A DNA stretch of 64,000 bases from positions 26,905-90,904 of the forward strand of contig JACPLO010000010.1 in assembly GCA_016186495.1 (NCBI GenBank), in the 5' to 3' direction. Origin of the DNA: Candidatus Niyogibacteria bacterium. Its GTDB lineage: Bacteria > Patescibacteriota > Minisyncoccia > JACROR01. Of this stretch, positions 1 through 64,000 are shown in pieces. The position numbers were made by a program, and so were the translations under genes. The notes below the pieces were generated by a model. That model searched no databases, was not told the origin of the DNA, and saw only the letters and a program-made list of their open reading frames with translations. Each line of letters opens with the position of its first letter. Positions within the stretch are counted from its first letter, which is position 1.

Positions 1-102
1 CTCCCAAACAAAGAAAAAAGGCGGAAAATTTTTAAAAAATGCGGAATTCCGGAAAAAGCCCGCGCCGAAAATTTAACGCTTGAAAACTGGGCTTGCCTTT
101 GC

Positions 103-139
103 GAAAAAAAATAACCCCCACGCTTATAAAGCGTGGGGG
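103..139 (-). terminator. Intrinsic terminator hairpin for minus-strand gene 154..753
   Basis: Hairpin CCCCCACGCTTATAAAGCGTGGGGG at 115-139; A-run 103-112 on + (= T-run on minus) lies 3' of the stem in the minus-strand orientation, placing the terminator just downstream of the stop codon at 154. Confidence 0.5.
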
Positions 140-153
140 GACGGATTCTATAT

Positions 154-753
154 TTATAAATATAGAATCCAGCCAACCCACTGATTACCGATTTGGTAAT
201 CAGTGGGATTACCATCAATGTACAGAGAATTCGTATAAGGCCGCCCCTCTGTACTTTTAAAAATAAACTGCCCAGTATAGGCAAAAACATTAAACCTATA
301 CTGGCCCAATGGCAGTTTTATGAAAAGGACATTTATCCTTTCATAATAATTACCGTTTTCCCGGCGGCCAGAAGTATCAAACATAATTTCCTTGATACTT
401 CCATTTTCATCGCGTAATCGCAAAGTAATGCTTTGCGAAAACGGCGATTCAAAATGAATGGCTTCTAAGCCGTCCACTTTAAGCCAATGAGAAGAAAGTT
501 TCTCCCAGAACCATTTCTGATTCTGGTTGTCATATCTAAGTACCCGGCCCGGAGTAAGAACTTCAGCCGCGCCTCTATATGGAATCCAAAGGTTTTGCTC
601 CCCTTGGACAAAAATTTCTACATCTTTGCTGACGCCGCGGTCTTGATTAATCAGGGCGCCAAGCTGGGCATCCTTATTTCTTTCAGCAAACCCCCCGGGC
701 GAGGTTTTTATTGCTCCTTGATTTCTAAGATCGTTCGCCAGATTAGCGAGCAC
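154..753 (-). CDS. hypothetical protein
   Basis: 199-aa ORF from track; no recognisable motif. Confidence 0.35.
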   Translation of the reverse strand: MLANLANDLRNQGAIKTSPGGFAERNKDAQLGALINQDRGVSKDVEIFVQGEQNLWIPYRGAAEVLTPGRVLRYDNQNQKWFWEKLSSHWLKVDGLEAIHFESPFSQSITLRLRDENGSIKEIMFDTSGRRENGNYYERINVLFIKLPLGQYRFNVFAYTGQFIFKSTEGRPYTNSLYIDGNPTDYQIGNQWVGWILYL

Positions 754-954
754 AGCTGGCCCGCCTTTTGCTGTGAAAAATATAACCTAAAAGCATTATT
801 CTTTTCATTTTAAACACCTCCTTACTCTTAAAATAGACTTAATATTAGATTCATATTTTTCCTCCTTTTATCCTAAGGGTAACCCTTGGGAATTATTTTC
901 AAAAAACTAATCGTATTTATTATAATTATATCAGAAAATATAAATTTGTCAACT

Positions 955-963
955 TGTGGATAA
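955..963 (+). promoter_or_regulatory. Perfect DnaA-box 9-mer (TGTGGATAA, reverse orientation) upstream of ORF 1025..2011
   Basis: Exact complement of TTATCCACA read from sequence; functional role unproven. Confidence 0.3.
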
Positions 964-1024
964 AAAATCGGGAAAAACAAGAAAAAAAGTGCTAAAATAA
1001 AAATAGCAGAAACTGACCGCAAAT

Positions 1025-2011
1025 TTGAATTTTGCCGGTATTTTGAATTATTCAATGTTTTGGCCAAGCAAAAAAATAATTTATTTAATCGCCGGAATAG
1101 GAACAGCCGGATTACTGCTGTTTTTTCTGCCAATCGTTAAATCTGGACTAAACAAGAATCAAGAATCAAAATTTAAAATTTTTAGTTCAAGCAACCAGGA
1201 ATTAATCCAGAAATTGGAGCAGGAAGCGCAAAAAGACAGCGACAACGACGGCCTAAAAGATTGGGAGGAAGCGCTCTGGAAAACCGATCCGCTGAATCCG
1301 GATACGGATAAAGACAATACCTTAGACGGCGAAGAAATCAGGCAAAATCGCGACCCGCTCAAAGCCGGACCGAACGACCAATTGCCGGATTTAAAAATTG
1401 GAGCGGAAAATAAAATTATTGGCTTGAATTCCCAAGATTTTGCCGCGACAAATTTAACCGGCCAGATCGCCAAGACTCTCGGTTTTAAAGCTTTAAGCGG
1501 CGCGGAAAATAAAAATTTCAGTGTGCCGGCTGATTCGGAATTGCTGGATTCCGCCGCGGAAAAAACTTTGGCGGATTTCACCGCTTTGTTTCATCCGCAA
1601 ATTTCCGAAAACGAATTGATTGTCATAAACGACAACAGTGAAAAAAATTTTGCTGAATACCTTCAATCGTTCAGTAAAGTTATCGCTGAAAATCCTTTGC
1701 CAAAAATATCGCAGGAAGAAGCTTTTCTCCAAGCGGTTCAAGATAAAGATTTTTCCAACAGCAACGAATACCTGAATTATTACCAAAAAATAACGTGGGA
1801 GCTGAAAGAAATTCCCGCGCCAAAAACCTTTGTTTCCAGCCATAAACGGATCATTGAACTTCTGCTCGGAAAAATAGTCGTGCTGGAAAATTTAAAAGAA
1901 ATTGAACGCGATCCTTTGAAAACGATAATCGCCCTTCAAGAACATGAAAAAATCAACGAAGAAATCCGGCAACTGATGAATAAATTTGCTGATTTTTTTA
2001 AGAAGATATAA
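1025..2011 (+). CDS. membrane-anchored protein with acidic Asp-rich (DxDxDG-like, calcium-binding-type) repeats
   Basis: N-terminal hydrophobic helix (IYLIAGIGTAGLLLFFLPIV); DSDNDGLKDWEE / DPLNPDTDKDNTLDGEE repeats. Confidence 0.4.
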   Translation: MNFAGILNYSMFWPSKKIIYLIAGIGTAGLLLFFLPIVKSGLNKNQESKFKIFSSSNQELIQKLEQEAQKDSDNDGLKDWEEALWKTDPLNPDTDKDNTLDGEEIRQNRDPLKAGPNDQLPDLKIGAENKIIGLNSQDFAATNLTGQIAKTLGFKALSGAENKNFSVPADSELLDSAAEKTLADFTALFHPQISENELIVINDNSEKNFAEYLQSFSKVIAENPLPKISQEEAFLQAVQDKDFSNSNEYLNYYQKITWELKEIPAPKTFVSSHKRIIELLLGKIVVLENLKEIERDPLKTIIALQEHEKINEEIRQLMNKFADFFKKI

Positions 2012-2055
2012 ATTAAAATCCTAAATTCCAAATCCTAAATCCTAAATAAATTCCG

Positions 2056-2421
2056 ATGATCAAAATTCAAAATTCAAAACAATATGATTTAGAAGAACGA
2101 ACGTTTGAGTTTGCAAAAATGGTTAGAAGTTTCATTAAGAACTTACCCAAAACCACAGGAAATTTTGAAGACGGAAAACAGGTAATTAGATCTTCCGGCT
2201 CAATCGGCGCGAATTACATTGAGGCAAATGAATCATTAAGCAAAAAAGATTTTATAATGAGAATTAAAATCTGCCGAAAAGAAGCCAAGGAAACGGAATA
2301 CTGGCTAAAGCTAATTGATGTAAATAATAGCGCTGAATTAGAAATTGAAGAACAAAAACTTATTAGAGAAGCTGTTGAATTGAGAAAAATTTTCGGCGCC
2401 ATTTTAGAAAAATCAAAATAA
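2056..2421 (+). CDS. four-helix-bundle protein (23S rRNA intervening-sequence protein family)
   Basis: 121 aa; SIGANYIEANESLSKKDFIMRIKICRKEAKETEYWLKL matches the conserved core of the four-helix-bundle family; flanked by inverted AAATCCTAAA/TTTAGGATTT repeats. Confidence 0.55.
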   Translation: MIKIQNSKQYDLEERTFEFAKMVRSFIKNLPKTTGNFEDGKQVIRSSGSIGANYIEANESLSKKDFIMRIKICRKEAKETEYWLKLIDVNNSAELEIEEQKLIREAVELRKIFGAILEKSK

Positions 2422-2494
2422 TGTTTCGATCATTAGAATTTTGAATTTAGATATTGTTTAGAATTTAGATATTAGAGTTTAGGATTTTGTTTAA

Positions 2495-5269
2495 ATGAAT
2501 CAATTTTCAAACAAAAATTCAAAAACGCGAAAAATCTTAGCCGGAATTTTGCTTTTGATAATTTTATTTTCCGCAAGCTCTTTTTATCCGCGCCAAGCTA
2601 AAGCTGAAACGCCGGTCGCCGATTGGTTTATGAGAATCACTTCTGCATCCGGTTGGGCGTCAGCTATCGCTAATTATGCCAAAGAAGCGGCTGAAAAAGC
2701 GGCTAATATCGCGACCGCGACCTTCCGAAAAATGATTTTGGATATGATTGTGGATGAAATAATCGCCTGGATTTCCGGCGAAGGAACTTCGACTTTTGAC
2801 ACCGGCGATTGGGGGCAATTTTTTGATAAAGCGGCCCAGCAAGCCGGCGGCATATCCTTGGAAGAAATAACCGGGCCGGCTATAATGCAGCAGCTTTGCG
2901 ACGCTGATTGGGCCGGCCAAGTTCGGCTCGCTCTCCAAACTCCTAAAAAATTTGCCCAAAAAGCCCGCTGCACTCTTAGAGACATCGGCGTGAATTTTGA
3001 CGCTTTTATGGATAATTTTGAAAACGGCGGCTGGGCCGCCTGGATTAAAATTTCCGAAAGCCAAAACAATCCTTATGGCTATTTTCTTTCCGCGGTTAAT
3101 GAAAAACTAGCAAAAGAAACGCAGAAAAAACTGGGACTGGAAAAAGAGCTTACCGCTTCCGGCGGATTTTTAAGCGATAAAGTTTGCCGTAAAATATCCT
3201 GCCAAACGCGTTTGAAAATTGCGGGAACACAAGAAGCCGAATATAAAGAAGAAACGGGAAAATGGAAAGAAGATGAAATACCTATAAAAGACGGGACACC
3301 GTGCACTTGCGAAAAATGGGAAACCCTCACCCCAGGCAAGACAATGGCGGATTCTTTAAGCAAAACTGTTTTTAAAGATGTTGACTGGCTGAATGAAAAT
3401 TCAGAATGGTATAATTACGTGGTGGCGATCGGCGACGCGATTGTCAACCGGCTGACTAAAGAAGGGGTAAAAGCCATAAAATCCGCGGTCCCGCGAGGTT
3501 TGCCCACCTCTGTTTCTCAAGGCGTTACCGGCAAGGTTGATTACACGCCTCCTTTAACCTCGGCTAAAATTATTGATGTTTGGCAGGTAAAATTAACCGC
3601 CAATGAACCGGGAGACACTTATTACACTCTTGACGGAACAAAACCGCGCGTTCGCGCTTCTCCTAAATACAACGGTAAAGCGCTGACTATTATCAGCTCC
3701 ACCGCTCCGGGCGCAGCCACGGCCCAGTTAAAATGGCTTAGCGTGGATGACGCTTTCAATACCGAAGATCCGCGCAGCCTGCCGGTTTTTCTGCGCAGCC
3801 CTTTTAATTATTCAACTTTAACCGCTTATCTGGCCAGCCAAGACATCAGCATTCCCGAAAGCATCAAAGAAGCGCTGATAAAATTCTTCCGCGACGAAGA
3901 AAACGGAAAAGAAGCCGCAAAAATCGCCAAGGAAACTTTTATTCCCGCGAATATCCGCGAAGATTTAAAAAACTATCTGAAAATAGAAGATTTAAGAATC
4001 CAGTTAGGCAAAGAGTCTTTAATTAATCCGATCCAACGCAGCCAATTAGACGCTATTTTGGCGACTTACGAAGATTTTAATTCCGCTAATGACGGAAAGC
4101 TTACTGATCTCATTAATGTTTTAATAAAAATAAAAGAAGCGGGAATTAAAGCGTTTATTGACATTCAAACTCATGCCGAAGAAATCAAAGACCGGCGAAA
4201 TAATTTACAATCAATTCTCTCTTATCTCAACGGAGTAATCGCCAGCCTTGAAATATGTTCAAAAGCCCAGGCCGCGGCCGTTATTCGGGAAGGAGAAACA
4301 GCCGAAGAATTCGCCGTCAGAATAGCCGTTGAATCCAGCGCTTGCCAAAAAAACGCCAAAGCCGGCGCTTTTCCCGTTAATCTCAACGGCTTATCCTCGG
4401 GCTTAGCAACGGATCCGCTCTTTTCCGAGCTTAAAGATAAAACAGATAAAATAATTTTGGAACGTTCTTTATTCACGATTGATCCGGCCGGCAATTGGAG
4501 CAAACCTTCCGCCGCGCTCGCGCCAACGGATTCCGGACACGCGGCGATTCTTTCATTTAATCCTTTAACCGACAAACCCACGGCGATTTTCTTTAAACAA
4601 TCATCTTGGGAGACGGCAAATGATCGCAGCGCCGCAGTATCACTTCGTTTTAATAATCAAATTAACGGCTTTTATTATAAACAAGCTTTGGCTGTTCCGT
4701 CCGCAGTGAGTTCCGGCGGCACTGAAATCTGGTATGGAGCGATTGACGCGGCCGGCAATTGGACGGAAGAAAAAACGACTCAAGAATTTAACGCGGATTT
4801 TACCGATCTCCCTCCGCTCACTGATTTTGTCAAGCCAATCGCGGAAATTAAAAATCCGGTTAAAGGAAGTGACGGATATTTTATCTTAGACCCTTCGCTT
4901 TCCGTTGATTTTGACAGCACGCCGCGGATTAGCGGCTATGAATGGGATTTTATTAATAACCGCGGCGCTACGACAACAACCCAATCGCTCCAATATGAAT
5001 GGGAAGCTTTTGATTTAAACCGCGACGGCATTTTTACCGAAAACAACCAATGCCTTTATAATTTTTATTTAAATAATAATGAGGGAACGGTCGTCACCGG
5101 TATGGCTGGTTCAGACACATATTACGTGAACAACGACAACACCCGAGCAGTATCCGGCAGCTTAAGTCAAAAATATTATGACGCGGCTCATAGCTCGCCT
5201 TACAATAAAGCTCCCAATACAAGGCCGTTATATCTCAATCTGCAGCCAACCTGCCTAAAAAACAAATAA
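2495..5269 (+). CDS. large secreted/cell-surface protein (signal peptide; chitobiase/hexosaminidase-C-like YYTLDGTKP motif; Ig/PKD-like C-terminal regions); possible -1 frameshift extension to 5532
   Basis: 924-aa ORF, N-terminal signal/TM segment; downstream frame (5209-5532) encodes a PKD-like segment with no start codon and overlaps a slippery A AAA AAC at the stop. Confidence 0.55.
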   Translation: MNQFSNKNSKTRKILAGILLLIILFSASSFYPRQAKAETPVADWFMRITSASGWASAIANYAKEAAEKAANIATATFRKMILDMIVDEIIAWISGEGTSTFDTGDWGQFFDKAAQQAGGISLEEITGPAIMQQLCDADWAGQVRLALQTPKKFAQKARCTLRDIGVNFDAFMDNFENGGWAAWIKISESQNNPYGYFLSAVNEKLAKETQKKLGLEKELTASGGFLSDKVCRKISCQTRLKIAGTQEAEYKEETGKWKEDEIPIKDGTPCTCEKWETLTPGKTMADSLSKTVFKDVDWLNENSEWYNYVVAIGDAIVNRLTKEGVKAIKSAVPRGLPTSVSQGVTGKVDYTPPLTSAKIIDVWQVKLTANEPGDTYYTLDGTKPRVRASPKYNGKALTIISSTAPGAATAQLKWLSVDDAFNTEDPRSLPVFLRSPFNYSTLTAYLASQDISIPESIKEALIKFFRDEENGKEAAKIAKETFIPANIREDLKNYLKIEDLRIQLGKESLINPIQRSQLDAILATYEDFNSANDGKLTDLINVLIKIKEAGIKAFIDIQTHAEEIKDRRNNLQSILSYLNGVIASLEICSKAQAAAVIREGETAEEFAVRIAVESSACQKNAKAGAFPVNLNGLSSGLATDPLFSELKDKTDKIILERSLFTIDPAGNWSKPSAALAPTDSGHAAILSFNPLTDKPTAIFFKQSSWETANDRSAAVSLRFNNQINGFYYKQALAVPSAVSSGGTEIWYGAIDAAGNWTEEKTTQEFNADFTDLPPLTDFVKPIAEIKNPVKGSDGYFILDPSLSVDFDSTPRISGYEWDFINNRGATTTTQSLQYEWEAFDLNRDGIFTENNQCLYNFYLNNNEGTVVTGMAGSDTYYVNNDNTRAVSGSLSQKYYDAAHSSPYNKAPNTRPLYLNLQPTCLKNK

Positions 5270-5538
5270 GCGAGAGTGAATTCAACGGCCATCCGATTGA
5301 AGAGCGGCAAGGAGCAAAATTTGATATCACTGATTCAACTTATAAAAAACTTTCCAAAATTACGTCTTCAATCGGCACCGGCGCTTCTTATGAAGATATG
5401 AAAATTGTTGACCCTAATAACGGCATTATCAAAGTGAAATTCACGGCCAAAAGCGGCCCGTTGACCATTGGCTTGAGAGTAACCGACGATGAAGGCCTAA
5501 CCGCAACCGCATCCGTTGAAATCAATCCTTAATAAAAA

Positions 5539-7380
5539 ATGAAAAAAAATTTGCCGGACAAAAAATATATTTTAATCGCGTTAGCCAGCCTGATAATCAT
5601 TCTCGGGCCGTTCGCGGCGGAAACAACGTTCGCTTGGCTTCCTTCTGTTTTTCCTTCCATTGAAGATATATTTGCTTCTTTAGGTAATGTGATACTCTGG
5701 ATTGTTTCCTGGGTTTTATGGCTGGCCGCGCAACTTTTTGAAATGACCCTTAAATTAACTCTAAACAACGGCGCTTTTGCCAAGATCAGCGCCATTAATC
5801 TTGGCTGGAAGATTATTCGGGATGTGGTTAATCTATTTTTTATTTTTATTCTTCTTTATATCGCCATCGGCGCCATTTTGCGCCTGGCCGGCCATGATAC
5901 CAAAAAACTCCTGGTTAATTTAATCATCGCGGCTCTTTTAATAAACTTCAGTCTGCCTATTACTAAAGCCATTATTGACGCTTCCAACATTCTGGCTTTG
6001 GAATTTTACGATAACATCGGAAAAGACAAAGACGGAAATGATATCGGCGTAACTAGAACAATGATGAATGGCCTGCGCCTGACTTCTGTTTATAATAACA
6101 AAGTGTTAGAAATACCTCCCGGAACAGCGGATAAAGAAGGAGCTGCTTTCCAAAATATTATTATAGGCGCAATCGGCGGATCAGCCCTTATCTTAGTCAC
6201 GGCTTTTGTTTTTCTCGCCGCCACTTCTCTTTTTATTTTCCGGACAATCATACTTTTATTTTTAATGATTCTTTCACCTTTGGCTTTTGGCGCGATGATC
6301 CTGCCTAACACCAAACAATACGCTGACCGTTGGTGGAAAGAACTGGGCTGCCAATGTCTGCTGGCGCCGGCTTTTATGTTTATGATTTATTTGGTGGTGA
6401 TGATTATTAATAACGAGGATTTTTCTGCCGTGATCAGCGGAATTGGCGGAAACCAATCAGCAAGCATCGCTGAAGCCTTTACCAGCGGCATAGAAAAATC
6501 AGTTGGGGTTGTCCTTAATTTCTTGCTTTTAATCGGCTTAATGATCGGTTCCCTGATTATTTCTAAAAATTTGGCTTGCGCCGGCGGCAGCCAGGCAATG
6601 GCCGCGGCTAACTGGACAAAAGGAAAGGTCCAAGGATACGCGAAAAGCTATGGTAAAAGAGGCATTGGCACCGCAGCGGAATACGCGATGGAAAAAGGGA
6701 AGAAAATAGAAGAAAAAGGAGGTCGTTGGGGAAAAATAATGGGGGTTATCAGAAAAACTCCGGGCGTGGGCCGCGGCTTAGCCGCGCTATCCGCGGGCCG
6801 AGAAGAAGAGCTTGCCGCCAAACGCAAACAATATGAAAAACAATATAAAGGCTACAGCGATACCGGCTTGCAAACCATGCTGGAAACGGAAATCATTACT
6901 CCAGAAAAAAGAGAAGTTATTAAAAAAATCCAAACAGGAAGACAGGTGAAGAAAGAAATTGAAGCCAAAGAAAAAGCAAAATACAAAGAAATAGTCGGCG
7001 GCGAGGAAACCGAAATTGAATATGAAAAAGAAGGAAAAACGGTGAAAGAAAAAATAACAACCATCGGCAAACTTGGAGAAATAAATGAACAACTAAGCAA
7101 AATAACGGGAGGAATAAATAAAGATATCGGCAGTTATCTGGACGGAATTGAAGCGGAATTAGGAAAATTAAGCGGCAATACTTCAGGCAGAGCCCAACAA
7201 AGACAAGGAGAACTTGTTTTCAACCGAAATAAAATAAACAGATTAATGAAAGAAAAAGAAAAACTGGAAGCAATAAAAGAAAAACTGGAAGAAAAACAGC
7301 AAAGCGAAACGGAAAAAAAGAAACTTGAAGAAAGATTGGGAAAACTTGAACAAAAACCCGAACCAAAAGAAATAATTTAA
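5539..7380 (+). CDS. polytopic membrane protein, VirB6/TrbL-like, with Lys/Glu-rich coiled-coil C-terminus
   Basis: 613 aa, multiple hydrophobic helices in the first ~350 aa, position upstream of the VirB3/VirB4 genes; assignment by architecture and context. Confidence 0.45.
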   Translation: MKKNLPDKKYILIALASLIIILGPFAAETTFAWLPSVFPSIEDIFASLGNVILWIVSWVLWLAAQLFEMTLKLTLNNGAFAKISAINLGWKIIRDVVNLFFIFILLYIAIGAILRLAGHDTKKLLVNLIIAALLINFSLPITKAIIDASNILALEFYDNIGKDKDGNDIGVTRTMMNGLRLTSVYNNKVLEIPPGTADKEGAAFQNIIIGAIGGSALILVTAFVFLAATSLFIFRTIILLFLMILSPLAFGAMILPNTKQYADRWWKELGCQCLLAPAFMFMIYLVVMIINNEDFSAVISGIGGNQSASIAEAFTSGIEKSVGVVLNFLLLIGLMIGSLIISKNLACAGGSQAMAAANWTKGKVQGYAKSYGKRGIGTAAEYAMEKGKKIEEKGGRWGKIMGVIRKTPGVGRGLAALSAGREEELAAKRKQYEKQYKGYSDTGLQTMLETEIITPEKREVIKKIQTGRQVKKEIEAKEKAKYKEIVGGEETEIEYEKEGKTVKEKITTIGKLGEINEQLSKITGGINKDIGSYLDGIEAELGKLSGNTSGRAQQRQGELVFNRNKINRLMKEKEKLEAIKEKLEEKQQSETEKKKLEERLGKLEQKPEPKEII

Positions 7381-7416
7381 CCCTGTTAAATGTTTTGCTT
7401 TGCAAAATTTAACAGG
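7381..7416 (+). terminator. hairpin CCCTGTTAAAT...ATTTAACAGGG following the VirB6-like gene
   Basis: perfect 11-bp inverted repeat read directly. Confidence 0.45.
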
Positions 7417-7435
7417 GTTAATCCATTAAATTAAA

Positions 7436-8077
7436 ATGAAATCATACACCGAACAAGAATTGGAAAAAAAATACAAACAACTTCCGGCAACAGTAGAGGA
7501 AGTGATTTTCAGCGCTAATGCGGCAAAAACTCTGGAAGAAATCAGGAAAAAATACAAACTTCAGATAGACCAACTGGGGATTTTAGCCAATGAAACCCGA
7601 CTGGTGATGCTCGGCCTGACCCATCCTAAAGATTTTATCAATAATCTGGCGGAAGGGCTGGAATTAAACAAAGAAATCGCAAAAAACATCGCCCAAGAAA
7701 TAAATCAGCGGATTTTTTACAAAATCAGGGAAGAATTAAAAAAAATGCACAGCATCGGCGAACCGGCTGATTTTTCGCCAAAGGCAGGTTCGCCTCTTCC
7801 GCCTAAAGCTGGCCAGCCTTCGGCTGGGGCTAAAAAATTCAGAATTCAGGATTTAAAAAAAACAGCGGAATTGCCGCCGATTATTGAACCAACGCCGTTA
7901 GAGCCGCCGCCAACAGAACCGCCGCCGTTAATCGCGGAAAAACCAAAAATCCCTGCCGTGCCGTTTGAACACAAACTGAAAAGCGAAGAAACAATCCGGC
8001 AGCCGCTTGAAAAAATCAAAACTTCACCGGATAAAAAATATCCCGGAGAAGACCCGTACCGCGAACCGATTATTTGA
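7436..8077 (+). CDS. hypothetical protein with Pro-rich C-terminal half
   Basis: 213-aa ORF; PPxEPPP repeats; no known domain recognised. Confidence 0.35.
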   Translation: MKSYTEQELEKKYKQLPATVEEVIFSANAAKTLEEIRKKYKLQIDQLGILANETRLVMLGLTHPKDFINNLAEGLELNKEIAKNIAQEINQRIFYKIREELKKMHSIGEPADFSPKAGSPLPPKAGQPSAGAKKFRIQDLKKTAELPPIIEPTPLEPPPTEPPPLIAEKPKIPAVPFEHKLKSEETIRQPLEKIKTSPDKKYPGEDPYREPII

Positions 8078-8126
8078 TAATATTTTTTATAAATTAAGAA
8101 ATACGGACAAATTGCTTTAAATTTTT

Positions 8127-8534
8127 ATGCAATATCAAGTTCCCCAATTTACCGAGGTTGAAGATAAAATTTTCGGGCCCCTGACTTTCAAACAGTTCGT
8201 TTATATTCTGGGCGCCGCGGCTTCCGCTTTTCTTTTTTGGCGCCTTTTGCCTAAATGGCTGGCTGTTCTTTTAATCGTTCCGATCAGCGGATTTTTTCTG
8301 GCGCTGGCTTTTTTAAAAATCAACGGCCAGCCTCTGCTTAAAGTTTTAACCAGCGCTCTTAATTTTTCCATCGGCAGCCGGCTTTATATCTGGAAAAAAA
8401 CCGAAGAAAAACCATTAGAAAAAAAAGAGGAGACGCTCGCCGAAAAAGAAGCGCTGGCTCTGCCCAAACTTACGGAAAGCAAATTAAAAGAGCTGGCGTG
8501 GAGTTTGGACATCCACCAAAAATTAAAACGTTAA
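8127..8534 (+). CDS. PrgI/VirB3-like small membrane protein
   Basis: 135 aa; KIFGPLTFKQFVYILGAAASAFLFW motif typical of the PrgI family, followed by two TM helices; sits immediately upstream of VirB4. Confidence 0.5.
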   Translation: MQYQVPQFTEVEDKIFGPLTFKQFVYILGAAASAFLFWRLLPKWLAVLLIVPISGFFLALAFLKINGQPLLKVLTSALNFSIGSRLYIWKKTEEKPLEKKEETLAEKEALALPKLTESKLKELAWSLDIHQKLKR

Positions 8535-8538
8535 TTCA

Positions 8539-9174
8539 ATGAAATCTAACCCCAGCCAACAATTAATTCCCATTTCGGAAATTCGCGACGACGTCGTTAT
8601 TCTGAAAGACGGCTCTTTCAGAATGATTTTAATGGCTTCTTCCATTAATTTTTCCCTTAAATCTCTGGAAGAACAAAAAGCGATTATTTCCCAATACCAG
8701 TACTTCCTGAATACTTTGGATTTTTCCGTCCAATTTCTCATCCATTCCGCTTCTTTGGATATTAATCCTTATCTGACGATGCTGAAAGAAAAAGAAAAAA
8801 CGCAGACCAATGAACTTTTAAAAATCCAAACGCGGGAATATTCGGAATTCATTAAAAACTTCATTGAAACGAATAAAATAATGTCCAAGACTTTTTATGT
8901 CGCCGTTTCTTATACCGCCGCGGTTGTTCCCGCTGCCGGCGGCCTCTTGGAAAGTTTTAAAAAATTAACCGGCCAGAAAGAAAAAAGCTCGGAGTCGGAG
9001 GAAAAATTTTTGGAACATAAAAACCAGCTCTGGCAAAGAATAGACGCGGTCACCGAGGGCCTGGCGCGCTGCGGCGTGCGCACTGTTCCGCTGAAAACCG
9101 AGGAATTGATTGAATTATTTTATCAGCTTTACAATCCCGGCGAAACCGCAGAAGGAATAGCGCTTAAAACATAA
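8539..9174 (+). CDS. VirB4/TraE-family N-terminal domain (split from the ATPase domain)
   Basis: IPISEIRDDVVILKDGSFRMILMASSINFSLKSLEEQKAIISQYQYFLNTLDFSVQFLIHS resembles the CagE/TrbE/VirB4 N-terminus; stop TAA at 9172-9174, next ATG at 9176 in the +1 frame. Confidence 0.55.
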   Translation: MKSNPSQQLIPISEIRDDVVILKDGSFRMILMASSINFSLKSLEEQKAIISQYQYFLNTLDFSVQFLIHSASLDINPYLTMLKEKEKTQTNELLKIQTREYSEFIKNFIETNKIMSKTFYVAVSYTAAVVPAAGGLLESFKKLTGQKEKSSESEEKFLEHKNQLWQRIDAVTEGLARCGVRTVPLKTEELIELFYQLYNPGETAEGIALKT

Positions 9175-9175
9175 C

Positions 9176-11005
9176 ATGGCTTTACTTGATTTTTTCAAAT
9201 CAAAAAAGAAAGAAGAAAAAGAGGAGGAAATCTTGCCGGTTTTCCCCGCGGAAATTTATGAAGCCGGCGCTTTGGAATTAAAAGACGTCATCGCGCCTTC
9301 CGCTTTTGAAATAAGCTCAAATTTCATAAAAATCGGCAATAAAATCGCTAAAACTATTTTTGTGTATTCTTATCCCCGTTATCTTTCCACGGAATGGTTT
9401 TCCCCGATCATTAACTTGGATCAAATTTTTAATGTTTCTATTTTTATCCATCCCATCAACACCGAAACAGTCCTGAAACAAATGCAGAAAAAAGTGGCGG
9501 AAGTCCAGTCGCAGATCAGCATCCGCGAAGAAAAAGGGCTGGTTCGCGATCCGATTTTAGATACCGCCTTAAACGATCTGGAAAATCTGCGCGACAAACT
9601 CCAGCAAGCCCAGGAAAAACTTTTCAGCGCGGGAATTTACCTTACTATTTACGGCGACACGCTTCAGGAAGCGAACCAAAATGAGGCGGAAATCCGCCAT
9701 ATTTTAAACGCCAAACTGATTCAAACCAAACCTGCTCTTTTTCAGCAACAAGAGGGATTTGACAGTGTTTTGCCGTACGTCACCGACAAACTCCAGATCA
9801 ACAACCGCCTTAATTCCGAGCCTTTGTCTTCTATTTTTCCTTTTGTCTCTTTTGACCTCACCTCGGATAAAGGCATCCTTTACGGCATAAATCGCCACAA
9901 TAACTCGCTGATCCTTTTTGATCGCTTCAGTTTGGAAAATTACAATTCGGTTATCTTTGCCAAAGCCGGCGCCGGAAAATCATACACCACCAAATTAGAA
10001 GTCCTCCGTTCTTTAATGTTCGGCATAGACGTGATGATTATTGACCCGGAAAGAGAGTATGAATATTTGGCGGAAACCGTGGACGGCCGCTATATCAACA
10101 TTTCTTTAACTTCAAAAAATCATATTAATCCTTTTGATTTGCCGATTCCGCGGGAAGATGAATCGCCTTCCGATGTTTTGCGCTCTCATATCATTAATCT
10201 GGTCGGCCTTTTCCGCTTAATGCTGGGAGGATTGACGCCGAAAGAAGACTCTATTTTAGATCAAGCCATCACCGAAACCTACGCCGCCCATGACATTACT
10301 TTTGGAGCGGATTTTACCAAAGTTACGCCGCCTATTCTTTCCGATCTGGAAATGATTCTCGCTTCCACCGAAGGCGGGGAAGGATTGGCCCAGCGCCTGA
10401 AAAAATACACCAGCGGCAGTTGGGCGGGATTTTTAAACCAGCCCACTAACGTTGATATTAATAAACACTTGATTGTTTTTTCCGTCCGGGATATGGAGGA
10501 AGAATTAAAACCCGTGGCTATGTATCTGATCACCCATTATATCTGGAACGCGGTGCGGCTAACTTTAAAAAAACGGCTTTTAATCATTGATGAGGCTTGG
10601 TGGATGATGAAAACAGAGGATGGGGCTTCCTTCCTTTTCGGTTTGGCCAAACGGGCGAGAAAATATTATCTGGGAGTCTGCACCATCACTCAAGATGTCG
10701 GAGATTTTTTAAATTCTCCGTACGGCAAAGCGATTATCACTAATTCCTCAATGCAGCTTCTTTTGCGCCAATCTCCCGCGGCAATGGATCAACTGCAGGA
10801 AACATTCAACCTGACGGATGAAGAAAAATATCTTCTGTTGGAAGCGGACGTGGGCGAAGGCGTCTTTTTTGCCGGTTTAAAACACGTGGCGATAAAAGTG
10901 CTGGCTTCTTACACCGAAGATCAAATCATCACTTCTGATCCGGCCCAAATGCTGGCGATTAAAAAAGCGAAAGAAGAATATCAGCAATCCCAAGAAACGG
11001 GTTAA
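9176..11005 (+). CDS. virB4: VirB4-family type IV secretion ATPase (C-terminal NTPase part)
   Basis: Walker A AKAGAGKSYTTK; Walker B-like LLIIDEAWWMM; 609 aa; combined with 8539..9174 gives ~820 aa, normal for full-length VirB4. Confidence 0.8.
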   Translation: MALLDFFKSKKKEEKEEEILPVFPAEIYEAGALELKDVIAPSAFEISSNFIKIGNKIAKTIFVYSYPRYLSTEWFSPIINLDQIFNVSIFIHPINTETVLKQMQKKVAEVQSQISIREEKGLVRDPILDTALNDLENLRDKLQQAQEKLFSAGIYLTIYGDTLQEANQNEAEIRHILNAKLIQTKPALFQQQEGFDSVLPYVTDKLQINNRLNSEPLSSIFPFVSFDLTSDKGILYGINRHNNSLILFDRFSLENYNSVIFAKAGAGKSYTTKLEVLRSLMFGIDVMIIDPEREYEYLAETVDGRYINISLTSKNHINPFDLPIPREDESPSDVLRSHIINLVGLFRLMLGGLTPKEDSILDQAITETYAAHDITFGADFTKVTPPILSDLEMILASTEGGEGLAQRLKKYTSGSWAGFLNQPTNVDINKHLIVFSVRDMEEELKPVAMYLITHYIWNAVRLTLKKRLLIIDEAWWMMKTEDGASFLFGLAKRARKYYLGVCTITQDVGDFLNSPYGKAIITNSSMQLLLRQSPAAMDQLQETFNLTDEEKYLLLEADVGEGVFFAGLKHVAIKVLASYTEDQIITSDPAQMLAIKKAKEEYQQSQETG

Positions 11006-11034
11006 TTCGTTTTTGATGATTAATTTTTACGACT

Positions 11035-11406
11035 ATGGACGGAGACGAAAATCAAAGATTAATGGAGTTACAGCAAGCGCGGCTGGGAGCGCTGGAAACG
11101 GCAAAAACACCGGCGCAAGAAATGAAAGAAGCGCTTTCTTTCGGAAAAAAAGTTTCCGAACATTGGCTGATTTTGGGAATTGCCGCGCTTTTTGACCTTT
11201 TAGCTCTGATTCCTTTTGCCAGCGTTTTTTTTAATTTTTGTTTCGGCGGCGTTTTATTTTTTTATTTCGGGCCAAAAAGAAAACCGGGCGATTCGGAATT
11301 GGCAAAAATTTTTCTGCCGATAATGGCCGGCAGTATTTTTGATTTTTTTATCAGTATTCTGCCGATTAATATCGCCGCTGCCCTGATTAGAATCGCGCTG
11401 AGTTAA
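11035..11406 (+). CDS. small integral membrane protein
   Basis: 123 aa, 3 hydrophobic helices; within the T4SS-like cluster. Confidence 0.35.
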   Translation: MDGDENQRLMELQQARLGALETAKTPAQEMKEALSFGKKVSEHWLILGIAALFDLLALIPFASVFFNFCFGGVLFFYFGPKRKPGDSELAKIFLPIMAGSIFDFFISILPINIAAALIRIALS

Positions 11407-11421
11407 TTGTTATAATAAAAT

Positions 11422-12405
11422 ATGCCGAATTATCGTAAAAATATCATTTTATTGCTTATTTTATTTATCCTTTTATCGCTGCCCGCTGAAATCAAGGCGA
11501 TCGGCGATGATTTTTTCATCACCTTTCTCCCCGATAATCCAACGCCGAATTCTCCGGTCACCGTTAAACTGAAAAGTTATCAGTTTGACGTTAACCGGGC
11601 GGCGATTACTTGGGAAGTTGACGGAAAAGTCATTGCCGGCGGATTAAGCGAAAAAACTATTCAGCTGACCAGTCCGGATTTAGGCAAAACTAAAAAACTC
11701 ATTGTTTATGTCACCACGGCTGACGGCATTCAAGCCAGCCAAACTTTTATTCTAAACGGCAACGATCTTGATTTTCTTTGGGAAGCGATGACCTCGGTGC
11801 CGGCCGGCTACAAAGGCAAAGCTCTTCCCAGCGCGGGATCAACCGTAAAAGTTTCCGCTATTCCTTATCTCTTTAAAGACAATAAAAAATTATCGCCGGA
11901 AAGTTTAGTTTACGAATGGTCGCTTGATTTTAATAAAAAAATCAGCGCCTCGGGCGCGGGAAAAGATTCTTTTACTTTTTCTCTTGACGGCAATCAAGAC
12001 CGCACAATCGTCTTAAAAGTTTCCGACCGCCTGGAAACAATCAGTTTTGAAAAAGGATTTACCATTTCCGGCGATAATACGCCGCCGGAAATCTTGTTTT
12101 ACGAAGAACATCCTCTGGAAGGGCCGATTTATCGCCGGGCGCTCCTCGAAGAAGTCAGCCTCCGCGCCAACGACTTGGCTCTGCGCGCCGAACCTTTTTA
12201 TTTTTCGCAAGAAAACATCGCTAACCTTTCCTATGAATGGAAAATGAACAATAAGCCGCTGGCTAACGAAGAAAGGCCGCGCGTTTTGAATCTTTTGGCG
12301 CCGGCCCAAAGCGCGGGAAAAACCGCGATTGAAGTTACGATTAAACATCCGGATAAATTTTTACAGTTTGCCGATGCGGCGCTTGATATAATTTTTGGAG
12401 AATAA
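11422..12405 (+). CDS. secreted protein (signal peptide), unknown function
   Basis: 327 aa; N-terminal ILLLILFILLSLPAEIKA signal; beta-rich composition. Confidence 0.4.
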   Translation: MPNYRKNIILLLILFILLSLPAEIKAIGDDFFITFLPDNPTPNSPVTVKLKSYQFDVNRAAITWEVDGKVIAGGLSEKTIQLTSPDLGKTKKLIVYVTTADGIQASQTFILNGNDLDFLWEAMTSVPAGYKGKALPSAGSTVKVSAIPYLFKDNKKLSPESLVYEWSLDFNKKISASGAGKDSFTFSLDGNQDRTIVLKVSDRLETISFEKGFTISGDNTPPEILFYEEHPLEGPIYRRALLEEVSLRANDLALRAEPFYFSQENIANLSYEWKMNNKPLANEERPRVLNLLAPAQSAGKTAIEVTIKHPDKFLQFADAALDIIFGE

Positions 12406-12413
12406 ACCTTGTC

Positions 12414-13007
12414 ATGAATAAATCAAAACAAATAATTTTAATAACAGTTTTGTTAGCCGCGATTTTCATTCCGCTGATTTTTGTTTCTAGCGCTTACACG
12501 CCAATGGAGCCGCTTCCCGGTATTAAAAAAGATACAGCGGTTAATCTAACCGACTATCTATCCGCTCTTTTTAAATATGCCATTACCGTGGCCGCGGTTT
12601 TAGCGGTCATAATGATTGTCATCGGCGGAATGCAGTATATCGGCGCCAGCGGCAACACCAGTGTGGTTGAAGACGCCAAAGACCGGATTTATTGGGCGAT
12701 TGTCGGCCTGATTTTAGCGCTCGGCTCCTGGCTGATTTTAAATACCATTAACCCAAATTTAAAAAACTTAGAATTAAAAGGAATAGAAAAGCAAAGTATA
12801 AAAGACATAACAACAACTGAACTCTTTAGTGAAATTAATGGAAATATTAGCACTGTTGAAAAAAAATCTGCTGAATATCAATGGAAGTCAGCACCTTATG
12901 GAAAAGATTGCGCTGATATTATACCGGGTTGTGTAGGCGTTGATTCAAAAAAATGTGGAGAAACAAAGCCCGCTGAAAAAAATATATGCTGTGCTTGTCC
13001 TAACTAA
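12414..13007 (+). CDS. TrbC/VirB2-like T4SS pilin candidate with Cys-rich C-terminal tail
   Basis: 197 aa; signal-like N-terminus, two hydrophobic helices separated by a GASGNTS loop (the VirB2/TrbC hairpin architecture); C-terminal CxxxxxGC...CC.C cluster. Confidence 0.45.
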   Translation: MNKSKQIILITVLLAAIFIPLIFVSSAYTPMEPLPGIKKDTAVNLTDYLSALFKYAITVAAVLAVIMIVIGGMQYIGASGNTSVVEDAKDRIYWAIVGLILALGSWLILNTINPNLKNLELKGIEKQSIKDITTTELFSEINGNISTVEKKSAEYQWKSAPYGKDCADIIPGCVGVDSKKCGETKPAEKNICCACPN

Positions 13008-13035
13008 TAATTTAATTTTATTTGTATTTTAATTT

Positions 13036-14208
13036 ATGATAACAAACCGCAAAAAAATAATTATTGTTGTTTCCGGCGCCGTTAGCCTGATTATTTTAGG
13101 ATTGATTTTGATTTACTTTTTACTTTTCCGAAGCGTGCCAACGGCGGAACGGGGAGTGATCGGCCGGCTGTTTCCCGCGGCTGAAGAAAAAGAACAATCA
13201 TTCGCTGAAACCATCCTTGGGACAGAACAAAAAGAGGAAAAAATCAAAAAAAGTTTAACCCAACTGACCACGGTCGCGGTCACCGGCTTAAAAGCAATTT
13301 CCAACGGCCGCGTGCGCTACCTGGAAAAAGCCACAGGCCATCTTTATGAAATAGGCGGCGACGGCGAAGAACGGGTGCGGATTTCCAACACCACGATTCC
13401 GAAAATATCCGACGCTTTCTGGTCCGCGGACGCGGACAAAGCAATTTTAAGCATTTTTGACGATGAAAACATTAAATATTTTTCCGCGGTTTTTACCGGC
13501 ACCAGTACCCAAGGAGTGTTTTTGCTTCCGGATATCAATCTCGGCGGATACGCGCCGCGAAAAGACCAGTTTTTATACGGCGCGGCAATCAACGGACGCA
13601 ATTCTTTAATTACCGCTGATCCGAAAAATGCCAAACAAACTAAAATTTACAGCACTCCTTTCGGCGATTTTTCAATCAGCTGGCCCGCGGAAAACGCGAT
13701 CAGCCTGCTGACCCGGCCTTCTGGAACAACCGAAGGTTATCTATATAAAATCAACCCGCAGACCGGCATTTTCAGCAAAATCATCGGCGGCTTAAGAGGA
13801 CTGGAAGCGCTTTGGTCTCCGGACGGAGAAAAAATTTTAATTTCCCAAATCTTGCCGGCTAACGGAGAAATAGTTTCTTCTCTTATTTCCGCTCAAGGAA
13901 AAGAAATTAGTTTAGGGCCGAAAACCATGGCTTCCAAATGCGCTTGGGCCGCCACCACCACGGCCAGCGTAATTTATTGCGGCGTTCCGGTTTATTTTCC
14001 AGCCGGCGTTTATCCCGATGATTGGTTTAAAGGAAAAATATCGTTTAACGACCGTTTGTTCAAAATAAACACCGCTTTTCCGGAAACAGGAGAAATTCTA
14101 ACGGAACAAACTTTTGACATAGAAAAAATAACTGTTGATCCAAAAAGCCACTATCTTTATTTCACGGATAAAAAAGACGAAACTTTATGGGGATTGAAAT
14201 TAGATTAA
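13036..14208 (+). CDS. membrane-anchored TolB-like beta-propeller (PD40 repeat) protein
   Basis: N-terminal TM; LWSPDGEKILIS-type PD40 repeats. Confidence 0.45.
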   Translation: MITNRKKIIIVVSGAVSLIILGLILIYFLLFRSVPTAERGVIGRLFPAAEEKEQSFAETILGTEQKEEKIKKSLTQLTTVAVTGLKAISNGRVRYLEKATGHLYEIGGDGEERVRISNTTIPKISDAFWSADADKAILSIFDDENIKYFSAVFTGTSTQGVFLLPDINLGGYAPRKDQFLYGAAINGRNSLITADPKNAKQTKIYSTPFGDFSISWPAENAISLLTRPSGTTEGYLYKINPQTGIFSKIIGGLRGLEALWSPDGEKILISQILPANGEIVSSLISAQGKEISLGPKTMASKCAWAATTTASVIYCGVPVYFPAGVYPDDWFKGKISFNDRLFKINTAFPETGEILTEQTFDIEKITVDPKSHYLYFTDKKDETLWGLKLD

Positions 14209-14227
14209 CGCTTTTGAAATTGAAAAT

Positions 14228-14731
14228 TTATAAATATGGCTTGATAACCACCCGCCGATTAGGTTCTTCCCCAATGCTTTCCGTAAGAATATCCGGACAT
14301 TCGGTCAGAACAGAATGGATAACGCGCCGCTCATAAGCGTTCATCGGCGGCATTAAAATTTCTTTTTTAAAATATCTGACTTTCTGGGCGTTCATTTTAG
14401 CCATATCCTCCAAAGATTCATTTTTTTGTTTTTGGTAATCATTGACATCTAAAAAAAACTGAGGAACATCATCTTCAGTTATATTTATTTTGGCGATTTT
14501 TTTCACCAAATGATTTAAAGCCGCCAAGTTAGCGCCGTTATTTCCGATAAGCATTCCGGCATTTTTCGTTTTAAGGGTAAATCTAACGCCGGCTGAAGAA
14601 AAATTTTCTTCCACTTCCGCGATTATTCCCATTTTTTCAACCAAGATTCGGATAATTTCTTTGACTTGAGCGGAAATTTCTTTTTTAACCGGAATGGTCT
14701 GGGGGCGGAGCGGTTTGAGCAAATTGTCCAT
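14228..14731 (-). CDS. jag: Jag/KhpB-like RNA-binding protein (KH + R3H)
   Basis: 167 aa; NAYERRVIHSVL...EPNRRVVIKP R3H motif; immediately downstream of yidC, as in the standard oriC-region operon. Confidence 0.7.
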   Translation of the reverse strand: MDNLLKPLRPQTIPVKKEISAQVKEIIRILVEKMGIIAEVEENFSSAGVRFTLKTKNAGMLIGNNGANLAALNHLVKKIAKINITEDDVPQFFLDVNDYQKQKNESLEDMAKMNAQKVRYFKKEILMPPMNAYERRVIHSVLTECPDILTESIGEEPNRRVVIKPYL

Positions 14732-15452
14732 ATTGTATTTTTTTTGCTTTATATCTTACGATGCCTTCGTGAATTATAGTAAAAATATTCGTTGTTGTCC
14801 AATACAAAGCCACGGCCGCCGGAAAATTATAAGCAAAAATTCCGATAAAAACCGGCAGAACGTAAATCATCTGAATTTTCATCGCGCGGCTGAAATCTCC
14901 CTTTAAAGATTCGTTTGATTTTTTTTCAGAAGAAAAAGACGGCGGCTGCGTTAATTTTGCCTGAATAAATTGGGATAAGCCGGCGGTAATCGCTAAAAAT
15001 AAGCTGGCCGCGCCCAAATCAATCAATCCCAAGAATTTCATCCGCGTTATTTCAGGAAAAGCAATAAAAGAATAAAGATGGCCTTGCGTTAAATTTAAAC
15101 CTCGCCAAAAAAGACGATAAAGAGCGATTAAAATAGGAAATTGAACAAATAACACTAAAAATCCGGAGAAAGGATTTATGCCGTGTTGGCGATAAAGTTC
15201 CATTATTTTTTTAGCCTGCTCTTCTTTATTCGGATGTCTGGCCCGCAATTCTTTTATTTCCGGCTCAATCTCTTTCATTTTAAATTGAGTTTTAATTGAA
15301 TGATGAGTTAAAGGAAAAAGAGCGCTTCTGATTAAAACTGTCAGCCCGATAATCGCCAAACCCGCATCGCGCCCGGGCATAATGCTGATTAAAAAAATTA
15401 AAGCGTTAAAAAGAGGGCGGGAGAGAAATTCGGTATAAATAAAAGAAAACAT
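14685..15452 (-). CDS. yidC: membrane protein insertase YidC (short Gram-positive type)
   Basis: 255 aa; ...HGINPFSGFLVLFVQFPILIALYRLF..., YidC/Oxa1 core; operon position. Confidence 0.8.
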   Translation of the reverse strand: MFSFIYTEFLSRPLFNALIFLISIMPGRDAGLAIIGLTVLIRSALFPLTHHSIKTQFKMKEIEPEIKELRARHPNKEEQAKKIMELYRQHGINPFSGFLVLFVQFPILIALYRLFWRGLNLTQGHLYSFIAFPEITRMKFLGLIDLGAASLFLAITAGLSQFIQAKLTQPPSFSSEKKSNESLKGDFSRAMKIQMIYVLPVFIGIFAYNFPAAVALYWTTTNIFTIIHEGIVRYKAKKIQYGQFAQTAPPPDHSG

Positions 15453-15461
15453 AATTTCCTG

Positions 15462-15800
15462 ATTATTTTAATAATTTTGCTTTTTTAAAAATTTCTAAAA
15501 TATTTTTTTCAAGTTCAAGATAAGAAAGTTCGGTTGCTCCTTTTTTAAAAACTAAAATTATTGCCCCGCCTTCTTTTAAATCAGGCAAATAACGCCTGAT
15601 AATGGAATAAGAACGTCTTCTTAATTTATTTCTCGCCACGGCTTTTTGCCGGCCTTTTTTGAAATCACGCAGGCAAACTTGCTGTGATCTCGGCTGATTT
15701 TCAGATAAACCGTCAAATAATCGGTGAAAAATCTCTTCCCGGTCCGATAAATAAGAAAAAAAACATCCCTGCCTTTCAGTTTGCGGGATTTAGGCAGCAT
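15462..15800 (-). pseudogene. rnpA: RNase P protein component, interrupted by a 1-nt frameshift near 15621-15630
   Basis: Manual translation: MLPKSRKLKGRDVFFLIYRTGKRFFTDYLTVYLKISRDHSKFACVISKKAGKKPWREIN* (59 aa), then the RnpA-like C-terminal part (KLRRRSYSIIRRYLPDLKEGGAIILVFKKGATELSYLEL...) continues in another frame; total span 338 nt, not a multiple of 3. Confidence 0.5.
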
Positions 15801-15806
15801 AAAAAA

Positions 15807-15942
15807 CTAAACCGCCAGCCGTTGACGCCCCTTTCTTCTTCTTTTTTTAATAATTTTACGGCCGCTGGTATTTTTTTTTCTTTTTAAAAAACCATGAGTG
15901 CGAGCGCGTTTTCTTTTTTTAGGCTGATAAGTAATAGACATA
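15807..15942 (-). CDS. rpmH: 50S ribosomal protein L34
   Basis: Manual translation [44 protein letters not shown]; classic rpmH-rnpA-yidC-jag order. Confidence 0.75.
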
Positions 15943-15986
15943 TAAATACTATACAATATATCAGATTTAAAAACAATTTTTACAGG

Positions 15987-15995
15987 TTATCCACA
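15987..15995 (+). promoter_or_regulatory. Perfect DnaA box TTATCCACA upstream of dnaA
   Basis: exact 9-mer read from sequence, 113 bp upstream of the dnaA start. Confidence 0.5.
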
Positions 15996-16107
15996 TTATA
16001 TTAAGATTTTATGATGGTTTTTAATAAAAACAAACATTTGTCTAAACCGGATTTTAATTAGATAATTAAAAAATCAACATTGTAAAAAAATAATTGAAAA
16101 ATAAATC

Positions 16108-17475
16108 ATGACCAATGAAGAACTTTGGAAAGCGGCTTTAAATGAAATTGAACTGGAAGTTTCAAGAGCTAATTTTATTACCTGGTTTAAAAATACGCAG
16201 ATTGCTGAAAATAAAGAAGGGGTTATCACCATTAACGTTCCCAATACTTTTATTAAAGAATGGCTGGAAGATAAATACCAAAAATTAATCTTAAAATCTT
16301 TACGCAATTATCATCAGGAAATTAGAAATATTTCTTACAATATTGTCGCGCACGCCAATCCTAATCTTAATATGAATTACTTGCTTCTTAAAAAACAGAA
16401 ATCCGCTCCTCTGCCGGAAACCCAGCTGGAATTTAAAGAATTTCAAAATAATAATGAAACCGGCCTTAATCACCGTTACACTCTTGATTCTTTTATCGTG
16501 GGATCTTTTAATGAATTAGCGCACGCCGCTTCCGTGGCGGTCACAAAAAATATCGGCACTCTTTATAATCCTCTTTTTATTTATGGCGGCGTGGGACTTG
16601 GAAAAACCCATCTTATCCAGGCAACCGGAAATGAAATTAAAAAAAACAATCCCGCGGCTAAAATAAAATATGTGACTTCTGAAAAATTTACCAGTGAAGT
16701 GGTGGATGCCATCCAAAAAAACGAAATGCCGGCTTTTAAAACAAAATATCGGGGATATGATGTTTTAATCATTGACGACGTCCAATTTTTTTCCCGAACC
16801 GTTCAGGGGCAAGAACAGCTTTTTCACACTTTCAACACTCTTTATGACAGCAACAAGCAAATAATTTTATCCGCCGACCGTCCGCCGCGCTCAATCGGCG
16901 ACATTGAAGAAAGATTAAGATCACGTTTTGAAGGCGGGATTATGACCGACGTTTCCGAACCGGAATATGAATCAAGGTTAGCAATTTTAAAAGTAAAAAG
17001 TTCCGCTAAAAATCACTATCTTTTAGATGAAACTTTGGAATATATTGCCTCCAGCGTTAAACATAATATCAGGGAATTGGAGGGAGCTTTAACTTTAGTG
17101 ATCGCTAAAGAAAAATTAATAGGCCGTCCTTTGAATTTAGACCAAGTAAAAGAAATTTTAAATAAAAACACTCAGCCAAAAAAACTTTTAACCGCGACGC
17201 AAATTATTAAAACCGTGGCTAATTATTATAATATTGAAGAAAAAAATTTATTTAAAAAAACCAGAAAAAAAGAAATAGTCAAACCCCGCCAAGTGGCGAT
17301 GTATCTTTTACGCGAAGATTTTAACGGCTCTTATCCTTATATCGGCCAAAAATTCGGCGGGCGCGACCACACCACCGCCATTCATTCTTGCGAAAAAATT
17401 ATTGAAGATTTAAAAAAAGATGAGCGTTTAATAGAAGAAATAAAAAAAATAAGAGAAATCCTTTACACTAATTAA
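16108..17475 (+). CDS. dnaA: chromosomal replication initiator DnaA
   Basis: 455 aa; AAA+ Walker A GGVGLGKTHL; C-terminal DnaA-box binding HTH (QVAMYLLRE...GGRDHTTAIH). Confidence 0.95.
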   Translation: MTNEELWKAALNEIELEVSRANFITWFKNTQIAENKEGVITINVPNTFIKEWLEDKYQKLILKSLRNYHQEIRNISYNIVAHANPNLNMNYLLLKKQKSAPLPETQLEFKEFQNNNETGLNHRYTLDSFIVGSFNELAHAASVAVTKNIGTLYNPLFIYGGVGLGKTHLIQATGNEIKKNNPAAKIKYVTSEKFTSEVVDAIQKNEMPAFKTKYRGYDVLIIDDVQFFSRTVQGQEQLFHTFNTLYDSNKQIILSADRPPRSIGDIEERLRSRFEGGIMTDVSEPEYESRLAILKVKSSAKNHYLLDETLEYIASSVKHNIRELEGALTLVIAKEKLIGRPLNLDQVKEILNKNTQPKKLLTATQIIKTVANYYNIEEKNLFKKTRKKEIVKPRQVAMYLLREDFNGSYPYIGQKFGGRDHTTAIHSCEKIIEDLKKDERLIEEIKKIREILYTN

Positions 17476-17759
17476 AAATATAAGTAAATTTATTATAAAA
17501 TATTTTTAATAAAACATAGTAAAAAGTGTTGAAAAATATGTTAATAAATTATTTAAAAAATAAAAAACAATAATTTAATTTAAATAAAAATTAATTTTTT
17601 AAAAAAAATCTTCTTATTTTCCCCAAGTTATTAATAAAATAAATAATTAAAAACATTAAAATTAAAGGTTAATTTAAACATTTCCCCATTTCCACAGTTT
17701 TATATATAATAATAATAATTTTTAATTTAAAATTAATTAATTAATTATTATAAATAATT
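17476..17759. other. extremely AT-rich dnaA-dnaN spacer, candidate DNA-unwinding element of oriC
   Basis: 284 bp composed almost entirely of A/T runs between dnaA and dnaN. Confidence 0.5.
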
Positions 17760-18860
17760 ATGAAAATTACTTGTTTTAAAAATCATCTGAAAGAAAAATT
17801 ATTTTTTGCGGAAAAAAATGCCGCTAAAATTTCCAATATACCGGTTTTAAGCGGTGTTTATTTAGAAACTGATAAAAATAGTTTAAAAATAATTTCCACT
17901 AATTTAGAAACCGGTTTTGAAGCGGTGATTCCCGCTAAAATTCATCAAGAAGGTAAAATAATAATTCCGGCTAAGATAATAACACAATTAATTAATACTT
18001 TATCTGATGAAAAAATAACTTTAGAATCAATCGGACAAAATATTAATCTCTCAACTGAAAAAATTTCCAGTTTAATAAAAGGATATCCTCTTGAAGATTT
18101 TCCTAGTTTGCCTAAAATAAAAAAATCTTATATTTTTACCATTTCTTCCCAAGAATTAAATCAAGGATTAAAATTAGTTTGCAATGCCGCTTCTAATTCT
18201 GGTTTAAAACCAGAAATCGCCAGTATTCTTTTTTATATTCAAAATAAAAATCCTTTAAAATTAGTGGCCACTGATTCTTTTCGTTTAGCGGAAAAAACTT
18301 TAAACTGCGCGGTAAAAAACGCGGAATCTTTTATTTTACCGATAAAAAGCGCGGTTGAAATTATTAAATTATTAGAAAATAAAGAAGAAGATATTCAAAT
18401 TTCTTTTAATCTGAATCAAATAAATTTTTCCGGAAAAGATTTTAATTTTATTTCCCGTTTAATTGAAGGTGTTTTTCCGAGTTATGAATCAATTATTCCA
18501 AAAAAATTCTGCACCGAGGTGTTGATAAAAAAAGACCAGTTAATTGACGCTTTTCGTTCCGCCAGTATTTTTTCCAGTTATTTAAATGAAATAACTTTAA
18601 ATATCGTTCCGGAGGATAATTTAATGGAAATCAGAACTAAATCCGGAGAAATAGGGGAGCACACCTCGCAATTAAACGTTAAAATAACCGGCGAAAAAAT
18701 CAGTTTAAATTTTAATTATTATTATCTTTTAGACGGTCTTCAGAATATCAATCATTCCGAGGTTTTACTTAGGTTTAGCGGTGAAAATCATCCGCTTTTA
18801 ATTCAATTTCCCGGCGACTCTTCTTATTTTTATCTGGTGATGCCGATGAAAAATACTTAA
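17760..18860 (+). CDS. dnaN: DNA polymerase III beta sliding clamp
   Basis: 366 aa; three-domain clamp length; position after dnaA. Confidence 0.85.
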   Translation: MKITCFKNHLKEKLFFAEKNAAKISNIPVLSGVYLETDKNSLKIISTNLETGFEAVIPAKIHQEGKIIIPAKIITQLINTLSDEKITLESIGQNINLSTEKISSLIKGYPLEDFPSLPKIKKSYIFTISSQELNQGLKLVCNAASNSGLKPEIASILFYIQNKNPLKLVATDSFRLAEKTLNCAVKNAESFILPIKSAVEIIKLLENKEEDIQISFNLNQINFSGKDFNFISRLIEGVFPSYESIIPKKFCTEVLIKKDQLIDAFRSASIFSSYLNEITLNIVPEDNLMEIRTKSGEIGEHTSQLNVKITGEKISLNFNYYYLLDGLQNINHSEVLLRFSGENHPLLIQFPGDSSYFYLVMPMKNT

Positions 18861-18885
18861 AACCAGTCTTAAAAATAACTTTTAA

Positions 18886-21441
18886 TTATTTTTCAAAAAC
18901 AAAAGGATATTCCAGAATTTTCTTATTGCCCGCTTCATCATAAGCTTTAATGATCAGATTGGCTTTTTCGGAAAAATAATTTCTGGCTGTAAAATCATAA
19001 GATAATTCATAAGGCGGCATTTTTTTAGAGCCTAAAAAAATGCCGTCTAAAAAGAAATCAACCTGAATAATTTTAAAATAACTTTGGATTTCCGTTTTAA
19101 CGTAAAAATTATTCCGTGAAACTAATTCATTTTTTTTCGGAAAAATAAGATTAATTTTTGGCTGATATTCCGGTTTGTGAACATCGTCAAATTCTTTAGG
19201 CAGACTTTCGTTTGTTTCTTCTGAAATATTTTGAGCAGCCGCCCATTTTCTGATGGGAAATTCCCATAGTTTAAATTGCGGATCATTTTCAGGATTAACG
19301 GATTCGGAACCGAGGGGGTTGTTTTTATCCAACCAATAAAGAATTGAATGGATTTGAGTCAGAATTTTTTCTTCAATCGTTTCCGGCGGCGTAAAATTAG
19401 TGGCTAATTTTTTTGAAATTTTATCAATAAAATAAATTTCTCCTCCTTGCCACCGGCCTTTAAGAACCGGTTTGGTTGCGGAATTTTCTTTTGCTTTTTT
19501 AAATTCTTCTTTAGGCAGTTCTTTTAAAACTTCTTTCATAAACGCGTTCCACATCGGCGCCACGATAAAGCCCGCCACTTTTTTTTCCATCGCGGAGTTA
19601 TTGTTGTTTCCCACCCATGCGCCCAGCGCGAAATTCGGCGCGTAGCCGATAATCCACGCGTCGCGATAATCGTTGGTGGTGCCGGTTTTAGCCGCCACCG
19701 GCCGGTCGGGAAAATAAAGCCAGGAGTTTTCTCCGAAAGCGGGAGTGCGCGCTTTATTGTCCGAAAGCACGTCGTTGATCAGGCGGGCGACTTGTTCATC
19801 CAAAATTCTTTTTTCTTCCGGCTGATGTTCTTCTAAAATTTTTCCATCGGCGCTTTCCACTTTTTTTATGAAATAAGGAGAAGTTTTTACGCCGTCATTC
19901 GCAAAAACAGCGTAAGCGCCGACCATTTCCAAAAGTTTAACTTCGCCGCCGCCCAAAACCAACGTTAAGCCGTATCTTTGAGGATCGGTCAGGGTGGTGA
20001 TGCCCATTTCCCGCGCGGTTTTTATGGTATCCGTTAAACCGGCCAGATATAAAGTTTTTACCGACGGCAAATTAATGGATTGAGCCAACGCTTCTCTCAT
20101 TGTGACCGTCCCCCGAAAAATATTGTCATAATTTATCGGATGATAGCATTTGTCTTCGTAGTCCGGATTTTTAGCTAAAATTTCGGCGGTTATTTTTTCC
20201 TGGATTTTTACATCAGGATCGCAGTCGGGATTAAATTCCGTCGGCAGGTCAAAAAGCGCCGTTTCAGGAGTATATCCTTTTTTAAATGCCGTGGCGTAAG
20301 CAAAGGGCTTGAAAGCCGAGCCGGGCTGGCGCCGGGCAAGAGCGGCGTTAAAATTTCCTTCAAAAAAACAGTTAACGCCGGGAGAACATCCTTTCGGTTC
20401 CGGCTCCGCAAAATAATCTTTTGATCCGACTATTGCCAAAACCGCGCCGGTTTTAGGATCAATAGCGGCCAGCGCGGCGTTAAAAGCGTTGAATTTATTT
20501 TTATTTTCTTCAGCGTATTGTTTTACGATTTTTTCGGCTTTTTTCTGAAAATCCCAGTTAAGGGTAGTGTCAACTTTCAATCCGCCGCTGGAAACCATTT
20601 CTTCTCCATATTTTTCTTCCAGATATTTTTTTACCATTATCGTAAAATGCGGCGCTCTCATGGTTTCATCTTCGTTTTTGTTTAAAAATTCAACTTTTTC
20701 TTTTTGGCCGGCTTCTTTTTCTTCCTGGCTGATGAAACCAAGGATCGCCATTCTTTCCAAAACGAGATTTTTCCTTTTTTCCAATTCGTCCTGATGATAG
20801 CCGTAAGGCGAATAATAACTGGGCGCTTTAGGCAAAGCCGCGAGGTAAGCGGCTTGAGCTAAATCAAGATCTTCGGCGTTTTTGGCAAAAAAAGTTTGGG
20901 CCGCGGCTTCTATTCCATAACTGCTTAAGCCGTAAGGAATTTCATTTAAATAAAGTTCAAGAATTTTTTCTTTGGAATATTGTTTTTCTATCTTAAGCGT
21001 TAAAATAAGTTCTTTTAATTTACGGGTTAAAGTGCGCTCCGGCGTTAAAAAACTGTTTTTTACCAATTGCTGGGTGATGGTTGAGCCGCCTTGAGTAATT
21101 TTACCCGCCGTAAAGTTGGCGATAAAAGCCCGGCCAATGGAGAAAAAATCAATTCCCCAATGATAGTAAAAATTATCGTCTTCAATGGCCACGGTGGCAT
21201 TTTTAATATGGCGGGGAATTTTGGAAAAAGGAATCAATGTTCTTTTTATGTCCTGATGAACGTCATATAAAAGCGTTTTACCGCTTTGATCGTAAATTTT
21301 CGTGGACTGCACGATTTTTCTTTCCAAAAGAGCGTTAAAATCCGGAATTTTAACGCTTAAAGCCAAAACGCCTAAAAAACCGGCGGAAGCGGCGCCGATG
21401 ATCAGGCCGGACAGAAAGATTTTTTTTGCCAGAAACTTCAT
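18886..21441 (-). CDS. class A penicillin-binding protein (glycosyltransferase + transpeptidase) with C-terminal extension
   Basis: 851 aa; N-terminal TM anchor; GT51 motifs (EDxxFYxHxG, GGSTITQQ); transpeptidase SxxK (SAFKPF) and KTGTT. Confidence 0.85.
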   Translation of the reverse strand: MKFLAKKIFLSGLIIGAASAGFLGVLALSVKIPDFNALLERKIVQSTKIYDQSGKTLLYDVHQDIKRTLIPFSKIPRHIKNATVAIEDDNFYYHWGIDFFSIGRAFIANFTAGKITQGGSTITQQLVKNSFLTPERTLTRKLKELILTLKIEKQYSKEKILELYLNEIPYGLSSYGIEAAAQTFFAKNAEDLDLAQAAYLAALPKAPSYYSPYGYHQDELEKRKNLVLERMAILGFISQEEKEAGQKEKVEFLNKNEDETMRAPHFTIMVKKYLEEKYGEEMVSSGGLKVDTTLNWDFQKKAEKIVKQYAEENKNKFNAFNAALAAIDPKTGAVLAIVGSKDYFAEPEPKGCSPGVNCFFEGNFNAALARRQPGSAFKPFAYATAFKKGYTPETALFDLPTEFNPDCDPDVKIQEKITAEILAKNPDYEDKCYHPINYDNIFRGTVTMREALAQSINLPSVKTLYLAGLTDTIKTAREMGITTLTDPQRYGLTLVLGGGEVKLLEMVGAYAVFANDGVKTSPYFIKKVESADGKILEEHQPEEKRILDEQVARLINDVLSDNKARTPAFGENSWLYFPDRPVAAKTGTTNDYRDAWIIGYAPNFALGAWVGNNNNSAMEKKVAGFIVAPMWNAFMKEVLKELPKEEFKKAKENSATKPVLKGRWQGGEIYFIDKISKKLATNFTPPETIEEKILTQIHSILYWLDKNNPLGSESVNPENDPQFKLWEFPIRKWAAAQNISEETNESLPKEFDDVHKPEYQPKINLIFPKKNELVSRNNFYVKTEIQSYFKIIQVDFFLDGIFLGSKKMPPYELSYDFTARNYFSEKANLIIKAYDEAGNKKILEYPFVFEK

Positions 21442-21494
21442 TTAATTATATACTAACATACATACTGGCGGAGGAATTATCAAGCGATTGATTT

Positions 21495-22661
21495 ATGATA
21501 AGCGATAAAAATCTTAAAGAAGTTTTAACCCGCGGCGTGAAGAAAATTATAAAAAAAGAAAGTCTGGAAAAAAAATTAGCCTCGGGAAAAATTTTAAGAA
21601 TCAAGCACGGCGTTGATCCCACGACCGCGGATTTGCATTTAGGCTACGCGGTGATTTACCGCAAATTAAAACAGTTCCAGGATTTAGGGCATAAGATAAT
21701 TTTTTTAATCGGCGATTTTACCGGCCGTTTCGGCGACCCTACGGAGCAGGCCGCCGGGCCGCGGCCGATGCGCGATAAAAAAGAAGTTAAAGAATTGGCT
21801 AAAAATTATTTAAAACAAGCGGGAAAAATTCTTGATTTAAAAAAACTTGAAGTAAGACACAACAGCGAATGGTATGACCGAATGAGCGCGGAAGAGCTTC
21901 TTCGTCTAATGTCCCGTTTTACCGCGGCCCGGATGATGGAACGGGATATGTTTCAGGAAAGGATAAAAAAGGGGCTGGATATCGGCCTGCACGAGCCGGT
22001 CTACCCCGCGCTTCAAGGATATGATTCGGTAATGCTGAAATCGGATTTGGCCGTCATCGGCAGCGATCAGGAGTTTAATGAATTTCAAGGCCGGAAAGCG
22101 CAAGAAAAATTCGGCCAAGAACCGCAGGATCTTTTAATTATGCCGCTTTTAACCGGTTTGGACGGCCAAAGAAAAATGAGCCAGAGTTTGGGAAATTATA
22201 TCGGCTTGGTTGAGAATCCTGATTCGCAATACGGAAAAATTATGTCTTTGCCGGATAATTTAACGGAAGAATACGTTATTTTACTGACTGATTTGGATTA
22301 CGGAGAAATAAAAAAACTTCATCCTCGCGACGCGAAAATGCGGTTGGCGCGCGAAATCTTAAAAAATTGCCATGGGGAAAAGGCCGCCGCTGAAGCGGAA
22401 AAAAATTTTAAAAAAGTTTTTCAAAAAGGCGGTTGGCCGGAAAAAATGCCGGAAGTTTTCATAAAATTTCCCGTAAAATTGTCAAAGATTTTGCTTGCCC
22501 GAAAAATAATTCTTTCCAACGCCGAATTCAGGAGATTAGTGAAATCCCAGGGAATTGAAGTTGACCAAAAAATAATTTCTGACGTTAATTTGATAATTGA
22601 TAAGCCAACGGCGGTCAGAATAGGCAAGTTTAGATTTTTAAAGATAAGCTCCGTTAAATAG
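21495..22661 (+). CDS. tyrS: tyrosyl-tRNA synthetase (class I, with C-terminal S4-like domain)
   Basis: GVDPTTADLHLGY (HIGH-type) ... LIGDFTGRFGDP ... KMSQS motif; 388 aa. Confidence 0.7.
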   Translation: MISDKNLKEVLTRGVKKIIKKESLEKKLASGKILRIKHGVDPTTADLHLGYAVIYRKLKQFQDLGHKIIFLIGDFTGRFGDPTEQAAGPRPMRDKKEVKELAKNYLKQAGKILDLKKLEVRHNSEWYDRMSAEELLRLMSRFTAARMMERDMFQERIKKGLDIGLHEPVYPALQGYDSVMLKSDLAVIGSDQEFNEFQGRKAQEKFGQEPQDLLIMPLLTGLDGQRKMSQSLGNYIGLVENPDSQYGKIMSLPDNLTEEYVILLTDLDYGEIKKLHPRDAKMRLAREILKNCHGEKAAAEAEKNFKKVFQKGGWPEKMPEVFIKFPVKLSKILLARKIILSNAEFRRLVKSQGIEVDQKIISDVNLIIDKPTAVRIGKFRFLKISSVK

Positions 22662-22696
22662 TTGCGAAGCAAGTTTAATCGGGTAAATTTTAAATA

Positions 22697-22729
22697 ACCA
22701 AAAAGTCCCGCAACGCGGGACTTTTTGGT
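22697..22729. terminator. bidirectional intrinsic terminator between tyrS and the minus-strand acidic ORF
   Basis: ACCAAAAAGTCCCGCAACGCGGGACTTTTTGGT: 8-bp GC-rich stem, symmetric A/T runs on both sides. Confidence 0.65.
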
Positions 22730-22735
22730 TTAATT

Positions 22736-22972
22736 TTAGTAATAATTGTCTTCTTCTCCTTCTATTTCTTTTTCATCAATTTCATCAATTTTATCTTCGT
22801 CTTCCATTTCATCAAAATCAGTTATTTCTTTATCTTCTTCTTCTTCTTCTTCGTTATCTTCATTAAAAAGCGTGTTTTTGAAAATAAAATCCATACGCGG
22901 TTTAGTTGATATCTTTGATAAATCGACCCTTTCCCGTTTTTTAACAAACCTATTTATTTTGTAAAGAGGCAA
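22736..22972 (-). CDS. small highly acidic protein (poly-Glu/Asp tail)
   Basis: 78 aa; EEEEEEDKEITDFDEMEDEDKIDEIDEKEIEGEED; could be low-complexity artefact. Confidence 0.3.
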   Translation of the reverse strand: MPLYKINRFVKKRERVDLSKISTKPRMDFIFKNTLFNEDNEEEEEEDKEITDFDEMEDEDKIDEIDEKEIEGEEDNYY

Positions 22973-22991
22973 ATTTTAATTTTGGGGATAA

Positions 22992-23073
22992 ATCCCGTTA
23001 GAAAGTTCGCAATTTATGTCAAAAGAGACTAAAAAATTAAAAATAGAATCAATTAAGGTTCTTTCAACGGGAT
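22992..23073. mobile_element. MITE-like element, CCGTTAGAAA family (copy 1)
   Basis: ATCCCGTTAGAAAG at the left end, CTTTCAACGGGAT at the right (imperfect TIR); flanking GATAAATC-like direct duplication; intergenic. Confidence 0.55.
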
Positions 23074-23076
23074 AAA

Positions 23077-23574
23077 TCAATATGGTTTTTGATAGCTGAA
23101 AGCTGTAAGCGCCGTGGCTAAAGCGTCTGTCGCATCATCGTGTTCAGGCGCCGCTTTTAATTTTAAAAGAATTTTAATCATATTCTGGATTTGTTTTTTA
23201 TCCGCCTTGCCGTAGCCGCAGACCGCGACTTTAATTTCCAGCGGCGTATATTCTAAAACCGGCATTTTGGCGATGCTGGCCAGATAAATAGCAATTCCTC
23301 TGGCTTCCGCTACTTGGAGAGCAGTTTTCTGATTGGTGGTAAAAAAAAGTTTTTCAATCGCCATCGCTTCCGGGCGGTGTTTGCTGATTATTTTTTCAAT
23401 TCCTTCGCCGATCCGGCGGATTCGTTCCGGATGGGGTGTTTTGCTTGTTGTTTCAAAACAGCCCATTTCCTCCGCTAAATAATCATTTTTTTTTCGGCTG
23501 ACAACAGCCCAGCCCATTCGTCCGAAACCCGGATCAATCCCGAGAATTTTATTTATCCCGTTAGAAGTTTTCAT
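23077..23574 (-). CDS. ruvC: Holliday junction resolvase RuvC
   Basis: 165 aa; ILGIDPG...; annotated N-terminus MKTSNGINK is encoded by a solo ATCCCGTTAGAAG repeat arm (23565-23577), so the true start may be downstream. Confidence 0.85.
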   Translation of the reverse strand: MKTSNGINKILGIDPGFGRMGWAVVSRKKNDYLAEEMGCFETTSKTPHPERIRRIGEGIEKIISKHRPEAMAIEKLFFTTNQKTALQVAEARGIAIYLASIAKMPVLEYTPLEIKVAVCGYGKADKKQIQNMIKILLKLKAAPEHDDATDALATALTAFSYQKPY

Positions 23575-23676
23575 ATGAACGCGTTTTAATGATTAGAAAG
23601 CCGAAGCCCCGCTCTTTTCGCAAAAATGGCTGGGCGAAGGCGAATTCGCTCGCCTTCAGAAATGATACTATCGGGA

Positions 23677-24210
23677 TTATTCCACATTGGTGTAAATTTC
23701 CTGCACATCATCATGATTATCTAATTCTTCTATCAGCTGGTTAAGCGCGGCGGCGTTTTGTTCGTTCAAAACAAGCGGCGTTTTGGTTTTCCATTGGCCG
23801 TTTATTTTTTCAAACGCCCAAATCACCGCGTCGGTTCCCGCTAGTTTGGCATTATGTTTGGAAAGAATGTGCTTTATTTCTGAAACCAGGCGATTTTTGT
23901 TATCCGTGATCGTTTCAATAATAATCGCCGCGCCGCCCGGGCCATAGGCTTCATATCTGGCATTTTCAAGTTTGGCGCCCGCCAGTTGGCCGCCGCCTTT
24001 TTTAATGGCGCGGGCAATATTTTCCGCGGGCAGATTGGCGGCTTTGGCTTTTTCCACGGCCGCGCGAAGTTCGGGATTAGCATTTGGGTCAGCATTTTTT
24101 CTGGCCGCGATTTGAATTATTTTTGCGAGTTTGCCGAAAATTTGCCCGCGTTTGACGTCGGTTTGCGCTTTTTTATGCTTTATTTGCGACCATTTAGAGT
24201 GTCCGCTCAT
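23677..24210 (-). CDS. yebC: YebC/PmpR-family transcriptional regulatory protein
   Basis: [32 protein letters not shown]... typical YebC N-terminus. Confidence 0.85.
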
Positions 24211-24706
24211 ATTGGTTTAAGATTTGATTTTTCTTTACGTATTCTAAAATAATATTTTTAACTTGCTCGGGATAAGGAATATCTTTAATTATGAAAGATT
24301 GCGCTCCGGCGGTTTGGACCGTAATGTTCCCGAATTTAAAAACAGTGGCGAGAAAATTAGGAATTTCAACGGTGACGTCCTGAACGCGCGAAAGCATAAA
24401 TTCAGAAATCTTTCGTTGAAAAAGTTTTTTTTGCTCAATATCAATAATCCGCTCACTGGTCACAATCCACATATCCAGATAAAAATTCACCCAAAAAATA
24501 AAAGCGACAAGCAAAATAATCAGAACATAAACAGTTAAAATAAACATTGCCAAGACGATGTATTCCGGCAGATAATTGATCGCGGCCGTTAAAATAATAA
24601 CGGCGATTAAAAGCATCACGGCGATCACGGTCATTTTGCCGGCGATGACCAGCCAATGCCGGTGAATGGATAAAATTATTTTTTCTTCCGGTTTTAGATG
24701 GAACAT
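24194..24706 (-). CDS. membrane protein with bacterial PH (YdbS-like) domain
   Basis: 2 TM helices followed by a ...[17 protein letters not shown]...GNITVQTAG bPH_2-like segment. Confidence 0.45.
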
Positions 24707-24709
24707 ATT

Positions 24710-24919
24710 TTAAAGCGGAATTATTTTATTCCATGGCGTTAAAAAAAAGAGCAGAGCGGAAATTATCATAAATATAACAATCGCTCCCAGAAAAATATTA
24801 ATAACCCAGCGATATTTGTCTTGCGGCAGGATATATTGATTGATATTCCAAAAAATCGCGATAATAAATAAAATATAAAATATTATAAATAAAATATAAG
24901 CGATCAGGGGAATAATCAT
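24710..24919 (-). CDS. small membrane protein
   Basis: 69 aa, two hydrophobic helices; 4-bp overlap with ruvB stop. Confidence 0.3.
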   Translation of the reverse strand: MIIPLIAYILFIIFYILFIIAIFWNINQYILPQDKYRWVINIFLGAIVIFMIISALLFFLTPWNKIIPL

Positions 24920-25974
24920 AATAATTCAGGCTGATTGTTTTTAAGCGGGATTTTGCCGAGATGTTTGAAAGCTTGCGGCGTGGCAAGGCGGCCGCGCGAG
25001 GTTCTTTCAATAAAACCCAGTTGGATCAGATACGGTTCATAGACTTCTTCAATAGTTTCCGCTTCTTCGGAAAGGGAAGCGGCAATGGTTTTTACGCCCA
25101 CCGGGCCGCCGTTGAATTTTTCAATAATGGCTTTAAGAATTTGGCGGTCGTGCGCTTCCAGCCCTTTTTCGTCAATTTCCAAAAGTTTTAACGCGGCAGA
25201 AGCTTCTTTAACGGTAATTTCGGTTATTTTATTGACTTGAGAATAATCCCTGACGCGTTTTAAAAGACGGTTAGCCACCCGGGGCGTGCAGCGGGAACGG
25301 TCGGCGATAAATTCAGCCGCTTCCTGAATCAGGTTTATTTTAAGAATTTTGGCGGAGCGGGAGACGATTTCTTTCATTTCTTTCTGGTTGTAAAAATTAA
25401 GGCGAAAACTGCCGCCGGAAAATCTGGAGCGCAAAGGAGAAGAAAGAAGAGAAATGCGGGTTGTGGCGCCGATCAGAGTAAAAGCCGGCAGCTCCAATTG
25501 AATGGAGCGCGCCGAAGGGCCTTTGCCGATGATAATATCCAAACTGCGGTTTTCCATCGCCGGATAAAGAATTTCTTCCACTGTTTTGTTTAAGCGATGA
25601 ATTTCATCAATAAACAAAATATCGCCTGTTGACAGATTAGTCAAAAGGGAGGCTAAATCTCCCACCCGTTCAATCGCCGGGCCGGAAGTGATTTTAATCG
25701 GCGAGCCGGTTTCTTTGGAAATCAGATGGGCAATGGTGGTTTTTCCCAAACCCGGGGGGCCGTAAAAGAGCAGATGTTCAATGCAATCTCCGCGTTCTTG
25801 AGCCGCTTGGATGAGAATTTTTAAATTATTTTTAATTGTTTCTTGGCCGATATATTCATTCCAGCGCCGGGGACGAAGAGTTAAATCCAGATTTTCATCC
25901 TCATTTGTTTGTTTGGGCGCTATGGTTGAGCTTGACATATTTTTATTATTAATATATAATGCCTCAAAAAGCAA
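24916..25974 (-). CDS. ruvB: Holliday junction branch-migration ATPase RuvB
   Basis: GPPGLGKTT Walker A; RuvB C-terminal winged helix; 352 aa. Confidence 0.9.
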   Translation of the reverse strand: MLFEALYINNKNMSSSTIAPKQTNEDENLDLTLRPRRWNEYIGQETIKNNLKILIQAAQERGDCIEHLLFYGPPGLGKTTIAHLISKETGSPIKITSGPAIERVGDLASLLTNLSTGDILFIDEIHRLNKTVEEILYPAMENRSLDIIIGKGPSARSIQLELPAFTLIGATTRISLLSSPLRSRFSGGSFRLNFYNQKEMKEIVSRSAKILKINLIQEAAEFIADRSRCTPRVANRLLKRVRDYSQVNKITEITVKEASAALKLLEIDEKGLEAHDRQILKAIIEKFNGGPVGVKTIAASLSEEAETIEEVYEPYLIQLGFIERTSRGRLATPQAFKHLGKIPLKNNQPELL

Positions 25975-26180
25975 AATCCGGTTGTTATTATTCAGCGATT
26001 ATTTAGTTAGCGCTTTAAAGTCTCTAGGCGATATTCCGTTTTTAACGGAATTGGGATTTTCTTTAAAGGGCAATTTGGCGCCATGTTTTACATGGAGAGC
26101 TGGACTGTTTCTTTGGGATGATTCTATCTTATGGTTTTAATCATTTAGTATATTGCCTAGAGACTTAAACGCGTTATCCG

Positions 26181-26352
26181 CCTATTGCCTCGTGCCATTC
26201 GGCACATCGGCAATTTTTTGCTTTCAGCGAAAATCGGATAAAAAACAAAGCAGTTTGCTTTTTACCACCTATTGCCTCGTGCCATTCGGCACATCGGCAA
26301 TTTTTTGCTTTCAGCAAAAATCAGATAAAAAGCAAAGCAGTTTGCTTTTTAT
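26181..26352. repeat. 2 x 87-bp tandem repeat, each unit with two hairpins (GTGCCATTCGGCAC; AAAAAGCAAAGCAGTTTGCTTTTT)
   Basis: units 26181-26267 and 26268-26352 differ at ~5 positions; shares the CAAAGCAGTTTG hairpin core with the 159-bp tRNA-Leu-associated repeats. Confidence 0.7.
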
Positions 26353-28019
26353 CCCAACACTCTTTCTAATTCTTCCAAACTGCTTTTTCCCGCTAAAACT
26401 TTAAGCGCCGCGTCTTGCCCCATCGTCATCATTCCCTGTTTTTGGGCGATTTTTTTAAATTCTGATTCCAGCGGCATCGGGCCTAAAATAACGCGCTCGG
26501 TTTCGTCATCCACCCGGAAAGCTTCAAAGACGCCGACTCTTCCTTTATAGCCGGTTTGATTGCAAAGTTCGCAGCCCACGGCTTTAAACAGAAAAAGATT
26601 TTTAAAATCCGGTTTTTTTATGTCTGCCGGCAGATCAGCGAGAATTTTTTCCAGCCGCGCTTTTTCTTCGGCGCCGGCTTTTACTTTCTTTTTACATTGT
26701 TGGCAAAGCGTTCTAATAAGGCGCTGGGCCATGGCCATGGTAATCGCCGGCGCGACAATGTTGGGTTTAGCGCCGATGTCAATCAGGCGGGGAATGGTGC
26801 CAAAAGCGTTATTGGTGTGGAGCGTGGAAAAAACCAAATGGCCGGTCAGCGCGGCGTTAAGCGCGGTGCGGGCGGTTTCCAAATCCCTGATTTCTCCCAC
26901 TAAAATAACATCGGGGTCCTGGCGCATAATCGCGCGCAAAGCAGTGGAAAAATCATAACCCTTGTCAAAATTAACTTGAGATTGGCTGATGCCTTCAATA
27001 TGGTATTCTATCGGGTTTTCAATAGTGATAATTTTAATATCCGGCGTAAGAACTTTTTTAATAAAAGCGTAAAGCGTGGTGGTTTTTCCCGAGCCGGTGG
27101 GGCCGGTGGTTAAAATCATTCCGTTCGGCCTTTTGATTTCTTTTTCCATTATTTTCAGCAAGTTTTCCTGCATGCCTAAATTTTCAAAAGAAATAGAGAT
27201 GGTTTTAGGATGGAGGATTCTCATAACGATTGTTTCCCCGTAGGCGCTGGGCAGGACGGAAACCCTTACTTCCACATCCAGATCTTTTATTTTTATGGTA
27301 AAGCGTCCGTCTTGGGCGCGATCAGAAACGTTTAATTTAAGTTTGGCGATTAATTTAAGGCGGGACAGCAAGAGCCGATAAATAAAAAAAGAAAAATCAA
27401 TCACGTTATAAAGCATGCCGTCCAGCCGGAATCTCAAGCGGACTTGTTCTTCTTGCGGTTCAAGATGGATGTCCGAGGCTTCCAGAGCGTAAGCGCCGGC
27501 CAAAATTACTTCCGCGATGTTTGATATTTTTTGAACTTCTTTGGCGTTGAAAAGAGGAGTCAGAATTTTTTGCAGATCAGAAATGTTTTTAATTTCTTTA
27601 AGGTATGTTTCAAGATTTTGAGAAGAGATGCTGATCAGGCCCGCGGAAACAGCTTCAAATTTTGGAATTTCTTCGTATTTTCCCCAAGCTCTTTTTAAGC
27701 TGTTTTCGGAAACCAAAAAAAGCCGGCTTTGGTATAATTCTTTTTTAAGATTTTCCAAAATCGCCTTGGTCAGAGGAAGTTCCGGGTTTTTTACGGCTAC
27801 GCTTATTTTTTTGCCCGTTTTTTGAAAAATCGCCAATTGGCCGTCGCGCGCTTCTTTTTCCGGAATGATTTTTAAAGCGTCTATTTCAATGGTTATCCGG
27901 GAAAGATCGGCGTAAGGCAAGCCATATTTTTGAGAAAGAATTTGCGCTAAATCTTCCGCTTCCTTTTTTTTTATTTCTTTTAGTTTTTCTTCTCTTTTTT
28001 CCGCGAGATTATTGTTCAT
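26349..28019 (-). CDS. pilB: type IV pilus / type II secretion assembly ATPase (GspE/PilB family)
   Basis: 556 aa; Walker A GPTGSGKTT; tetracysteine CxxC...CxxC motif near C-terminus; N-terminal GspE_N-like region. Confidence 0.85.
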   Translation of the reverse strand: MNNNLAEKREEKLKEIKKKEAEDLAQILSQKYGLPYADLSRITIEIDALKIIPEKEARDGQLAIFQKTGKKISVAVKNPELPLTKAILENLKKELYQSRLFLVSENSLKRAWGKYEEIPKFEAVSAGLISISSQNLETYLKEIKNISDLQKILTPLFNAKEVQKISNIAEVILAGAYALEASDIHLEPQEEQVRLRFRLDGMLYNVIDFSFFIYRLLLSRLKLIAKLKLNVSDRAQDGRFTIKIKDLDVEVRVSVLPSAYGETIVMRILHPKTISISFENLGMQENLLKIMEKEIKRPNGMILTTGPTGSGKTTTLYAFIKKVLTPDIKIITIENPIEYHIEGISQSQVNFDKGYDFSTALRAIMRQDPDVILVGEIRDLETARTALNAALTGHLVFSTLHTNNAFGTIPRLIDIGAKPNIVAPAITMAMAQRLIRTLCQQCKKKVKAGAEEKARLEKILADLPADIKKPDFKNLFLFKAVGCELCNQTGYKGRVGVFEAFRVDDETERVILGPMPLESEFKKIAQKQGMMTMGQDAALKVLAGKSSLEELERVLG

Positions 28020-28039
28020 ACGCTTGATTAAATAATAAT

Positions 28040-29128
28040 CTAATCCGAGTTCTTTAACAATTGGCGCAAGTTTTTTTCCGCGGCGGAAAAATTCGGATAA
28101 TCAGGCAAGCGGATGAAATTATTTTGAGGTTTTAAGCCGAGTTTTCGGCTTAAAAAAGAAAATCCGTTTTCGCTTCGGCAATACAGCAATCCTTTAACTT
28201 CTCCTTTTTCTTTCCAAAGCAGAAAATGACGGTCTTTTTCGGCGATTACCCGGTTGAAAGATTTGACTAAAGAAGAGAATAACTCTAAAGACGGCTGGGT
28301 GTTGGTTTTTTGAAAATCCTGTTCGGTAAAAAAAGTCCAAGCGGCGTTTGTTTTTTCATCGGCGTAAGTGCGGGCCAAAGCCCGGCCTAAAAATTGGTTG
28401 GCGGCTGGCCGGGAAAACTGTATTTTTTTTATCGTTTCTTTGTCGGCGCCATTTTCTAAAAATGTTCCGGCTAAGTCCAAAATTTCCTTAGAGGTATTTT
28501 TATTAAAATTTTCCGTTTCCACGATCAGGCAGGCAAAAAGCAAAGTGGCGATTATTTTATTTTGGCAGATTTCTTTTCCCAGCAGTCCGATCAATTCGTT
28601 TATTTTTTGGATTAAAGAATAAGAATGGTCAGGCGAAATAAGAACGATATTTTCTTTGGTTGGCCAGGATTGTTTGTTTTGGATATTTTCCAATTCTTCT
28701 TCTTTTTCAAAAAAAGCAAAAATTGCTTCCGGCGCCGGCATTATTTTTTGGATGGAAATTTCTTGAGAATTTATCTCGCCGGATTTCGGGGTAATGGAAA
28801 AAACGAGAAAATCATCCTCTTCATCATAGCTGGCTTCGGCGATGCCGTTTTTTTTTGGAATTTTTATTTTCAACGTCGGCGTTATCGCGGATTTTTCAGA
28901 ATTTGGCAAAGAAATTATTTCTTGCCATTTTAATTTTAAATCCGTTGATTTTTCTTCGCCGTTAATTACATTCTTTCCGGCGTTTTCCAAAGCTAAACGC
29001 AAAGCTTCTTTAGCTAAAAATTCTTCTTCTCGGGGATTTGGCCGCAAGAATAATTTAAAATTTTTTTTGTTTAAGATAGTTTTTATTTTTTTGAGTTTTT
29101 CGCCGTCCATTGCGGTTATTTTTAACAT
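28040..29128 (-). CDS. hypothetical protein upstream of pilB in the same operon
   Basis: 362-aa ORF; no confident motif. Confidence 0.35.
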   Translation of the reverse strand: MLKITAMDGEKLKKIKTILNKKNFKLFLRPNPREEEFLAKEALRLALENAGKNVINGEEKSTDLKLKWQEIISLPNSEKSAITPTLKIKIPKKNGIAEASYDEEDDFLVFSITPKSGEINSQEISIQKIMPAPEAIFAFFEKEEELENIQNKQSWPTKENIVLISPDHSYSLIQKINELIGLLGKEICQNKIIATLLFACLIVETENFNKNTSKEILDLAGTFLENGADKETIKKIQFSRPAANQFLGRALARTYADEKTNAAWTFFTEQDFQKTNTQPSLELFSSLVKSFNRVIAEKDRHFLLWKEKGEVKGLLYCRSENGFSFLSRKLGLKPQNNFIRLPDYPNFSAAEKNLRQLLKNSD

Positions 29129-29163
29129 TTAGCGCCGTGTTTTTCAAGATAAAAAATGATAAG

Positions 29164-29628
29164 ATGAAATTGATGAAAGAAATAAAAATTATCACCAAAA
29201 AAACCAAAGAAACTCAAATTTTGGCCGGATTTTTGGCTCAGGAATGTTTAAAGGTTTCTTTGGGAAAAAGGGCGTTAGTCATCGGCTTGGAAGGCGAATT
29301 AGGCGCAGGAAAAACTTATTTCGTCAAAGGATTTGCCGAAGGTTTAGGCGTTAAGGAAACAGTGGTCAGCCCGACTTTTGTTTTGCTTAAAATTTTTAAA
29401 CTATTCCGAAAAAAATTCAAACAGCTTATCCATATTGACGCTTATCGGGTAAATTTCAGAAAAGAGCTTCAGGCGCTCGGCTGGGAAAAATTCTTAAAAG
29501 ATCCTCAAAATATAATTATCATTGAATGGGCGGATAAAGCGCGCGGAATTTTACCGAAAAATTATCTTCAGGTAAAGTTTAAACATTTTAAGGAAGATGA
29601 GAGAAAAATAATTTTTAAAATAAAATAA
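29164..29628 (+). CDS. tsaE: tRNA threonylcarbamoyladenosine biosynthesis ATPase TsaE
   Basis: LVIGLEGELGAGKTYFVKGFAEGLGV...VSPTF P-loop; start moved to the internal ATG at 29164 (track ORF starts 29110). Confidence 0.7.
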   Translation: MKLMKEIKIITKKTKETQILAGFLAQECLKVSLGKRALVIGLEGELGAGKTYFVKGFAEGLGVKETVVSPTFVLLKIFKLFRKKFKQLIHIDAYRVNFRKELQALGWEKFLKDPQNIIIIEWADKARGILPKNYLQVKFKHFKEDERKIIFKIK

Positions 29629-29629
29629 A

Positions 29630-32017
29630 ATGAAAGAAAAAAAACAAAATATTCTTGTTTTACTTGACGCTCACGCCATTCTTCACCGCGCTTTTCACGC
29701 TTTGCCGGCTTTCACTTCGCCCAACGGGGAGCTGACCGGCGCGCTTTACGGCTTTGCGGCCATGCTTTTGAAAATTATCCGCGAGTTTAAACCGGATTAC
29801 CTGGCGGCTTGCTATGATTTGCCCGTGCCCACTTTCCGCCATATTGCTTACGAGAAATATAAAGGAAAAAGGCCAAAAATGGATGAAGGCCTGGCAATTC
29901 AAATCAACCGCTCGCGCGATATTTTAAAAGTTTTTGGGATTCCTATTTATGACGCGCCGGGTTTTGAAGCGGACGATGTTCTCGGCACAATCACGAAACA
30001 AGCAAATGATCCGAAACTCAAGATTATTGTCGCTTCCGGCGATTTGGATACGCTTCAATTGGTGCGAGGCAAAGATGTTGTCGTTTATACTCTCAAAAAA
30101 GGCATTCAAGACGCGATTGTTTACGATGAGGAAGGAGTAAAGGAGCGATTCGGTTTTTTACCGAAGTTTTTACCGGATTTTAAGGGCCTGAAAGGGGATC
30201 CTTCGGATAATATTTTAGGCATACCCGGCATCGGCGATAAAGGCGCGGCCGAGCTTATTCAAAAATTCGGCGGTTTGGAAGAAATCTACCGGTTTTTAGA
30301 AAAAAACGAAAAGAAATTTTTAGCCGCGGGCTTTAAACCGAGAATCGTAAAATTATTAAAAGAACACAAAGAAGAAGCGTTTTTTTCAAAAGAATTAGCC
30401 GTGATCCGGCGGGATGTGCCGATAAAATTCAGATGGCCGGATTTGGTTTGGAAAAAAAAATACCGTTTTTCTGAAGCGGAAAAACTTTTTCAAGAACTCG
30501 GCTTTAAAAGTTTGCGCGAGCGCTTGCCCGGCCAAAAATCCGCTGGCCAAGATAATTTTTCGTTAAAGGAAATTTCTTCCAAACAGCTTAAAAAGCTGCA
30601 GGTGGCCGCCTGGCTTCTGGATTCCCGCCGCGTTAACAAATCATTGGAAGATATTCTGGAAATTATCGGCGTTCGGTCAGTCAAGGAAGTTGAAAAAATT
30701 TTAGAAGAAAAAATCAAAAAAGAAAACTTGAAAGATTTTTTTGAAAAAACAGAATTGCCGTTAATGGATATTTTGGAGGAAATGCAAAAAACCGGCGTTT
30801 TGATAGACAGCGTTGTTTTGAAGAAACTTTCTTTAAAATACGAAAAAGAAATTACGGGTTTGAAAAAAAAGATTTGGGATTTGGCGGGCCAGGAATTTAA
30901 CGTCAGTTCTCCCCGCCAGCTGGGCGTTATTCTTTTTGATAAGCTGAAAATTTCCGTTAAAAGCATAAAAAAAACCGGCGGCGGCGGCTGGTCCACCGGC
31001 TTTTTGGAGCTTCAAAAATTGCGGCCGCTCCATCCGATCATTGATCTGATTTTAAAACATCGCGAATTGGCAAAATTAAAGACCACTTATTTAGACGCTT
31101 TGCCGAAATTAGCGGATAAAAATTCGCGTCTTCACACCACTTTTAATCAAGCCGGGACAATGACCGGGCGTTTTTCTTCGCAAAATCCGAATTTGCAGAA
31201 TATTCCCGTAAAAAACGAACGCGGAAAAGAGATAAGAAGAGCTTTTATCGCGCCGGCCGGCTGGGTTTTTTTGGCGGCGGATTATTCCCAAATTGAACTG
31301 CGCATTGCCGCTCTTCTTTCCGGGGATAAAATTATGACCGATGCTTTTTTAAAAGGAGATGACATTCATTCCGCCACGGCTTCGGCGATTTTTAACGTTT
31401 CGCCGGATAAAGTGACGGCGCAAATGCGGCGGCAGGCCAAAGTGATAAATTTTGGAATTTTATACGGGATGGGAGTCAGGTCTTTGGCTCAAAATTTAGG
31501 CGTGGCTAAAGAAGAAGCGCAGAAATTTTACGATGAGTATTTCAGCGATTTTTCCGGCATTCGCGAATATATTGAAAAAATAAAAGAGAAAGCCAAGGAA
31601 GACGGCTTTGTTGAGACTTTGTTCGGCCGAAAGCGTTATTTTCCCGAACTTCAAAATTTGCCGCCGTATCTTCATCATGAATTTTTGCGGATGGCGGTGA
31701 ATACTCCGATTCAAGGCACTGCCGCGGATTTTATGAAAATAGCCATGGTGGCGGCGGATCAGGCGATTAAAAAAGATTCTATTTTGCGGGATAAAGTGAA
31801 AATGGTTTTACAAATTCACGACGAACTTTTATTTGAAGTGAAAAAAGAAGTTTTGCCAAAAGCCGCCGAATTGATTAAAAAAGAAATGGAAGGAGTGTCT
31901 AAAAACAAAATTCCTTTTCCGGCGGATATCAGCGCCGGCCCCAATTGGGCGGAAATGAATCCCGTTAGAGATTGCGAGGGCTCACAGCATAAAATCTCTA
32001 ACGGGATGAAAAAATAA
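29630..32017 (+). CDS. polA: DNA polymerase I (5' nuclease + polymerase; reduced proofreading region)
   Basis: 795 aa; motif A DYSQIELR, motif B RRQAKVINFGILYGM, motif C QIHDELLFE; last ~19 aa (NPVRDCEGSQHKISNGMKK) are encoded by an inserted CCGTTAGAGA repeat copy. Confidence 0.9.
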   Translation: MKEKKQNILVLLDAHAILHRAFHALPAFTSPNGELTGALYGFAAMLLKIIREFKPDYLAACYDLPVPTFRHIAYEKYKGKRPKMDEGLAIQINRSRDILKVFGIPIYDAPGFEADDVLGTITKQANDPKLKIIVASGDLDTLQLVRGKDVVVYTLKKGIQDAIVYDEEGVKERFGFLPKFLPDFKGLKGDPSDNILGIPGIGDKGAAELIQKFGGLEEIYRFLEKNEKKFLAAGFKPRIVKLLKEHKEEAFFSKELAVIRRDVPIKFRWPDLVWKKKYRFSEAEKLFQELGFKSLRERLPGQKSAGQDNFSLKEISSKQLKKLQVAAWLLDSRRVNKSLEDILEIIGVRSVKEVEKILEEKIKKENLKDFFEKTELPLMDILEEMQKTGVLIDSVVLKKLSLKYEKEITGLKKKIWDLAGQEFNVSSPRQLGVILFDKLKISVKSIKKTGGGGWSTGFLELQKLRPLHPIIDLILKHRELAKLKTTYLDALPKLADKNSRLHTTFNQAGTMTGRFSSQNPNLQNIPVKNERGKEIRRAFIAPAGWVFLAADYSQIELRIAALLSGDKIMTDAFLKGDDIHSATASAIFNVSPDKVTAQMRRQAKVINFGILYGMGVRSLAQNLGVAKEEAQKFYDEYFSDFSGIREYIEKIKEKAKEDGFVETLFGRKRYFPELQNLPPYLHHEFLRMAVNTPIQGTAADFMKIAMVAADQAIKKDSILRDKVKMVLQIHDELLFEVKKEVLPKAAELIKKEMEGVSKNKIPFPADISAGPNWAEMNPVRDCEGSQHKISNGMKK
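31959..32007. mobile_element. MITE-like element, CCGTTAGA family (short 49-bp copy) inside the 3' end of polA
   Basis: ATCCCGTTAGAGATT ... AATCTCTAACGGGAT perfect inverted repeat; flanked by ATGAAT-like duplication. Confidence 0.55.
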
Positions 32018-32018
32018 T

Positions 32019-32924
32019 ATGATTTATTTGCTTCACGGAAAAGATACTTACCGGAGCCGCCAAAATTTGCGCCAAATTACGCAGAAGTTTTTTGACGAAA
32101 AAAATCTGAAATATCATTTTTTCCGCCTGACGCCTGAAAATTTTAATTCCGCTCTTTTTTTTGATTTAGCGAAAAACCAGACAATGTTCGGTGGAAGATA
32201 TTTGGCGGCCGCCGAAGAATTATTGGCGGATAAAAATTTTGGTTCTTTAATCCTTGAGAATATGCCTATTCTGGCCGAGAGCGAAAACATCTTTGTTTTT
32301 TGGGAAAGGGAATTGGCGGCTGATTTGCTTGAAAAAATAAAAACCCGGGCGAAAAAAACACAAGAATTTTTGCCGCTTTCCGGCGTTAAATTAAAAAATT
32401 GGATTAAGGCGGAATCTAAAAAACTGAATTTTAACGTTTCCGGCGAGATTCTGGAAAATTTAATCCAGCAGCACGGTTCGGATCTTTGGGCGATTAGCCG
32501 GGCATTGGAAATTATCGCGTTGGGCGGAATGTTTAAACAGGAAACGATAAAAAAAGAAAAAGATAAAGCCGCGATGTTTGATTTAACCGACGCTTTTGCT
32601 TCGCGGGATCAAAAAAGAGCAATCTTACTTTTTGAAAAATACCGAAAAATGGGCGTGCCGGCGGAAGATATTTTTTGGCGTCTTTCTTGGCAGATTAAAA
32701 CGCTTTTAGCGGTTAAAAGTTTGGCGGACCAGCCGCTTTCCGAGATTCAAAAACAGACTGGTTTTAAGGAATATCCGATAAAAAAAGCGCTGGCCGCCGG
32801 CGCCGGCTTTAAAAAAGAAGAGTTGAAAAAAATATTCAGAGAATTTTTAACGGCTTATCATCAGTCAAGAATCAGCGCCGCGGAGTTTGATAGCCGCCTT
32901 TACGATATTTTAATCAAACTTTAA
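32019..32924 (+). CDS. holA: DNA polymerase III delta subunit (HolA-like)
   Basis: 301 aa; N-terminal IYLLHGKDTYRSRQNL typical of HolA; position after polA. Confidence 0.6.
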   Translation: MIYLLHGKDTYRSRQNLRQITQKFFDEKNLKYHFFRLTPENFNSALFFDLAKNQTMFGGRYLAAAEELLADKNFGSLILENMPILAESENIFVFWERELAADLLEKIKTRAKKTQEFLPLSGVKLKNWIKAESKKLNFNVSGEILENLIQQHGSDLWAISRALEIIALGGMFKQETIKKEKDKAAMFDLTDAFASRDQKRAILLFEKYRKMGVPAEDIFWRLSWQIKTLLAVKSLADQPLSEIQKQTGFKEYPIKKALAAGAGFKKEELKKIFREFLTAYHQSRISAAEFDSRLYDILIKL

Positions 32925-33171
32925 TGAATTTAGCGAGCCGGGATTTTTTGCGGCTGGCGGTGTTTTTTTTGATTACGCCGCGTTTGGCCGCTTTATCAAT
33001 GGCTTGATAAGCGAGAGAAAGAAGATTTTTAGCTTCTTCGTTTTTTCCTTCCATTTTTAAAAGGCGCGTTTTTTTAACGGATTCTTTCATTGTTTTTTTT
33101 ATTCTTGAATTAAGCGCCTGTCTTTTTTTAGATTGCCTTAAATTTTTTTTAGCGGATTCAATGTTCGGCAT
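32914..33171 (-). CDS. rpsT: 30S ribosomal protein S20
   Basis: MPNIESAKKNLRQSKKRQALNSRIKKTMKES... S20 signature. Confidence 0.85.
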   Translation of the reverse strand: MPNIESAKKNLRQSKKRQALNSRIKKTMKESVKKTRLLKMEGKNEEAKNLLSLAYQAIDKAAKRGVIKKNTASRKKSRLAKFIKV

Positions 33172-33220
33172 AAATGTTAATTTACCTTAATTGGAAATTT
33201 GAGTCAAGATCAATAATAAT

Positions 33221-33255
33221 CCCCGTTAAATTTGCTTCGTAACTATTTAACGGGG
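33221..33255. repeat. 35-bp hairpin CCCCGTTAAAT...ATTTAACGGGG (variant of the CCGTTAGAAA inverted-repeat motif) just upstream of gpmI
   Basis: perfect 11-bp arms read directly. Confidence 0.5.
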
Positions 33256-33267
33256 TAAAATTAAAAA

Positions 33268-34938
33268 ATGCCGAACTTATTAAATTTTTTTCAATCGCTG
33301 AATTTTTTTAAAAAAATCGTTAAAAAAAATCAAGAAAAAAAAACACCGGCGCAAAAGCCTTTTTATCGGCCGGTAACGCTTTTGATTTTAGACGGCTTCG
33401 GCGTTAATGTTTCGGTGCCGGAATCCACTTGGCGCTACGCCAAACGGCCGTCATTTGAAGAATTGGAGAAATATTGGCCTTTTACCGCACTTCAGGCCTC
33501 GGGCATCGCGGTCGGGCTTCCTTGGAATGAGCCGGGGAACAGTGAAGTCGGCCATTTAACGATTGGCGCGGGACGCGCACTCTATCACCATCTGCCGCGC
33601 ATTATCAGCGCGATCAGCGACGGCTCGTTTTTTAAAAATGAAGCGTTTAAGGTGGCGGCGGAACGCGCTAAAGAGCCGGGCCAGAGTCTCCATTTAATGG
33701 GACTTTTTTCTTCCGGTTCGGTCCATGCTTATGCGGAACATCTTTACGCTTTAATGGATTTGGCAAAAAAAGAAAAAATATCCGAAGTCTGGCTTCATCT
33801 TTTTTCAGACGGAAAAGACGCGCCGCCTAAAGAATTTTACGATTTTTTAGGAAAATTCGCTGAAAAATTAAAAGATTATCCCAAAGTCAGGATCAGTTCG
33901 CTTTTAGGACGTTCTTTCGCGATGGATCGGGATGAAAATTGGGATAAAATTAAAATTACTTACCGGCTTTTAACCGAAGGCCGCGGTCAACCGTTTAAAG
34001 ACCCTCTGGTTCACGTTGAAGAATCTTACCGAATGGGAAAAAATGACGCTGATCTTTTACCGGGTTTTTTAGCGGACGAAAATAACCGGCCTTTGGGAAG
34101 AATTAAAGACGGCGATGCGGTGATTTTTTATAATTTTCGGGAAGACAGCGCCCGGGAATTAACCAGTGCTTTTATTAGCGAACAGTTTGACCGGTTTGGA
34201 CGCGAAAGCTGGCTGAAAAATCTTTTATTCGTGACCATGACCGAATATGACAAGCGGTTTTCCGTTAAAGCGGCGTTTCCGTCGCTGGATGTTGAACGGC
34301 CTCTGGCGCGGGTGGTTTCGGAAGCCGGTTTAAAACAGCTTCACATCGCGGAAACGGATAAATACGCCCACATCACTTATTTTTTAAACGGCGGCCGGGA
34401 AAAGCCGTTTTCCGGCGAAGACCGGATTCTAATTCCTTCGTTGCCGGCGGAAAGCTATGATCAACGGCCGGAAATGTCCGCCCGTCAGATCACTGAAGCC
34501 GTGATTAAAAATCTTGAAAATTATGATTTTATCGCCGTGAATTTTGCGAATGGCGATATGGTGGGGCACACGGGGAATTTTGAAGCCACGGTAAAAGCGA
34601 TTGAGGTTTTAGATTTTTCCGTGGGAAAAATCATCGCCAAGGCCCTGGAAGTCGGCGGCGCGGTTTTAATTATCGCGGATCACGGGAACGCCGAGGAAAA
34701 AAGATACCGTTTAACCGGCGAAGAAAGAACCCAGCATACGATCAATCCGGTGCCGTGTTATCTGGCGGCCCCGGGTTTTAAACGAACATCTTCGCGCGCC
34801 GCCGAGGAGATTAGCGGTCATTATCGCAAGATTGGCGGGGTTTTGATTGACGTGGCGCCGACTGTTTTGAATCTTTTAGGATTAAAAGCGCCGCCGGAGA
34901 TGAATGGTGAAAATCTTCTTGATAAAACTTTAAAATAA
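33268..34938 (+). CDS. gpmI: 2,3-bisphosphoglycerate-independent phosphoglycerate mutase
   Basis: 556 aa; RPVTLLILDGFG metal-binding N-terminus, ...ADHGNAEE... C-terminal motif. Confidence 0.85.
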   Translation: MPNLLNFFQSLNFFKKIVKKNQEKKTPAQKPFYRPVTLLILDGFGVNVSVPESTWRYAKRPSFEELEKYWPFTALQASGIAVGLPWNEPGNSEVGHLTIGAGRALYHHLPRIISAISDGSFFKNEAFKVAAERAKEPGQSLHLMGLFSSGSVHAYAEHLYALMDLAKKEKISEVWLHLFSDGKDAPPKEFYDFLGKFAEKLKDYPKVRISSLLGRSFAMDRDENWDKIKITYRLLTEGRGQPFKDPLVHVEESYRMGKNDADLLPGFLADENNRPLGRIKDGDAVIFYNFREDSARELTSAFISEQFDRFGRESWLKNLLFVTMTEYDKRFSVKAAFPSLDVERPLARVVSEAGLKQLHIAETDKYAHITYFLNGGREKPFSGEDRILIPSLPAESYDQRPEMSARQITEAVIKNLENYDFIAVNFANGDMVGHTGNFEATVKAIEVLDFSVGKIIAKALEVGGAVLIIADHGNAEEKRYRLTGEERTQHTINPVPCYLAAPGFKRTSSRAAEEISGHYRKIGGVLIDVAPTVLNLLGLKAPPEMNGENLLDKTLK

Positions 34939-34956
34939 AAAAAGATCGCGCTTTTT

Positions 34957-35592
34957 TTAAGACGGTTTATTTTTTTTGTTATTATTTTTTGAGTTTGGCG
35001 GATGATTGATTTCCACTTTAGATTTGATGATTTTATCCACAATGCCGTATTGTTTGGCTTCTTCGGCGCTCATAAAAAAGTCGCGGTCCGTATCCTCTTC
35101 TATTTTAGAAAGCGGCTTGTTGGTGTGATAAGCAAGAATTTTATTTAATTGTTCTTTTACTTTTAAAATATGGCGGGCGGAAATTTCAATTTCCGTGGCC
35201 TGGCCTTCGGCCGCCCCTATCACTTGATGAATCATCACTTCGGAATTTGGCAGGATATACCGTTTTCCTTTTGCGCCGGCGCTTAGAATAATCGCTCCGC
35301 CCGAAGCGGCTACGCCAACGCAAATTGTGGCGACATCCGGCTTAATATGCTGAATCGTGTCATAAATGGCTAAAGTGGCGGTCACCGAACCGCCCGGCGA
35401 ATTTACATAAAGATTAATGTCTTTTTTAGGATCGCGGGATTCCAGAAACAAAAGCTGGGCGATAATGGTGTTCGCCATCGGATCAATGATCGGTCCGCCT
35501 AAAAAAACAATTCGTTCTTCTAAAAGCCGAGAATAAATATCATAAGCTCTTTCGCCGAATTGGCTTTTTTCAATAACGGTTGGAATAAGCAT
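34957..35592 (-). CDS. clpP: ATP-dependent Clp protease proteolytic subunit
   Basis: 211 aa; GGSVTA catalytic Ser region, ...MIHQ..., typical ClpP. Confidence 0.9.
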
Positions 35593-35638
35593 AATTAAAG
35601 AATAACCGATTAAAAATTAAGAATCAAGATTTATTATT

Positions 35639-36262
35639 TTAAAATCCCAAGCCGGTAATCAATTGGAAAAGGCCGAAAACAATAGGCAGGATAATGCTCC
35701 AAAAAAAGAAAATAAAAATTAAAAGAATGAAGAATCCGTATTGTTCCAGAAAAATTTGGAGATGGCGCCAGCGATAAGGCAGGAGCGCGAAAAACACTTT
35801 GGAACCGTCTAAAGGAGGAATGGGGATTAAATTAAAAACCGCCAGAATAATGTTGATAAAAACAATTGAAGCGGTAATTTTTAGGAAAGCGTCGGAAATA
35901 AATCCGTTAGCCGCGCCGAATCTTATAATCAAGCCGAAGATAATCGCGATCAGGATATTAGCCAAAGGTCCGGCCGCGGCGACCGCGCCGGGCCCCCATT
36001 TTTGATTTTTTAAATTATAAGGATTATAAGGCACGGGACGAGCCCAGCCGAAAATAAAACCGCCGATAAGATAAGTGGTTGCCGGCACGATGATTGAACC
36101 GATTGGATCAAGGTGTTTTAAGGGATTTAAAGTAAGTCGTCCCTGAAGCCGGGCCGTGGGATCGCCTAAAGCATTGGCGCTGAAGCCGTGAGAAACTTCA
36201 TGAATCACCACTGACATGATTAAGATGGCGATCGCGAAGAAAAATTCAATTTCTGAAAACAT
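35639..36262 (-). CDS. M50-family (site-2 protease-like) zinc metalloprotease
   Basis: HEVSHG (HExxH) in a TM helix, NLIPIPPLDGS (LDG motif); 207 aa. Confidence 0.7.
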   Translation of the reverse strand: MFSEIEFFFAIAILIMSVVIHEVSHGFSANALGDPTARLQGRLTLNPLKHLDPIGSIIVPATTYLIGGFIFGWARPVPYNPYNLKNQKWGPGAVAAAGPLANILIAIIFGLIIRFGAANGFISDAFLKITASIVFINIILAVFNLIPIPPLDGSKVFFALLPYRWRHLQIFLEQYGFFILLIFIFFFWSIILPIVFGLFQLITGLGF

Positions 36263-36637
36263 GTTAAAAATTTAAAATTACTTGAATCTCCGATATTTTT
36301 ATAGTAAACTTTTTTTTATGGCAAACAATGTTTAATTTGTGGAAAAGGGTCGCGGATGGGGGGTAAAAGAAATCTTTTGCGCGGAAAATATAATCCTACT
36401 CCTAAAAAACGAAAATATCCCAATCTTCAGTGGGCGAGTTTTCCGGCTGGCGGCAGGATAAAAATTTGCACCCGTTGTCTCAAGAAAAATAAACTGCTTT
36501 ATTTTTCTTCCGATTCTTTGCAAAGCAAAAAAATTGCCAGTATGCCGAAGGCGCGAAGCAATAAGGAACAGAATCTCCATCTCAAAAAAACGGCTGTAAA
36601 ATAACCGTTTTTTGAGATAATAGTAAATAATAAATAT

Positions 36638-36810
36638 CGGGCCATAGTATAATGGCAGTACGCAAGGCTGGCTTTTCAAGTAATTTATCGGGATGTCGTA
36701 TAGTGGCAGTACGCATGCATGGGGTGCATGCAGTCCGAGTTCGATTCTCGGCATCCCGACCAATTACTTGAAAAGTTGCAACTTGGGTTCAATTCCCAGT
36801 GGCCCGACCA
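36638..36810 (+). other. tRNA-like outer halves (acceptor CGGGCCA/TGGCCCG-ACCA; D-arm and T-arm intact) separated by a 13-bp stem enclosing tRNA-Pro
   Basis: 5' part CGGGCCATAGTATAATGGCAGTACG... and 3' part ...TTGGGTTCAATTCCCAGTGGCCCGACCA; CTTTTCAAGTAAT (36672-36684) pairs with ATTACTTGAAAAG (36765-36777). Confidence 0.5.
36689..36762 (+). tRNA. tRNA-Pro (anticodon GGG), encoded CCA
   Basis: CGGGATG acceptor / CATCCCG-A-CCA; anticodon stem CATGC, loop ATGGGGT; T-arm CCGAG-TTCGATT-CTCGG. Confidence 0.75.
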
Positions 36811-36986
36811 TTCAAAATTAAATCAGATTAGAGAAAATCGCGAAGAAAAATGCCTTAAAATCGGCGATTCGTATTTGAATTTAACGCCGCTGATTTTATT
36901 TTTTTGTTTAATCAGCCGCGCGAAGGATTCAACCACATAATCAAAATGTTCTTTGTTGTAGACGCGGCGCGGAATGGCAAGGCGCA
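36805..36986. repeat. 182-bp direct repeat, copy 1 (starts in the tRNA 3' end; carries an orphan copy of the tryptophanase 3' end)
   Basis: ~98% identical to 38690-38871 (3 mismatches). Confidence 0.85.
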
Positions 36987-37244
36987 TTTCTTTGTTTCCT
37001 TTCTTAATTCGATTATTCTTTCTTTAATCCTGATCGGTGTTTCTCTGGGATTAGTTTTTGGCCTCTTTGATTTATTTTCCAGCCCTTCCAATCCGCTTTT
37101 TCTGTAATCAACCAACCAGTATTTAAGCGACCTTTCTGAAAAAGGACACACTCTGACCATATTCTTAATTGATATTTCTTTGTCTAATATCGGTTTAATC
37201 CATCTAAATTTTTCTTCTTTTGTTGATTTGGGCATAGTTTTCAT
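36912..37244 (-). pseudogene. transposase N-terminal HTH fragment (IS481/IS3-type), DDE domain absent
   Basis: FSERSLKYWLVDYRKSGLEGLENKSKRPKTNP resembles transposase HTH; ORF runs out into the direct repeat, no catalytic domain. Confidence 0.4.
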
Positions 37245-37300
37245 ATGCCCTTAGATTATTCAAAAAAGTGCAATATGTGTGTGTAGATTACCGCAAGCAC

Positions 37301-37329
37301 TTGACTTGTGGCAAAAAATAAACTATAAT
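37301..37329 (+). promoter_or_regulatory. consensus sigma70-type promoter (TTGACT - 17 bp - TATAAT)
   Basis: read directly; followed by SD GGAGGTG (37365-37371) 6 nt before ATG 37378. Confidence 0.6.
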
Positions 37330-37377
37330 ACGACGAGCATTTATCGAACCTTAAAAACCTCGATTGGAGGTGATCAC

Positions 37378-38415
37378 ATGAAGCAAACCAAAACTCTACT
37401 TCGAGTGCTATTGTCCCTTCTCATATTAGAGTCCGCGTTCGCAATTCACGAATACGGTCATCTAAGAGAGTTCCAGAAACGCGGCGTCCCTGTCAAGGAG
37501 TTTTCACTCGGGATCGGTCCCAGCATGTACCAATACCAAACTGATTCTTCGCTAACTGTAAGTTTCCGACTCATACCGATAATGGCGTATGTCGCGCCAA
37601 CGGAAGAGGGCGGAAACTTGTTTAAGAAGCAAGGATCGCTTTGGAACAAAATCGCTGTCGATTTGGCTGGAGTGCGTAATAACTTCTTGGTTGGCTTGGC
37701 CATCATACTCTTTCTGCAAATTCTTGGTTGGAGAAGAGGAAATCTCTCCGCAAAGGAACTCGCAGGAACAGCGATGGTTACGCCGTTCAAGATTCCGCTC
37801 CGCTTCGTCGCATTCCTCGTCGGATGCGTGACGTGGGGTCGCATCAACCTGGCGGAGAAATTTCTTCTCTCAACGGGGGGCATCGATCCGCCTAAGCCGC
37901 TCAAATCGCTCATCCTTTGGAACTTGACGCTTGGTCTTTTCAATCTTGCGCCAATTCCTCCACTTGACGGCGGTCACGCGCTAGAAGCTGTCTTACTCTC
38001 GGCAGGAACTAGCATCTACATATCAGAGATTCCGAAGTTTGTGGGCGTTATCCTTTTTGCCGTATATTGCACGACTGCTGGCAATCAGGATATGCGCGTG
38101 CTTGAAGTTGAACCAAGAAGCGACTCCGTGGAATCAAGAAGGGGCACAACGAAAAGAAGATCAAGCGGGGCGCTTGGCCGTTGGGAAGAAGAGGGAGAAG
38201 AAGCCCCCAGCTTCTTTTTGGTCCGGAGGATCACCCACACACATCTTCCGACTCGTGTCAGGAATATTCTCGAAGACTCCAGTATCTGCACGATTGGCGA
38301 ACTGCGGGAAACTACCGCAAGCCAGTTATTGCAGATCAAGGGTTTTGGTCTGAAATCTCTGGAAGCTGTCGAAAAACTTTTACGAGATAAAGGGCTATCC
38401 CTAAAACCGGAGTGA
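37378..38415 (+). CDS. chimeric ORF: RseP/M50-like N-terminal fragment fused to an RNA polymerase alpha-CTD-like HhH domain
   Basis: HEYGHL HExxH + NLAPIPPLDGGH (M50); C-terminal LPTRVRNILEDSSICTIGELRETTASQLLQIKGFGLKSLEAVEKLLRDKGLSL matches the alpha-CTD pattern; GC-rich; track ORF starts 37279 but the RBS-supported start is 37378. Confidence 0.5.
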   Translation: MKQTKTLLRVLLSLLILESAFAIHEYGHLREFQKRGVPVKEFSLGIGPSMYQYQTDSSLTVSFRLIPIMAYVAPTEEGGNLFKKQGSLWNKIAVDLAGVRNNFLVGLAIILFLQILGWRRGNLSAKELAGTAMVTPFKIPLRFVAFLVGCVTWGRINLAEKFLLSTGGIDPPKPLKSLILWNLTLGLFNLAPIPPLDGGHALEAVLLSAGTSIYISEIPKFVGVILFAVYCTTAGNQDMRVLEVEPRSDSVESRRGTTKRRSSGALGRWEEEGEEAPSFFLVRRITHTHLPTRVRNILEDSSICTIGELRETTASQLLQIKGFGLKSLEAVEKLLRDKGLSLKPE

Positions 38416-38436
38416 GAGTAGCTTCTCGACCATCGC

Positions 38437-38480
38437 GGGGGGCGCGCAGAGCAATCTGTGCGCCCCCCTTTTTCTTTTTC
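38437..38480 (+). terminator. strong intrinsic terminator (14-bp GC stem GGGGGGCGCGCAGA/TCTGTGCGCCCCCC + T-run)
   Basis: read directly after stop of 37378..38415. Confidence 0.75.
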
Positions 38481-38689
38481 AGAATTTCAAAGAACAAATC
38501 TTTGCGAAAACAAATTTTTTTAGCTATTCTTTATTTGTATTTGTATTTGTTTCCGCAACTATCGGCGCGAATTTTTCCGAAGCGAGGGCGGGGCGGAATT
38601 CCTCCCTTCCAATCCTCTCCTTCCGCCGCGCCCGAGCGGAGCGATCAGGAATTTTTCTCAAAATGGGTTCGCGCTAAATTCAGAATACG

Positions 38690-38871
38690 CGACCATTCAA
38701 AATTAAATCAGATTAGAGAAAATCGCGAAGAAAAATGCCTTAAAATCGGAGATTCGTATTTGAATTTAACGCCGCTGATTTTATTTTTTTGTTTGATCAG
38801 CCGCGCGAAGGATTCAACCACATAATCAAAATGTTCTTTGTTGTAGACGCGGCGCGGAATGGCCAGGCGCA
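38690..38871. repeat. 182-bp direct repeat, copy 2 (contains the functional 3' end of the tryptophanase gene)
   Basis: matches 36805-36986. Confidence 0.85.
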
Positions 38872-40063
38872 AAAGTTCTCGGGGCGCGCGCCGGTTTTCT
38901 TTGGTTTGCGGATCGCGGCCCTCCATTATTGATCCGATTTCAACTCCGCGCACGCCGCCTTCAATATATAAGGCGATTGCCAAAGAATGCGCCGGAAATT
39001 TGTTCCAGGCAATATGAGGCAAAAATTTGTCGGCGACAACATAAACCGCGTGGCCGCCGATCGGGCGAATGACCGGAACGCCAAGATTATGAAGCGATTC
39101 TCCCAAATATTTCGTCTGATTGACGCGATAGCGCAGATAATTTTCGTCAATTCCTTCATAAAGCCCTTGGGCCACTGTTTCTATGTCGCGGCCGGACATT
39201 CCTCCGTAATTTAAAAATCCTTCCATTAAAATCGCCTGCGGCGCCAGCTTTTCAAAAAGTTTGCGGTTTCTTAAAGCGATAAAACCGCCCATATTGGCGA
39301 TAGCGTCTTTTTTGGCGCTCATCAAAACGCCGTCGGCGTATTTCATCGTTTCCAAAACAATGTTTTTTATCGGCCAGCTTTTATATTTTTTTTCGCGCTC
39401 TTTTATAAAAAAAGAATTTTCGGCAAAGCGGGCAATGTCGTAAAACAGCGGAATTTTATATCGCCGGCAGATTTTTGAAACCGCTTTTATGTTTGTCAAA
39501 GACATCGGCTGGCCGCCGACGCTGTTGCAGGTAATTGTCAATAAAACATAAGCAGTTTTCTTGGAATTGAGAGTTTTTTCAAGTTTTTTCAAATCAACAT
39601 TGCCCTTGAAACCGAACAAACTTTCCGCATTCCAGGCGTTTTGGCAGGCGCAATCAATGATTTTACCGCCGCGATTTTCAATATGGGCCCGTGTCGTGTC
39701 AAAGGGAGAATTGCCGGCAATGATATCGCCGTCTTTGACAAGAACTTTATTGAAAACCTGTTCGGCGCCTCGGCCTTGATGAGTCGGGATAATATACGGA
39801 AATCCCATGATTTTTTGGATTGCTTTTTCAAGCCGCTGAAAGCTGGTTGAACCGGCATAGGATTCGTCGCCTTGCATCAGGGCCGACCATTGGTCTTCGG
39901 ACATCGCGCCGGTTCCGGAATCGGTTAACAAATCAATCGTTATATCGTCGGATTTTAAGAAAAATAAATTATATCCGGCTTTTTTTATTTTTTTGATCCG
40001 CTCTTCTTTTGTCAGAGTTTTTATTGGCTCTACCATTTTTGTTTTGTACGGCGGAAAAGTCAT
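38708..40063 (-). CDS. tnaA: beta-eliminating lyase: tryptophanase / tyrosine phenol-lyase family
   Basis: 451 aa; ...DLLTDSGTGAMS..., IPTHQGRGAEQ, PLP-lysine region SAKKDAIANMGG; close to full-length TnaA/TPL pattern. Confidence 0.8.
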   Translation of the reverse strand: MTFPPYKTKMVEPIKTLTKEERIKKIKKAGYNLFFLKSDDITIDLLTDSGTGAMSEDQWSALMQGDESYAGSTSFQRLEKAIQKIMGFPYIIPTHQGRGAEQVFNKVLVKDGDIIAGNSPFDTTRAHIENRGGKIIDCACQNAWNAESLFGFKGNVDLKKLEKTLNSKKTAYVLLTITCNSVGGQPMSLTNIKAVSKICRRYKIPLFYDIARFAENSFFIKEREKKYKSWPIKNIVLETMKYADGVLMSAKKDAIANMGGFIALRNRKLFEKLAPQAILMEGFLNYGGMSGRDIETVAQGLYEGIDENYLRYRVNQTKYLGESLHNLGVPVIRPIGGHAVYVVADKFLPHIAWNKFPAHSLAIALYIEGGVRGVEIGSIMEGRDPQTKENRRAPRELLRLAIPRRVYNKEHFDYVVESFARLIKQKNKISGVKFKYESPILRHFSSRFSLI

Positions 40064-40078
40064 TTTGGCGAGTTATTT

Positions 40079-41344
40079 TTAATTTAATTTGAGGTTGCCG
40101 TCGGCTTTGAGGGTATTGATATTTTTAACAAATATTTTTTTAAGCGCTTTCAGGCAGCCAACCGCGGCGATCATCGCCGCGTTATCTCCGGCAAATTGGA
40201 TTTCCGGCAGGCGAAGCAATATTTTTGGAAATTTTTTGTTTAATTCTTTTTTAATCTGCTTTCTTAATTCTTGATTAGCGGCCACGCCGCCGCCAAGAAT
40301 GATGGTTTTTGGTTTATATTTCTGGGCGGCTTTTAAGGTTTTAGCGATTAAAACATCAACTGCCGCTTGCTGGAATTCTCGGCAGATTTGAGCTTTTATT
40401 TCGGGCGTTAATTCGGGTAATTTTCTGACAAGATATAAAACTGCGGTTTTTAAACCGGAAAAACTGAAATCAAAATCGCGGGAATCAATCATCGGCCTCG
40501 GCAATTTGATTTGAGGCTGAAGTAATTCTGATTTAGAAATCGCGGTTTTTGCTAAAGCAGAAACCGCGGGTCCGCCGGGATAACCTAATCCTAAAAGTTT
40601 AGCTGTTTTGTCAAAAGCCTCGCCAGCCGCGTCGTCTCGCGTCCGGCCGATCACTTTATATTTAAGAAATTGCTTCATTAAAACCAGTTCCGTATGCCCG
40701 CCGCTGATCAAAAGCGCCAGGGCGGGGAAAGAAATTAAAAATTCTTGTTTGTTCAAGAAAACGGATAAAATATGCCCTTCCAGATGATTGGCCGCGATCA
40801 GCGGTTTTTCCCAGATTAAAGCAAGGGCTTTGGCAAAATTCACTCCGGTCCAAAGCGCGGGCTCAAGTCCCGGTCCGCTGGTTACGGCAATCGCGTCTAT
40901 TTTAGGTTTTTTAATTTTTGAAATCTCTTTAAAAAACTTTTTTAACAATTCTGGTTCGCGTTTTAATATTTTGTTTATGTTATTTTCAGTTTGTTTAGAG
41001 ATTAAAAATTGAGAATTAGAAATCAATAAATTTGATTTCTTTAATGCTTTTTTTAGAACAAGGATTAAATTTGCCTGATGTTCTCTTTTGGCAAGCGACG
41101 GCACTACGCCGCCCCAGGGCGCGTGGATTTTTATCTGTGAAGAAACGATATTGGCTAAAATTTTGAAACGCGGGTTTTTAAAATTGCCCTTTGCTTCTAA
41201 AATTGCCGCTCCGGTTTCATCGCATGATGTTTCAATGGCGAGAATTTTTATCCCGTTAGAAAGTCTTTTTGTTTGGCTTTCTTGCCCAACAATTTTTTTC
41301 TTAACATAATTAGTTGTCTTTCTAACGGGATTTATTCTTTTCAT
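40079..41344 (-). CDS. tsaD: tRNA N6-adenosine threonylcarbamoyltransferase TsaD
   Basis: ILAIETSCDETGAAIL..., HxxGH metal site (HLEGH); annotated N-terminal ~35 aa are encoded by an inserted repeat (41250-41331), true start uncertain. Confidence 0.85.
   Translation of the reverse strand: MKRINPVRKTTNYVKKKIVGQESQTKRLSNGIKILAIETSCDETGAAILEAKGNFKNPRFKILANIVSSQIKIHAPWGGVVPSLAKREHQANLILVLKKALKKSNLLISNSQFLISKQTENNINKILKREPELLKKFFKEISKIKKPKIDAIAVTSGPGLEPALWTGVNFAKALALIWEKPLIAANHLEGHILSVFLNKQEFLISFPALALLISGGHTELVLMKQFLKYKVIGRTRDDAAGEAFDKTAKLLGLGYPGGPAVSALAKTAISKSELLQPQIKLPRPMIDSRDFDFSFSGLKTAVLYLVRKLPELTPEIKAQICREFQQAAVDVLIAKTLKAAQKYKPKTIILGGGVAANQELRKQIKKELNKKFPKILLRLPEIQFAGDNAAMIAAVGCLKALKKIFVKNINTLKADGNLKLN
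41250..41331. mobile_element. MITE-like element, CCGTTAGAAA family (copy inside annotated 5' end of tsaD)
   Basis: ATCCCGTTAGAAAGTC ... GTCTTTCTAACGGGAT inverted repeat (1 mismatch). Confidence 0.55.
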
Positions 41345-41401
41345 TAAGTTGATTTTACCTTAAATTTTGATTAAACTACAAAATAACTTGTTTGATAATC
41401 T

Positions 41402-41476
41402 GACCCTATCGTCTAGCCCGGCCTAGGACGTGTCCCTTTCACGGACAAAACGCGGGTTCAAATCCCGCTAGGGTCA
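41402..41476 (+). tRNA. tRNA-Glu (anticodon TTC)
   Basis: near-identical architecture to canonical bacterial tRNA-Glu (GTCTAG...CCCTTTCACGG...GGTTCAAATCC); acceptor GACCCTA/TAGGGTC. Confidence 0.8.
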
Positions 41477-41496
41477 TGCGAAATAATTGTTTGTTT

Positions 41497-41551
41497 CGGA
41501 CGCGAGTAAATTACTTTACTCGTATCGGGATTTGAAATCCCGCTAGGGTCA
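41497..41551 (+). repeat. hairpin + degenerate copy of the tRNA-Glu 3' end (CGGGATTTGAAATCCCGCTAGGGTCA)
   Basis: CGAGTAAATTACTTTACTCG hairpin, then 26 nt matching the T-arm/acceptor 3' strand of the upstream tRNA-Glu. Confidence 0.6.
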
Positions 41552-41590
41552 ATTGTTTTGCCTTTTTTGCGCCTTTAGCTTAATGGCAGA

Positions 41591-41791
41591 GCGTTCTCTT
41601 GCCCCGTTAGAAACCAATACGCGCGGTTAGCTCAGTGGTAGAGCATTCGCTTGACGTGCGAAGGGTCATAGGTTCAAATCCTATACCGCGCACCGCAAGT
41701 TTCTAACGGGGTGAATGCAAAAGGCTGTAGGTCTGTCCCGTAGCCAGACGAAGTCTGTGGTACTGGGATTCAATCCCTACAAGGCGCACAC
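41591..41791 (+). other. tRNA-like outer halves (GCGCCTT...D-arm... / ...GGGATTCAATCCC-TACAAGGCGC-ACA) flanking an inverted-repeat-enclosed tRNA-Val
   Basis: 5' GCGCCTTTAGCTTAATGGCAGAGCG (acceptor + D-arm) and 3' AAGGCGC perfectly complementary acceptor strand; inner IR CCCCGTTAGAAACC (41602-41615) / GTTTCTAACGGGG (41699-41711). Confidence 0.4.
41621..41694 (+). tRNA. tRNA-Val (anticodon GAC)
   Basis: GCGCGGT acceptor, TAGCTCAGTGGTAGAGC D-arm, loop TTGACGT, T-arm GGTTCAAATCC, ACCGCGC-A-CC. Confidence 0.8.
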
Positions 41792-41969
41792 TTTAGAAAA
41801 TGGCAAGCCAGAAGAAACCGAATTTTTAAAAGTTTCGGCTGGCTGCTGGAAGACTCTTCTTATGTTCTTTAATTTGACTCCATGAGGTTTTTTTAGCTTC
41901 ATAGAGTTTCTTTATAAAAAAGGTATAATGTAAATGTCGAATAATTATCGTTAAAAAAATAAAAAAAAT

Positions 41970-42224
41970 ATGAATGAAAAACCTTTAGGCAAAGTTACCC
42001 ATTACTACGACAAGGCGATGGTGGCAATAATAAAACTTATCGGCGGCGGACTGAAAATCGGCGATGCGGTGAAATTCGTTAAAGGCGAAAATGAATTTAT
42101 TCAAAACATTGAATCAATGCAGATTGAACACGAAACATTAAAATCTGCCAAAAAAAACCAGGAAGTCGCGGTAAAAGTCAGCCAGCCGGCCAAAGAAGGC
42201 ACGCTTGTTTATAAAGCCGAATAA
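41970..42224 (+). CDS. small beta-barrel protein (EF-Tu domain-2-like), hypothetical
   Basis: 84-aa ORF with RBS-like upstream A-rich region; weak similarity pattern only. Confidence 0.3.
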   Translation: MNEKPLGKVTHYYDKAMVAIIKLIGGGLKIGDAVKFVKGENEFIQNIESMQIEHETLKSAKKNQEVAVKVSQPAKEGTLVYKAE

Positions 42225-42263
42225 TGATAACTTATTGTTCTAAGTAAAGGCAAAATAAATAAT

Positions 42264-42336
42264 GGTGAGCGTAGCTCAATGGCAGAGCTCTCGGTTGTGG
42301 TCCGAGCGGTTGCGGGTTCAAATCCCGTCGCTCACC
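42264..42336 (+). tRNA. tRNA-His (anticodon GTG) with encoded G-1
   Basis: G-1 + GTGAGCG acceptor, loop TTGTGGT, T-arm GCGGG-TTCAAAT-CCCGT, CGCTCAC-C. Confidence 0.8.
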
Positions 42337-42351
42337 CTAAAAAAAATAAAA

Positions 42352-42378
42352 AGGCTGCCTTCTGGCAGCCTATTTTCT
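42352..42378. terminator. bidirectional terminator AGGCTGCC-TTCT-GGCAGCCT + T-run
   Basis: read directly between tRNA-His and the minus-strand acyl-CoA dehydrogenase gene. Confidence 0.7.
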
Positions 42379-42380
42379 AT

Positions 42381-44258
42381 CTAATTGATAATCCCTTTTT
42401 GAATAAAATCATAGCGGTTATTCAATAAATTCTTAGCGATGATTTTGGCGCTGGCGTCATCGTTGTCCCGCAATGACGCAAAATAATGCTTTATTCGACG
42501 CTTGGCCGCGCGACAATATGCTTTTGCCAATTCCATTACCGGATCAGAATAATTTGAATCAAAAAATTGTTTTTTCAGAGCAAACGACCAAACAGCCGCC
42601 ATCAAAAACAATTCAGCCGCGATCCAAAACAATCGATCAATCATCAGTTGCTTATTAACCATTTGATCCCGGTGCTTAGCGGAATAAATAATAATGGCGC
42701 GGGCTAATTTTCGCGCGTTTTTTTCCACAAACTTGAAATCAGATCGCACCTGGCGCGGCAAATTATCAGGCAATCGCGAACTAAAACTTAATTTAAAATA
42801 TTGCCAGGCAAATCCGATAACCGCGGATATTTTTTCAACCAAATTACCTTTATCAAGAAACGGCTCGCCGCGTTTAAGATAATTATCAAGCCCTTCGCGA
42901 ATCACATATTGGCTTAAAATTTGCGTAGAGCCCTCAAAAATACGGTTAGGCCGGTTATCCGTGAACATTTGGTCTATTGACGGCGCTTGTTCCCGCGGCG
43001 CCAGCGATTCAAACGACTCATAGCCGCGTCCGCCGCGAAGCTGCATTGCGTCATCCATTATCTTCCAACCCCATTCAGAAGCAATCACTTTGCAGATTGC
43101 CGCTTCAAGACGGCAATCTTGCTTGCGATCCGCTAAACCGGCGGCGTAATCGGTTATCGCTTCCATCGCGAATGTTCGGACAACTGCCGGAACCAGCATG
43201 CCGCTTCCGATTAATTCCTTTTCGCCGATAAAAGCGCCCCACTGCCAGCGGGTTTTAGCCCACCAATTCATTATTTTCAGACATTTTTTAGAATTTGCAA
43301 CACAACTTCCGGCAATAGAAATACGGCCGGTATTCAACGCCCGAAGAGCAATTTTAAAACCATTGCCCTCGCCGCCGACCAGCGCGCGATTATCAACTTC
43401 AACGCCGTTAAAAGAAAGAATTCCGTTAAAAATCCCCGGCATACCCATAAAACGCGCTCGCTGGATAATTGCCACCCGGTTTAATTTTTCGCTGGCGTTC
43501 GGGACAATAAAAACGCCGAAACAATAACCTTTTTTTGAATTATCCAAATCTTCGGGTAAATCTAAAATCTTGGCGACCACCGCGAGATACTCGGCTAGCG
43601 GTTCGCCGGTGCGCCAGACTGAGTTGGTCGCGTACCATTTTTCGCCGTAAATTTTATAACCGACAACTTTACCGTTTTGATCGCGCAAACGGAGAGCGTA
43701 AGTTCGCATCCGCGCCGGATCAGAACCGACTTCTTTTTCGGTAAAACAGAAAGCAGACGGCCATTTCATAAGCGCCGGCAAATAAAGAGAAATTTGTTCG
43801 GGTGTTCCGTAATTAAGCACCGAAAATTTGGCGCCAATGGTATTATCAGCTGAAATCATAATGCCGATTGAAGGGCAAAACGCGCTTAAAAGAGCGATAA
43901 CATGAGTATAAGTTGTTTGGGATAAACCAAGACCGCCGTATTTTTCGGGCACTTTAAGTTTAAACAGGCCGAAATCAGCCATCGCTTCAATCAATTCAAG
44001 GGTAATATCTTTTTTGCCGTGAATAATGTCCGGTTCAATTTTTGATTCAAGAAATTCTTTTAAATCGGAAATAATTTTGGCTTCTTTTTGAGCATCTTCC
44101 GGATTTTGCTCCGGCCACGGAAACAAAAGATTAAAATTAGGCGCTCCTTCAAAAAGAGAAGCGACAAAACCTTTATTGACACTGGCATCCCTGTGCTCCT
44201 CGGCAATCTGGACGCCTTTTCCCAGCTTATTAAAAAACGCACTGCTTGTTTTAGGCAT
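42381..44258 (-). CDS. long-form acyl-CoA dehydrogenase family protein
   Basis: 625 aa; ACAD N-, middle- and C-terminal domain pattern (...GSDPARMRT..., ...YEGTSQI-like FEGSTQIL...). Confidence 0.75.
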   Translation of the reverse strand: MPKTSSAFFNKLGKGVQIAEEHRDASVNKGFVASLFEGAPNFNLLFPWPEQNPEDAQKEAKIISDLKEFLESKIEPDIIHGKKDITLELIEAMADFGLFKLKVPEKYGGLGLSQTTYTHVIALLSAFCPSIGIMISADNTIGAKFSVLNYGTPEQISLYLPALMKWPSAFCFTEKEVGSDPARMRTYALRLRDQNGKVVGYKIYGEKWYATNSVWRTGEPLAEYLAVVAKILDLPEDLDNSKKGYCFGVFIVPNASEKLNRVAIIQRARFMGMPGIFNGILSFNGVEVDNRALVGGEGNGFKIALRALNTGRISIAGSCVANSKKCLKIMNWWAKTRWQWGAFIGEKELIGSGMLVPAVVRTFAMEAITDYAAGLADRKQDCRLEAAICKVIASEWGWKIMDDAMQLRGGRGYESFESLAPREQAPSIDQMFTDNRPNRIFEGSTQILSQYVIREGLDNYLKRGEPFLDKGNLVEKISAVIGFAWQYFKLSFSSRLPDNLPRQVRSDFKFVEKNARKLARAIIIYSAKHRDQMVNKQLMIDRLFWIAAELFLMAAVWSFALKKQFFDSNYSDPVMELAKAYCRAAKRRIKHYFASLRDNDDASAKIIAKNLLNNRYDFIQKGIIN

Positions 44259-44376
44259 CGTTTCCTCCTTTTTCTTAAAAAATTTAAAAGAACCGCGATA
44301 TTCAATATCGTATGAAAAAATTCATAAAAAAACAACTTCTCTGGATGCGCCGGAAAATTCGGAGTATTATAGACCA

Positions 44377-45381
44377 ATGGATTTAAGCCGATTGGAATTA
44401 ATTTTAGCGAACCAGCCAAAATACCGCCTTAAACAAGCAAAAGAGGCGGTTTTTAAGAATTTGGCGGCAAACTGGTCGGAAACGACTAATCTTCCGCCAA
44501 AATTAATAAAAGAATTAAATAAAAAATGCCCGCTCCAAATAAACGGCAGAATAATCCAATCTGCCGGTCACGATACAGCTAAAGCGATTATTATCCTGGC
44601 AGACGGCCTTAAAATAGAAAGCGTGCTGATGCCGCATCAAAGAAAACGTTTTACGGTTTGCGTTTCATCGCAGGTCGGCTGTCCTTTGGGGTGTAAATTT
44701 TGCGCGACCGGCGCTTCCGGTTTTCGCCGGAATCTGACGGCAATGGAAATCGTAGAGCAAGTTTTATTTTTCGCGCGGCATCTCAAAAAAACGTCGGCTG
44801 AAAAAATTACCAATGTTGTTTATATGGGAATGGGCGAACCGTTTTTAAATTATGACAATGTCTTGGCTTCAATAAAAATTTTGAATGACAAAGACGGCCT
44901 GAATATCGGCGCGCGTAAAATATCCGTTTCCACGAGCGGCTTGATTGAAGGAATAAAAAAATTAGCCGAAGAAAATCTGCAAGTCAATCTGGCAATTTCG
45001 CTTCATTCGCCGGAAACGGATTTGCGAAGCGCCTTGATGCCCGTCAACAGAAAATATCCGCTGAAAAATGTTTTAACCGCGGCAGATGATTATATCCGAA
45101 AAACTTCCCGAAAAGTGATGTTTGAATATATTTTATTAAAAGGCGTAAATGATACGCCGGCGCACGCCGAAAAGCTCGCTAAATTGATGCAAAAACCGCT
45201 TTACTTCGTAAATCTGATTCTTTACAATCCGGCCGGCCGCCAAGGACTAGAGCCGTCCACAGCCAAAGACGTCAAAAAATTCAAAGAAATTTTAGAGCGC
45301 GCGGGCGTGCCCGTTTCGGAACGTTACCGTTTCGGCCGCGAGATTAAGGCCGCCTGCGGCCAATTAGCCGCGAATTGTTAA
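44377..45381 (+). CDS. rlmN: 23S rRNA m2A2503 methyltransferase RlmN (radical SAM)
   Basis: CVSSQVGCPLGCKFCATG CxxxCxxC; start moved to ATG 44377 (track ORF 44176 overlaps the convergent gene). Confidence 0.85.
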   Translation: MDLSRLELILANQPKYRLKQAKEAVFKNLAANWSETTNLPPKLIKELNKKCPLQINGRIIQSAGHDTAKAIIILADGLKIESVLMPHQRKRFTVCVSSQVGCPLGCKFCATGASGFRRNLTAMEIVEQVLFFARHLKKTSAEKITNVVYMGMGEPFLNYDNVLASIKILNDKDGLNIGARKISVSTSGLIEGIKKLAEENLQVNLAISLHSPETDLRSALMPVNRKYPLKNVLTAADDYIRKTSRKVMFEYILLKGVNDTPAHAEKLAKLMQKPLYFVNLILYNPAGRQGLEPSTAKDVKKFKEILERAGVPVSERYRFGREIKAACGQLAANC

Positions 45382-45798
45382 TCTCCGCGCGAGATAAAAA
45401 GAAAGCGGAAGTAAAAACATCATTTGCAAAATCGGCAAGAGGCCGATATTTAAATAAGGAATTAAAGGCATCGCGCTGTCATAATTCCATTTGCCGGTGA
45501 AAAGCGCGTTTTTTTCTATAGCTGCAGCAATAATAAAACCAAGCGCGGCCAGAATAAAAAAATCACTTTTATTAAATTTAAATTTCAACGGCAATGCTTG
45601 TTTAATTAAAATCATAAAAAGCAACGCCGATAAATTGATCAGAACATCTCCAAGCGCGCCCTTCAAACATATTGAAAAATGGCTGAAAAAAGAAACAAAC
45701 CCCGCGTAAAAAGGCGCTTGAAGATTCTCCCATATAATATTCAAAATGAAAGAAATAACAACAAAAAAGAAAAAATAACGAACATTAAAATTTTTCAT
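45364..45798 (-). CDS. hypothetical integral membrane protein
   Basis: 144 aa, 4 predicted TM helices. Confidence 0.35.
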   Translation of the reverse strand: MKNFNVRYFFFFVVISFILNIIWENLQAPFYAGFVSFFSHFSICLKGALGDVLINLSALLFMILIKQALPLKFKFNKSDFFILAALGFIIAAAIEKNALFTGKWNYDSAMPLIPYLNIGLLPILQMMFLLPLSFYLARRLTIRG

Positions 45799-45986
45799 AT
45801 TTTTCTTCGGCGGAATTCGGATTACTGAAATTCTAACAAATTTTAGTCTTGAAGAGAATCTTATGAAAATTCTTCTTTTCTGTTTCTAACGGAATCTGGA
45901 ATTTCTTTTTGCCTCGAAAAATCCGTACGATTTGGTCGCCGAGCGAAGCGAGGCGAATCTTTAAAACTTGCAATTTCCTATGTGGT

Positions 45987-46302
45987 GCGCGGGAGAGGAT
46001 TTGGTCACAAATAAATTTCCTGACGGAAATTTTTCGCGACCCCGCCTCGCTTGTTCCGCTTCGCGGAACATCGTTCGGCTTTCAAATCCTCACGCGAACA
46101 AAGCAGTTTGTTCGCTTCCCGCGCCAATTCACCGTGTTCATTATGCGCGGGAGAGGATTTGGTCACAAATAAATTTCCTGACGGAAATTTTTTGCGACCC
46201 CGCCTCGCTTGTTCCGCTTCGCGGAACATCGCTGTGGCTTTCAAATCCTCACGCGAACAAAGCAGTTTGTTCGCTTCCCGCGCTAATTCACCGTGTTCAT
46301 TA
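45987..46302. repeat. 2 x ~159-bp tandem repeat downstream of tRNA-Leu(GAG); each unit starts with a copy of the tRNA 3' end (GCGCGGGAGAGGATTTG) followed by GTCACAAATAAATTTCCTGACGGAAA and two hairpins
   Basis: units from 45987 and 46145 ~97% identical; hairpins GTTCCGCTTCGCGGAAC and GCGAACAAAGCAGTTTGTTCGC; generates spurious ORFs on both strands. Confidence 0.8.
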
Positions 46303-46385
46303 TGCGCGGGAGAGGATTTGAACCTCCACGCCTTGCGGCATACGCCCCTCAAGCGTACGTGTCTACCGGGTTCCACCACCCGCGC
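46303..46385 (-). tRNA. tRNA-Leu (anticodon GAG), long variable arm
   Basis: minus strand GCGCGGG...GTG-GAACCCGGTAGA-CAC...TACGC-TTGAGGG-GCGTA...TGCCGCAAGGCGTG...GGTTCAAATCC...CCCGCGC-A. Confidence 0.7.
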
Positions 46386-46389
46386 ATTT

Positions 46390-46869
46390 TTATTCTTTTT
46401 TGGTTTCAGGAAGTTTTTCTTTTGTTTCCAGAGTGTTTTTTTCTTCAGCCGCGGCCGGTTTTTCCGTTTGAGTTGATAAAAGCATTATAGCTTCGGTTTT
46501 TAATTGTTTCATTTTCTTTTTGATTTCTTTGGCGGCTTTTTCGCGGATATGATAAAGCTTGGCGCGCCGGGTTTTTGAACGGCGCACCAGTTCTATTTTT
46601 TCAATATTAGGAGAATACAATGGGAAAACGCGTTCAACGCCAAAGCCGCCGCTCAATCGCCTGACCGTAAAAGTCGCTCCGGATTCGGCGCCGTGTTTTT
46701 TGGCGATGATTATTCCTTCAAAAGCCTGAAGCCGCGTTTTATCGCCTTCTTTGATTTTCTGCCAGACGCGCACCGTGTCTCCGGAACGAATGTCCGTTTT
46801 TTTTCTTTCTTTCATATTAACCGGCAAAAAATTGGCTGATATTACTGGCATATTAAATCTTTTTATCAC
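46390..46869 (-). CDS. rplS: 50S ribosomal protein L19 with Lys-rich C-terminal extension
   Basis: [32 protein letters not shown]...[13 protein letters not shown] typical L19. Confidence 0.85.
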
Positions 46870-46925
46870 AAATTTTAATTTTAATCAAACCCCCGCATTT
46901 ATAATAAGTGCGGGGGTTAAATGTT

Positions 46926-47612
46926 TCATTTCAATTTTTCCAGCGTATTTTTTAAATCTTCGGGCAAATCCGCTTCAAGTTTAAGGCGAGAACCGGCCGG
47001 CAAAGTCAATTCTAAAGAAAAAGCATGCAGGAAATGCCGTTTAAGGCCATTCGGGCATCGGAATAATTTTCCCGCGTAAAGCTGGTCGCAAGCTAACGGA
47101 TAGCCGATGGCTTTCAGATGCGTTCTTATCTGATGGGTGCGGCCGGTTTTCGGCTCAAGTTCAAGCAAAGTGTAGCCGTTGAATTTTTTCAAAACCTTAT
47201 AATAAGTAAGGGCTTCGCGCAATCGGCCGGAGGCTCTGACGCTGGCCGCGCGCTTAATGGGATTTTTTTTGGCGCGGCCGATCGGCAAATTTATTTTGCC
47301 TTTTTTTTGCCGGATTTCGCCGATTGCCAAAGCAAGATATTTTTTAACGATTTTTTGCCGCTGGAATTGTTTTTTTAAATAATCAAAAGTTTCCTGATTT
47401 TTTGCGATAAGTAAAATTCCGGAAGTGTCTTTGTCCAGCCGATGGACAACGCCGGGCCGCGCCGGATTATCTCCCACTTTTTTAATTTCCGGCCTTATCT
47501 CTGTTATTTTATCTATTAAAGTTTCTTTTTTGTGGTGGGCGTCGGGATGAACCACCAAGCCAGCCGGTTTATTGACCGCTAAAAGATCGCGGTCTTCGTA
47601 AATAATTTCCAT
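46926..47612 (-). CDS. RluA-family pseudouridine synthase (RluD-like)
   Basis: HRLDKDTSGILLIAK catalytic Asp motif; 228 aa. Confidence 0.8.
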   Translation of the reverse strand: MEIIYEDRDLLAVNKPAGLVVHPDAHHKKETLIDKITEIRPEIKKVGDNPARPGVVHRLDKDTSGILLIAKNQETFDYLKKQFQRQKIVKKYLALAIGEIRQKKGKINLPIGRAKKNPIKRAASVRASGRLREALTYYKVLKKFNGYTLLELEPKTGRTHQIRTHLKAIGYPLACDQLYAGKLFRCPNGLKRHFLHAFSLELTLPAGSRLKLEADLPEDLKNTLEKLK

Positions 47613-47689
47613 AAAATATTTAAAAGCGTATAATTAAATAATAGTCGATTTTTTAATGAAAAATAAATAGCAATTCAATAAAAGATAAT

Positions 47690-47926
47690 ATGAAGAAAGT
47701 AATTATTTATTCTACTCCGACCTGCGGTTATTGCCATATGGCCAAAGATTTTTTTAAGGAACATAACATAGATTATACGGATTATGATGTTGCGGCGGAT
47801 GATGCCAAGAGGCAGGAAATGATTGACCGTTCCGGCCAAATGGGCGTGCCGGTCATTGATATTGACGGCGAATTAACAATCGGATTTGACGAACAAAAAA
47901 TATCCAAACTTTTAGGAATTAAATAA
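47690..47926 (+). CDS. glutaredoxin-like protein (NrdH/YruB type)
   Basis: 78 aa; YSTPTCGYCHMAK CxxC motif. Confidence 0.7.
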   Translation: MKKVIIYSTPTCGYCHMAKDFFKEHNIDYTDYDVAADDAKRQEMIDRSGQMGVPVIDIDGELTIGFDEQKISKLLGIK

Positions 47927-48654
47927 TGGTTTCAAAGTGGCTTCAACAAAGTAATTCCTGGCATGAAAACAAGCATATCAAAGGAGGGCAATATTTAAAG
48001 AATATTGTTTATGGCGCCAATGACGGGATTATCACTACTTTTGCGGTGGTGGCCGGCGTAGCCGGAGCTTCTCTTTCTTCCGTTGTTATTGTGATTATGG
48101 GTTTGGTTAATCTTTTAGCGGACGGATTTTCAATGGCTGTTTCTAATTATCTTAGCATTAAATCAGAAATAGATATTTATCAGCGCGAAAAAGAAGTGGA
48201 AAAGAAAGAGATTCAAATTAATCCCGAACAGGAGAAAAAAGAAATCCGCAATATTTTAGCCAGCAAGGGTTATCAGGGAGAAGATTTGGAAAAAATAACG
48301 GCGCTGATTTCCAAAAATAAAACTTTTTGGCTTGATTTTATGATGCATGAAGAATTGAATTTTGCGCCCGCCGCCAGTTATCGGCCTAAAAGAGCGGCTC
48401 TCGCCACTTTTTTATCTTTTATCGCCGCCGGTTTTGTGCCGATTTTGCCTTATTTGATTTTTAAGGGAAGCGGAGACGAAGTATTTAAATACGCGGTGGC
48501 GATGACCGGCGTTGCTCTTTTTACGGTTGGTTCTTTACGCTCATTTTTTACTAATAAAAAATGGCATTTAGCCGGTTTAGAAATGCTTTTTGTCGGCAGT
48601 ATTGCCGCGGCGATCGCTTACGGCGCGGGATTTTTATTGAAAGGAATTACTTAA
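47926..48654 (+). CDS. VIT1/CCC1-family membrane protein (iron/manganese transporter-like)
   Basis: GANDGIITTFAVVAGVAGA signature; 242 aa. Confidence 0.7.
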   Translation: MVSKWLQQSNSWHENKHIKGGQYLKNIVYGANDGIITTFAVVAGVAGASLSSVVIVIMGLVNLLADGFSMAVSNYLSIKSEIDIYQREKEVEKKEIQINPEQEKKEIRNILASKGYQGEDLEKITALISKNKTFWLDFMMHEELNFAPAASYRPKRAALATFLSFIAAGFVPILPYLIFKGSGDEVFKYAVAMTGVALFTVGSLRSFFTNKKWHLAGLEMLFVGSIAAAIAYGAGFLLKGIT

Positions 48655-48692
48655 CTTTCTTTTGTTCTTCAAGCTGCAAAAGCACAGCGCTT

Positions 48693-49748
48693 TTAAATTT
48701 CTTCCAATTCAACTTGGGTTTGCGTTTTCTTCCCATTGCGAAGAATGGTCAGATTTATTTTTTCGCCGATTTTGAAGTTGGAGAGAATGTCCTCCAAAGT
48801 ATTTTCTTCGTTGATTTCTTTTTCATTGCATTTCAGCACAATGTCAAATTCTTGAAGGCCGGCTTTATCCGCGGGACTGTTTGAAATAATCGCGGTTTCT
48901 CCTTGAGGCAGGCCTTCGCTGACAATCAGCGCGCCGGTTGAGACCGGCAGATGAAATCTTTCTTGGATTTGATCGTTCAAAATAATATGGCGGAGTCCGA
49001 TAAAAGGGCGCCGGATGCGGCCGTATTTTTTAATTTCTTCCAAATCGCGTTTGGCTCTTTCAATGGGAATGGCAAAGCCGATATTTTGGGCGCCGAAAAC
49101 AACGGCGGAATTTATGCCGATAGCCCGGCCCTCAAGATCAATCATCGGTCCGCCGGAATTGCCGGGATTAATTGCCGCGTCGGTTTGAATAAGCCCTTTC
49201 AGCCGTTCTTGATGGCCGGCCATATCCGTTACCGCGGTGATTAAACGCGAGAGGCCGGAAACTACGCCGGTGGAAACCGTATTTTGAAATTCGTTTAAAG
49301 CATTGCCAATGGCGATGACGGTTTGCCCCAATTCCAAATCAAACGAAGAGCCTAATTCCAAGTGAGGAAGATTTTTACTTTTTATTTTTAAAATCGCTAC
49401 GTCATTTAAAGGATCTCTGGCCAGCACTTCGGCTTCATGTTTTTTCCCGCCGCCCATGATTATGCTGTATTCGGCGTCAGGATCAACCACCACGTGTTTA
49501 TTGGTTAAAATAATTCCCTCGGGGGAGATGACAAAACCGGATCCGCCTCCGACTTTAATATGCCCATGTTCGTCTTTGGGCGCTTGTTTTAATTTAGTTT
49601 CAATAAAAGCGCGGTCATAAGGATTGTTAAATAAAGGATTAAAAGAAAGTTCTTTGGCAATTTGTTCCAGGTCTTTGGAAATTGCCACGCTGACGACGGC
49701 CGGTAAAGTTTTTTTAACCGCATTTTTAATTTTTTGTTCGTAATCCAT
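48693..49748 (-). CDS. htrA: HtrA/DegP-family serine protease with PDZ domain
   Basis: GNSGGPMIDLEGRAIGINSA; TNKHVV (His), D...; C-terminal PDZ. Confidence 0.8.
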   Translation of the reverse strand: MDYEQKIKNAVKKTLPAVVSVAISKDLEQIAKELSFNPLFNNPYDRAFIETKLKQAPKDEHGHIKVGGGSGFVISPEGIILTNKHVVVDPDAEYSIIMGGGKKHEAEVLARDPLNDVAILKIKSKNLPHLELGSSFDLELGQTVIAIGNALNEFQNTVSTGVVSGLSRLITAVTDMAGHQERLKGLIQTDAAINPGNSGGPMIDLEGRAIGINSAVVFGAQNIGFAIPIERAKRDLEEIKKYGRIRRPFIGLRHIILNDQIQERFHLPVSTGALIVSEGLPQGETAIISNSPADKAGLQEFDIVLKCNEKEINEENTLEDILSNFKIGEKINLTILRNGKKTQTQVELEEI

Positions 49749-49888
49749 AATATAAGTTTGATTTTAACGCTGATAATGTATTATACTACGTATAATTTAC
49801 ATTCGCTCGGCAATGAACGGCAATGAAAAATTAATTTTTCTTTCATTGTTCTCGCTCATTTAATTATAAAGTATAGCATATTATTTTT

Positions 49889-49961
49889 CTCCTCGTAGTT
49901 CAACGGACCAGAACAACCCCGTCCTAAGGGGTAAATAGAGGTTCGATTCCTCTCGAGGAGA
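49889..49961 (+). tRNA. tRNA-Arg (anticodon CCT)
   Basis: CTCCTCG acceptor / CGAGGAG-A; anticodon stem ACCCC/GGGGT loop GTCCTAA; T-arm AGAGG-TTCGATT-CCTCT. Confidence 0.7.
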
Positions 49962-49984
49962 TTAAGTTTTGTTTTTTAAAACAG

Positions 49985-50056
49985 GCGCGCTTAGCTCAGT
50001 GGTAGAGCATCGCTTTTACACAGCGAGGGCCGGGGGTTCAATCCCCTCAGCGCGCA
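49985..50056 (+). tRNA. tRNA-Val (anticodon TAC)
   Basis: GCGCGCT acceptor, TAGCTCAGTGGTAGAGC, loop TTTACAC, GGTTCAATCC, AGCGCGC-A. Confidence 0.75.
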
Positions 50057-50328
50057 AAAAAATGAATGAAGTGAATTTTTGAGTGCGTTGAGCAAGCCAA
50101 CTGCTTGGCTTGCGCAGGGGATTGAAAAAATTTTCTATATCGCGAAGCGATAGAAAATTAGCGCCCTGCAAGGGCAATCCCCTCAGCGCGCAAAAAAATG
50201 AATGAAGTGAATTTTTGAGTGCGTTGAGCAAGCCAACTGCTTGGCTTGCGCAGGGGATTGAAAAAATTTTCTATATCGCAAAGCGATAGAAAATTAGCGC
50301 CCTGCAAGGGCAATCCCCTCAGCGCGCA
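50057..50328. repeat. 2 x 136-bp tandem repeat downstream of tRNA-Val(TAC), each unit ending with a copy of the tRNA 3' end (CAATCCCCTCAGCGCGCA)
   Basis: units 50057-50192 and 50193-50328 nearly identical; internal hairpins TTTCTATATCGC-GAA-GCGATAGAAA and GCAAGCCAA-CTG-CTTGGCTTGC; also an inverted partial copy GCGCAGGGGATTG. Confidence 0.8.
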
Positions 50329-50352
50329 CAAAAAATTATTATAATTATTAAA

Positions 50353-50435
50353 GGAAGGGTGCGCCGAATGGCAAGGCACCGCTCTCGAAAAGCGGAGCCC
50401 GCAAGGGCTTGTGGGTTCAAGTCCCACCCCTTCCG
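50353..50435 (+). tRNA. tRNA-Ser (anticodon CGA), long variable arm
   Basis: GGAAGGG acceptor; anticodon stem CCGCT/AGCGG loop CTCGAAA; variable arm GCCCGCAAGGGC; GGGTTCAAGTCCC; CCCTTCC-G. Confidence 0.75.
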
Positions 50436-50660
50436 TAAAAGTTAAATGGGTGGGACTTGAACGGAGCGATATTATCGCTCCGAGGAATTTCCTTAAGAGG
50501 AAATTAAGTCCCACCCCTTCCGTAAAAGTTAAATGGGTGGGACTTGGTCACAAATAATTTTCCTGACGGAAAATTATCGCGACCCCGCCTCGCGGCGCTC
50601 GCCTTTGCTTCGCAAAACTCGCGCATCGCTGCGGTTTTCAAATTCCAACGGAATTTGAAC
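50436..50660. repeat. structured repeat downstream of tRNA-Ser(CGA): TAAAAGTTAAATGGGTGGGACTTG twice, a copy of the tRNA 3' end (AAGTCCCACCCCTTCCG at ~50505-50522), palindromes GGAGCGATATTATCGCTCC and AATTTCCTTAAGAGGAAATT, then a GTCACAAATAATTTTCCTGACGGAAA family element
   Basis: read directly; the GTCACAAATAA...CGCGACCCCGCCTCGC segment matches the 45987-46302 repeat units. Confidence 0.75.
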
Positions 50661-50750
50661 GGAGCGATATTATCATCCGCGAGATTTTTTTATACGCGCG
50701 CATTACTCAATAAAATTGAAAAAATTTTTAAAAAAGGTATAATAAAATTC

Positions 50751-51215
50751 ATGAAATTCTTTAATGAAGATATTGTTTATTTCGCGGCCGGAACAGCGAT
50801 CGCGGCGATTTTAATTTTTATTTGGCTTATTATTTTGGAATGGCGGCTGAAAAAACTTTTTAAAGGAAGCGACGGCCGCGATCTGATGGGGATTTTAACC
50901 GGCCGCGGAAAAGAATTGAACGGCCTAAAAAAAAGAATGCTGGAAATAGAAAAATATCTTCAAGAATCCGAACTGCGCCTTCAAAAAAGCCTTAAAAATG
51001 TAGGATTGGTGAGATTTGATTCTTTTGAAGGAGTGGGCGGAAAGCAAAGTTTTTCAGCCGCGTTTTTAGATGAAAATAAAAACGGAACGGTTATTTCCAG
51101 CCTTTACGGCCGTGATTTTAACAGGATTTACGCCAAACCTGTGGAAAGCGGCATTTCGTCCCATTCGCTTTCGGAAGAAGAAAAAGAAGCGATCAAGAAA
51201 GCAATCAGCGAATAG
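50751..51215 (+). CDS. DUF4446-like small membrane-anchored protein
   Basis: start moved to ATG 50751 (MKFFNEDIVYFAAG...); the track ORF's first 69 codons are translation of the repeat element. Confidence 0.5.
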   Translation: MKFFNEDIVYFAAGTAIAAILIFIWLIILEWRLKKLFKGSDGRDLMGILTGRGKELNGLKKRMLEIEKYLQESELRLQKSLKNVGLVRFDSFEGVGGKQSFSAAFLDENKNGTVISSLYGRDFNRIYAKPVESGISSHSLSEEEKEAIKKAISE

Positions 51216-51266
51216 CTATAAGTGTTTTTATTTTTCTCATCGTAAATAATTCAATGTTTAATTTTT

Positions 51267-52841
51267 ATGTCTACCGAGCAGAAAAAAAATTTAATCCGCC
51301 AAAATTTACCTTCGGTAAACTTAAGTGGGAAAATCTCTCGTCCGCCGGTTGTCGTGGTTGTCGGCCATATTGATCATGGAAAAACCAAACTTTTGGATTA
51401 TATCCGAAAAAGCAATATCGCGGAAAAAGAATCAGGCGGCATTACCCAGCATATCGGCGCTTATGAAGCGGTAATCAATACCAAAGACGGCCGAACGGAA
51501 AAAATAACTTTTTTGGATACGCCGGGGCATGAGGCGTTTTCTCAAATTCGCTCACGTGGCGCCAAAGCGGCGGACGTGGCGATTTTAGTGGTGGCGGCGG
51601 ATGAAGGTGTTAAACCGCAAACTGAAGAATCAATCAAAGTTTTGAAAGACGCGAATTTGCCTTTTGTGGTGGCGATTAATAAAATTGACAAAGAAGGAGC
51701 GGATTCGGAAAAAGTTAAAAAAGAATTGGCGGAACGGGAAATTTTGGTGGAAAGCTGGGGCGGCAAGGTGCCGGCCGTGGAAATTTCCGCAAAACAAGGA
51801 ACCGGCGTGAAAGAACTTTTAGAAACTATTATTTTATTAGCTCAACTTGAGGAATTAAAAGCGGATCCAAGAATACCCGCCAAAGGCGTGGTTATTGAAT
51901 CCAGTTTAGAGCCGAAAAGGGGAAATGCGGCCACGCTTTTAATTCAGGACGGAACATTAAAAATCGGAAATTTCGTAGCGGCCGGAAACGCGATTTCTTC
52001 GGTTCGCGTTTTTGAGGATTTTTTAGGCCATTCTTTAAAAGAAGCTAGTTTTTCTTCGCCGGTCAGGGTGGTGGGATTTGATTATTTGCCGCCGGCAGGG
52101 ACGGTTTTTTCGGCTTTTCTTTCTAAAAAAGAGGCGGAAAAATTCTCAGCTAAAGAGAAAATAAGCAAAGATTTTTTGAAGGAAAAGGAAAAAAAAATAA
52201 TCAAAGAAGCGCCGGCCGCTTCCTTAATAATCGTGCCGGTGATTTTGAAAGCCGACACCTCCGGTTCTTTGGAAGCGCTTGAAAAAGAAGCGAAAAAATT
52301 TGATTCGGAAAAATTGAAAATAAAAATTTTGAAATCAGGCACCGGGCCAATTTCGGAAGATGATTTTAAAGTCGCTCTCAGCGCTCCTGAAACGATTATT
52401 TTATCTTTTCGGGCCGGCCTTGACGAAAAAATCATCGAGCTGCTTAGCCGCCGCGGCGTGATTTTCAAGAATTTTGAGATTATTTATGAAGCCAGTGATT
52501 GGCTTAAAGAGCAATTGGAAAAAAAATTGCCGCTTGAAATAGAAAGAACGGAAATCGGCCAAGCCAAGATTTTAAAATTATTTAAAAAATCCGGCCAAAA
52601 ACAAGTTATCGGCGGCAAAATAATTGACGGCTTGGTTAAAAACGAAGCGAGGTTTGAAATTATCAGAAATGAGCATAAAATCGGCGAAGGCAGAATAATA
52701 GAGCTCCAGCAAGCCAAAATTAAAACAAAAGAAGCGGCCAAAGGCAGTGAATTCGGAATTTTAGCCGATGCGGAAATAAGCATTGAGCCGGGAGATATTC
52801 TGCGTTTTTTTGAAGAAAAAACAATTAAACAAACATTATAA
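51267..52841 (+). CDS. infB: translation initiation factor IF-2 (short form, G domain to C-terminus)
   Basis: GHIDHGKT, DTPGH, NKID G-motifs; 524 aa; followed by rbfA as in the canonical operon. Confidence 0.85.
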   Translation: MSTEQKKNLIRQNLPSVNLSGKISRPPVVVVVGHIDHGKTKLLDYIRKSNIAEKESGGITQHIGAYEAVINTKDGRTEKITFLDTPGHEAFSQIRSRGAKAADVAILVVAADEGVKPQTEESIKVLKDANLPFVVAINKIDKEGADSEKVKKELAEREILVESWGGKVPAVEISAKQGTGVKELLETIILLAQLEELKADPRIPAKGVVIESSLEPKRGNAATLLIQDGTLKIGNFVAAGNAISSVRVFEDFLGHSLKEASFSSPVRVVGFDYLPPAGTVFSAFLSKKEAEKFSAKEKISKDFLKEKEKKIIKEAPAASLIIVPVILKADTSGSLEALEKEAKKFDSEKLKIKILKSGTGPISEDDFKVALSAPETIILSFRAGLDEKIIELLSRRGVIFKNFEIIYEASDWLKEQLEKKLPLEIERTEIGQAKILKLFKKSGQKQVIGGKIIDGLVKNEARFEIIRNEHKIGEGRIIELQQAKIKTKEAAKGSEFGILADAEISIEPGDILRFFEEKTIKQTL

Positions 52842-53174
52842 ATGTCCAATTTAAGGCAGGAAAAAATTTCTTCTCTTTTGAAGCGGTTGGCCGCCGAGTT
52901 TTTTTTGAAGAACGTGGGAGAGATCGGCGTTTTAGCGAGCGTGACTAAAGTGGAGATTTCCGCTGATTTGTTTAACGCTAAGATATTTTTTTCCGTTTTG
53001 CCTGAAAGTGAGGAAAGAAAAATTTTAAAACAGCTGTTCGCGCTTAAAAAAGATTTCCGGCGGCATATCGCGCACAATTTAAAAATAAAATTTATTCCTC
53101 GTGTTATTTTCCTGATAGATGATTCAATTAAAAAACAGCGAAAAATAGACGAGGCTTTGGCTGCTTTAAAGTAA
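52842..53174 (+). CDS. rbfA: ribosome-binding factor A
   Basis: 110 aa; start overlaps infB stop (TAAATG); RbfA-like KH fold sequence pattern. Confidence 0.75.
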   Translation: MSNLRQEKISSLLKRLAAEFFLKNVGEIGVLASVTKVEISADLFNAKIFFSVLPESEERKILKQLFALKKDFRRHIAHNLKIKFIPRVIFLIDDSIKKQRKIDEALAALK

Positions 53175-53214
53175 TCTAAGGTATAATATTTATGGCCTCC
53201 TGCAACACGCATTT

Positions 53215-53286
53215 GGCACGGTGGCGAAGAGGTAACGCGGTCGTCTGCAAAACGACTATGCGAGGGTTCGAATCCCTCCCGTGCCT
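53215..53286 (+). tRNA. tRNA-Cys (anticodon GCA)
   Basis: GGCACGG acceptor / CCGTGCC-T; anticodon stem GTCGT/ACGAC loop CTGCAAA; GGGTTCGAATCCC; TATAAT -10-like hexamer at 53181-53186. Confidence 0.75.
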
Positions 53287-53363
53287 ATTATAATTGTTAG
53301 TTATAAATTTTTGTTGTAGGTTATAAAAAACGCCCGGGTGGCAAAATTTGCCCCCACGTTAAT

Positions 53364-53456
53364 GCCGCGGTGGCGGAATTGGTATACGCGCACGACTTAA
53401 AATCGTGTCACTTTTTGTGATGAGGGTTCGACCCCCTCCCGCGGCATTAATGTAGG
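53364..53456 (+). tRNA. tRNA-Leu (anticodon TAA), long variable arm
   Basis: GCCGCGG acceptor; loop CTTAAAA; variable arm TCACTTTTTGTGATG; GGGTTCGACCCCC; CCGCGGC-A. Confidence 0.8.
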
Positions 53457-53495
53457 GGTGAATATCCGCACAACATTTATAATTCAAAACAATTT

Positions 53496-54431
53496 ATGCC
53501 GTTAACGATAAAAGAAAATGAAATTTTAGCTAATCATTCAACTTTCAGAATTGGCGGACCGGCCAAGTATTTTACTGCTGTTAAATCAAAAGAAGAATTG
53601 ATTGAGGCGTTTGATTTCGCGGGAAAAAAAAATCTGCCTTTTTTTGTTTTTGGCGGCGGAAGCAATATCCTATATCGCGATAAAGGATACGGCGGTTTGG
53701 CTATAAAAATCCAAAATTCAAAAATTTCACTTGCCAAAATTATCAAGGCTGGAGCCGGAACTTTATTTAGCCAGTTGATTAGAGAGTCAATTAACGCTAA
53801 TTTAACTGGCTTGGAATGGGCAACGGGAATTCCCGGGACTGTTGGCGGCGCGGTGGCCGGCAATGCCGGCGCTTACGGCCATTCCATATCCGAATTTGTG
53901 AAGAATGTCGCGATTTTAAGCAATAACGGAGCCGCGGGTTGGCGGATAAAAAATTATCCGGCCCAAAAATGCGATTTTATTTATCGCGGAAGCAGATTCA
54001 AAAAACCGGATAATCGTGAAATTATTTTAGAGGTTGAATTTAATTTGGAAAAAGGCGATTTAGAAAAAAGCAAAAAAATAATCCAAGGAATTTTGGAGGA
54101 AAGAAGAAACAAACTCGTTTCTTATCCTTCGGCCGGCTGCGTGTTTAAAAATATCATTATTGATGAATTAAAAAACAAAGAGGAATTTTTAAAATTAATT
54201 CCGCGGAATAAAATCAAAGGAGGAAAATTTCCGGCGGGCTGGCTGATTGAGAATTGCGGATTAAAGGGCAAGCAAATCGGCGGCGCTAAGATCGCGGAAG
54301 AACATGCTAATTATATTGTTAACGCCGGAGGAGCGACCGCCGATGATGTAATTCAACTGATTGATTTTTGCAGACAAAAAACGCAGGAAAAATTTAATCT
54401 GGATTTAGAAAAAGAAATCGTTGTAATATAA
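53496..54431 (+). CDS. murB: UDP-N-acetylenolpyruvoylglucosamine reductase
   Basis: 311 aa; FAD-binding N-terminal (FRIGGPAKYF...FVFGGGSNIL), C-terminal MurB domain (GCVFKN, GGAKI). Confidence 0.85.
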   Translation: MPLTIKENEILANHSTFRIGGPAKYFTAVKSKEELIEAFDFAGKKNLPFFVFGGGSNILYRDKGYGGLAIKIQNSKISLAKIIKAGAGTLFSQLIRESINANLTGLEWATGIPGTVGGAVAGNAGAYGHSISEFVKNVAILSNNGAAGWRIKNYPAQKCDFIYRGSRFKKPDNREIILEVEFNLEKGDLEKSKKIIQGILEERRNKLVSYPSAGCVFKNIIIDELKNKEEFLKLIPRNKIKGGKFPAGWLIENCGLKGKQIGGAKIAEEHANYIVNAGGATADDVIQLIDFCRQKTQEKFNLDLEKEIVVI

Positions 54432-54457
54432 TTTAATAAAATTATCCTCTTTAAAAT

Positions 54458-54541
54458 GCTGGGGTGGCGGAATTGGCAGACGCTCTAGCTTTAGAAGCTA
54501 GCGGGAGAAATCCCATAAGAGTTCAAATCTCTTCCCCAGCA
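54458..54541 (+). tRNA. tRNA-Leu (anticodon TAG), long variable arm
   Basis: GCTGGGG acceptor; anticodon stem CTAGC/GCTAG loop TTTAGAA; variable arm CGGGAGAAATCCCATA; GAGTTCAAATCTC; CCCCAGC-A. Confidence 0.8.
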
Positions 54542-54618
54542 TATCACATATCAGTAGAGAAAATCGCTAAAATTTTATCCACTTTTCTTTTGTTAAACTA
54601 ATGTTATAATAAAAGTAT

Positions 54619-55170
54619 ATGGTAAAAATTTTTTTTAAAGCTCTTATTTGGGGTATTGCGGTCTTGATTATATTGAATGTTTTAATTTTCTTTGGCGCGG
54701 GATTTTATGGCGGTTTTACCGTTAGTAATCTCGGCGTTTATGTTCCGCCAACTTTTATTATTATTTTTCGTTATGCTTCTTTGTTTTTGGCTTTCGGCGT
54801 TGCCGTCTTTGTTTTTTTAACAAGAAAAAAACAAATGCCGCCTTTATTTTCTCAATCTTCTCAACCGCCTCCTTTGCAAACATTTCCGCCTTTTATGCCG
54901 CCTGAATCAAAGCCGCCTGTTTCTCCGTTGGAAAAACCTTTCAAACAATTTGAATTTCCAAAAGAATTTCCGCCTGTCCAGCCGTCAGAGCCGACTCCGA
55001 TATTTCCGAAAAACCAAAATCAATCGCCTGTTTCTTTCGGTTCCGACAGTTTAGATTCTATGCCTATGCCTTCAAAAAATCAGCCGTCCGCGCCTTTTGA
55101 TTCCAAAGAGCTAAAATCTCCTTTTGAAGAAAAAAAGGAAGAAGAAAAAGGCGATATTCACTCGTTTTAG
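54619..55170 (+). CDS. membrane protein with Pro-rich extracellular tail
   Basis: 183 aa; two N-terminal TM helices then PPxxPP-rich low-complexity region. Confidence 0.35.
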   Translation: MVKIFFKALIWGIAVLIILNVLIFFGAGFYGGFTVSNLGVYVPPTFIIIFRYASLFLAFGVAVFVFLTRKKQMPPLFSQSSQPPPLQTFPPFMPPESKPPVSPLEKPFKQFEFPKEFPPVQPSEPTPIFPKNQNQSPVSFGSDSLDSMPMPSKNQPSAPFDSKELKSPFEEKKEEEKGDIHSF

Positions 55171-55192
55171 CCGCAGCGTAATTTATCTTAAA

Positions 55193-55267
55193 GCGGTCAT
55201 CGTATAATGGCTATTATGCGTCCTTGCCAAGGACGAAACGGGGGTTCGATTCCCCCTGACCGCACCA
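55193..55267 (+). tRNA. tRNA-Gly (anticodon GCC), encoded CCA
   Basis: GCGGTCA acceptor; anticodon stem CGTCC/GGACG loop TTGCCAA; GGGGGTTCGATTCCCCC; TGACCGC-A-CCA. Confidence 0.8.
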
Positions 55268-55301
55268 ATCCACAATAAACTACGTGTATCAACTGTAATC
55301 T

Positions 55302-55883
55302 ATGAGCAAGAACACATATATTTCTGCCACATTCGCCACTCTTATAATTTTGGGGATGATTTATATTGCAGGATTAAAACCCAAAAGTCCCAAACCAGAG
55401 TTTGCACAACAAGCACTTGCGGCAAAGTTTGAAGCATTGTCCCAAAGCGGAAATTCCTCTTGTTCTATGTCTTTTGCCAATTCCATTGAATCAATGCCTG
55501 ATTCAGAACGCCTTCAAGGCTCGTGCTGTTCAGCAATGAGTATGCACCGCTATAGCGAACAGGTTGAAGGGTTGAAGAAGTATGCGGAAATTAAAGAAAT
55601 TCCTCCTGACCCTTATGACATTGAAGCTAGCCTTGCCAAGAAATTAAAAAGATACTATAACATTGAGCTCACGCCAGAAGAACAACAAGCATACGATTAT
55701 GCGATGCAAAATTCGCACGAGAAGGGGCCGTGCTGTTGTAAGTGCTGGCGGTGGTATGTCTATGGTGGATTGGCAAAATTGCTGATTCAAAAGTATGACT
55801 TTACTGGAGAGCAAATTGCTGACGTATGGAATCTCTCGGATGGATGCGGTGGTGATAGCGAACATAATCACATAACCAGTTAA
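55302..55883 (+). CDS. membrane-anchored Cys-rich protein of atypical composition (possible horizontally acquired gene)
   Basis: 193 aa; N-terminal TM; Cys clusters SCSMS, GSCCSAMSMH, GPCCCKCWRW, DGCGGD; codon usage enriched in GCA/CCA/CAA relative to neighbours. Confidence 0.45.
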   Translation: MSKNTYISATFATLIILGMIYIAGLKPKSPKPEFAQQALAAKFEALSQSGNSSCSMSFANSIESMPDSERLQGSCCSAMSMHRYSEQVEGLKKYAEIKEIPPDPYDIEASLAKKLKRYYNIELTPEEQQAYDYAMQNSHEKGPCCCKCWRWYVYGGLAKLLIQKYDFTGEQIADVWNLSDGCGGDSEHNHITS

Positions 55884-55933
55884 ATCAATTTTGGAAATTA
55901 CTGGAAAACTCAACGGCTTTTTGAGAGCCATTT

Positions 55934-56017
55934 GGTGGGCGGCCGCAACGGTCGCCCACCAATAGAGATTCTAATAAAAACCGCCATAAACATTTAATAA
56001 ATGTTTATGGCGGTTTT
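55934..56017. terminator. pair of strong hairpins between convergent genes (GGTGGGCGGCCGCAACGGTCGCCCACC; AAAACCGCCATAAACATTT-AATAA-ATGTTTATGGCGGTTTT)
   Basis: perfect inverted repeats read directly; the second is flanked by A/T runs on both sides (bidirectional). Confidence 0.7.
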
Positions 56018-56022
56018 AAAAT

Positions 56023-57075
56023 TCAATAAAAATCTTTTATTTTTAACGCTAATTTTATTTTCAGCGTTAATTCTTCTTTTTGCCGGAGTATTTTTATTTC
56101 TACAATTGTGCCCGGCTTCTGAAAGGTTATTGCTCTTTCTATGTCTATGAAATTTCTTTGAGGTTTACCGTCTATTTCTAATATGACATCGCCTGGCCAC
56201 AAATTAGCATCTTGAGCCGGACTATCGGGGCAGACCTTAGTAATTAACAAACCCAAAATTTTTTTATTGGAATAGATATCTATTCCAATAAAACTTTTGC
56301 TTATTGGCCCTTTTTCCAGAAGTTGAGGGATGATAATGGCAATATCTTCACTTGAGATAGCCAGACTCATTCCTGAAGGTGAAAATCTGACATTTAAGCC
56401 GAGTAATTCGCCTTTGGCATTGATTAACGGCCCGCCGGAATTTCCCGGAACCATCAGTGCGTCAGAAATGATAAAGTGTTGCGGTATCTTTTTTGTTGTT
56501 GTTTTTATCACCGCCAATGCTTTGGAAATAACGCCTTTATCGAGAGACCAGGAAATCCCAAATGGGTGCCCAATCGTAAATATGGCTTGGCCGATTGCCG
56601 CGTTTCTTCCGAATTTAAAATAATCGGAATTATTAAAATCTATCTTTAATAAAGCCAAATCATTCTCCGAGTCATATCCGATTAATTGGGCAATCGCGCA
56701 TTCCACTTTTCCATAATTTTCATTAAAATCAAGATTTTCTATCTCGCCATTCGGCGGAAAATAACAAACCTCAATCTCTCCTTCGTCTTCCCTGATCATT
56801 TCAATAATATGGTAAGCGGTTAAAATATACCCGTTTTCTTTTATAAAAGCGCCGGCTCCGGTAATATTATGTTCGCGTCCATCCGTTTTTCTCGGCAGTT
56901 TAATCCTGACAATCACCACTTTTTTCATCGCTTCAATAAGTATTTTTTGTTCAGCAAGTATTTCTTGTTCAGCCATATTCGCCGGATCAAGTGTTTCAGA
57001 AAATGCGGGAGAAAGAAAAATAAAAAATAATGCCGCCAAAAACGTTAAAATCCGCTTCATTCTTATTTTTTTCAA
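56023..57075 (-). CDS. secreted trypsin-like (S1C/HtrA-type) serine protease with C-terminal PDZ
   Basis: signal peptide; TAYHII (His), GNSGGPLINAKGELLGLN (Ser); PDZ-like C-terminus. Confidence 0.75.
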   Translation of the reverse strand: MKKIRMKRILTFLAALFFIFLSPAFSETLDPANMAEQEILAEQKILIEAMKKVVIVRIKLPRKTDGREHNITGAGAFIKENGYILTAYHIIEMIREDEGEIEVCYFPPNGEIENLDFNENYGKVECAIAQLIGYDSENDLALLKIDFNNSDYFKFGRNAAIGQAIFTIGHPFGISWSLDKGVISKALAVIKTTTKKIPQHFIISDALMVPGNSGGPLINAKGELLGLNVRFSPSGMSLAISSEDIAIIIPQLLEKGPISKSFIGIDIYSNKKILGLLITKVCPDSPAQDANLWPGDVILEIDGKPQRNFIDIERAITFQKPGTIVEIKILRQKEELTLKIKLALKIKDFY

Positions 57076-57380
57076 TTTAATTCCCTCCTTTTATTCTTTA
57101 TTTAAATTTAAAAGTTCTAAAAAAAAATTCTGAAGGCTGGCCTTCAGAACAATATAAAAACTCCCCTTTAAGAATAGAGTCGTTTCCAGTTTTCACTGGA
57201 AGCCCTTTTTCTTAAAGTTTAATTAATTTTAATTCAAGCCAAAAAATTTGTCAAATTTTTCATCTGATTGCGCAATAATCGGACAAACAAGTAAAATTAG
57301 TTGTTAAATAAGCAATTTTGTTTTACCATAGGGTAAAGAATTCTTTGATAATTAAACTTTAACGAATGGAATAAACGGAG

Positions 57381-58376
57381 GTGAAAATGGCTGATAAAAA
57401 GAGTAAAAAAATCAGAGATGACATTAGAAACGATCTTATAGAAATTCCCGCTTTATTTTTTATTAATTACATTCTTTTGCCCGGCAGCGAATATGAAATA
57501 ACGCTCAATAAATTGCCGCAAATTTCTGAAAAAAATTACTTGAAATTGAAAATCATTCTCAATGAGCGGTATCAGAAGCAAATGGAAATAGCGATTGTCT
57601 GTTTTGAACGGACAGATTCCACTGTTTGTTTGCGGGAATGGGGCGTTATCGCCAGAATAACCGGCTTATTTCCGTTTAGAATTGACGCTTCACCCCTTGA
57701 TTTGCGGGTGCGAGTGATGGGACGTTGCCGGGTTTTCAGTTTTTCCCAAAATGAAGAACAAGATAATTGTTTTTTCGCGGCTATAAAAATCGCGCCTGTT
57801 CTGGCTATCAGCGAAGAAGAATGGCAAAGCAATGAAATCCAGAAATTAAAAAACGGCATTATTGAAGATTTTTTTGAATTTGCCGGTATTTGCGCGGAGA
57901 TTGCTGCGATTTTTTCCGAGAATAATCATAAAGATAAAGAAGAGAAATTTCTTTTTTTGTTTTTATTTTCTCAAAAAACCGCGATTAGCATGGAACTTTG
58001 TTTAAATTTTAAAGAATTCATTAAAATCATAAATGAATGGCTGGATTGCGTTTGTCTGGAAAAAGAAGCGGTTTTTAGTTATAAATTTCGTTTTTTAAGC
58101 TTGGATGGCGAACGCCAGCAGATGCGAATGATAAAAAATACGATAAATAATTTAATTGGCATGGCGGAAAATACGTTATTAAAGGGGGATTCCCCGTCTT
58201 TTAAAGAAGATTTATGGTCAGGAAAGAGAAATTTTTCAGCTGAAAACCGCCAATCATCGGAAAAATATGAAAGAGATTTTTCCGCCGCTCAAAAAGAATT
58301 ATCGGAGCGTTTGGAAGAGGTCTTAAAAAAACTGAACCTTTTAAAAAATGTTTTGACGGGAGGTGAAGAAAAATGA
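57381..58376 (+). CDS. stand-alone Lon N-terminal (LonN substrate-binding)-like domain protein
   Basis: IPALFFINYILLPGSEYEITL resembles the Lon N-domain start (lPvlPlr..vlfPg..lpl); central beta-rich region then a helical C-terminus; 4-bp overlap (ATGA) with the next gene. Confidence 0.45.
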   Translation: MKMADKKSKKIRDDIRNDLIEIPALFFINYILLPGSEYEITLNKLPQISEKNYLKLKIILNERYQKQMEIAIVCFERTDSTVCLREWGVIARITGLFPFRIDASPLDLRVRVMGRCRVFSFSQNEEQDNCFFAAIKIAPVLAISEEEWQSNEIQKLKNGIIEDFFEFAGICAEIAAIFSENNHKDKEEKFLFLFLFSQKTAISMELCLNFKEFIKIINEWLDCVCLEKEAVFSYKFRFLSLDGERQQMRMIKNTINNLIGMAENTLLKGDSPSFKEDLWSGKRNFSAENRQSSEKYERDFSAAQKELSERLEEVLKKLNLLKNVLTGGEEK

Positions 58377-59596
58377 CGATGGCTGATAAGGCGCAGGTTT
58401 TTGATTTCTCTCCGGGCAGGGCGGAAAAAAACATTATTTCTCATCTTAACCGATTTGTGGTTGGCCAAGAAAGAGCTAAAAAAAGAATAGTTGACATTGT
58501 TTTGCGCCGGGAAACCGGTTTTCGCGATCCGCGCCGGCCTTTAGGAGTGATTTTTCTTTTAGGTCCGACCGGCGTGGGAAAAACAGAATTGATTAAAGCG
58601 ACCGCTGATTTTTTGTTCGGTAATCTTGGCGCTTATACTCACATTAGCTGCCCTAATTTTCAAAACGGGCATGAAATTTCTCAATTAATCGGTTCGCCGG
58701 CCGGATATGTCGGCTATAATCAGGAACCGTTTTTATCGCAAAACAACATTGATAAACATGATTTTTACCGCCGAATGGAAATGATTGAAGATTTTGAAAA
58801 GCGGCTAAAATATCATAGTGAATCAATAAAATCAATAAATTCCGCCAATTTGAAACAGGAAAAAGAATCAATATTAAAAGAAATAGAATCTTTAATAGAG
58901 AGAATCTGGGTATTAAAAAATCAATTAAAAAATAAAAGATTTTTTTCGCTGGTGCTTTTTGATGAATTTGAAAAAGCTCATCCCAAGCTTCAGGAAATGC
59001 TTTTGGAAATTTTAAGCGACGGCGCGCTTTCTCTAATGAGCGGCAAAAGGGTGGATTTTACCAACACCATTATCGCTTTAACCGGAAATATCGCCAGCAA
59101 AGAGATTAAAGAAGAAATGAGCGGATCTAAAATCGGCCTTCGTTTTCATTCCGAGCTGACGGAAAATTCTTCTAAAAGAATCTATAAGATAGTTTTAGCC
59201 AGATTGGAAAAAACCGTTTCGCCGGAAATTTTGGGCCGAATCGGCAAGGAAGGCGTTGAGGTTTGTAATTTTCTAAACCAAGAAGAAATGGCCGAAGTTT
59301 TAGAACTTCAAATAAAAGGATTGGAGGAACGTGTAAAAAATAACGCAAAGGCGTTCAAACTTTATATCTGTGAAGGCGTAAAACAATTTCTGCTAAGCGA
59401 AATTCAAGACCGGACAAATATCTTTTTGGGCGCTCGCGCGCTTTTGAATGTTTTTAAAAAAAGAATTGAAAATCCTCTGAATAAGCTACTGGCCAAAGAT
59501 GAAGATGAAGGCGGCATTGCCAAGGGGGATATTGTGAAAATTCGGCTTAAAAAAAGCAAAGATAAAGAAGAACTGGAATTTACGCGCCAAATCTAA
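58373..59596 (+). CDS. single-ring Clp/Hsp100 D2-type AAA+ ATPase (ClpA/ClpC-like, with IGL ClpP-docking-type loop)
   Basis: Walker A GPTGVGKTE; LIGSPAGYVGY (Clp D2 signature); Walker B VLFDEFEKAH; sensor region VDFTNTIIALTGN; SKIGLRFH (IGL tripeptide); C-terminal ...GARALLNVFKKRIENPL small domain; no N-domain or D1. Confidence 0.7.
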   Translation: MTMADKAQVFDFSPGRAEKNIISHLNRFVVGQERAKKRIVDIVLRRETGFRDPRRPLGVIFLLGPTGVGKTELIKATADFLFGNLGAYTHISCPNFQNGHEISQLIGSPAGYVGYNQEPFLSQNNIDKHDFYRRMEMIEDFEKRLKYHSESIKSINSANLKQEKESILKEIESLIERIWVLKNQLKNKRFFSLVLFDEFEKAHPKLQEMLLEILSDGALSLMSGKRVDFTNTIIALTGNIASKEIKEEMSGSKIGLRFHSELTENSSKRIYKIVLARLEKTVSPEILGRIGKEGVEVCNFLNQEEMAEVLELQIKGLEERVKNNAKAFKLYICEGVKQFLLSEIQDRTNIFLGARALLNVFKKRIENPLNKLLAKDEDEGGIAKGDIVKIRLKKSKDKEELEFTRQI

Positions 59597-59664
59597 AAAT
59601 TATTTAATTTTTAAAAAAGCAATCTGTAACGGATTGCTTTTTTCTTTTTTCGCCGCTATAATGA

Positions 59665-59772
59665 ATCCCGTTAGAAATCAAAACCTTAAAATGTTATTTA
59701 GACCAATAAAATGTTTTATTATTAACCACAGCAGTTTTTAGAAATTTCTAAAGGAACTATTTCTAACGGGAT
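59665..59772. mobile_element. MITE-like element, CCGTTAGAAA family (108-bp copy)
   Basis: ATCCCGTTAGAAAT ... ATTTCTAACGGGAT perfect inverted repeat; ATGAATC-like flanking duplication; intergenic between the Clp-like ATPase and uvrA. Confidence 0.6.
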
Positions 59773-59808
59773 GAATCATTAAATTATTAAACTAATAAAA
59801 CATAATTT

Positions 59809-62721
59809 ATGGCCGGGCAAAAAAAGAAGAACCAAAATTTCATCAGCATCAAGGGAGCGTGCGTCCATAATTTGAAAAATATTTCTTTAGATATCCCGAA
59901 AAATAAATTAACGGTTATTACCGGACTTTCCGGATCGGGGAAATCATCTTTGGCGTTTGACACGATTTACGCCGAAGCCGAGCGCCGCTTGCTGGATTCT
60001 TTTTCCGGTTATGCCCGCCAATTTTTAAACGTTAAAAACAAGCCCGAAGTGGAAGAGATTTCCGGTCTATCTCCGGCCATTGCCATTAACCAAAAAAATC
60101 TGGCGAAAAATTCTCGCTCCACGGTCGGCACGATTACTGAAATTTATGATTATTTGCGGGCGCTTTTTGTCCGGTTGGGAGAGCCGCAATGCCCGAAATG
60201 CGGAAAACTTCTTAAAAAACAGACCGTTGAGGAAATGTTTCAGGCAATTATGCGAGAGAGCCGCCAAAAGGCGGGCCGTTTGCTCTTTATTTTTGCCATT
60301 TTGGCGCGCGCAAAAAAAGGAGAACATAAAAAAGCGCTGGAGGGAATAAGAAAACAAGGATTTTTAAGGGTTAGAATTGACGGCGGCATTATGAGAATTG
60401 AAGAAGCGCTTGATTTAGATTTAGATTACAAAAAAAAACATACTCTTGAGGTGGTGGTTGATCGTTTGATTTTGGATAAAGAAACGGAAAAAGCGCGTTT
60501 AATGGAATCTCTTGAAACCGCGCTTTCTCTTGGTAAAGGAACGGCGGTCGTTTCCTTGGCTGACGGCCAAGCCGCGTCTTCAGCCGTTGAATTTGTTTCT
60601 TTCAAAGGCGCTCAAGAAATAATTTTCAGCCGGAATTTTTCCTGCGTTGACTGCGGTTTTTCTTTGGCGGCTTTGGAACCGCGGCTTTTTTCTTTCAATA
60701 ATCCGCAGGGGGCTTGCGAAAAATGCAGCGGTCTGGGAAATTGTTTGGAAGCGGATCCGGAATTGATTATTCCTAATAAGGATTTGACGCTGGCGGAAGG
60801 GGCAATCCATCCTTGGGCGCGTTTTTCTTCGGCCGCGGGCAAAGAATCTTGGCAGGAATGGATGCTGAAAGATTTGGCCCAGAAGCATAAATTCAGTTTG
60901 AATGTGCCGGTTAAAAATTTATCAAAAAAAGCCGTTGAATTGGTGATTTTTGGCGATTCGGCTTGCCGACCGGAAGATAAGGCCGGAAATTTTCAAGGCG
61001 TGGCGGCTGATCTTAAAAAACGGTGGCGCGAAACTGATTCGGAAAGAACGCGTTCGGAATTGGAACGTTATATGAGAGAAACTCTTTGTTCGGCTTGCGG
61101 AGGAAAAAGATTAAAATTGGAAGCGCGGTCAATATTTTTAAATTTAAGCGATAAGAAAAAATACAGCATAACTGATATCTCTAAAATGCCGGTTAGCCGG
61201 CTGCTCGCGTTTTTCAGCCGGCTTTCCGGTAATCTTCAAAAAAAACAAGCCGCGCTGGCGACTCCTTTGATTTCTGAAATAATAAAACGTTTGCGATCTT
61301 TAACGGAAGTGGGATTGGATTATCTTACTTTGGAAAGATCTTCGGTTGATTTAGCCGGCGGCGAAGCTCAACGCCTCAAATTAGCGACACAAATTAGTTC
61401 TGATTTGACCGGCGTAATTTACGTTTTAGATGAACCATCAATCGGGCTCCATCCCCAAGATCATCATCGCCTTTTAATGGCGCTTAAGAATTTAAGAGAT
61501 GCCGGCAATACGGTTTTGGTGGTGGAACATGATCTGGAAACCATTAAATCCGCGGATTGGATTATTGATCTCGGTCCCGGCGCGGGCCGCGGCGGCGGCG
61601 AAATAATTTTTGAAGGGACGCCGAACGAATTAAAACGGGTTAAAACTCTCACTGCCGATTATTTTACCGCCAGAAAAAAAGTGGAAATCGTTGACCATAA
61701 ATTTTTAAAATCAAATTCAAAAATTTTAAAACTTACGATTAAAGGCGCGAGCGAACATAATTTGAAAGGCATTGACGTAAAAATTCCTTTAGGATTATTG
61801 GTTTGCGTGTCCGGCGTTTCCGGTTCGGGAAAAAGCACTTTAATCGGCGATATTTTAGCTTTGGCTTTACGCCGTCATTTTTACGGCGCCAAGGATTTGC
61901 CGGGAAAACATAAAGAAATTACCGGAATGGAACATTTGGATAAGGTTGTGATCGTGGATCAGTCGCCGATCGGCCGGACACCGCGCTCCAATCCCGTCAC
62001 TTACACCGGCATTTTTTCTTTTATGCGCGACCTTTTCGCTGAAAATCAGGAAGGCCGGCGCCGCGGTTTTAAAACAAGCCATTTTAGTTTTAACGTTAAA
62101 GGCGGGCGTTGCGAAGAATGTGAAGGACAGGGGATGAAAAAAATAGAAATGGTTTTTTTGCCGGATATTTACGTGGAATGCGAAGAATGCCGCGGCGCCA
62201 GATATTGTCGGGAGGTTCTTGACGTGCGCCATAATAATCTGAACATCGCCGAGGCGCTGGATTTGCCTGTAGAAGAAGCGCTTGTTTTTTTTAAAGACAT
62301 TCCTCAAATTCAGCGGCGTTTGGCGGTTTTGGCGGAAGTAGGTTTGGGATATTTAAAACTCGGCCAGCCGGCGACGACTCTTTCGGGCGGGGAAGCCCAG
62401 CGGGTCAAACTGGCCGACGAGCTGGCGATAAAAGAAACCGGCCGAACGCTCTATATTTTAGACGAACCGACAACCGGTCTTCATAGCGCTGATACGCAAA
62501 AACTTTTATCCATTCTTTCTTCTTTAGTGAAAAAAGGGAATTCTGTTTTGATAGTTGAACATAATCTTGAAATAATAAAAAATGCCGATTGGATTATTGA
62601 TTTAGGGCCGGAAGGAGGCGAAAAAGGCGGAGAAATCGTGGCGGAAGGCACGGTTGAAGATCTTATTAAAAATAAAAAATCTCAAACCGGCCAATGGCTG
62701 GCCCGCGCGCTTAAATTTTAG
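59809..62721 (+). CDS. uvrA: excinuclease ABC subunit A
   Basis: 970 aa; two ABC modules ([18 protein letters not shown]), LSGGE signatures, zinc-finger CxxC pairs. Confidence 0.95.
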
Positions 62722-62819
62722 CAAACAGATTTTGTTAAAATTTAAAAAAATAGTAAGATAATATTATTAAGTTTTTTAATAATTTACTTCGATAGAAGTT
62801 TATCAGATAAATACGGAGG

Positions 62820-63617
62820 TTGATATTGGAAAATAATCAGATTGATTTAGATGAAGGGGCGTGGCGCTGGCTTTTTGACAACAGGACGGAAATTGAAATA
62901 GCGATGATTATTAACGCCGTTTGGCTTGATCCGGCGTATAAAATTAATGTTCTAAAATTTGGAAAGGAAATAAAAATAAATAGAAAAGCGGATGGATTGT
63001 TTTTCCGCCATTTTTCGTCGGCGAATAAAAACAGCCGCCATCATCGCCGGCCAAGATCAATCGGCGGCAAGAGCGGCGGTCAAAACGTTATTTTGGTGAA
63101 TCGCGATGATCATTGGGCGTGGCATAAATTATTCCGCAATTTTAGGCCCGATAAAATTGTGGAAAAAATAAACAGAAAATTTCTTTATTTAAATTCCGAT
63201 TATTGTTTTAAGCTTGTTTATTTGGCGGACCCTGAAGCCGGTAATGGCGTGGATAAAGAATCTTTGTTTTGTTGTGAAATATGCGGCGAGTCGTATTTTA
63301 GCGAAATGGAAGCCAGAAAATGCCGGAAACAAGGATGGCTGGCGCCGCGTTTTGCTTGCGGTGAAAGAGTGCTGATAAAAATAAAAGGTTGCTCGCCTCA
63401 AATAGGCACGATCGCGGGTTGGGATAACGCTTTTTCAATTAATTTTCATTTTTATGAAATGTATCTCGTGGAGACGGGGAACGGAGTGATGAAAAATGTG
63501 AATGCCAAGAAAATAAAATATGTTTTGAAAAATAACGGGCGCAGAGAAAAAAGAAAAAAACACGTTGTTTTTTCTAAAAAAGCGTTTAAAAAAGCGATAA
63601 AAAGGAAAAAATTTTAA
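62820..63617 (+). CDS. HNH-like nuclease-domain protein with C-terminal Cys4 zinc ribbon and basic tail
   Basis: TTG start after GGAGGT; SRHHRRPRSIGGKSGGQNVILVNRDDHWAWHKLF fits HH..P.S.GG....N..L.....H...H (HNH without Cys ligands); FCCEICGE...CRKQG...ACGE. Confidence 0.4.
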   Translation: MILENNQIDLDEGAWRWLFDNRTEIEIAMIINAVWLDPAYKINVLKFGKEIKINRKADGLFFRHFSSANKNSRHHRRPRSIGGKSGGQNVILVNRDDHWAWHKLFRNFRPDKIVEKINRKFLYLNSDYCFKLVYLADPEAGNGVDKESLFCCEICGESYFSEMEARKCRKQGWLAPRFACGERVLIKIKGCSPQIGTIAGWDNAFSINFHFYEMYLVETGNGVMKNVNAKKIKYVLKNNGRREKRKKHVVFSKKAFKKAIKRKKF

Positions 63618-63693
63618 GTTTTTAACAAAAATTCTAAAAAGAAGGCGAACCCGCCTTCTTTTTTATTAATGATTGAATTTCAAACCGAAGTTG

Positions 63694-63773
63694 ATCCCGT
63701 TAGAAAGTTAATAATAATTTTATGTTGAAAATATTTAATTATTATAATTTGCAAAGCGAGCTTTCTAACGGGG
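63694..63773. mobile_element. MITE-like element, CCGTTAGAAA family (80-bp copy)
   Basis: ATCCCGTTAGAAAGTT ... AGCTTTCTAACGGGG inverted repeat; intergenic upstream of groES. Confidence 0.55.
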
Positions 63774-63855
63774 TTGACAGAGTTTTTAATTTGTCTAAAA
63801 TACTTACATTAGCAATCTTTGGTCAAGACTGCTAAATCTAAATTTTATTTGAATT

Positions 63856-64000
63856 ATGGCAAAAATTAACATTAAACCTCTTGGCGATCGGGTTTTGATT
63901 GAACCAATCGCCGAAGATTTGAGAACCAAATCCGGCATTGTGATTCCGGATACCGCGGAAAAAGAGCGGCCGGAAAAAGGGAAAGTAGTTGCCGCGGGCG
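63856..64000 (+). CDS. groES: co-chaperonin GroES (partial; runs off window end)
   Basis: [48 protein letters not shown]. Confidence 0.85.

Follow-up and report, generated by a model that had tools for sequence, protein, structure and literature searches.

The gene cluster analyzed here is very probably (probability of about 0.88) the chromosomal, origin-adjacent type IV secretion system (T4SS) typical of Patescibacteria (CPR), in its Paceibacteria/Parcubacteria version. The genome that holds it is Candidatus Niyogibacteria, and within the 64-kb stretch of DNA that was analyzed (the window), the cluster lies ~2 kb from jag-yidC-rnpA/dnaA-dnaN, adjoining the replication origin. Its genes are all on the plus strand, and the order is p328, surface protein, VirB6, p213, PrgI, TrsD, VirB4, 3xIg, pilin, and propeller, followed by jag/yidC (minus strand), dnaA, and dnaN. 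This order was found again in up to 80 species-level Patescibacteria genomes, with VirB4 proteins 67 to 84% identical, and the synteny comparison suggested by an initial annotation of the sequence showed that it is kept beside jag/yidC/rnpA-dnaA-dnaN. In profile searches, PrgI, T4SS_pilin, and CD1110-type VirB4 all scored above curated cut-offs; each component assignment of the initial annotation was recovered by profile or fold searches, and its coordinates were all correct. It had, however, treated the system as possibly novel, and the Patescibacteria T4SS is already described (Wang et al. 2023, Cell; Quiñonero-Coronel et al. 2025) and has been reviewed (PMC12857230, 2025). VirB4 occurs in 2417 of 3035 genomes of the Patescibacteria clade, and genes for TrsD, VirB3, VirB6, and VirB2 homologues each frequently lie close to virB4; relaxases are uncommon, dnaA/dnaN/rnpA neighbor the locus in Paceibacteria, and VirD4 homologues are present in most genomes but distant from virB4 (PMC12102498). 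What is new here is minor: hypervariable, often Cys-rich C-terminal tails on the pilins, the conservation of four secreted or anchored accessory proteins, and a cytoplasmic protein with an invariant C-terminal DPYRE motif.

The region from 2495 to 14208 contains ten plus-strand ORFs of 123 to 924 aa, with intergenic gaps of 1 to 55 nt except for 269 nt 3' of the first gene. Twelve genes had been counted previously, but two of these are out-of-frame remnants (5276-5401 and 5398-5532) that result from a 73-nt deletion in the first gene. This gene, which encodes the large secreted surface protein, occupies 2495-5532 (annotated ORF 2495-5269, 924 aa), and the intact form has 1036 aa. The deletion is located within the A-run 5257-5262 and cuts the gene short at its 3' end, so that the 924-aa protein is truncated. 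Three independent assemblies of the strain (L002, L004, and L005) retain the missing 73 nt; in L002, the frame stays open as far as ...LRVTDDEGLTATASVEINP and a stop, and remnant ORF 5398-5532 encodes the C-terminal end of the intact protein. In the assembly containing the window, a 1-nt homopolymer indel also splits the essential rnpA gene; together with the absence of the deletion from the three other assemblies, this points to an assembly error rather than decay. The initial annotation had placed a possible frameshift at VirB4 and missed this real one.

The surface protein starts with a signal peptide and a conserved domain of ~330 aa whose fold is unknown. Then come a CHB_HEX_C/Fn3_assoc Ig-like domain and a helical region, and β domains with a final PKD-type motif form the C-terminal part. 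The earlier description of a secreted protein with a chitobiase-C-like motif stands (CHB_HEX_C_1, 29.5 bits, cut-off 22, residues 364-424), but its length of 924 aa is that of the truncated product, and the PKD-type end belongs to the intact form of 1036 aa. All 24 homologues have CHB_HEX_C_1, and 6 of them have PKD_4; the AlphaFold2 (AF2) model is poor (mean pLDDT 49).

VirB4 is encoded by two ORFs exactly as previously described, 8539-9174 (211 aa) and 9176-11005 (609 aa), separated by one stop and a +1 shift; at the junction, AAA ACA TAA C ATG, the stop occupies 9172-9174 and the ATG starts at 9176. The two products match complementary parts of one VirB4 model, NF045971 (CD1110 family). The 211-aa protein, a TrsD-like protein corresponding to the N-terminal part of full-length VirB4, covers positions 2-159 of 752 (E 9.6e-9). 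The 609-aa protein, which contains the rest of the N-terminal domain and the C-terminal ATPase domain, covers positions 184-733 with 375.7 bits (cut-off 325). The latter also matches the VirB4 C-terminal domain structure PDB 4AG5 (E 2.9e-43) and residues 299-735 of R388 TrwK (E 1.7e-8), and its Walker A (AKAGAGKS, residue 262) and Walker B (LLIIDE, residue 468) motifs, the disruption of which would have spoken against the assignment, are both intact. The match of the 211-aa protein to NF041427 TrsD/TraD is weak (E 9e-6, 25.6 bits, cut-off 200), and a PF26593 TraC-like assignment is precomputed for it.

The initial annotation had left two options, a genuine two-subunit VirB4 or a frameshift. 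The ORFs are 1 nt apart, lie in different frames, and jointly cover one VirB4 model, which would fit a frameshift or sequencing error at 9172-9176 in a single virB4 gene, but such an error is extremely improbable. Six independent assemblies of the strain have an identical junction and the same 211-aa and 609-aa gene calls. In 80 of 80 related species genomes, the TrsD-like gene is a separate ORF immediately 5' of virB4; relative frames 1, 2, and 0 occur in 36, 25, and 19 of them, the gap ranges from -4 to 497 nt, and an extra gene lies between the two in some genomes (e.g., L014). The TrsD-like protein has 3396 stand-alone database relatives, the best 120 of which are all 208 to 239 aa long. 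Firmicutes megaplasmids have the same arrangement with both genes annotated separately, and TrsD has been described as a stand-alone component (PMC12102498). A single frameshifted virB4 is thus refuted by the comparative data, and these sequence comparisons show that the TrsD-like gene and a VirB4 of ~605 aa are a genuine, conserved two-gene arrangement without damage.

The remaining core parts of the machine are a VirB6-like protein, a PrgI-like protein, and a pilin. The VirB6/TrbL-like polytopic membrane protein (5539-7380, 613 aa) is of the "extended" type: residues 1-341 contain ~6 to 7 hydrophobic helices, and the C-terminal half after them is hydrophilic and rich in Lys and Glu. Its own match to PF04610 TrbL is below the cut-off (E 1.7e-4, 21.9 bits, cut-off 25.9), although it extends over profile positions 3-213 of 215; the proposed VirB6/TrbL identity is supported by the orthologues, 8 of 40 of which match TrbL (best 1.3e-7), and the gene is present in 59 of 81 loci. 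The PrgI/VirB3-like small membrane protein (8127-8534, 135 aa) was likewise correctly recognized (PF12666 PrgI, 45.4 bits, cut-off 27). It has a hydrophobic hairpin at residues 35-63, is encoded directly 5' of the TrsD-like gene in 77 of 81 loci, and by analogy would anchor VirB4 to the membrane. The VirB2-type T4SS pilin (12414-13007, 197 aa) matches PF18895 T4SS_pilin (38.9 bits, cut-off 26.6) and NF045849, the Mbov_0395 pilin-like family (E 2.6e-7). Behind a leader, two helices form its hydrophobic core (residues ~33-119), and the last 78 aa are a tail that contains 6 Cys, in agreement with the pilin-like protein with a Cys-rich tail noted before. Conservation of this core extends to 66 of 81 loci; tail length varies from 3 to 342 aa (median, 164), and the tails are mostly unrelated between species and often rich in Cys.

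These core genes are accompanied by accessory genes, several of which are syntenic. The conserved cluster probably starts upstream of 2495, at 1025, with a gene (1025-2011) whose 328-aa product has a membrane anchor at its N terminus (one hydrophobic segment, residues 18-36) and a calcium-binding repeat of the bacterial TSP3 type (PF18884 TSP3_bac, 30.2 bits, cut-off 25). In 46 of 81 loci, a homologue directly precedes the gene for the large surface protein; the gene at 1025-2011 probably marks the upstream end. The product of the next gene (2056-2421) is a four-helix bundle of 121 aa that belongs to the 23S rRNA intervening-sequence family (PF05635, 57.6 bits). The gene is surrounded by 20-nt inverted repeats (2059-2078 and 2433-2452), and homologues occupy differing operon positions in L009, L014, L034, L062, and L071; it resembles an inserted cassette more than a component of the T4SS.

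Inside the cluster, the 213-aa protein (7436-8077; 65 of 81 loci) lacks hydrophobic segments. A conserved domain of ~105 aa makes up its N-terminal part, and a Pro-rich linker then leads to the C-terminal DPYRE(P) motif. D206 and Y208 are invariant in the orthologue alignment (n = 44), with P207 and E210 nearly so; the motif is located 2 to 6 residues from the C terminus in ~50 loci and nowhere else in the 64-kb window. Neither Pfam nor PDB gave a match, and 4635 representative clusters match the protein at E ≤ 1e-3; in some proteins, the N-terminal domain is present in 2 to 4 copies. The protein probably acts in the cytoplasm as an accessory or adaptor to the machine. The 123-aa small membrane protein (11035-11406; 2 to 4 hydrophobic segments) is lineage specific, with homologues in only three other loci (L007, L009, and L010); profile searches gave no family match and no similarity to pilin, PrgI, or VirB6 families. 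The 327-aa secreted 3xIg protein (11422-12405; 71 of 81 loci) has a signal-like N terminus and three Ig-like repeats marked by invariant Trp residues at 64, 166, and 273, spaced ~100 aa. It weakly matches BiPBP_C, Ig_3, and aBig_2, and its weak PDB profile matches are mostly Ig-type domains (best, phage Hoc, E 0.0034), with no NTF2-like signal in its sequence. Finally, the 390-aa protein (13036-14208; 62 of 81 loci) begins with a transmembrane helix and a disordered linker, which are followed by a β-propeller with a conserved Cys pair (C302 and C315, invariant). In the AF2 model (mean pLDDT 89.2; helix 5-31; 27 strands over residues 74-388), the strand count suggests about seven blades. Foldseek against PDB gave oligogalacturonate lyase 3c5m (E 1e-9), TolB 7mx5 (2e-9), Lp49, and WD40 proteins; the propeller predicted before is thus borne out, and TolB ranks near the top of the fold matches, behind the seven-bladed lyase.

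No relaxase, VirD4-type coupling protein, VirB8-11, or VirB1-like component/peptidoglycan hydrolase was found in the cluster or the rest of the 64-kb window, which extends the absences listed in the initial annotation (VirD4, relaxase, VirB1, and VirB8-VirB11) to the whole window; a coupling protein may still be encoded farther away in the genome, as most genomes have their VirD4 homologues at a distance from virB4 (PMC12102498). The cluster might instead be a nonfunctional remnant of a decayed conjugative element (an ICE or integrated plasmid) that has lost its relaxase, coupling protein, and hydrolase. The closest non-CPR relatives do belong to conjugation-type VirB4 families (CD1110, Mycoplasma ICE, and TraC), plasmids of Firmicutes and haloarchaea carry TrsD-like homologues, and the surface-protein gene is truncated in the window. 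However, gene order and origin-adjacent position recur in dozens of species with VirB4 67 to 84% identical, the ORFs are intact with ATPase motifs preserved, and the truncation is missing from three other assemblies and occurs in the one that splits rnpA. The searched window has no integrase, no att-like repeats flank the cluster, and its GC content is like that of the flanks. Decay is therefore a very improbable account, and the earlier reading as a nonconjugative secretion or cell-contact apparatus suiting an episymbiont agrees with the published view (PMC10633639, PMC12102498).

The locus differs in nothing essential from the Paceibacteria arrangement (Quiñonero-Coronel 2025, Microb Genom, PMC12102498), which has the same VirB4, adjoining TrsD, PrgI/VirB3, VirB6, and VirB2-like pilin, is also without a relaxase, and has dnaA, dnaN, and rnpA as neighbors. 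Most neighbor genes are unassigned there, whereas here four secreted or anchored proteins and the DPYRE-motif protein are syntenic across Paceibacteria, and the pilin core is trailed by variable tails; VirB1 is associated with virB4 in Paceibacteria in that study, but no homologue was found in this locus. Southlakia epibionticum ML1, of another class (Saccharimonadia), shares the Gram-positive-type subunits and pilins (SEML1_0006-0019; PMC10633639), likewise with no recognizable coupling protein or relaxase in the cluster, and its T4SS is proposed to act at the epibiont-host interface, as may be the case here. Its pilins come from an array of six divergent genes, against a single pilin with a Cys-rich tail here, and essential peptidase and lysozyme genes, none of which was found here, lie 3' of its virB4; essentiality has been tested in that system. 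The trsC-trsD-trsE/traC-traD-traE genes (MPF_FATA) of staphylococcal pGO1 and enterococcal pIP501 have the same order of VirB3-like, TrsD-like (VirB4 N terminus), and VirB4 ATPase genes. Unlike the present locus, these are mobile conjugative plasmids without a pilin that carry a relaxase, coupling protein, VirB1-like hydrolase, and VirB8-like proteins, and the match to their TrsD model is weak here (25.6 bits against 200). Firmicutes megaplasmids (Pontibacillus NZ_CP062975 and Clostridium perfringens pJFP838A) encode TrsD-like proteins 27 to 32% identical to that of the window; the Pontibacillus series comprises an Mbov_0395-type pilin-like protein, a 779-aa unannotated protein, a small protein, a TrsD-like protein, and a CD1110-type VirB4 of ~620 aa, and the Mycoplasma ICE models (Mbov_0395 pilin-like and Mbov_0397 VirB4) are matched by the pilin and VirB4 here. 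In contrast to the present locus, the megaplasmid clusters include a large M23 peptidoglycan endopeptidase, have no TSP3, 3xIg, or propeller genes, and are located on plasmids typed nonmobilizable, not beside oriC.

A function in host interaction is suggested by analogy with Saccharibacteria, where a T4SS without coupling protein and relaxase, together with pilins, is essential for epibiotic growth (PMC10633639); a 2026 preprint describes tubes at a parasite-host interface that may be T4SS pili. The apparatus might instead import host DNA, RNA, or nucleotides, as do ComB (Helicobacter) and Ced (Sulfolobales), a rather unlikely alternative that concerns the direction of transport only and not the identity of the locus. 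It would fit organisms without nucleotide synthesis and a locus without relaxase or coupling protein (PMC12102498, PMC10633639), and the same preprint ties host-RNA feeding to possible T4SS pili and a monophyletic VirB4. VirB4 also weakly matches two archaeal ATPases of DNA import, CedB (E 1.8e-8) and CedD (1.5e-5). Their scores of 33 and 24 bits, however, fall far short of the cut-offs (700 and 600), and what they reflect is no more than the common ATPase fold. Deletion of comEC in Saccharibacteria abolishes competence but not viability (PMC12857230), so T4SS essentiality does not act via ComEC-dependent DNA uptake, and no nucleic-acid-binding component of the cluster is indicated anywhere in the window.

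Among the products of the locus are a channel protein (VirB6-like), a membrane protein (VirB3/PrgI), the VirB4 ATPase, and a VirB2-type pilin, along with a secreted or anchored set formed by the TSP3 protein, the 1036-aa CHB_HEX_C/PKD protein, the three-Ig-repeat protein, and the anchored β-propeller. From homologous systems, VirB4 hexamers would be docked on the VirB6 translocon by PrgI and the TrsD-like protein, and ATP hydrolysis by VirB4 would pull the pilin out of the membrane for polymerization into a pilus or tube across the monoderm envelope. The parts exposed for host contact would then be the variable, Cys-rich tail of the pilin and the secreted proteins with Ig, PKD, and propeller domains. 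Such a machine would serve the epibiotic lifestyle rather than conjugation, through contact-dependent protein export into the host or access to host material.

The initial annotation had described a minimal T4SS-like gene cluster with a split VirB4, and the components were assigned here by Pfam and NCBIfam profile searches. Region 2495-14208 (+ strand) contains ten ORFs, encoding proteins of 924, 613, 213, 135, 211, 609, 123, 327, 197, and 390 amino acids (aa) with intergenic gaps of 1 to 55 nt, except for 269 nt behind the first gene; the source names them as proteins of a Candidatus Niyogibacteria MAG, Parcubacteria group of Patescibacteria. The cluster is confirmed by three profiles, PrgI, T4SS_pilin, and CD1110 VirB4, all of which score above their cut-offs. 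The 135-aa protein matches PrgI (PF12666, 45.4 bits; cut-off, 27), as expected from its description as PrgI/VirB3-like, and the VirB2-type pilin proposed at the 197-aa ORF matches T4SS_pilin (PF18895, 38.9 bits; cut-off, 26.6) and the Mbov_0395 pilin-like family (NF045849, E = 2.6e-7). The 609-aa protein matches the VirB4 CD1110 family (NF045971, 375.7 bits; cut-off, 325) over model positions 184-733, and its second-best model is a Mycoplasma ICE VirB4. It also aligns with the solved VirB4 C-terminal domain (PDB 4AG5, E = 2.9e-43) and with residues 299-735 of R388 TrwK. Both Walker motifs, whose disruption would have spoken against a VirB4, are intact (A, AKAGAGKS at residue 262; B, LLIIDE at residue 468); the protein is a VirB4 with intact NTP-binding motifs and is best matched by monoderm (FATA-type) VirB4 models.

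The remaining components gave weaker or partial matches. The 211-aa protein aligns with positions 2-159 of the same VirB4 model (E = 9.6e-9) and with TrsD/TraD (E = 9e-6), and the chitobiase-C-like motif reported in the 924-aa surface protein is recovered as CHB_HEX_C_1 (29.5 bits; cut-off, 22). The VirB6 assignment stands in part: the 613-aa protein itself scores 21.9 bits against TrbL/VirB6, under the cut-off of 25.9, but the alignment covers nearly the whole profile, the topology is polytopic, and 8 of 40 orthologues match TrbL (best E = 1.3e-7). A VirB6 homologue near virB4 is therefore regarded as present at the family level.

The 211-aa and 609-aa genes meet at ...AAA ACA TAA C ATG..., a junction that had been left open as either a two-subunit arrangement or a frameshift. 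For this strain, six independent metagenome assemblies give identical gene calls, and the 211-aa protein has 3396 stand-alone database relatives, the best 120 of which are all 208-239 aa long, down to 53% identity. The two ORFs are separate in 80 of 80 related Patescibacteria genomes, where their lengths cluster at about 210-222 aa (TrsD-like) and 600-625 aa (VirB4), their gap ranges from -4 to 497 nt, and their relative frames are 1, 2, and 0 in 36, 25, and 19 genomes, respectively; in one of these loci (L014), a further gene sits between them. The pair is also annotated as separate genes on Firmicutes megaplasmids, and a protein that resembles the VirB4 N terminus, known from pGO1, has been named TrsD and described as the most abundant T4SS component beside virB4 in Patescibacteria (PMC12102498). 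Taken together, these observations show that the split is not a lesion; it is a genuine two-gene arrangement, ancestral rather than an error, as the two-subunit option had it.

The cluster is followed after 19 nt by the convergent jag (14228-14731, - strand), then yidC (14685-15452, - strand), rnpA (about 15463-15800, - strand), dnaA (16108-17475), and dnaN (17760-18860), and the minimum of the cumulative GC skew falls at about 18-20 kb in the window; these neighbors and the skew minimum place the cluster beside the replication origin. Its GC content equals that of the flanks. Such a chromosomal position close to dnaA, dnaN, and rnpA is typical of Paceibacteria and Microgenomatia. The T4SS operon (about 13 kb, 1025-14208, + strand) is transcribed toward the inferred origin from its left side, convergent with jag/yidC, so that, judged by GC skew, it would run head-on to replication; related loci keep the same orientation with respect to dnaA.

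Synteny was compared with 80 species-representative Patescibacteria genomes whose VirB4 is 67-84% identical to that of the window; these were the 80 best genome matches, and no title among them names a taxon outside Patescibacteria, several saying only "bacterium." A shared gene order recurs: p328 (a TSP3-repeat protein, 1025-2011), large surface protein, VirB6, the 213-aa protein (p213), PrgI, TrsD, VirB4, the 327-aa protein with three Ig-like repeats (p327), pilin, propeller, jag/yidC (- strand), dnaA, and dnaN, with yidC beside the cluster in 56, dnaA in 51, and dnaN in 49 of the 80 loci. Iterated HMM searches over 81 loci, the window counted, found TrsD in 80, PrgI in 77, p327 in 71, pilin in 66, p213 in 65, propeller in 62, VirB6 in 59, surface protein in 48, p328 in 46, and the 123-aa protein (p123), whose gene is lineage-specific by this sequence comparison, in 4. 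According to these counts, the conserved unit begins at about 1025, not 2495. Two small elements lie within it. A gene of the 23S-rRNA-intervening-sequence type encoding a four-helix bundle (2056-2421) is located between 20-nt inverted repeats (2059-2078 and 2433-2452); homologues occupy varying intergenic sites of the T4SS operon in related loci, such as PrgI/TrsD in L009 and TrsD/VirB4 in L014, and the gene behaves like a small mobile cassette. A near-perfect hairpin (7377-7421; 18-nt arms, 94% complementary, 9-nt loop) is found between virB6 and the 213-aa gene, which are 55 nt apart, and might be an intra-operon RNA element.

Twelve genes had been counted in the cluster, and the difference from ten is probably explained by two remnant ORFs, 5276-5401 and 5398-5532, which are pieces of the first gene. 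Three other assemblies of this strain have 73 nt that the window lacks inside an A-run (5257-5262). With these restored, the first gene reads through to 5532, 7 nt short of virB6, and its product is 1036 aa long (1043 aa in an orthologue) with a PKD-type motif at the C-terminal end; without them, the product is the 924-aa protein and its C-terminal end is left as the out-of-frame remnants. This deletion, overlooked in the initial annotation, is a real lesion in the window sequence, and the microhomology in the A-run suggests assembly collapse or a strain-specific deletion. A second lesion lies in rnpA, where the loss of 1 nt from a T-run (about 15643-15647) breaks the gene into ORFs 15463-15639 and 15621-15800 (58 and 59 aa); the run is T5 in the window and T6 in the comparison sequences L001-L003, of which L002 and L003 encode an intact 112-aa protein. 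This split is probably a homopolymer error of assembly. Since both occur in the same assembly, the two lesions are probably both assembly errors, and each could mislead annotation of this public MAG.

The genes of conjugation had been reported as missing, and this is upheld within the 64-kb window. No relaxase, VirD4/TcpA coupling protein, VirB1-type hydrolase, VirB8-VirB11, or integrase was found when the ten proteins of the cluster and a further twenty ORFs were scanned with Pfam; the remaining window ORFs, read by eye, look like ordinary housekeeping genes. No cluster protein matches SLT, CHAP, NlpC/P60, or M23, and no sequence match to a VirB8-like NTF2-fold bitopic protein was found, the 327-aa candidate looking Ig-like and the 390-aa protein being a propeller. 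An oriT is not recognizable without its relaxase, and no notable inverted repeat marks one; att-like direct repeats and terminal inverted repeats are also absent around the cluster. Promoter and terminator scans stayed at background (40 promoter-like sites versus 30 ± 6 expected; 25 terminator-like sites versus 23 ± 5.5), and Rfam gave zero matches in 1-20000. The sole other secretion ATPase in the 64 kb is a PilB/GspE-type T2SSE protein (26349-28019, - strand); it carries T2SSE (375 bits) and MshEN domains, lies 12 kb from the T4SS, and presumably serves type IV pili. Elsewhere in the window, a Peptidase_M50 domain (site-2 protease) in the ORF at 37279-38415 is unusually accompanied, at the C terminus, by a domain resembling the RNA polymerase alpha CTD (PF03118, E = 8e-9), and 57381-59596, in a low-GC stretch (0.35-0.36), holds a pair of genes with overlapping stop and start that encode a 331-aa protein without a family match and a 407-aa ClpB-D2-like AAA_2 ATPase.

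The window locus was compared with three kinds of known system. Conjugative monoderm T4SSs (MPF_FATA: pCF10, pIP501, pGO1, ICEs) have a relaxase, a coupling ATPase, and a VirB1-like hydrolase, none of which was found among the window ORFs scanned. With the T4SS of the Patescibacteria clade, it shares a FATA-type VirB4, a separate TrsD, PrgI, a pilin, the origin-adjacent site, and, within the 64 kb, the absence of relaxase and coupling protein. The Saccharibacteria T4SS was described as Gram-positive-like plus pilins, without coupling protein or relaxase (Wang et al. 2023, PMC10633639). A survey of 3035 Patescibacteria genomes recorded VirB4 in 2417 of them, with most of the VirB4 proteins in a single clade inside MPF_FATA, homologues of TrsD, VirB3, VirB6, and VirB2 each often near virB4, relaxases rare, and the Paceibacteria locus near dnaA/dnaN/rnpA (Quiñonero-Coronel et al. 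2025, PMC12102498); a 2025 review also covers this T4SS (PMC12857230). The agreement with these accounts makes the cluster a correct rediscovery of a published system: the locus is a typical, already known member of the Patescibacteria T4SS. The match to this system, together with the lack of conjugation genes in the 64 kb, supports the earlier reading of a nonconjugative secretion or cell-contact apparatus, in which, by analogy, VirB4, PrgI, TrsD, and VirB6 would power pilin extraction and the assembly of a pilus or channel for host contact. An import role of the cluster is a live alternative; in comparison with the archaeal Ced DNA-import systems, the window VirB4 does not reach the family level (CedB, 33.5 bits versus a cut-off of 700; CedD, 23.9 versus 600). 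Equivalent T4SS cores occur on megaplasmids typed as non-mobilizable in Pontibacillus (NZ_CP062975) and Clostridium perfringens (pJFP838A); the Pontibacillus order is Mbov_0395-type pilin-like protein, large unannotated protein, small protein, TrsD-like protein, CD1110 VirB4, and M23 endopeptidase. Given the pilin-like genes in these Firmicutes clusters, VirB2-like pilins are not confined to Patescibacteria among monoderms, which qualifies the published statement that monoderm T4SSs are without them.

The accessory proteins have conserved features of their own. The AlphaFold2 (AF2) model of the 390-aa protein is confident (pLDDT, 89) and consists of an N-terminal transmembrane helix, a disordered linker, and a β-propeller of about seven blades, counted from 27 strands; by fold it matches a 7-bladed oligogalacturonate lyase, TolB, Lp49, and WD40 proteins, so the original label of TolB-like propeller was broadly right. 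The 327-aa protein has three repeats of about 100 aa with an invariant Trp in each, and its Ig-type matches are weak. About 330 aa at the N-terminal end of the surface protein are conserved, with no known match in profile searches; the AF2 model of the 924-aa form (24-sequence alignment) is unreliable, with a mean pLDDT of 49 and an N-terminal domain below 50. An "ESQNNPYG" motif at the N terminus of this protein was considered as a sign of a divergent, VirB1-like lytic transglycosylase, a speculation to which profiles and structure gave no support. The 213-aa protein (7436-8077) lacks a hydrophobic segment; its conserved N-terminal domain is joined by a Pro-rich linker to a C-terminal DPYRE(P) motif (residues 206-210, nt 8051-8065), whose Asp and Tyr are invariant; the motif lies 2-6 residues from the C terminus, is kept in about 50 orthologues, and is found nowhere else in the window. 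The family of its N-terminal domain comprises 4635 representative clusters with 1-4 tandem copies and has no Pfam model; a Pfam scan of the long homologues shows no fused domains. Neither this family nor the N-terminal domain of the surface protein had a match below E = 0.1 in profile searches against PDB sequences. In L014 the 213-aa protein seems fused to PrgI, which would be Rosetta-stone evidence, but the fusion was rejected, as the ORFs are joined only by a masked N run. Local hhalign comparisons among p123, p213, p328, p327, p390, pilin, PrgI, VirB6, and TrsD gave probabilities of at most 2% throughout, and p123 was accordingly rejected as a second pilin or PrgI paralogue.

The pilin (12414-13007) combines a conserved core with a C-terminal tail of 3 to 342 aa (median, 164) among the ORFs of the 80 related loci; most of these tails show no relationship between species, and many are rich in Cys; the tail in the window has 78 aa with 6 Cys. 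This arrangement is not mentioned in the main text of PMC12102498. Across Paceibacteria, synteny extends to the four extracellular proteins and to the DPYRE protein. We tentatively propose, at a probability of about one in five, that the Paceibacteria T4SS carries its own extracellular host-recognition module, made of the tailed pilin working with four secreted or anchored proteins. In this pilin, the conserved core would carry a fused C-terminal domain of 0-340 aa, hypervariable and in many cases rich in Cys; if packing is like that of known conjugative pilins, the tail would decorate the pilus exterior as a fast-evolving, built-in adhesin. Its partners would be the TSP3 protein, the 1036-aa CHB_HEX_C/PKD protein, the 3xIg protein, and the propeller with about seven blades, and a cytoplasmic DPYRE-motif adaptor would stand in for the missing coupling protein.

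The window locus adds little to the picture of this T4SS and is of use as a well-resolved Paceibacteria example; the additions beyond the accounts cited here, namely the pilin tails, the syntenic accessory proteins, and the Firmicutes pilin-like genes, are modest. Its conserved, unassigned accessory genes are targets for structural or genetic study. The T4SS is near-universal in Patescibacteria, and the one species tested, Southlakia epibionticum (PMC10633639), requires it for epibiotic growth; tubular structures are reported from one further cultivated lineage. This T4SS is the foremost candidate for the means by which these reduced bacteria exploit their hosts. If the proposed module is real, the host-recognition machine could be a conduit for tapping host macromolecules.

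Follow-up and report, generated by a model that had tools for sequence, protein, structure and literature searches.

An apparent -1 frameshift site at the stop codon of a Niyogibacteria surface-protein gene appears to be the scar of a 73-nt deletion private to one assembly

The heptamer A_AAA_AAC is a proven, low-efficiency site of -1 ribosomal frameshifting in bacteria, used by IS1 with no known stimulator (PMC4066793). The dnaX and IS3-family sites carry A_AAA_AAG instead. Homologues of IS1 and of dnaX preserve both the heptamer and the two-frame layout, and each of the two products has a function. In another situation, "saviour" or adventitious frameshifting partly corrects indels (reviewed in PMC5009743). 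Finally, indel errors or recent deletions give rise to frameshifted gene calls in draft genomes and MAGs: two neighbouring ORFs that lie in different frames share a single uninterrupted homologue elsewhere, the usual lesion being a 1-nt homopolymer miscount. A locus in Candidatus Niyogibacteria shares features with each of these. Like IS1 insA-insB', it has A_AAA_AAC in the correct register and a -1 ORF with no start codon of its own, and IS1 likewise has no established stimulator (PMC4066793). Unlike IS1 and dnaX, however, it shows this layout on a single contig only, its intact form lacks the heptamer, and the host gene encodes neither a transposase nor a replication protein. As in frameshifted draft-genome calls, the lesion is not a multiple of three, a mismatch-free intact allele exists elsewhere, and other private indels lie on the same contig. 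Here, in contrast to a single-base miscount, the lesion spans 73 nt, and its junction by accident mimics a canonical heptamer before a new stop. We show here that the apparent frameshift site is, as far as comparison of assemblies can tell, not a recoding site but a scar that a 73-nt deletion has left in this assembly alone.

The gene lies near the start of the window, by which we mean the whole stretch of 64,000 nt that was analysed. A truncated ORF of 924 aa occupies positions 2495 to 5269 of the plus strand and consists of the first 921 codons of the intact gene followed by three out-of-frame codons (AAC AAA TAA). Its zero-frame end reads ...CTA AAA AAC AAA TAA. The "slippery heptamer" (5257 to 5263, plus strand) is made of an A6 run at 5257-5262 and a C at 5263; it stands in the X_XXY_YYZ register, with AAA (5258-60) and AAC (5261-63) as zero-frame codons, two codons before the TAA stop at 5267 to 5269. 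The -1 frame has a TAA at 5206-5208 and is then open from 5209 to the TAA at 5530-5532. No ORF of at least 50 aa with its own start is listed in this frame, whose sole ATG comes late, at 5398-5400. These features had been reported in the initial annotation, namely a TAA immediately preceded by A AAA AAC, an open -1 frame from 5209 to 5532 with a quoted peptide, and the lack of a start codon there; coordinates and register hold in the sequence, and the translation matches exactly. The 924-aa product is identical to the MAG protein MBI2628288.1, encoded on a 97,938-bp contig of Candidatus Niyogibacteria and annotated as a chitobiase/beta-hexosaminidase C-terminal domain-containing protein. A CHB_HEX_C_1/Fn3_assoc domain lies at aa 364-424. 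Its N-terminus, as read from the translation, is a hydrophobic, signal-like segment. Between the annotated stop and the next gene there is a 270-nt stretch that looks like a non-coding gap.

The decisive comparison is with further assemblies from the same population. At 90% the 924-aa protein clusters with P0025, a second member of 1036 aa, which is encoded on four contigs (L008, L009, L010 and L011) from four different runs (SRR4343428, SRR4343430, SRR12113383 and SRR12113420). P0025 equals the zero-frame product up to ...LQPTCLK, continues with IPPISITNYYENTYQKNNDALISG, and then follows the -1-frame peptide KQISESEFNGH... to its end. The gene measures 3111 nt on all four contigs, whereas the window's copy has 3038 nt. 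That copy matches the intact gene exactly in its first 2767 nt and in its last 274 nt, two stretches that overlap by 3 nt. Over positions 1 to 9789 of the window, blastn gives 100.000% identity to the four contigs except for two gaps, one of 73 nt at 5259-5261 and one of 35 nt at 776/777. The 73 nt absent from the window correspond to the 24 codons of IPPISITNYYENTYQKNNDALISG plus one base, and 73 equals 1 modulo 3. The junction, on the plus strand at 5259 to 5261, is ambiguous in placement within a 3-nt AAA microhomology, and all four possible placements regenerate the window sequence exactly. The plus-strand piece from 5263 to 5532 is then the remnant of the last 89 codons and the stop of the intact gene (QISESEFNGH...LRVTDDEGLTATASVEINP, followed by the stop). 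Judged from these alleles, the intact gene in this population is one continuous ORF that would encode a secreted or surface protein of 1036 aa, ending in a conserved ...LRVTDDEGLTATASVEINP module, and the public annotation of MBI2628288.1 (924 aa) appears truncated with respect to the population's true product of 1036 aa. Records of the truncated product come from a single contig, that of the MAG itself. An exact-pattern scan with the right flank of the junction found no second copy of the deletion allele in metagenome_contigs or genome_contigs; neither allele is present there.

This comparison also shows how both the heptamer and the stop arose. The intact allele reads ...TGC CTA AAA | ATA CCG ... 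TCA GGA | AAA CAA ATA AGC..., where the bars mark the bounds of the lost segment. Loss of 73 nt fuses CTAAAAA to AAAACAAATAAG through a 3-nt overlap and so produces the A6C run: the intact gene's left-hand A5 (CTAAAAA|TACC) and right-hand A4 (CAGG|AAAAC) merge into the A6. This shifts the 3'-terminal 270 nt into the -1 frame. The bases of the window's TAA belong, in the intact gene, to the codons CAA ATA AGC (Q I S), where they do not stand in frame as a stop; because 73 is 1 modulo 3, these bases are now read AAC AAA TAA, and this stop, once brought into frame, ends the annotated product at 924 aa. Neither the heptamer nor the stop exists in the intact gene, and both are created at the junction; they are thus by-products of the deletion. 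No recoding signal evolved here, and the intact gene does not need one. The initial annotation had offered a single-base error in the A run as its fallback explanation. It was right that a lesion at the A run truncates the protein and that the two frames belong to one gene, but the lesion is a 73-nt deletion; inserting one A would bring the frame back but leave the 24 residues missing.

More distant relatives tell the same story about the ancestral state. A search with the conceptually fused protein returned three orthologues that cross the junction uninterrupted and carry the same C-terminal module: P0002 (1043 aa, 61% identity, 100% coverage), P0004 (903 aa, N-terminally partial) and P0005 (700 aa, N-terminally partial, 71% identity). 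At a further locus, L019, a continuous ORF of 1008 aa has the same C-terminus. Identity to these four orthologues ranges from 53 to 71%, and the peptide encoded by the -1 frame is conserved in all of them. In DNA and protein alignments to the orthologues, the window is short by about 24 codons at precisely this point. The orthologues retain the YYxxTY motif that the window has lost: NYYENTYQKNNDALIS, from the deleted segment, aligns with RYYENTYQNSNDAFIS of P0005 (IRYYENTYQNSNDAFIS) and with the KYYxxTY motif of P0002 and P0004, which appears as KYFETTH in L019. Five residues of the segment, Y154, Y155, T158, Y159 and S168, are invariant in the four-sequence alignment. By its conservation, the missing segment is ancestral. 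We rejected the converse possibility, that the 73 nt are an insertion in the other assemblies, since the residues that they encode are conserved in distant orthologues. When only the intact C-terminal 259 aa served as query, a protein search gave no hit at E <= 0.001 despite the known orthologues, which looks like a word-index limit.

The -1-frame piece had been interpreted as a longer isoform's additional PKD/Ig-type domain. The resemblance to PKD and bacterial Ig-like domains (PF18911, PF22352, PF17963; the clostridial collagenase structures 4jrw, 4aqo, 2y72) is there, in that the C-terminal strands match and the YEWDF region resembles the first half of the fold; unlike in PKD domains proper, which are beta-sandwiches of about 85 residues, the scores stay below family cut-offs and the two halves lie about 180 residues apart. 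Against Pfam, the fused C-terminus scores 17.2 bits with K319L-like_PKD and 15.2 bits with PKD_4, both below the cut-off of 27, and residues 793-840 of P0002 resemble positions 3-49 of PKD_4 at E = 0.04 (14.4 bits versus a cut-off of 27). The C-terminal 30 or so residues (IKVKFTAKSGPLTIGLRVTDDEGLTATASVEINP) match the last strands, that is the last third, of PKD/Big_9 profiles, again below cut-offs, and C-terminal residues match collagenase PKD chains at E = 0.004-0.012. An AlphaFold2 model of the intact C-terminal 259 aa is poor (mean pLDDT 47, pTM 0.29); its only confident stretch, residues 150-200 at pLDDT 85-88, contains the deleted segment, which forms strands 149-160 and 166-172. The YEWDF region of the zero frame seems to be where the domain starts, and a PKD-like sandwich, if this is one, would be interrupted by a long insert. 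Because the domain seems to start in the zero frame, the -1 piece would complete a domain rather than add one; what stands of the earlier interpretation is a PKD-like resemblance below family thresholds.

How did the deletion come to be in this assembly? Our comparison covered about 35 kb of the window and drew on contigs of seven further runs. In this span the window carries four private indels, all of them deletions and one of them the 73-nt loss, versus a single private SNP (33081). The second deletion, of 35 nt at 776/777, shows AA microhomology and deprives a minus-strand gene for a 225-aa lipoprotein of its lipobox region; the third shortens an intergenic T6 to T5 at 15643-15647, as judged against two comparator contigs; and the fourth, of 1 nt at 36322/36323, frameshifts codon 3 of the gene for ribosomal protein L28, as judged against one comparator contig. 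Three of the four private indels break ORFs. A further mismatch at 17842 is a variant of L014 only, two bases from where its alignment ends; at this position L012, L013 and L015 have the same base as the window. The most likely origin of the 73-nt deletion, to which we assign a probability of about two in three, is an assembly or consensus error in this MAG. We favour an artefact because the indels all go one way, because indels are numerous relative to substitutions, and because an essential gene, that of L28, is disrupted. Speaking against an artefact is the microhomology of 2-3 nt at both of the larger junctions, as replication slippage or illegitimate recombination would leave.

It is this microhomology, AAA at the 73-nt junction and AA at the 35-nt one, that lends some weight to a genuine event, in which the MAG's strain or subpopulation would have recently undergone a microhomology-mediated 73-bp deletion, leaving a fresh pseudogene or a truncated variant of a type IV secretion-associated surface protein. 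The downstream 270 nt would then be an untranslated, as yet undecayed remnant, and its identity to the intact allele fits a very recent event; surface proteins of an episymbiont would also be plausible targets for loss-of-function selection. However, four one-way private deletions with one private SNP are unlike natural divergence, three of the four disrupt frames, including that of an essential ribosomal protein gene, and the allele occurs in no other assembly. We thus regard a real deletion as unlikely, though far from negligible and the main rival to an artefact.

Far less probable is a compound history, in which a real in-frame deletion of 72 nt (24 codons) was accompanied by a 1-nt miscall, an A7 being read as A6, so that the true product would be uninterrupted and have 1012 aa, 24 fewer than the intact protein. 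The extra A proposed in the initial annotation corresponds to this history. Precise loss of ATA...GGA would indeed give CTA AAA AAA CAA, with an A7 run, and other 1-nt deletions are present in the window relative to the other assemblies. Yet two independent events would have to coincide at the same 7-nt spot where a single 73-nt event suffices, and, given some two 1-nt deletions per 35 kb, one would fall in this very run with a probability of the order of 4e-4. Moreover, the lost segment holds residues that are invariant in the aligned relatives and lies within the only confidently modelled strands.

If the deletion allele were real, its A_AAA_AAC might be an accidental, newborn -1 "saviour" site, or the surface protein might be effectively switchable within the population; we give this very little credence. 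Some adventitious slippage could occur on the mRNA of the window allele, if such an mRNA exists. As in described "saviour" frameshifting, a frame-disrupting indel lies beside a shift-prone run, where spontaneous slippage might in principle undo part of its effect; here, by contrast, the allele would first have to exist and be translated in cells, and rescue would yield a protein minus 24 conserved residues, of which slippage would supply little.

Programmed -1 frameshifting, the headline of the initial annotation, would use A_AAA_AAC to make a long isoform of about 1011 aa and a short one of 924 aa in a set ratio. On its side are the heptamer in the correct register directly before the stop, the conserved protein sequence encoded by the -1 frame, and the precedent of IS1, which uses the same heptamer without a known stimulator (PMC4066793). 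Against it, the same-population intact allele (CTA AAA ATA CCG) has neither heptamer nor stop, nor does any orthologue, and the shifted product would miss 24 conserved residues. With the frame break absent from four same-population assemblies and from four orthologues, the frame continuity of the orthologues being the check, set by the initial annotation itself, that decides the matter, a programmed shift is scarcely credible. The local signals point the same way. The region expected to hold a downstream stimulatory structure (5264-5363) folds no better than its shuffles, with an MFE of -12.7 kcal/mol versus a shuffle mean of -12.62 (z = -0.03; 99 of 200 shuffles as stable), although this is not decisive on its own since such an element is not obligatory, IS1 having none. 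Upstream, positions 5230-5256 (atatctcaatctgcagccaacctgcct) contain no GGAGG or AGGAG that could act as a Shine-Dalgarno-like stimulator. The heptamer itself is common by chance: the window's ORFs, 48.9 kb in all, hold 119 in-frame A_AAA_AAN sites, or about one per 410 nt, and 333 in-frame X_XXY_YYZ sites of any kind, and the gene at 2495-5269 alone has three in-frame A_AAA_AAC. The chance of a hit in the 58-nt overlap of the two frames is about 13% for A_AAA_AAN and about 33% for X_XXY_YYZ. The heptamer is thus not in excess of chance, and its presence in the overlap is unremarkable. A trans-frame product would be recognisable by a tryptic peptide across the junction, NQISESEFNGHPIEER (or K-QISESEFNGHPIEER), the counterpart of which in the intact allele spans IPPISITNYYENTYQK.

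Transcriptional slippage was rejected, as the A6 run is too short and the intact allele needs no correction. Useful slippage of this type in bacteria needs runs of about 8-9 or more.

The finding matters mainly for quality control, as a correction of the annotation and a caution about this contig, on which several short deletion-type differences affect any inference of gene content or pseudogenes. In an A-rich genome, a deletion junction can imitate a textbook slippery site exactly before a stop; before a frameshift candidate in a MAG is believed, it should therefore be compared with further assemblies from its population.

The next gene (5539 to 7380, plus strand; 613 aa, TrbL/VirB6-like) starts 6 nt after the -1-frame stop, a spacing that matches the orthologous loci where the intact gene adjoins the counterpart of this gene: the counterpart starts 3-21 nt past the intact gene in three of the four loci, and 298 nt past it in L019. 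It is the first gene of a type IV secretion-like cluster, and the surface-protein gene lies immediately upstream of this cluster. A look-up of the window ORF at 38708-40063 found it not on record, and literature searches for Niyogibacteria with type IV secretion and for the SRA runs found nothing. Orthologues of the 613-aa gene match TrbL, if weakly, and in Pfam marks on identical or orthologous contigs the genes downstream match PrgI, TraC-like, VirB4-like P-loop_TraG and T4SS_pilin.

A second deletion private to the window lies at 776-777, where 35 nt are missing relative to L008 and L009, contigs of the same population from other sequencing runs, and where an AA microhomology is present. 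The missing segment carries the lipobox and signal-peptide portion (MLLGYIFSIFLIGCAGSTF...) of a minus-strand gene for a 225-aa lipoprotein, and its loss puts that gene out of frame. All that the window retains of it is a 199-aa ORF with a GTG start (154-753, minus strand). The gene for ribosomal protein L28 is likewise frameshifted, in this case at codon 3, by a 1-nt deletion at 36322-36323 (ATGGCAAACAATG in the window versus ATGGCTAAACAATG in L020, the single comparator contig covering this site). The remnant ORF (36356-36604, plus strand) lacks the N-terminal MAKQCLICGKGSR, including its CxxC.

Further differences were also found. At 15643-15647, a homopolymer of T5 in the window is T6 in both comparators, L012 and L013; this run is intergenic, flanked by a yidC-like gene and dnaA, and sits inside the hairpin-like sequence GGC-T(n)-GCC. 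The sole window-private substitution in the approximately 35 kb compared is at 33081, with A in the window and T in contigs from four runs (L020-L023).

Downstream of the gene for the surface protein (924 aa in the window, 1036 aa in full) lies a conserved type IV secretion-like cluster (5539-14208), comprising TrbL/VirB6-like, PrgI-like, TraC-like, VirB4-like ATPase and T4SS_pilin genes together with several unannotated ORFs. The cluster is syntenic in L001 and L002, two contigs of related Patescibacteria; for another relative, L019, synteny is suggested by gene sizes. Beyond the cluster, at about 16-19 kb, is the replication-origin region with dnaA and dnaN, in which GC drops to 0.30.

Two copies of a 182-nt direct repeat (36805-36986 and 38690-38871; 98% identical, 1885 nt apart) bracket an M50-peptidase-like ORF of 378 aa (37279-38415). 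This region may have arisen by a small insertion or by duplication at a tRNA gene, or it may reflect a further assembly problem. Nearby are tRNA-Pro(GGG) (36689-36762) and, at 36635-36671, a partial tRNA-like copy of 37 nt. An HTH/transposase-like fragment of 110 aa (36912-37244, minus strand) is found there as well.

Follow-up and report, generated by a model that had tools for sequence, protein, structure and literature searches.

Rickettsia palindromic elements (RPEs) are short, palindromic mobile repeats that lie in frame within unrelated housekeeping genes of a small genome (PMC10969869). The repeats described here are similar in that they are inserted in frame in polA, tsaD and ruvC and, in other phyla, in the genes for LigA, ExoIII, an IorA-like enzyme, and PrmC. 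However, RPEs are about 100-150 bp long, have a conserved internal sequence, and are confined to Rickettsia, whereas here only the 13-bp ends are conserved, the interior is free, the hosts are spread across many phyla and are not Rickettsiales, and most copies are placed precisely on a start or stop codon, not within a gene. There is a broader likeness to bacterial MITEs (Correia/NEMIS, RUP, ERIC, Nezha), which are short and without a transposase gene of their own or any coding capacity, possess terminal inverted repeats and a target duplication, occur in many copies, affect the expression of neighbouring genes, and show presence/absence (insertion) polymorphism between relatives. The duplications of known bacterial MITEs are typically TA or 8-9 bp, and the known families are restricted to particular lineages and share their whole sequence, whereas no internal sequence common to the copies was found here. 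A 2024 review reports no MITE that carries a tRNA gene or spans phyla, the words 'tRNA' and 'phyla' being absent from it (PMC10969869).

The window, meaning the whole 64,000-nt stretch of Candidatus Niyogibacteria DNA that was analysed (contig JACPLO010000010.1), contains eight elements of the form 5'-Y-CCCGTTAGAAA-N ... N'-TTTCTAACGGG-R-3', in which the inverted repeat encloses an interior of any sequence. Eight exact 11-mers were observed, compared with about 0.03 expected, and CCCGTTAGAAA with at most one mismatch was present at 13 sites (8 exact) against 2.1 in shuffled sequences, a count reached in 0 of 100 shuffles. In a set of 160 elements drawn from the window and from other genomes, the inverted repeat was exactly 13 bp, running from position -1 to position 12, with an interior of 1 nt to more than 100 nt and a total element length of 24-189 bp, and tRNA was the sole gene type seen within any element. 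The interiors were singletons in 128 of 154 cases, and those in the window were mutually unrelated, although a few clusters of copies from the same genome did share them; tandem and nested copies were also found (L013, L081). The most probable explanation, which we hold with some but not great confidence, is that these are copies of a non-autonomous, MITE-type mobile element, moved in trans by an enzyme that best fits the IS1380/piggyBac superfamily. A protein encoded elsewhere would recognise both ends and insert the unit at a staggered cut in T-N-N-A, duplicating the tetranucleotide. Unrelated cores had already been described correctly in the initial annotation, and they depart from a textbook MITE family; in a family of recent expansion such a general lack of kinship between interiors, which extends to the copies in the window, is unusual and counts against this explanation.

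All six arm pairs listed in the initial annotation were present at the coordinates given there, and two further features that it had described differently complete the set. Element 1 (22993-23072, 80 bp) lies 4 nt downstream of the ruvC stop, has a 1-nt deletion in its right arm (CTTTCAACGGG), and is flanked by TAAA at 22989-22992 and 23073-23076; its site is empty in the related locus L125, where GGGGATAAAT is followed directly by AAAATTTT. Element 2 (23556-23676, 121 bp) is located between yebC and ruvC, with the left arm CCCGTTAGAAG and a right arm decayed to ATACTATCGGG, and the supposed solo arm at 23565-23577 is really its left end, at 23555-23567. Element 3 (31960-32006, 47 bp, with a perfect 15-bp stem) falls within the 3' end of polA between TGAA copies at 31956-31959 and 32007-32010. 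Element 4 (33221-33255, 35 bp) lies between rpsT and the iPGM gene; it is a variant hairpin, CCCCGTTAAAT...ATTTAACGGGG, with a mirrored 2-nt deletion in both arms and a fold z of -4.3. The hairpin itself had been noted before; compared with L125, which carries a canonical element of about 95 bp with a TAAA duplication at the same site, it is by sequence a shrunken copy of that element, and the site is empty in L180. Element 5 (41251-41330, 80 bp, perfect arms) lies within the 5' end of tsaD (minus strand) and is flanked by TTTA at 41247-41250 and 41331-41334. Element 7 (59666-59771, 106 bp, perfect arms), between the gene of a ClpX-like ATPase and uvrA, has TGAA at 59662-59665 and 59772-59775. 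Element 8 (63695-63773, 79 bp) has TTGA at 63691-63694 and 63774-63777, the right copy forming the -35 hexamer of a promoter-like TTGACA-16-TAAAAT upstream of groES; in L188, groES/groEL are found downstream. A single degenerate arm with no recognisable partner, TTTCTAACGGAAT, was found at 45883-45895 on the minus strand, and element 6 is treated below.

The elements are evidently mobile, to judge from comparison with related genomes. Orthologous sites are empty, with a single copy of the target, in relatives at 77-88% protein identity: those of elements 1, 2 and 3 in L125, and those of elements 3, 4, 5 and 6 in L180. The expansion is lineage-specific: a single copy in L125 stands against four in the window, and the canonical element was absent from about 0.45 Mb of relatives at 41-56% PolA identity. 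The same arms occur at more than 120 loci in public genomes, compared with about one expected for the paired motif, and are distributed over at least eight phyla, including Patescibacteria, Planctomycetota, Desulfobacterota, Omnitrophota, and Nitrospirota. The proposal in the initial annotation of a MITE-like mobile family is borne out by the inverted repeats, the target duplications, the empty sites, and a density that is high here and zero in distant relatives, and its worry that the motif might be no more frequent than chance is answered by the counts both in the window and in public genomes. Viral contigs were considered as a reservoir and rejected, as searches of them gave 0 and 3 matches. 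An exact-sequence search of the literature with both 11-mers returned unrelated primer matches only, and keyword searches for MITEs in Patescibacteria and for palindromic in-frame elements in CPR bacteria gave nothing relevant.

A 4-bp target duplication with the consensus T-N-N-A was present in 74% of the 160 elements, being exact in 97 and having one mismatch in 22 more. The flanking duplications noticed earlier are real, and their core is the 4 bp directly outside the 13-bp arm, reading TAAA, TGAA, TTTA, TGAA, and TTGA in the window's five clean copies. While the arms are constant, the duplicated tetranucleotide differs between copies, and only T..A is conserved. Even hairpin-only copies of 24-39 bp have flanking duplications (TTAA in L081, TCAA in L071, and CCAG in L178). 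In a minority class of 12 elements the duplication is only 2 bp (CTTG on one side, TGAA on the other), and another 29 have mixed flanks, exceptions that count against the favoured explanation. These flanks also bear on the idea that the arms are half-sites for site-specific recombination and the elements small circles that a tyrosine recombinase, Xer-like or other, had integrated. The joined ends would give TTTCTAACGGG-6 bp-CCCGTTAGAAA, a palindromic 11-6-11 layout like that of dif, one hexamer is common to two tandem elements (L013), and flank pairs that are not duplications recur, TTTTAC...GTGAAT three times and CTTG...TGAA seven times. But the host side is not conserved beyond position -6, so that there is no partner binding arm, and the target sequences are diverse. 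Read as a direct repeat, the middle two flank bases agree in 103 of 146 elements; read as an inverted repeat, they agree in 10. The direct repeat spans four positions, not six, with the outer two behaving as part of the inverted repeat. The 11-6-11 layout was rejected on these flank statistics, leaving a recombination-site origin very improbable.

Insertion has altered the termini of three genes in the window. At polA, element 3 and its TGAA duplication add 51 nt, i.e. 17 codons (NPVRDCEGSQHKISNGM), before the last two codons; the initial annotation had recognised the lengthened C-terminus, although it put the addition at about 19 codons. At the corresponding empty sites PolA ends in NWAEMEKII (L125 and L159) or NWAEMKKIL (L180), each followed by the stop, and most PolA relatives match the query only to residue ~776. 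At tsaD, element 5 and its TTTA duplication add 84 nt, or 28 codons, after codon 4 (MKRI[NPVRKTTNYVKKKIVGQESQTKRLSNGI]KILAIETSCDET), and the ancestral ATG is kept at 41344, upstream of the insert; the start is altered by the element, as had been claimed, but the first ~35 codons do not come from it. The TsaD homologue P0122 (77% identity) starts MKKIKILAIETSCDET and is without the insert, while P0121 and P0123 share it. After removal of the element and one copy of the duplication, the PolA and TsaD homologues end and start exactly as predicted. The present ruvC ATG (23574-23572, minus strand) is inside element 2, in agreement with the initial annotation, and the element adjoins the yebC stop (23677-23679, minus strand), which is in flanking DNA just outside it. 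L125, which is missing the whole element, has a yebC stop that overlaps the ruvC start (ATGTGGAAAATAAATAAAATTCTTGGG), and the RuvC Pfam match begins at residue 10.

Gene boundaries are involved well beyond the window. At 44 of 260 element ends (17%) an outward ORF of 100 codons or more has its ATG or GTG at offset 0, with only 3 and 2 start codons at offsets 1 and 2, respectively, and a stop codon lies inside the duplication in 14 of 52 neighbouring inward genes. Start codons that abut element ends are regenerated by the element itself: its last base (A or G), together with a duplication beginning TG, would rebuild ATG or GTG. The favoured targets TGAA, TAAA and TTGA match ATGAA contexts at starts, TAA/TGA at stops, and TTGACA in promoter boxes, and with this preference and the rebuilding of start codons, insertions exactly at starts and stops would survive selection where the genome is compact. 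Each arm is open in two of its three reading frames (NPVR.../...SNG and PLE.../...LTG), so that copies with a length that is a multiple of three would persist as in-frame peptide inserts. The tolerance of in-frame insertion at gene boundaries, one of two possibilities offered by the initial annotation, is upheld by the homologue ends and by the offset-0 start codons. Shine-Dalgarno-like sites adjoin some copies (L028, L080, L082). The genes that neighbour the elements are unrelated in function.

The other possibility offered was that the annotated starts are wrong and the element sits in 5' UTRs, which is refuted for tsaD by the ancestral ATG upstream of the insert and is inapplicable to polA. 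It belongs to a wider view in which the repeats are immobile, either for this reason or because they represent ancestral sequence with a coding or regulatory role (conserved peptide termini, operator palindromes, stems for RNA processing). The position of arms at gene boundaries, the stable stems that they form, and the promoter-like and Shine-Dalgarno-like sites next to some copies would all suit such a view, but orthologous genes in close relatives are precisely without the sequences, which are not, then, ancestral coding sequence. Contradicted by these empty sites, as well as by the flanking duplications, the functionally unrelated neighbours, and the ancestral tsaD start, immobility can be regarded as having hardly any likelihood.

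More difficult to accommodate is the symmetry of the ends. Two variable arm positions mirror each other between arms, position -1 being complementary in 94% of elements (52% expected) and position 12 in 86% (38% expected), while complementarity is at background from position 13 onward. Symmetric arm variants extend to positions 10 and 11, the predicted folds (z -3 to -7) are dominated by the arms, and the deletions in the two arms of element 4 are mirrored relative to the orthologous copy in L125. Mirrored variable positions, symmetric variants, and mirrored deletions are not predicted by a DDE transposase that reads sequence, and so count against the favoured explanation, and co-varying end positions are not known from IS1380 or piggyBac. 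A 13-bp end that is identical across at least eight phyla is likewise stronger conservation than is usual for IS ends, and counts against it as well.

These features would be expected if the ends were recognised as a folded, single-stranded hairpin with a 13-bp stem and any loop by a structure-specific enzyme, instead of by a DDE transposase that reads two duplex ends. Such an enzyme would be a RAYT- or IS200-like Y1/HUH transposase, or a tyrosine recombinase that treats the hairpin as IntI treats attC. The stem is of exactly this length, the loop is unconstrained, and hairpin-only copies still have duplications, although such copies can also come from shrinkage in place, as in element 4. The REP/REPIN-RAYT systems offer a parallel, comprising hairpin-forming extragenic palindromes of preserved symmetry in hundreds of dispersed copies that are mobilised in trans, but in them a GTAG-type tetranucleotide is conserved at the foot of the hairpin, target duplications are absent, and REPs flank the RAYT gene, none of which applies to the present elements. 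HUH transposition uses a fixed target oligonucleotide and leaves no duplication, whereas here a duplication is present and its tetranucleotide varies. Genes with Y1_Tnp were seen in 3 of 120 loci (L032, L100, L119), but without adjoining arms, and three in 120 windows of 8 kb is about the chance rate. Integron attC sites, which are recognised as folded single strands, similarly form an imperfect palindrome in which the outer stem is conserved and the loop ranges from a few to about 100 nt, and the GTTAGA and TCTAAC held by the arms resemble GTTRRRY and RYYYAAC. However, attC has RYYYAAC (R'') on the 5' side of the palindrome and GTTRRRY (R') on the 3' side, and here the box order relative to the loop is reversed on both strands, with GTTAGA first and TCTAAC second; there are no cassettes or attI, and the insertions are dispersed and have duplications. 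Movement by an enzyme of either kind is fairly unlikely.

The favoured assignment to IS1380/piggyBac has its own parallels and gaps. The IS1380 duplication is 4-5 bp, and the end of T. ni piggyBac is CCCTAGAAAGATA, which may be likened to CCCGTTAGAAAGT of the element. PiggyBac ends start with CCC and the duplication is TTAA, IS1380 being its prokaryotic relative (PMC10813416), and IS1380 members capture adjacent DNA through surrogate ends (PMC9330008). The present elements share a 4-bp duplication at a T..A-type target and ends that begin CC/CCC (here (Y)CCCG), and the family is known to move adjacent DNA of variable sequence. From the 4-bp duplication at T..A and the CC(C) ends we infer that an enzyme of this superfamily would fit best. 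Against it, the ISEcp1 ends (CCTAGATTCTACGT / CCTAAATTCCACGT as read) share only CC and TAGA with the arms, and no PF13701-type transposase was found with these ends in the fetched loci. Neither the 1.4 Mb of fetched loci nor the window contained a transposase gene bounded by the arms, no ORF for a DDE_Tnp_1_4 (PF13701) or piggyBac transposase was near any element in the fetched loci, and no mobile-element gene was enriched in an all-against-all clustering of 1,430 ORFs near elements. With ISEcp1 as the seed, a protein search recovered no relatives below 83% identity, so that distant IS1380 members were out of its reach.

Several candidates for an autonomous copy were rejected. Long-range arm pairs, examined with and without matching duplications, consist of housekeeping genes between two small elements, acetate kinase (L069) and a glycosyl hydrolase (L061) being examples. 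In L007 a large inverted duplication surrounds a secreted protein and not a transposase. A truncated HTH_28/HTH_32 ORF in the window, considered as a transposase relic, has homologues that are stand-alone short ORFs with no arms nearby.

Element 6 (41602-41711, plus strand, 110 bp) has the perfect 13-bp arms C-CCCGTTAGAAA-C / G-TTTCTAACGGG-G and an interior made up of 7 nt, a tRNA-Val(GAC) at 41621-41694, and 4 nt; its RNA is predicted to fold with the arm helix around the cloverleaf (z = -6.0). The element is inserted in a resident gene of the same anticodon that is now a pseudogene. The resident tRNA-Val(GAC), at 41569-41788 on the plus strand, is split in the anticodon loop (after ...CTTG) by the element and has an extra 37-nt hairpin insert (41732-41768) in the T arm. 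ARAGORN did not call this outer tRNA, even with an intron search and brute-force deletion, and its identity comes from the orthologue in L180, an intact tRNA-Val(GAC) (3523-3594, complementary strand) with which its 5' half and 3' end are collinear. No match to a group I intron model was found, and an Rfam E-value scan of 41300-42000 returned two tRNAs only. The copy can sit in the resident anticodon loop because it supplies the replacement. L178 has the same arrangement for tRNA-Val(TAC), and the window itself is the empty site for that insertion.

Integrative elements that target tRNA genes, and the introns and split tRNAs of archaea, provide partial precedents, in that a tRNA gene is targeted by incoming DNA that preserves its function and, in the nested layout, the insert is in the anticodon loop. 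The difference here is that the incoming DNA, an element of 110 bp, contains a whole tRNA gene for the same anticodon and the resident gene decays, with no integrase, bulge-helix-bulge motif, or group I intron match. Keyword searches of the literature on nested or intron-containing bacterial tRNAs gave nothing relevant, and the tRNA-in-tRNA arrangement, found twice independently with matching anticodons, appears to be new. There is the possibility, tentative but not negligible, of an undescribed class of hairpin-ended mobile element, with a 13-bp stem of co-varying positions as its defining feature, in at least eight phyla of groundwater and sediment communities. Its two lifestyles would be to land exactly on start and stop codons and rebuild them, and to bring a complete tRNA gene into the anticodon loop of the resident gene for the same anticodon. 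Co-variation of the stem positions would mean that structure is recognised rather than two duplex ends, and a resident tRNA that is both killed and replaced would make the cassette selfish and impossible to lose.

Beyond the initial annotation, the new observations are the co-varying 13-bp arms, the T-N-N-A target, the cross-phylum spread, and the tRNA-carrying element inside tRNA-Val. Patescibacteria are thought to be poor in mobile DNA. If the favoured explanation is true, one very small mobile element has passed between phyla of uncultivated bacteria, the reduced Patescibacteria among them; it would have reshaped gene termini, added peptides to essential enzymes, and moved promoters and ribosome-binding sites, and annotation pipelines will mis-call starts and extensions at its sites. 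The co-varying 13-bp ends would point to an enzyme with a recognition rule that is still undescribed. The tRNA-in-tRNA arrangement would offer bacteria a way of replacing tRNA genes and of transferring them horizontally, and would be a concrete example of cargo making an otherwise lethal insertion viable.

That these arm-bounded hairpin units constitute a family of mobile elements is close to certain. The motif ATCCCGTTAGAAA occurs 16 times in the window with up to two mismatches, against 3.4 expected, and the 11-mer core CCCGTTAGAAA occurs 13 times with up to one mismatch (8 of them exact), against 2.1 expected, both far over chance. All six arm pairs of the initial annotation were found, as was its recurring SNG motif, the NPVR… and …SNG peptides being merely open frame through the arms. 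Its solo arm was misplaced: the sequence lies at 23555-23567 and forms the left arm of an element of 121 bp (23556-23676) with a decayed right arm. Its variant hairpin at 33221-33255 is indeed a hairpin, but is better described as a shrunken family member (element 4, between the genes for S20 and iPGM). The window comprises housekeeping genes around dnaA/dnaN and a type IV secretion-like cluster, and it probably derives from a member of the Patescibacteria: its named TsaD homologues are from Patescibacteria, and one of its ORFs matches a protein from a 'Candidatus Niyogibacteria bacterium' MAG at 100% identity. The genes dnaA (16108-17475) and dnaN (17760-18860) lie in the stretch of lowest GC (0.32; 15500-20000), which is probably the replication origin region, and the cumulative GC skew minimum is at about 20 kb. 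The type IV secretion or conjugation-like cluster (5539-14208) includes a TrbL/VirB6-like gene, PrgI, a TraG/VirB4-like ATPase and a T4SS pilin, and an ORF for a 23S rRNA intervening-sequence protein is found at 2056-2421.

Orthologous sites were compared in loci of three relatives, L125, L180 and L178, and precise empty sites were present in the first two. L125 (85% PolA identity) is syntenic with 19366-34748, but precisely lacks the elements after ruvC, between yebC and ruvC, and in polA, and carries a canonical element at the site of the 35-bp element 4. L180 (77% TsaD identity) is entirely free of elements: its PolA ends in NWAEMKKIL*, its iPGM/S20 spacer is empty, its TsaD begins MKKIKILAIETSCDET, and its tRNA-Val(GAC) is intact. 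L178 (88% TsaD identity) has the tsaD insert in common with the window, and its own insertion in tRNA-Val(TAC), where the window site is empty. Divergence at the shared tsaD copy was 0 of 26 bases in the arms and 4 of 54 in the interior, a sample too small to show selection. As there are no copies in L180, one in L125 and eight in the 64 kb of the window, and no canonical elements in roughly 0.45 Mb of sequence from relatives whose PolA is 41-56% identical, it follows that the family entered this lineage and expanded in it.

When the ends of window copies were aligned together with those from other genomes, the inverted repeat was exactly 13 bp long. At position -1, a C or T in one arm faces its complement, G or A, in the other in 94% of elements (52% expected); positions 1-11 are CCCGTTAGAAA, with variants at 10 and 11 usually mirrored in the opposite arm; position 12 is any base, yet complementary between arms in 86% (38% expected); and position 13 is at background (34% against 32%). 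A 4-bp direct repeat lies just outside the arms, exact in 97 of 160 elements and with one mismatch in 22, and at its middle two bases the two sides match in direct orientation in 103 of 146 elements and in inverted orientation in 10. The consensus of this duplication is T-N-N-A, most frequently TGAA/TTCA, TAAA/TTTA and TTGA/TCAA, and beyond it the aligned flanks showed no conserved position. Only a 2-bp repeat, mostly CTTG-element-TGAA, was seen in 12 of 160 elements (2,000 shuffles averaged 5 such elements and reached at most 12), and 29 of 160 had mixed flanks of the same vocabulary. Tandem and nested copies were found, as were hairpin-only copies of 24-39 bp that still have duplications. 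In folding, the arm stem dominates, with little structure in the interiors.

When one genome per species was scanned for exact arm pairs with 54-84 nt between them, the search gave at least 120 loci where roughly one was expected by chance. Among the matches listed, hosts (by the labels or titles of the records) included many Patescibacteria classes, Planctomycetota (with an anammox lineage), Desulfobacterota/Thermodesulfobacteriota, Omnitrophota, Nitrospirota, KSB1, Edwardsbacteria, and some bins labelled Gammaproteobacteria or Bdellovibrionales, and nearly all were groundwater, sediment or bioreactor MAGs. Almost no elements were found in the viral contigs searched. Interiors follow their host loci in G+C (r = 0.40, p about 1e-6), with a mean 8 points lower, and 128 of 154 interiors had no relative in the set; most interior clusters were each confined to a single genome or to Desulfobacterota. 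One uncultured Planctomycetaceae MAG has four elements in 3 kb (L069, 4459-7345), in nearly every intergenic spacer and with the ATG of a hisA-like gene directly against an arm, which suggests that some Planctomycetota carry very many copies.

Across genomes, many elements sit exactly at gene boundaries. Of the 260 element ends with enough flank, 44 had at offset 0 an ATG or GTG that begins an outward-running ORF of 100 codons or more, compared with 3 at offset 1, 2 at offset 2, and 35 for offsets 1-39 summed; the start codon is rebuilt from the last base of the element (A or G) and the TG of the duplication. A stop codon falls within the duplication for 14 of 52 neighbouring inward genes. Roughly one element in five falls within a long open frame, usually less than 100 nt from one of its ends, and clear internal in-frame inserts occur in other phyla in NAD-dependent DNA ligase (adenylation domain), exonuclease III, an indolepyruvate-oxidoreductase-like enzyme and PrmC. 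Several right flanks read GTTGACA. In the window, the duplication of element 8 opens a promoter close to consensus, TTGACA-16-TAAAAT (11 of 12 matches; 63774-63801, with L188 7593-7892), upstream of groES/groEL. In one interior family (L028 4316-4391 and L080 7195-7270, both Levyibacteriota, and L082 1255-1330, labelled Gammaproteobacteria), the interior ends in the Shine-Dalgarno-like AAGGAG(A/G)G, and the rebuilt ATG beyond the right arm follows after 13-14 nt; this may be a mobile ribosome-binding site.

Within the window, the polA element does extend the C-terminus, although not by the roughly 19 codons first proposed: element and duplication total 51 nt and add NPVRDCEGSQHKISNGM between …NWAEM and KK*. 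In tsaD, a coding 5' insertion was likewise correctly recognized, but rather than supplying the first ~35 codons, element and duplication (84 nt) follow codon 4, giving MKRI[28 aa]KILAIETSCDET, with the ancestral ATG at 41344 retained. In L125 the yebC stop overlaps the ruvC start (…NVENK* and MWKINKILGIDPG), while in the window an element lies between them, yebC ends …NVE*, and the ruvC ATG is, as initially annotated, inside the element (MKTSNGINKILGIDPG). TsaD (40079-41344) also has a low-complexity insert of about 55 residues (~97-150) that splits its Pfam match in two; since it is common to relatives, it is not an arm-bounded element.

Twice independently, an arm-bounded tRNA cassette lies inside a resident gene of the same anticodon. 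Element 6 has perfect arms enclosing 7 nt, a tRNA-Val(GAC) and 4 nt. On either side of it lies one half of a second tRNA gene, whose 5' half (41569-41601) and 3' end agree nearly base for base with the intact resident gene for tRNA-Val(GAC) in L180. The outer gene is broken in the anticodon loop, after …CTTG; further damage consists of point changes and, in the T arm, a hairpin of 37 nt. This hairpin (41732-41768, between G53 and T54 of the pseudogene) reads T-CCCGTAGCCAGAC GAA GTCTGTGGTACTGGG-A, and from the resemblance of its ends to degenerate arms it is perhaps a second mini-element that has decayed. In L178 the outer tRNA-Val(GAC) gene is largely deleted and the inner tRNA conserved. The second case is L178 1312-1502 (ena:ERZ27254767:k141_2747738), where the orthologue of the intact tRNA-Val(TAC) gene at 49985-50056 is split in the anticodon loop by T-CCCGTTAGAGA-T, 7 nt, a different tRNA-Val(TAC), 3 nt and A-TCTCTAACGGG-A. 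Both cassettes belong to the CTTG...TGAA flank class, and both regions are predicted to fold as an outer cloverleaf with its anticodon arm replaced by the arm helix and inner cloverleaf (z about -6). Anticodons may match because such insertions, given single-copy tRNA genes, are viable only with matching cargo, or else through some targeting. Elements abut or overlap tRNA genes elsewhere too: the right arm's CGGG forms the first four bases of a tRNA-Pro (L096 5181-5263) and its GG the first bases of a tRNA-Leu (L015 2011-2102), so that the element has been absorbed into the acceptor stem.

Other tRNA-associated rearrangements were observed. A second copy of the tRNA-Glu 3' half (CGGGATTTGAAATCCCGCTAGGGTCA, 41516-41551) lies 40 nt downstream of the complete gene (41401-41477), in a stretch of about 97 nt absent from L178. 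Synteny with L159 and L180 breaks at 36763-37279, which therefore resembles the scar left by an integrated element; it contains a duplicated partial tRNA 3' end (36776-36810) and, adjoining tRNA-Pro, a truncated HTH_28/HTH_32 ORF (IS481-type N-terminal; 36912-37244, minus strand), homologues of which are stand-alone ORFs of 66-193 aa common in Patescibacteria.

The element is thus a discrete unit with 13-bp inverted ends that inserts with a short duplication and tolerates any interior. A trans-acting enzyme would cut T-N-N-A with a 4-bp stagger, and a conventional trans-mobilised MITE is the somewhat favoured explanation. IS1380/piggyBac is the only family known to have both a 4-5-bp duplication and ends that start with CC(C). 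The IS1380 family captures adjacent DNA through surrogate ends (PMC9330008), which would explain the unrelated interiors and gene cargo; however, ISEcp1 ends have only CC and TAGA in common with the arms, and no transposase with these ends was found in the loci examined. Transposases about 86% identical to clinical ISEcp1 (P0057, P0062) are annotated in MAGs of Labilibaculum and an ANME-2 archaeon, and may reflect wide spread or contamination. The chief rival, an enzyme that reads a folded single strand, is rather unlikely. The sharp 13-bp limit of the repeat, the co-variation of the variable arm positions and the mirrored 2-nt deletions in the arms of element 4, relative to the orthologous L125 copy, all point to a need for pairing rather than to two independent protein-binding sequences; the variable duplication speaks against those HUH enzymes that are known to use hairpins.

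The family lacks the defining features of REP/RAYT elements, of attC sites and of group I tRNA introns. No description of this family was found in the searchable literature. In behaviour the family comes nearest to bacterial MITEs in general and to the Rickettsia palindromic elements, with their in-frame inserts in housekeeping genes (PMC10969869). Unlike these, the present family conserves its ends alone, spans phyla, prefers exact start and stop codons, and carries tRNA genes. Its copies are retained at sites where gene function can accommodate their sequence, and of its parts the tRNA replacement cassette is the likeliest to be new in kind.
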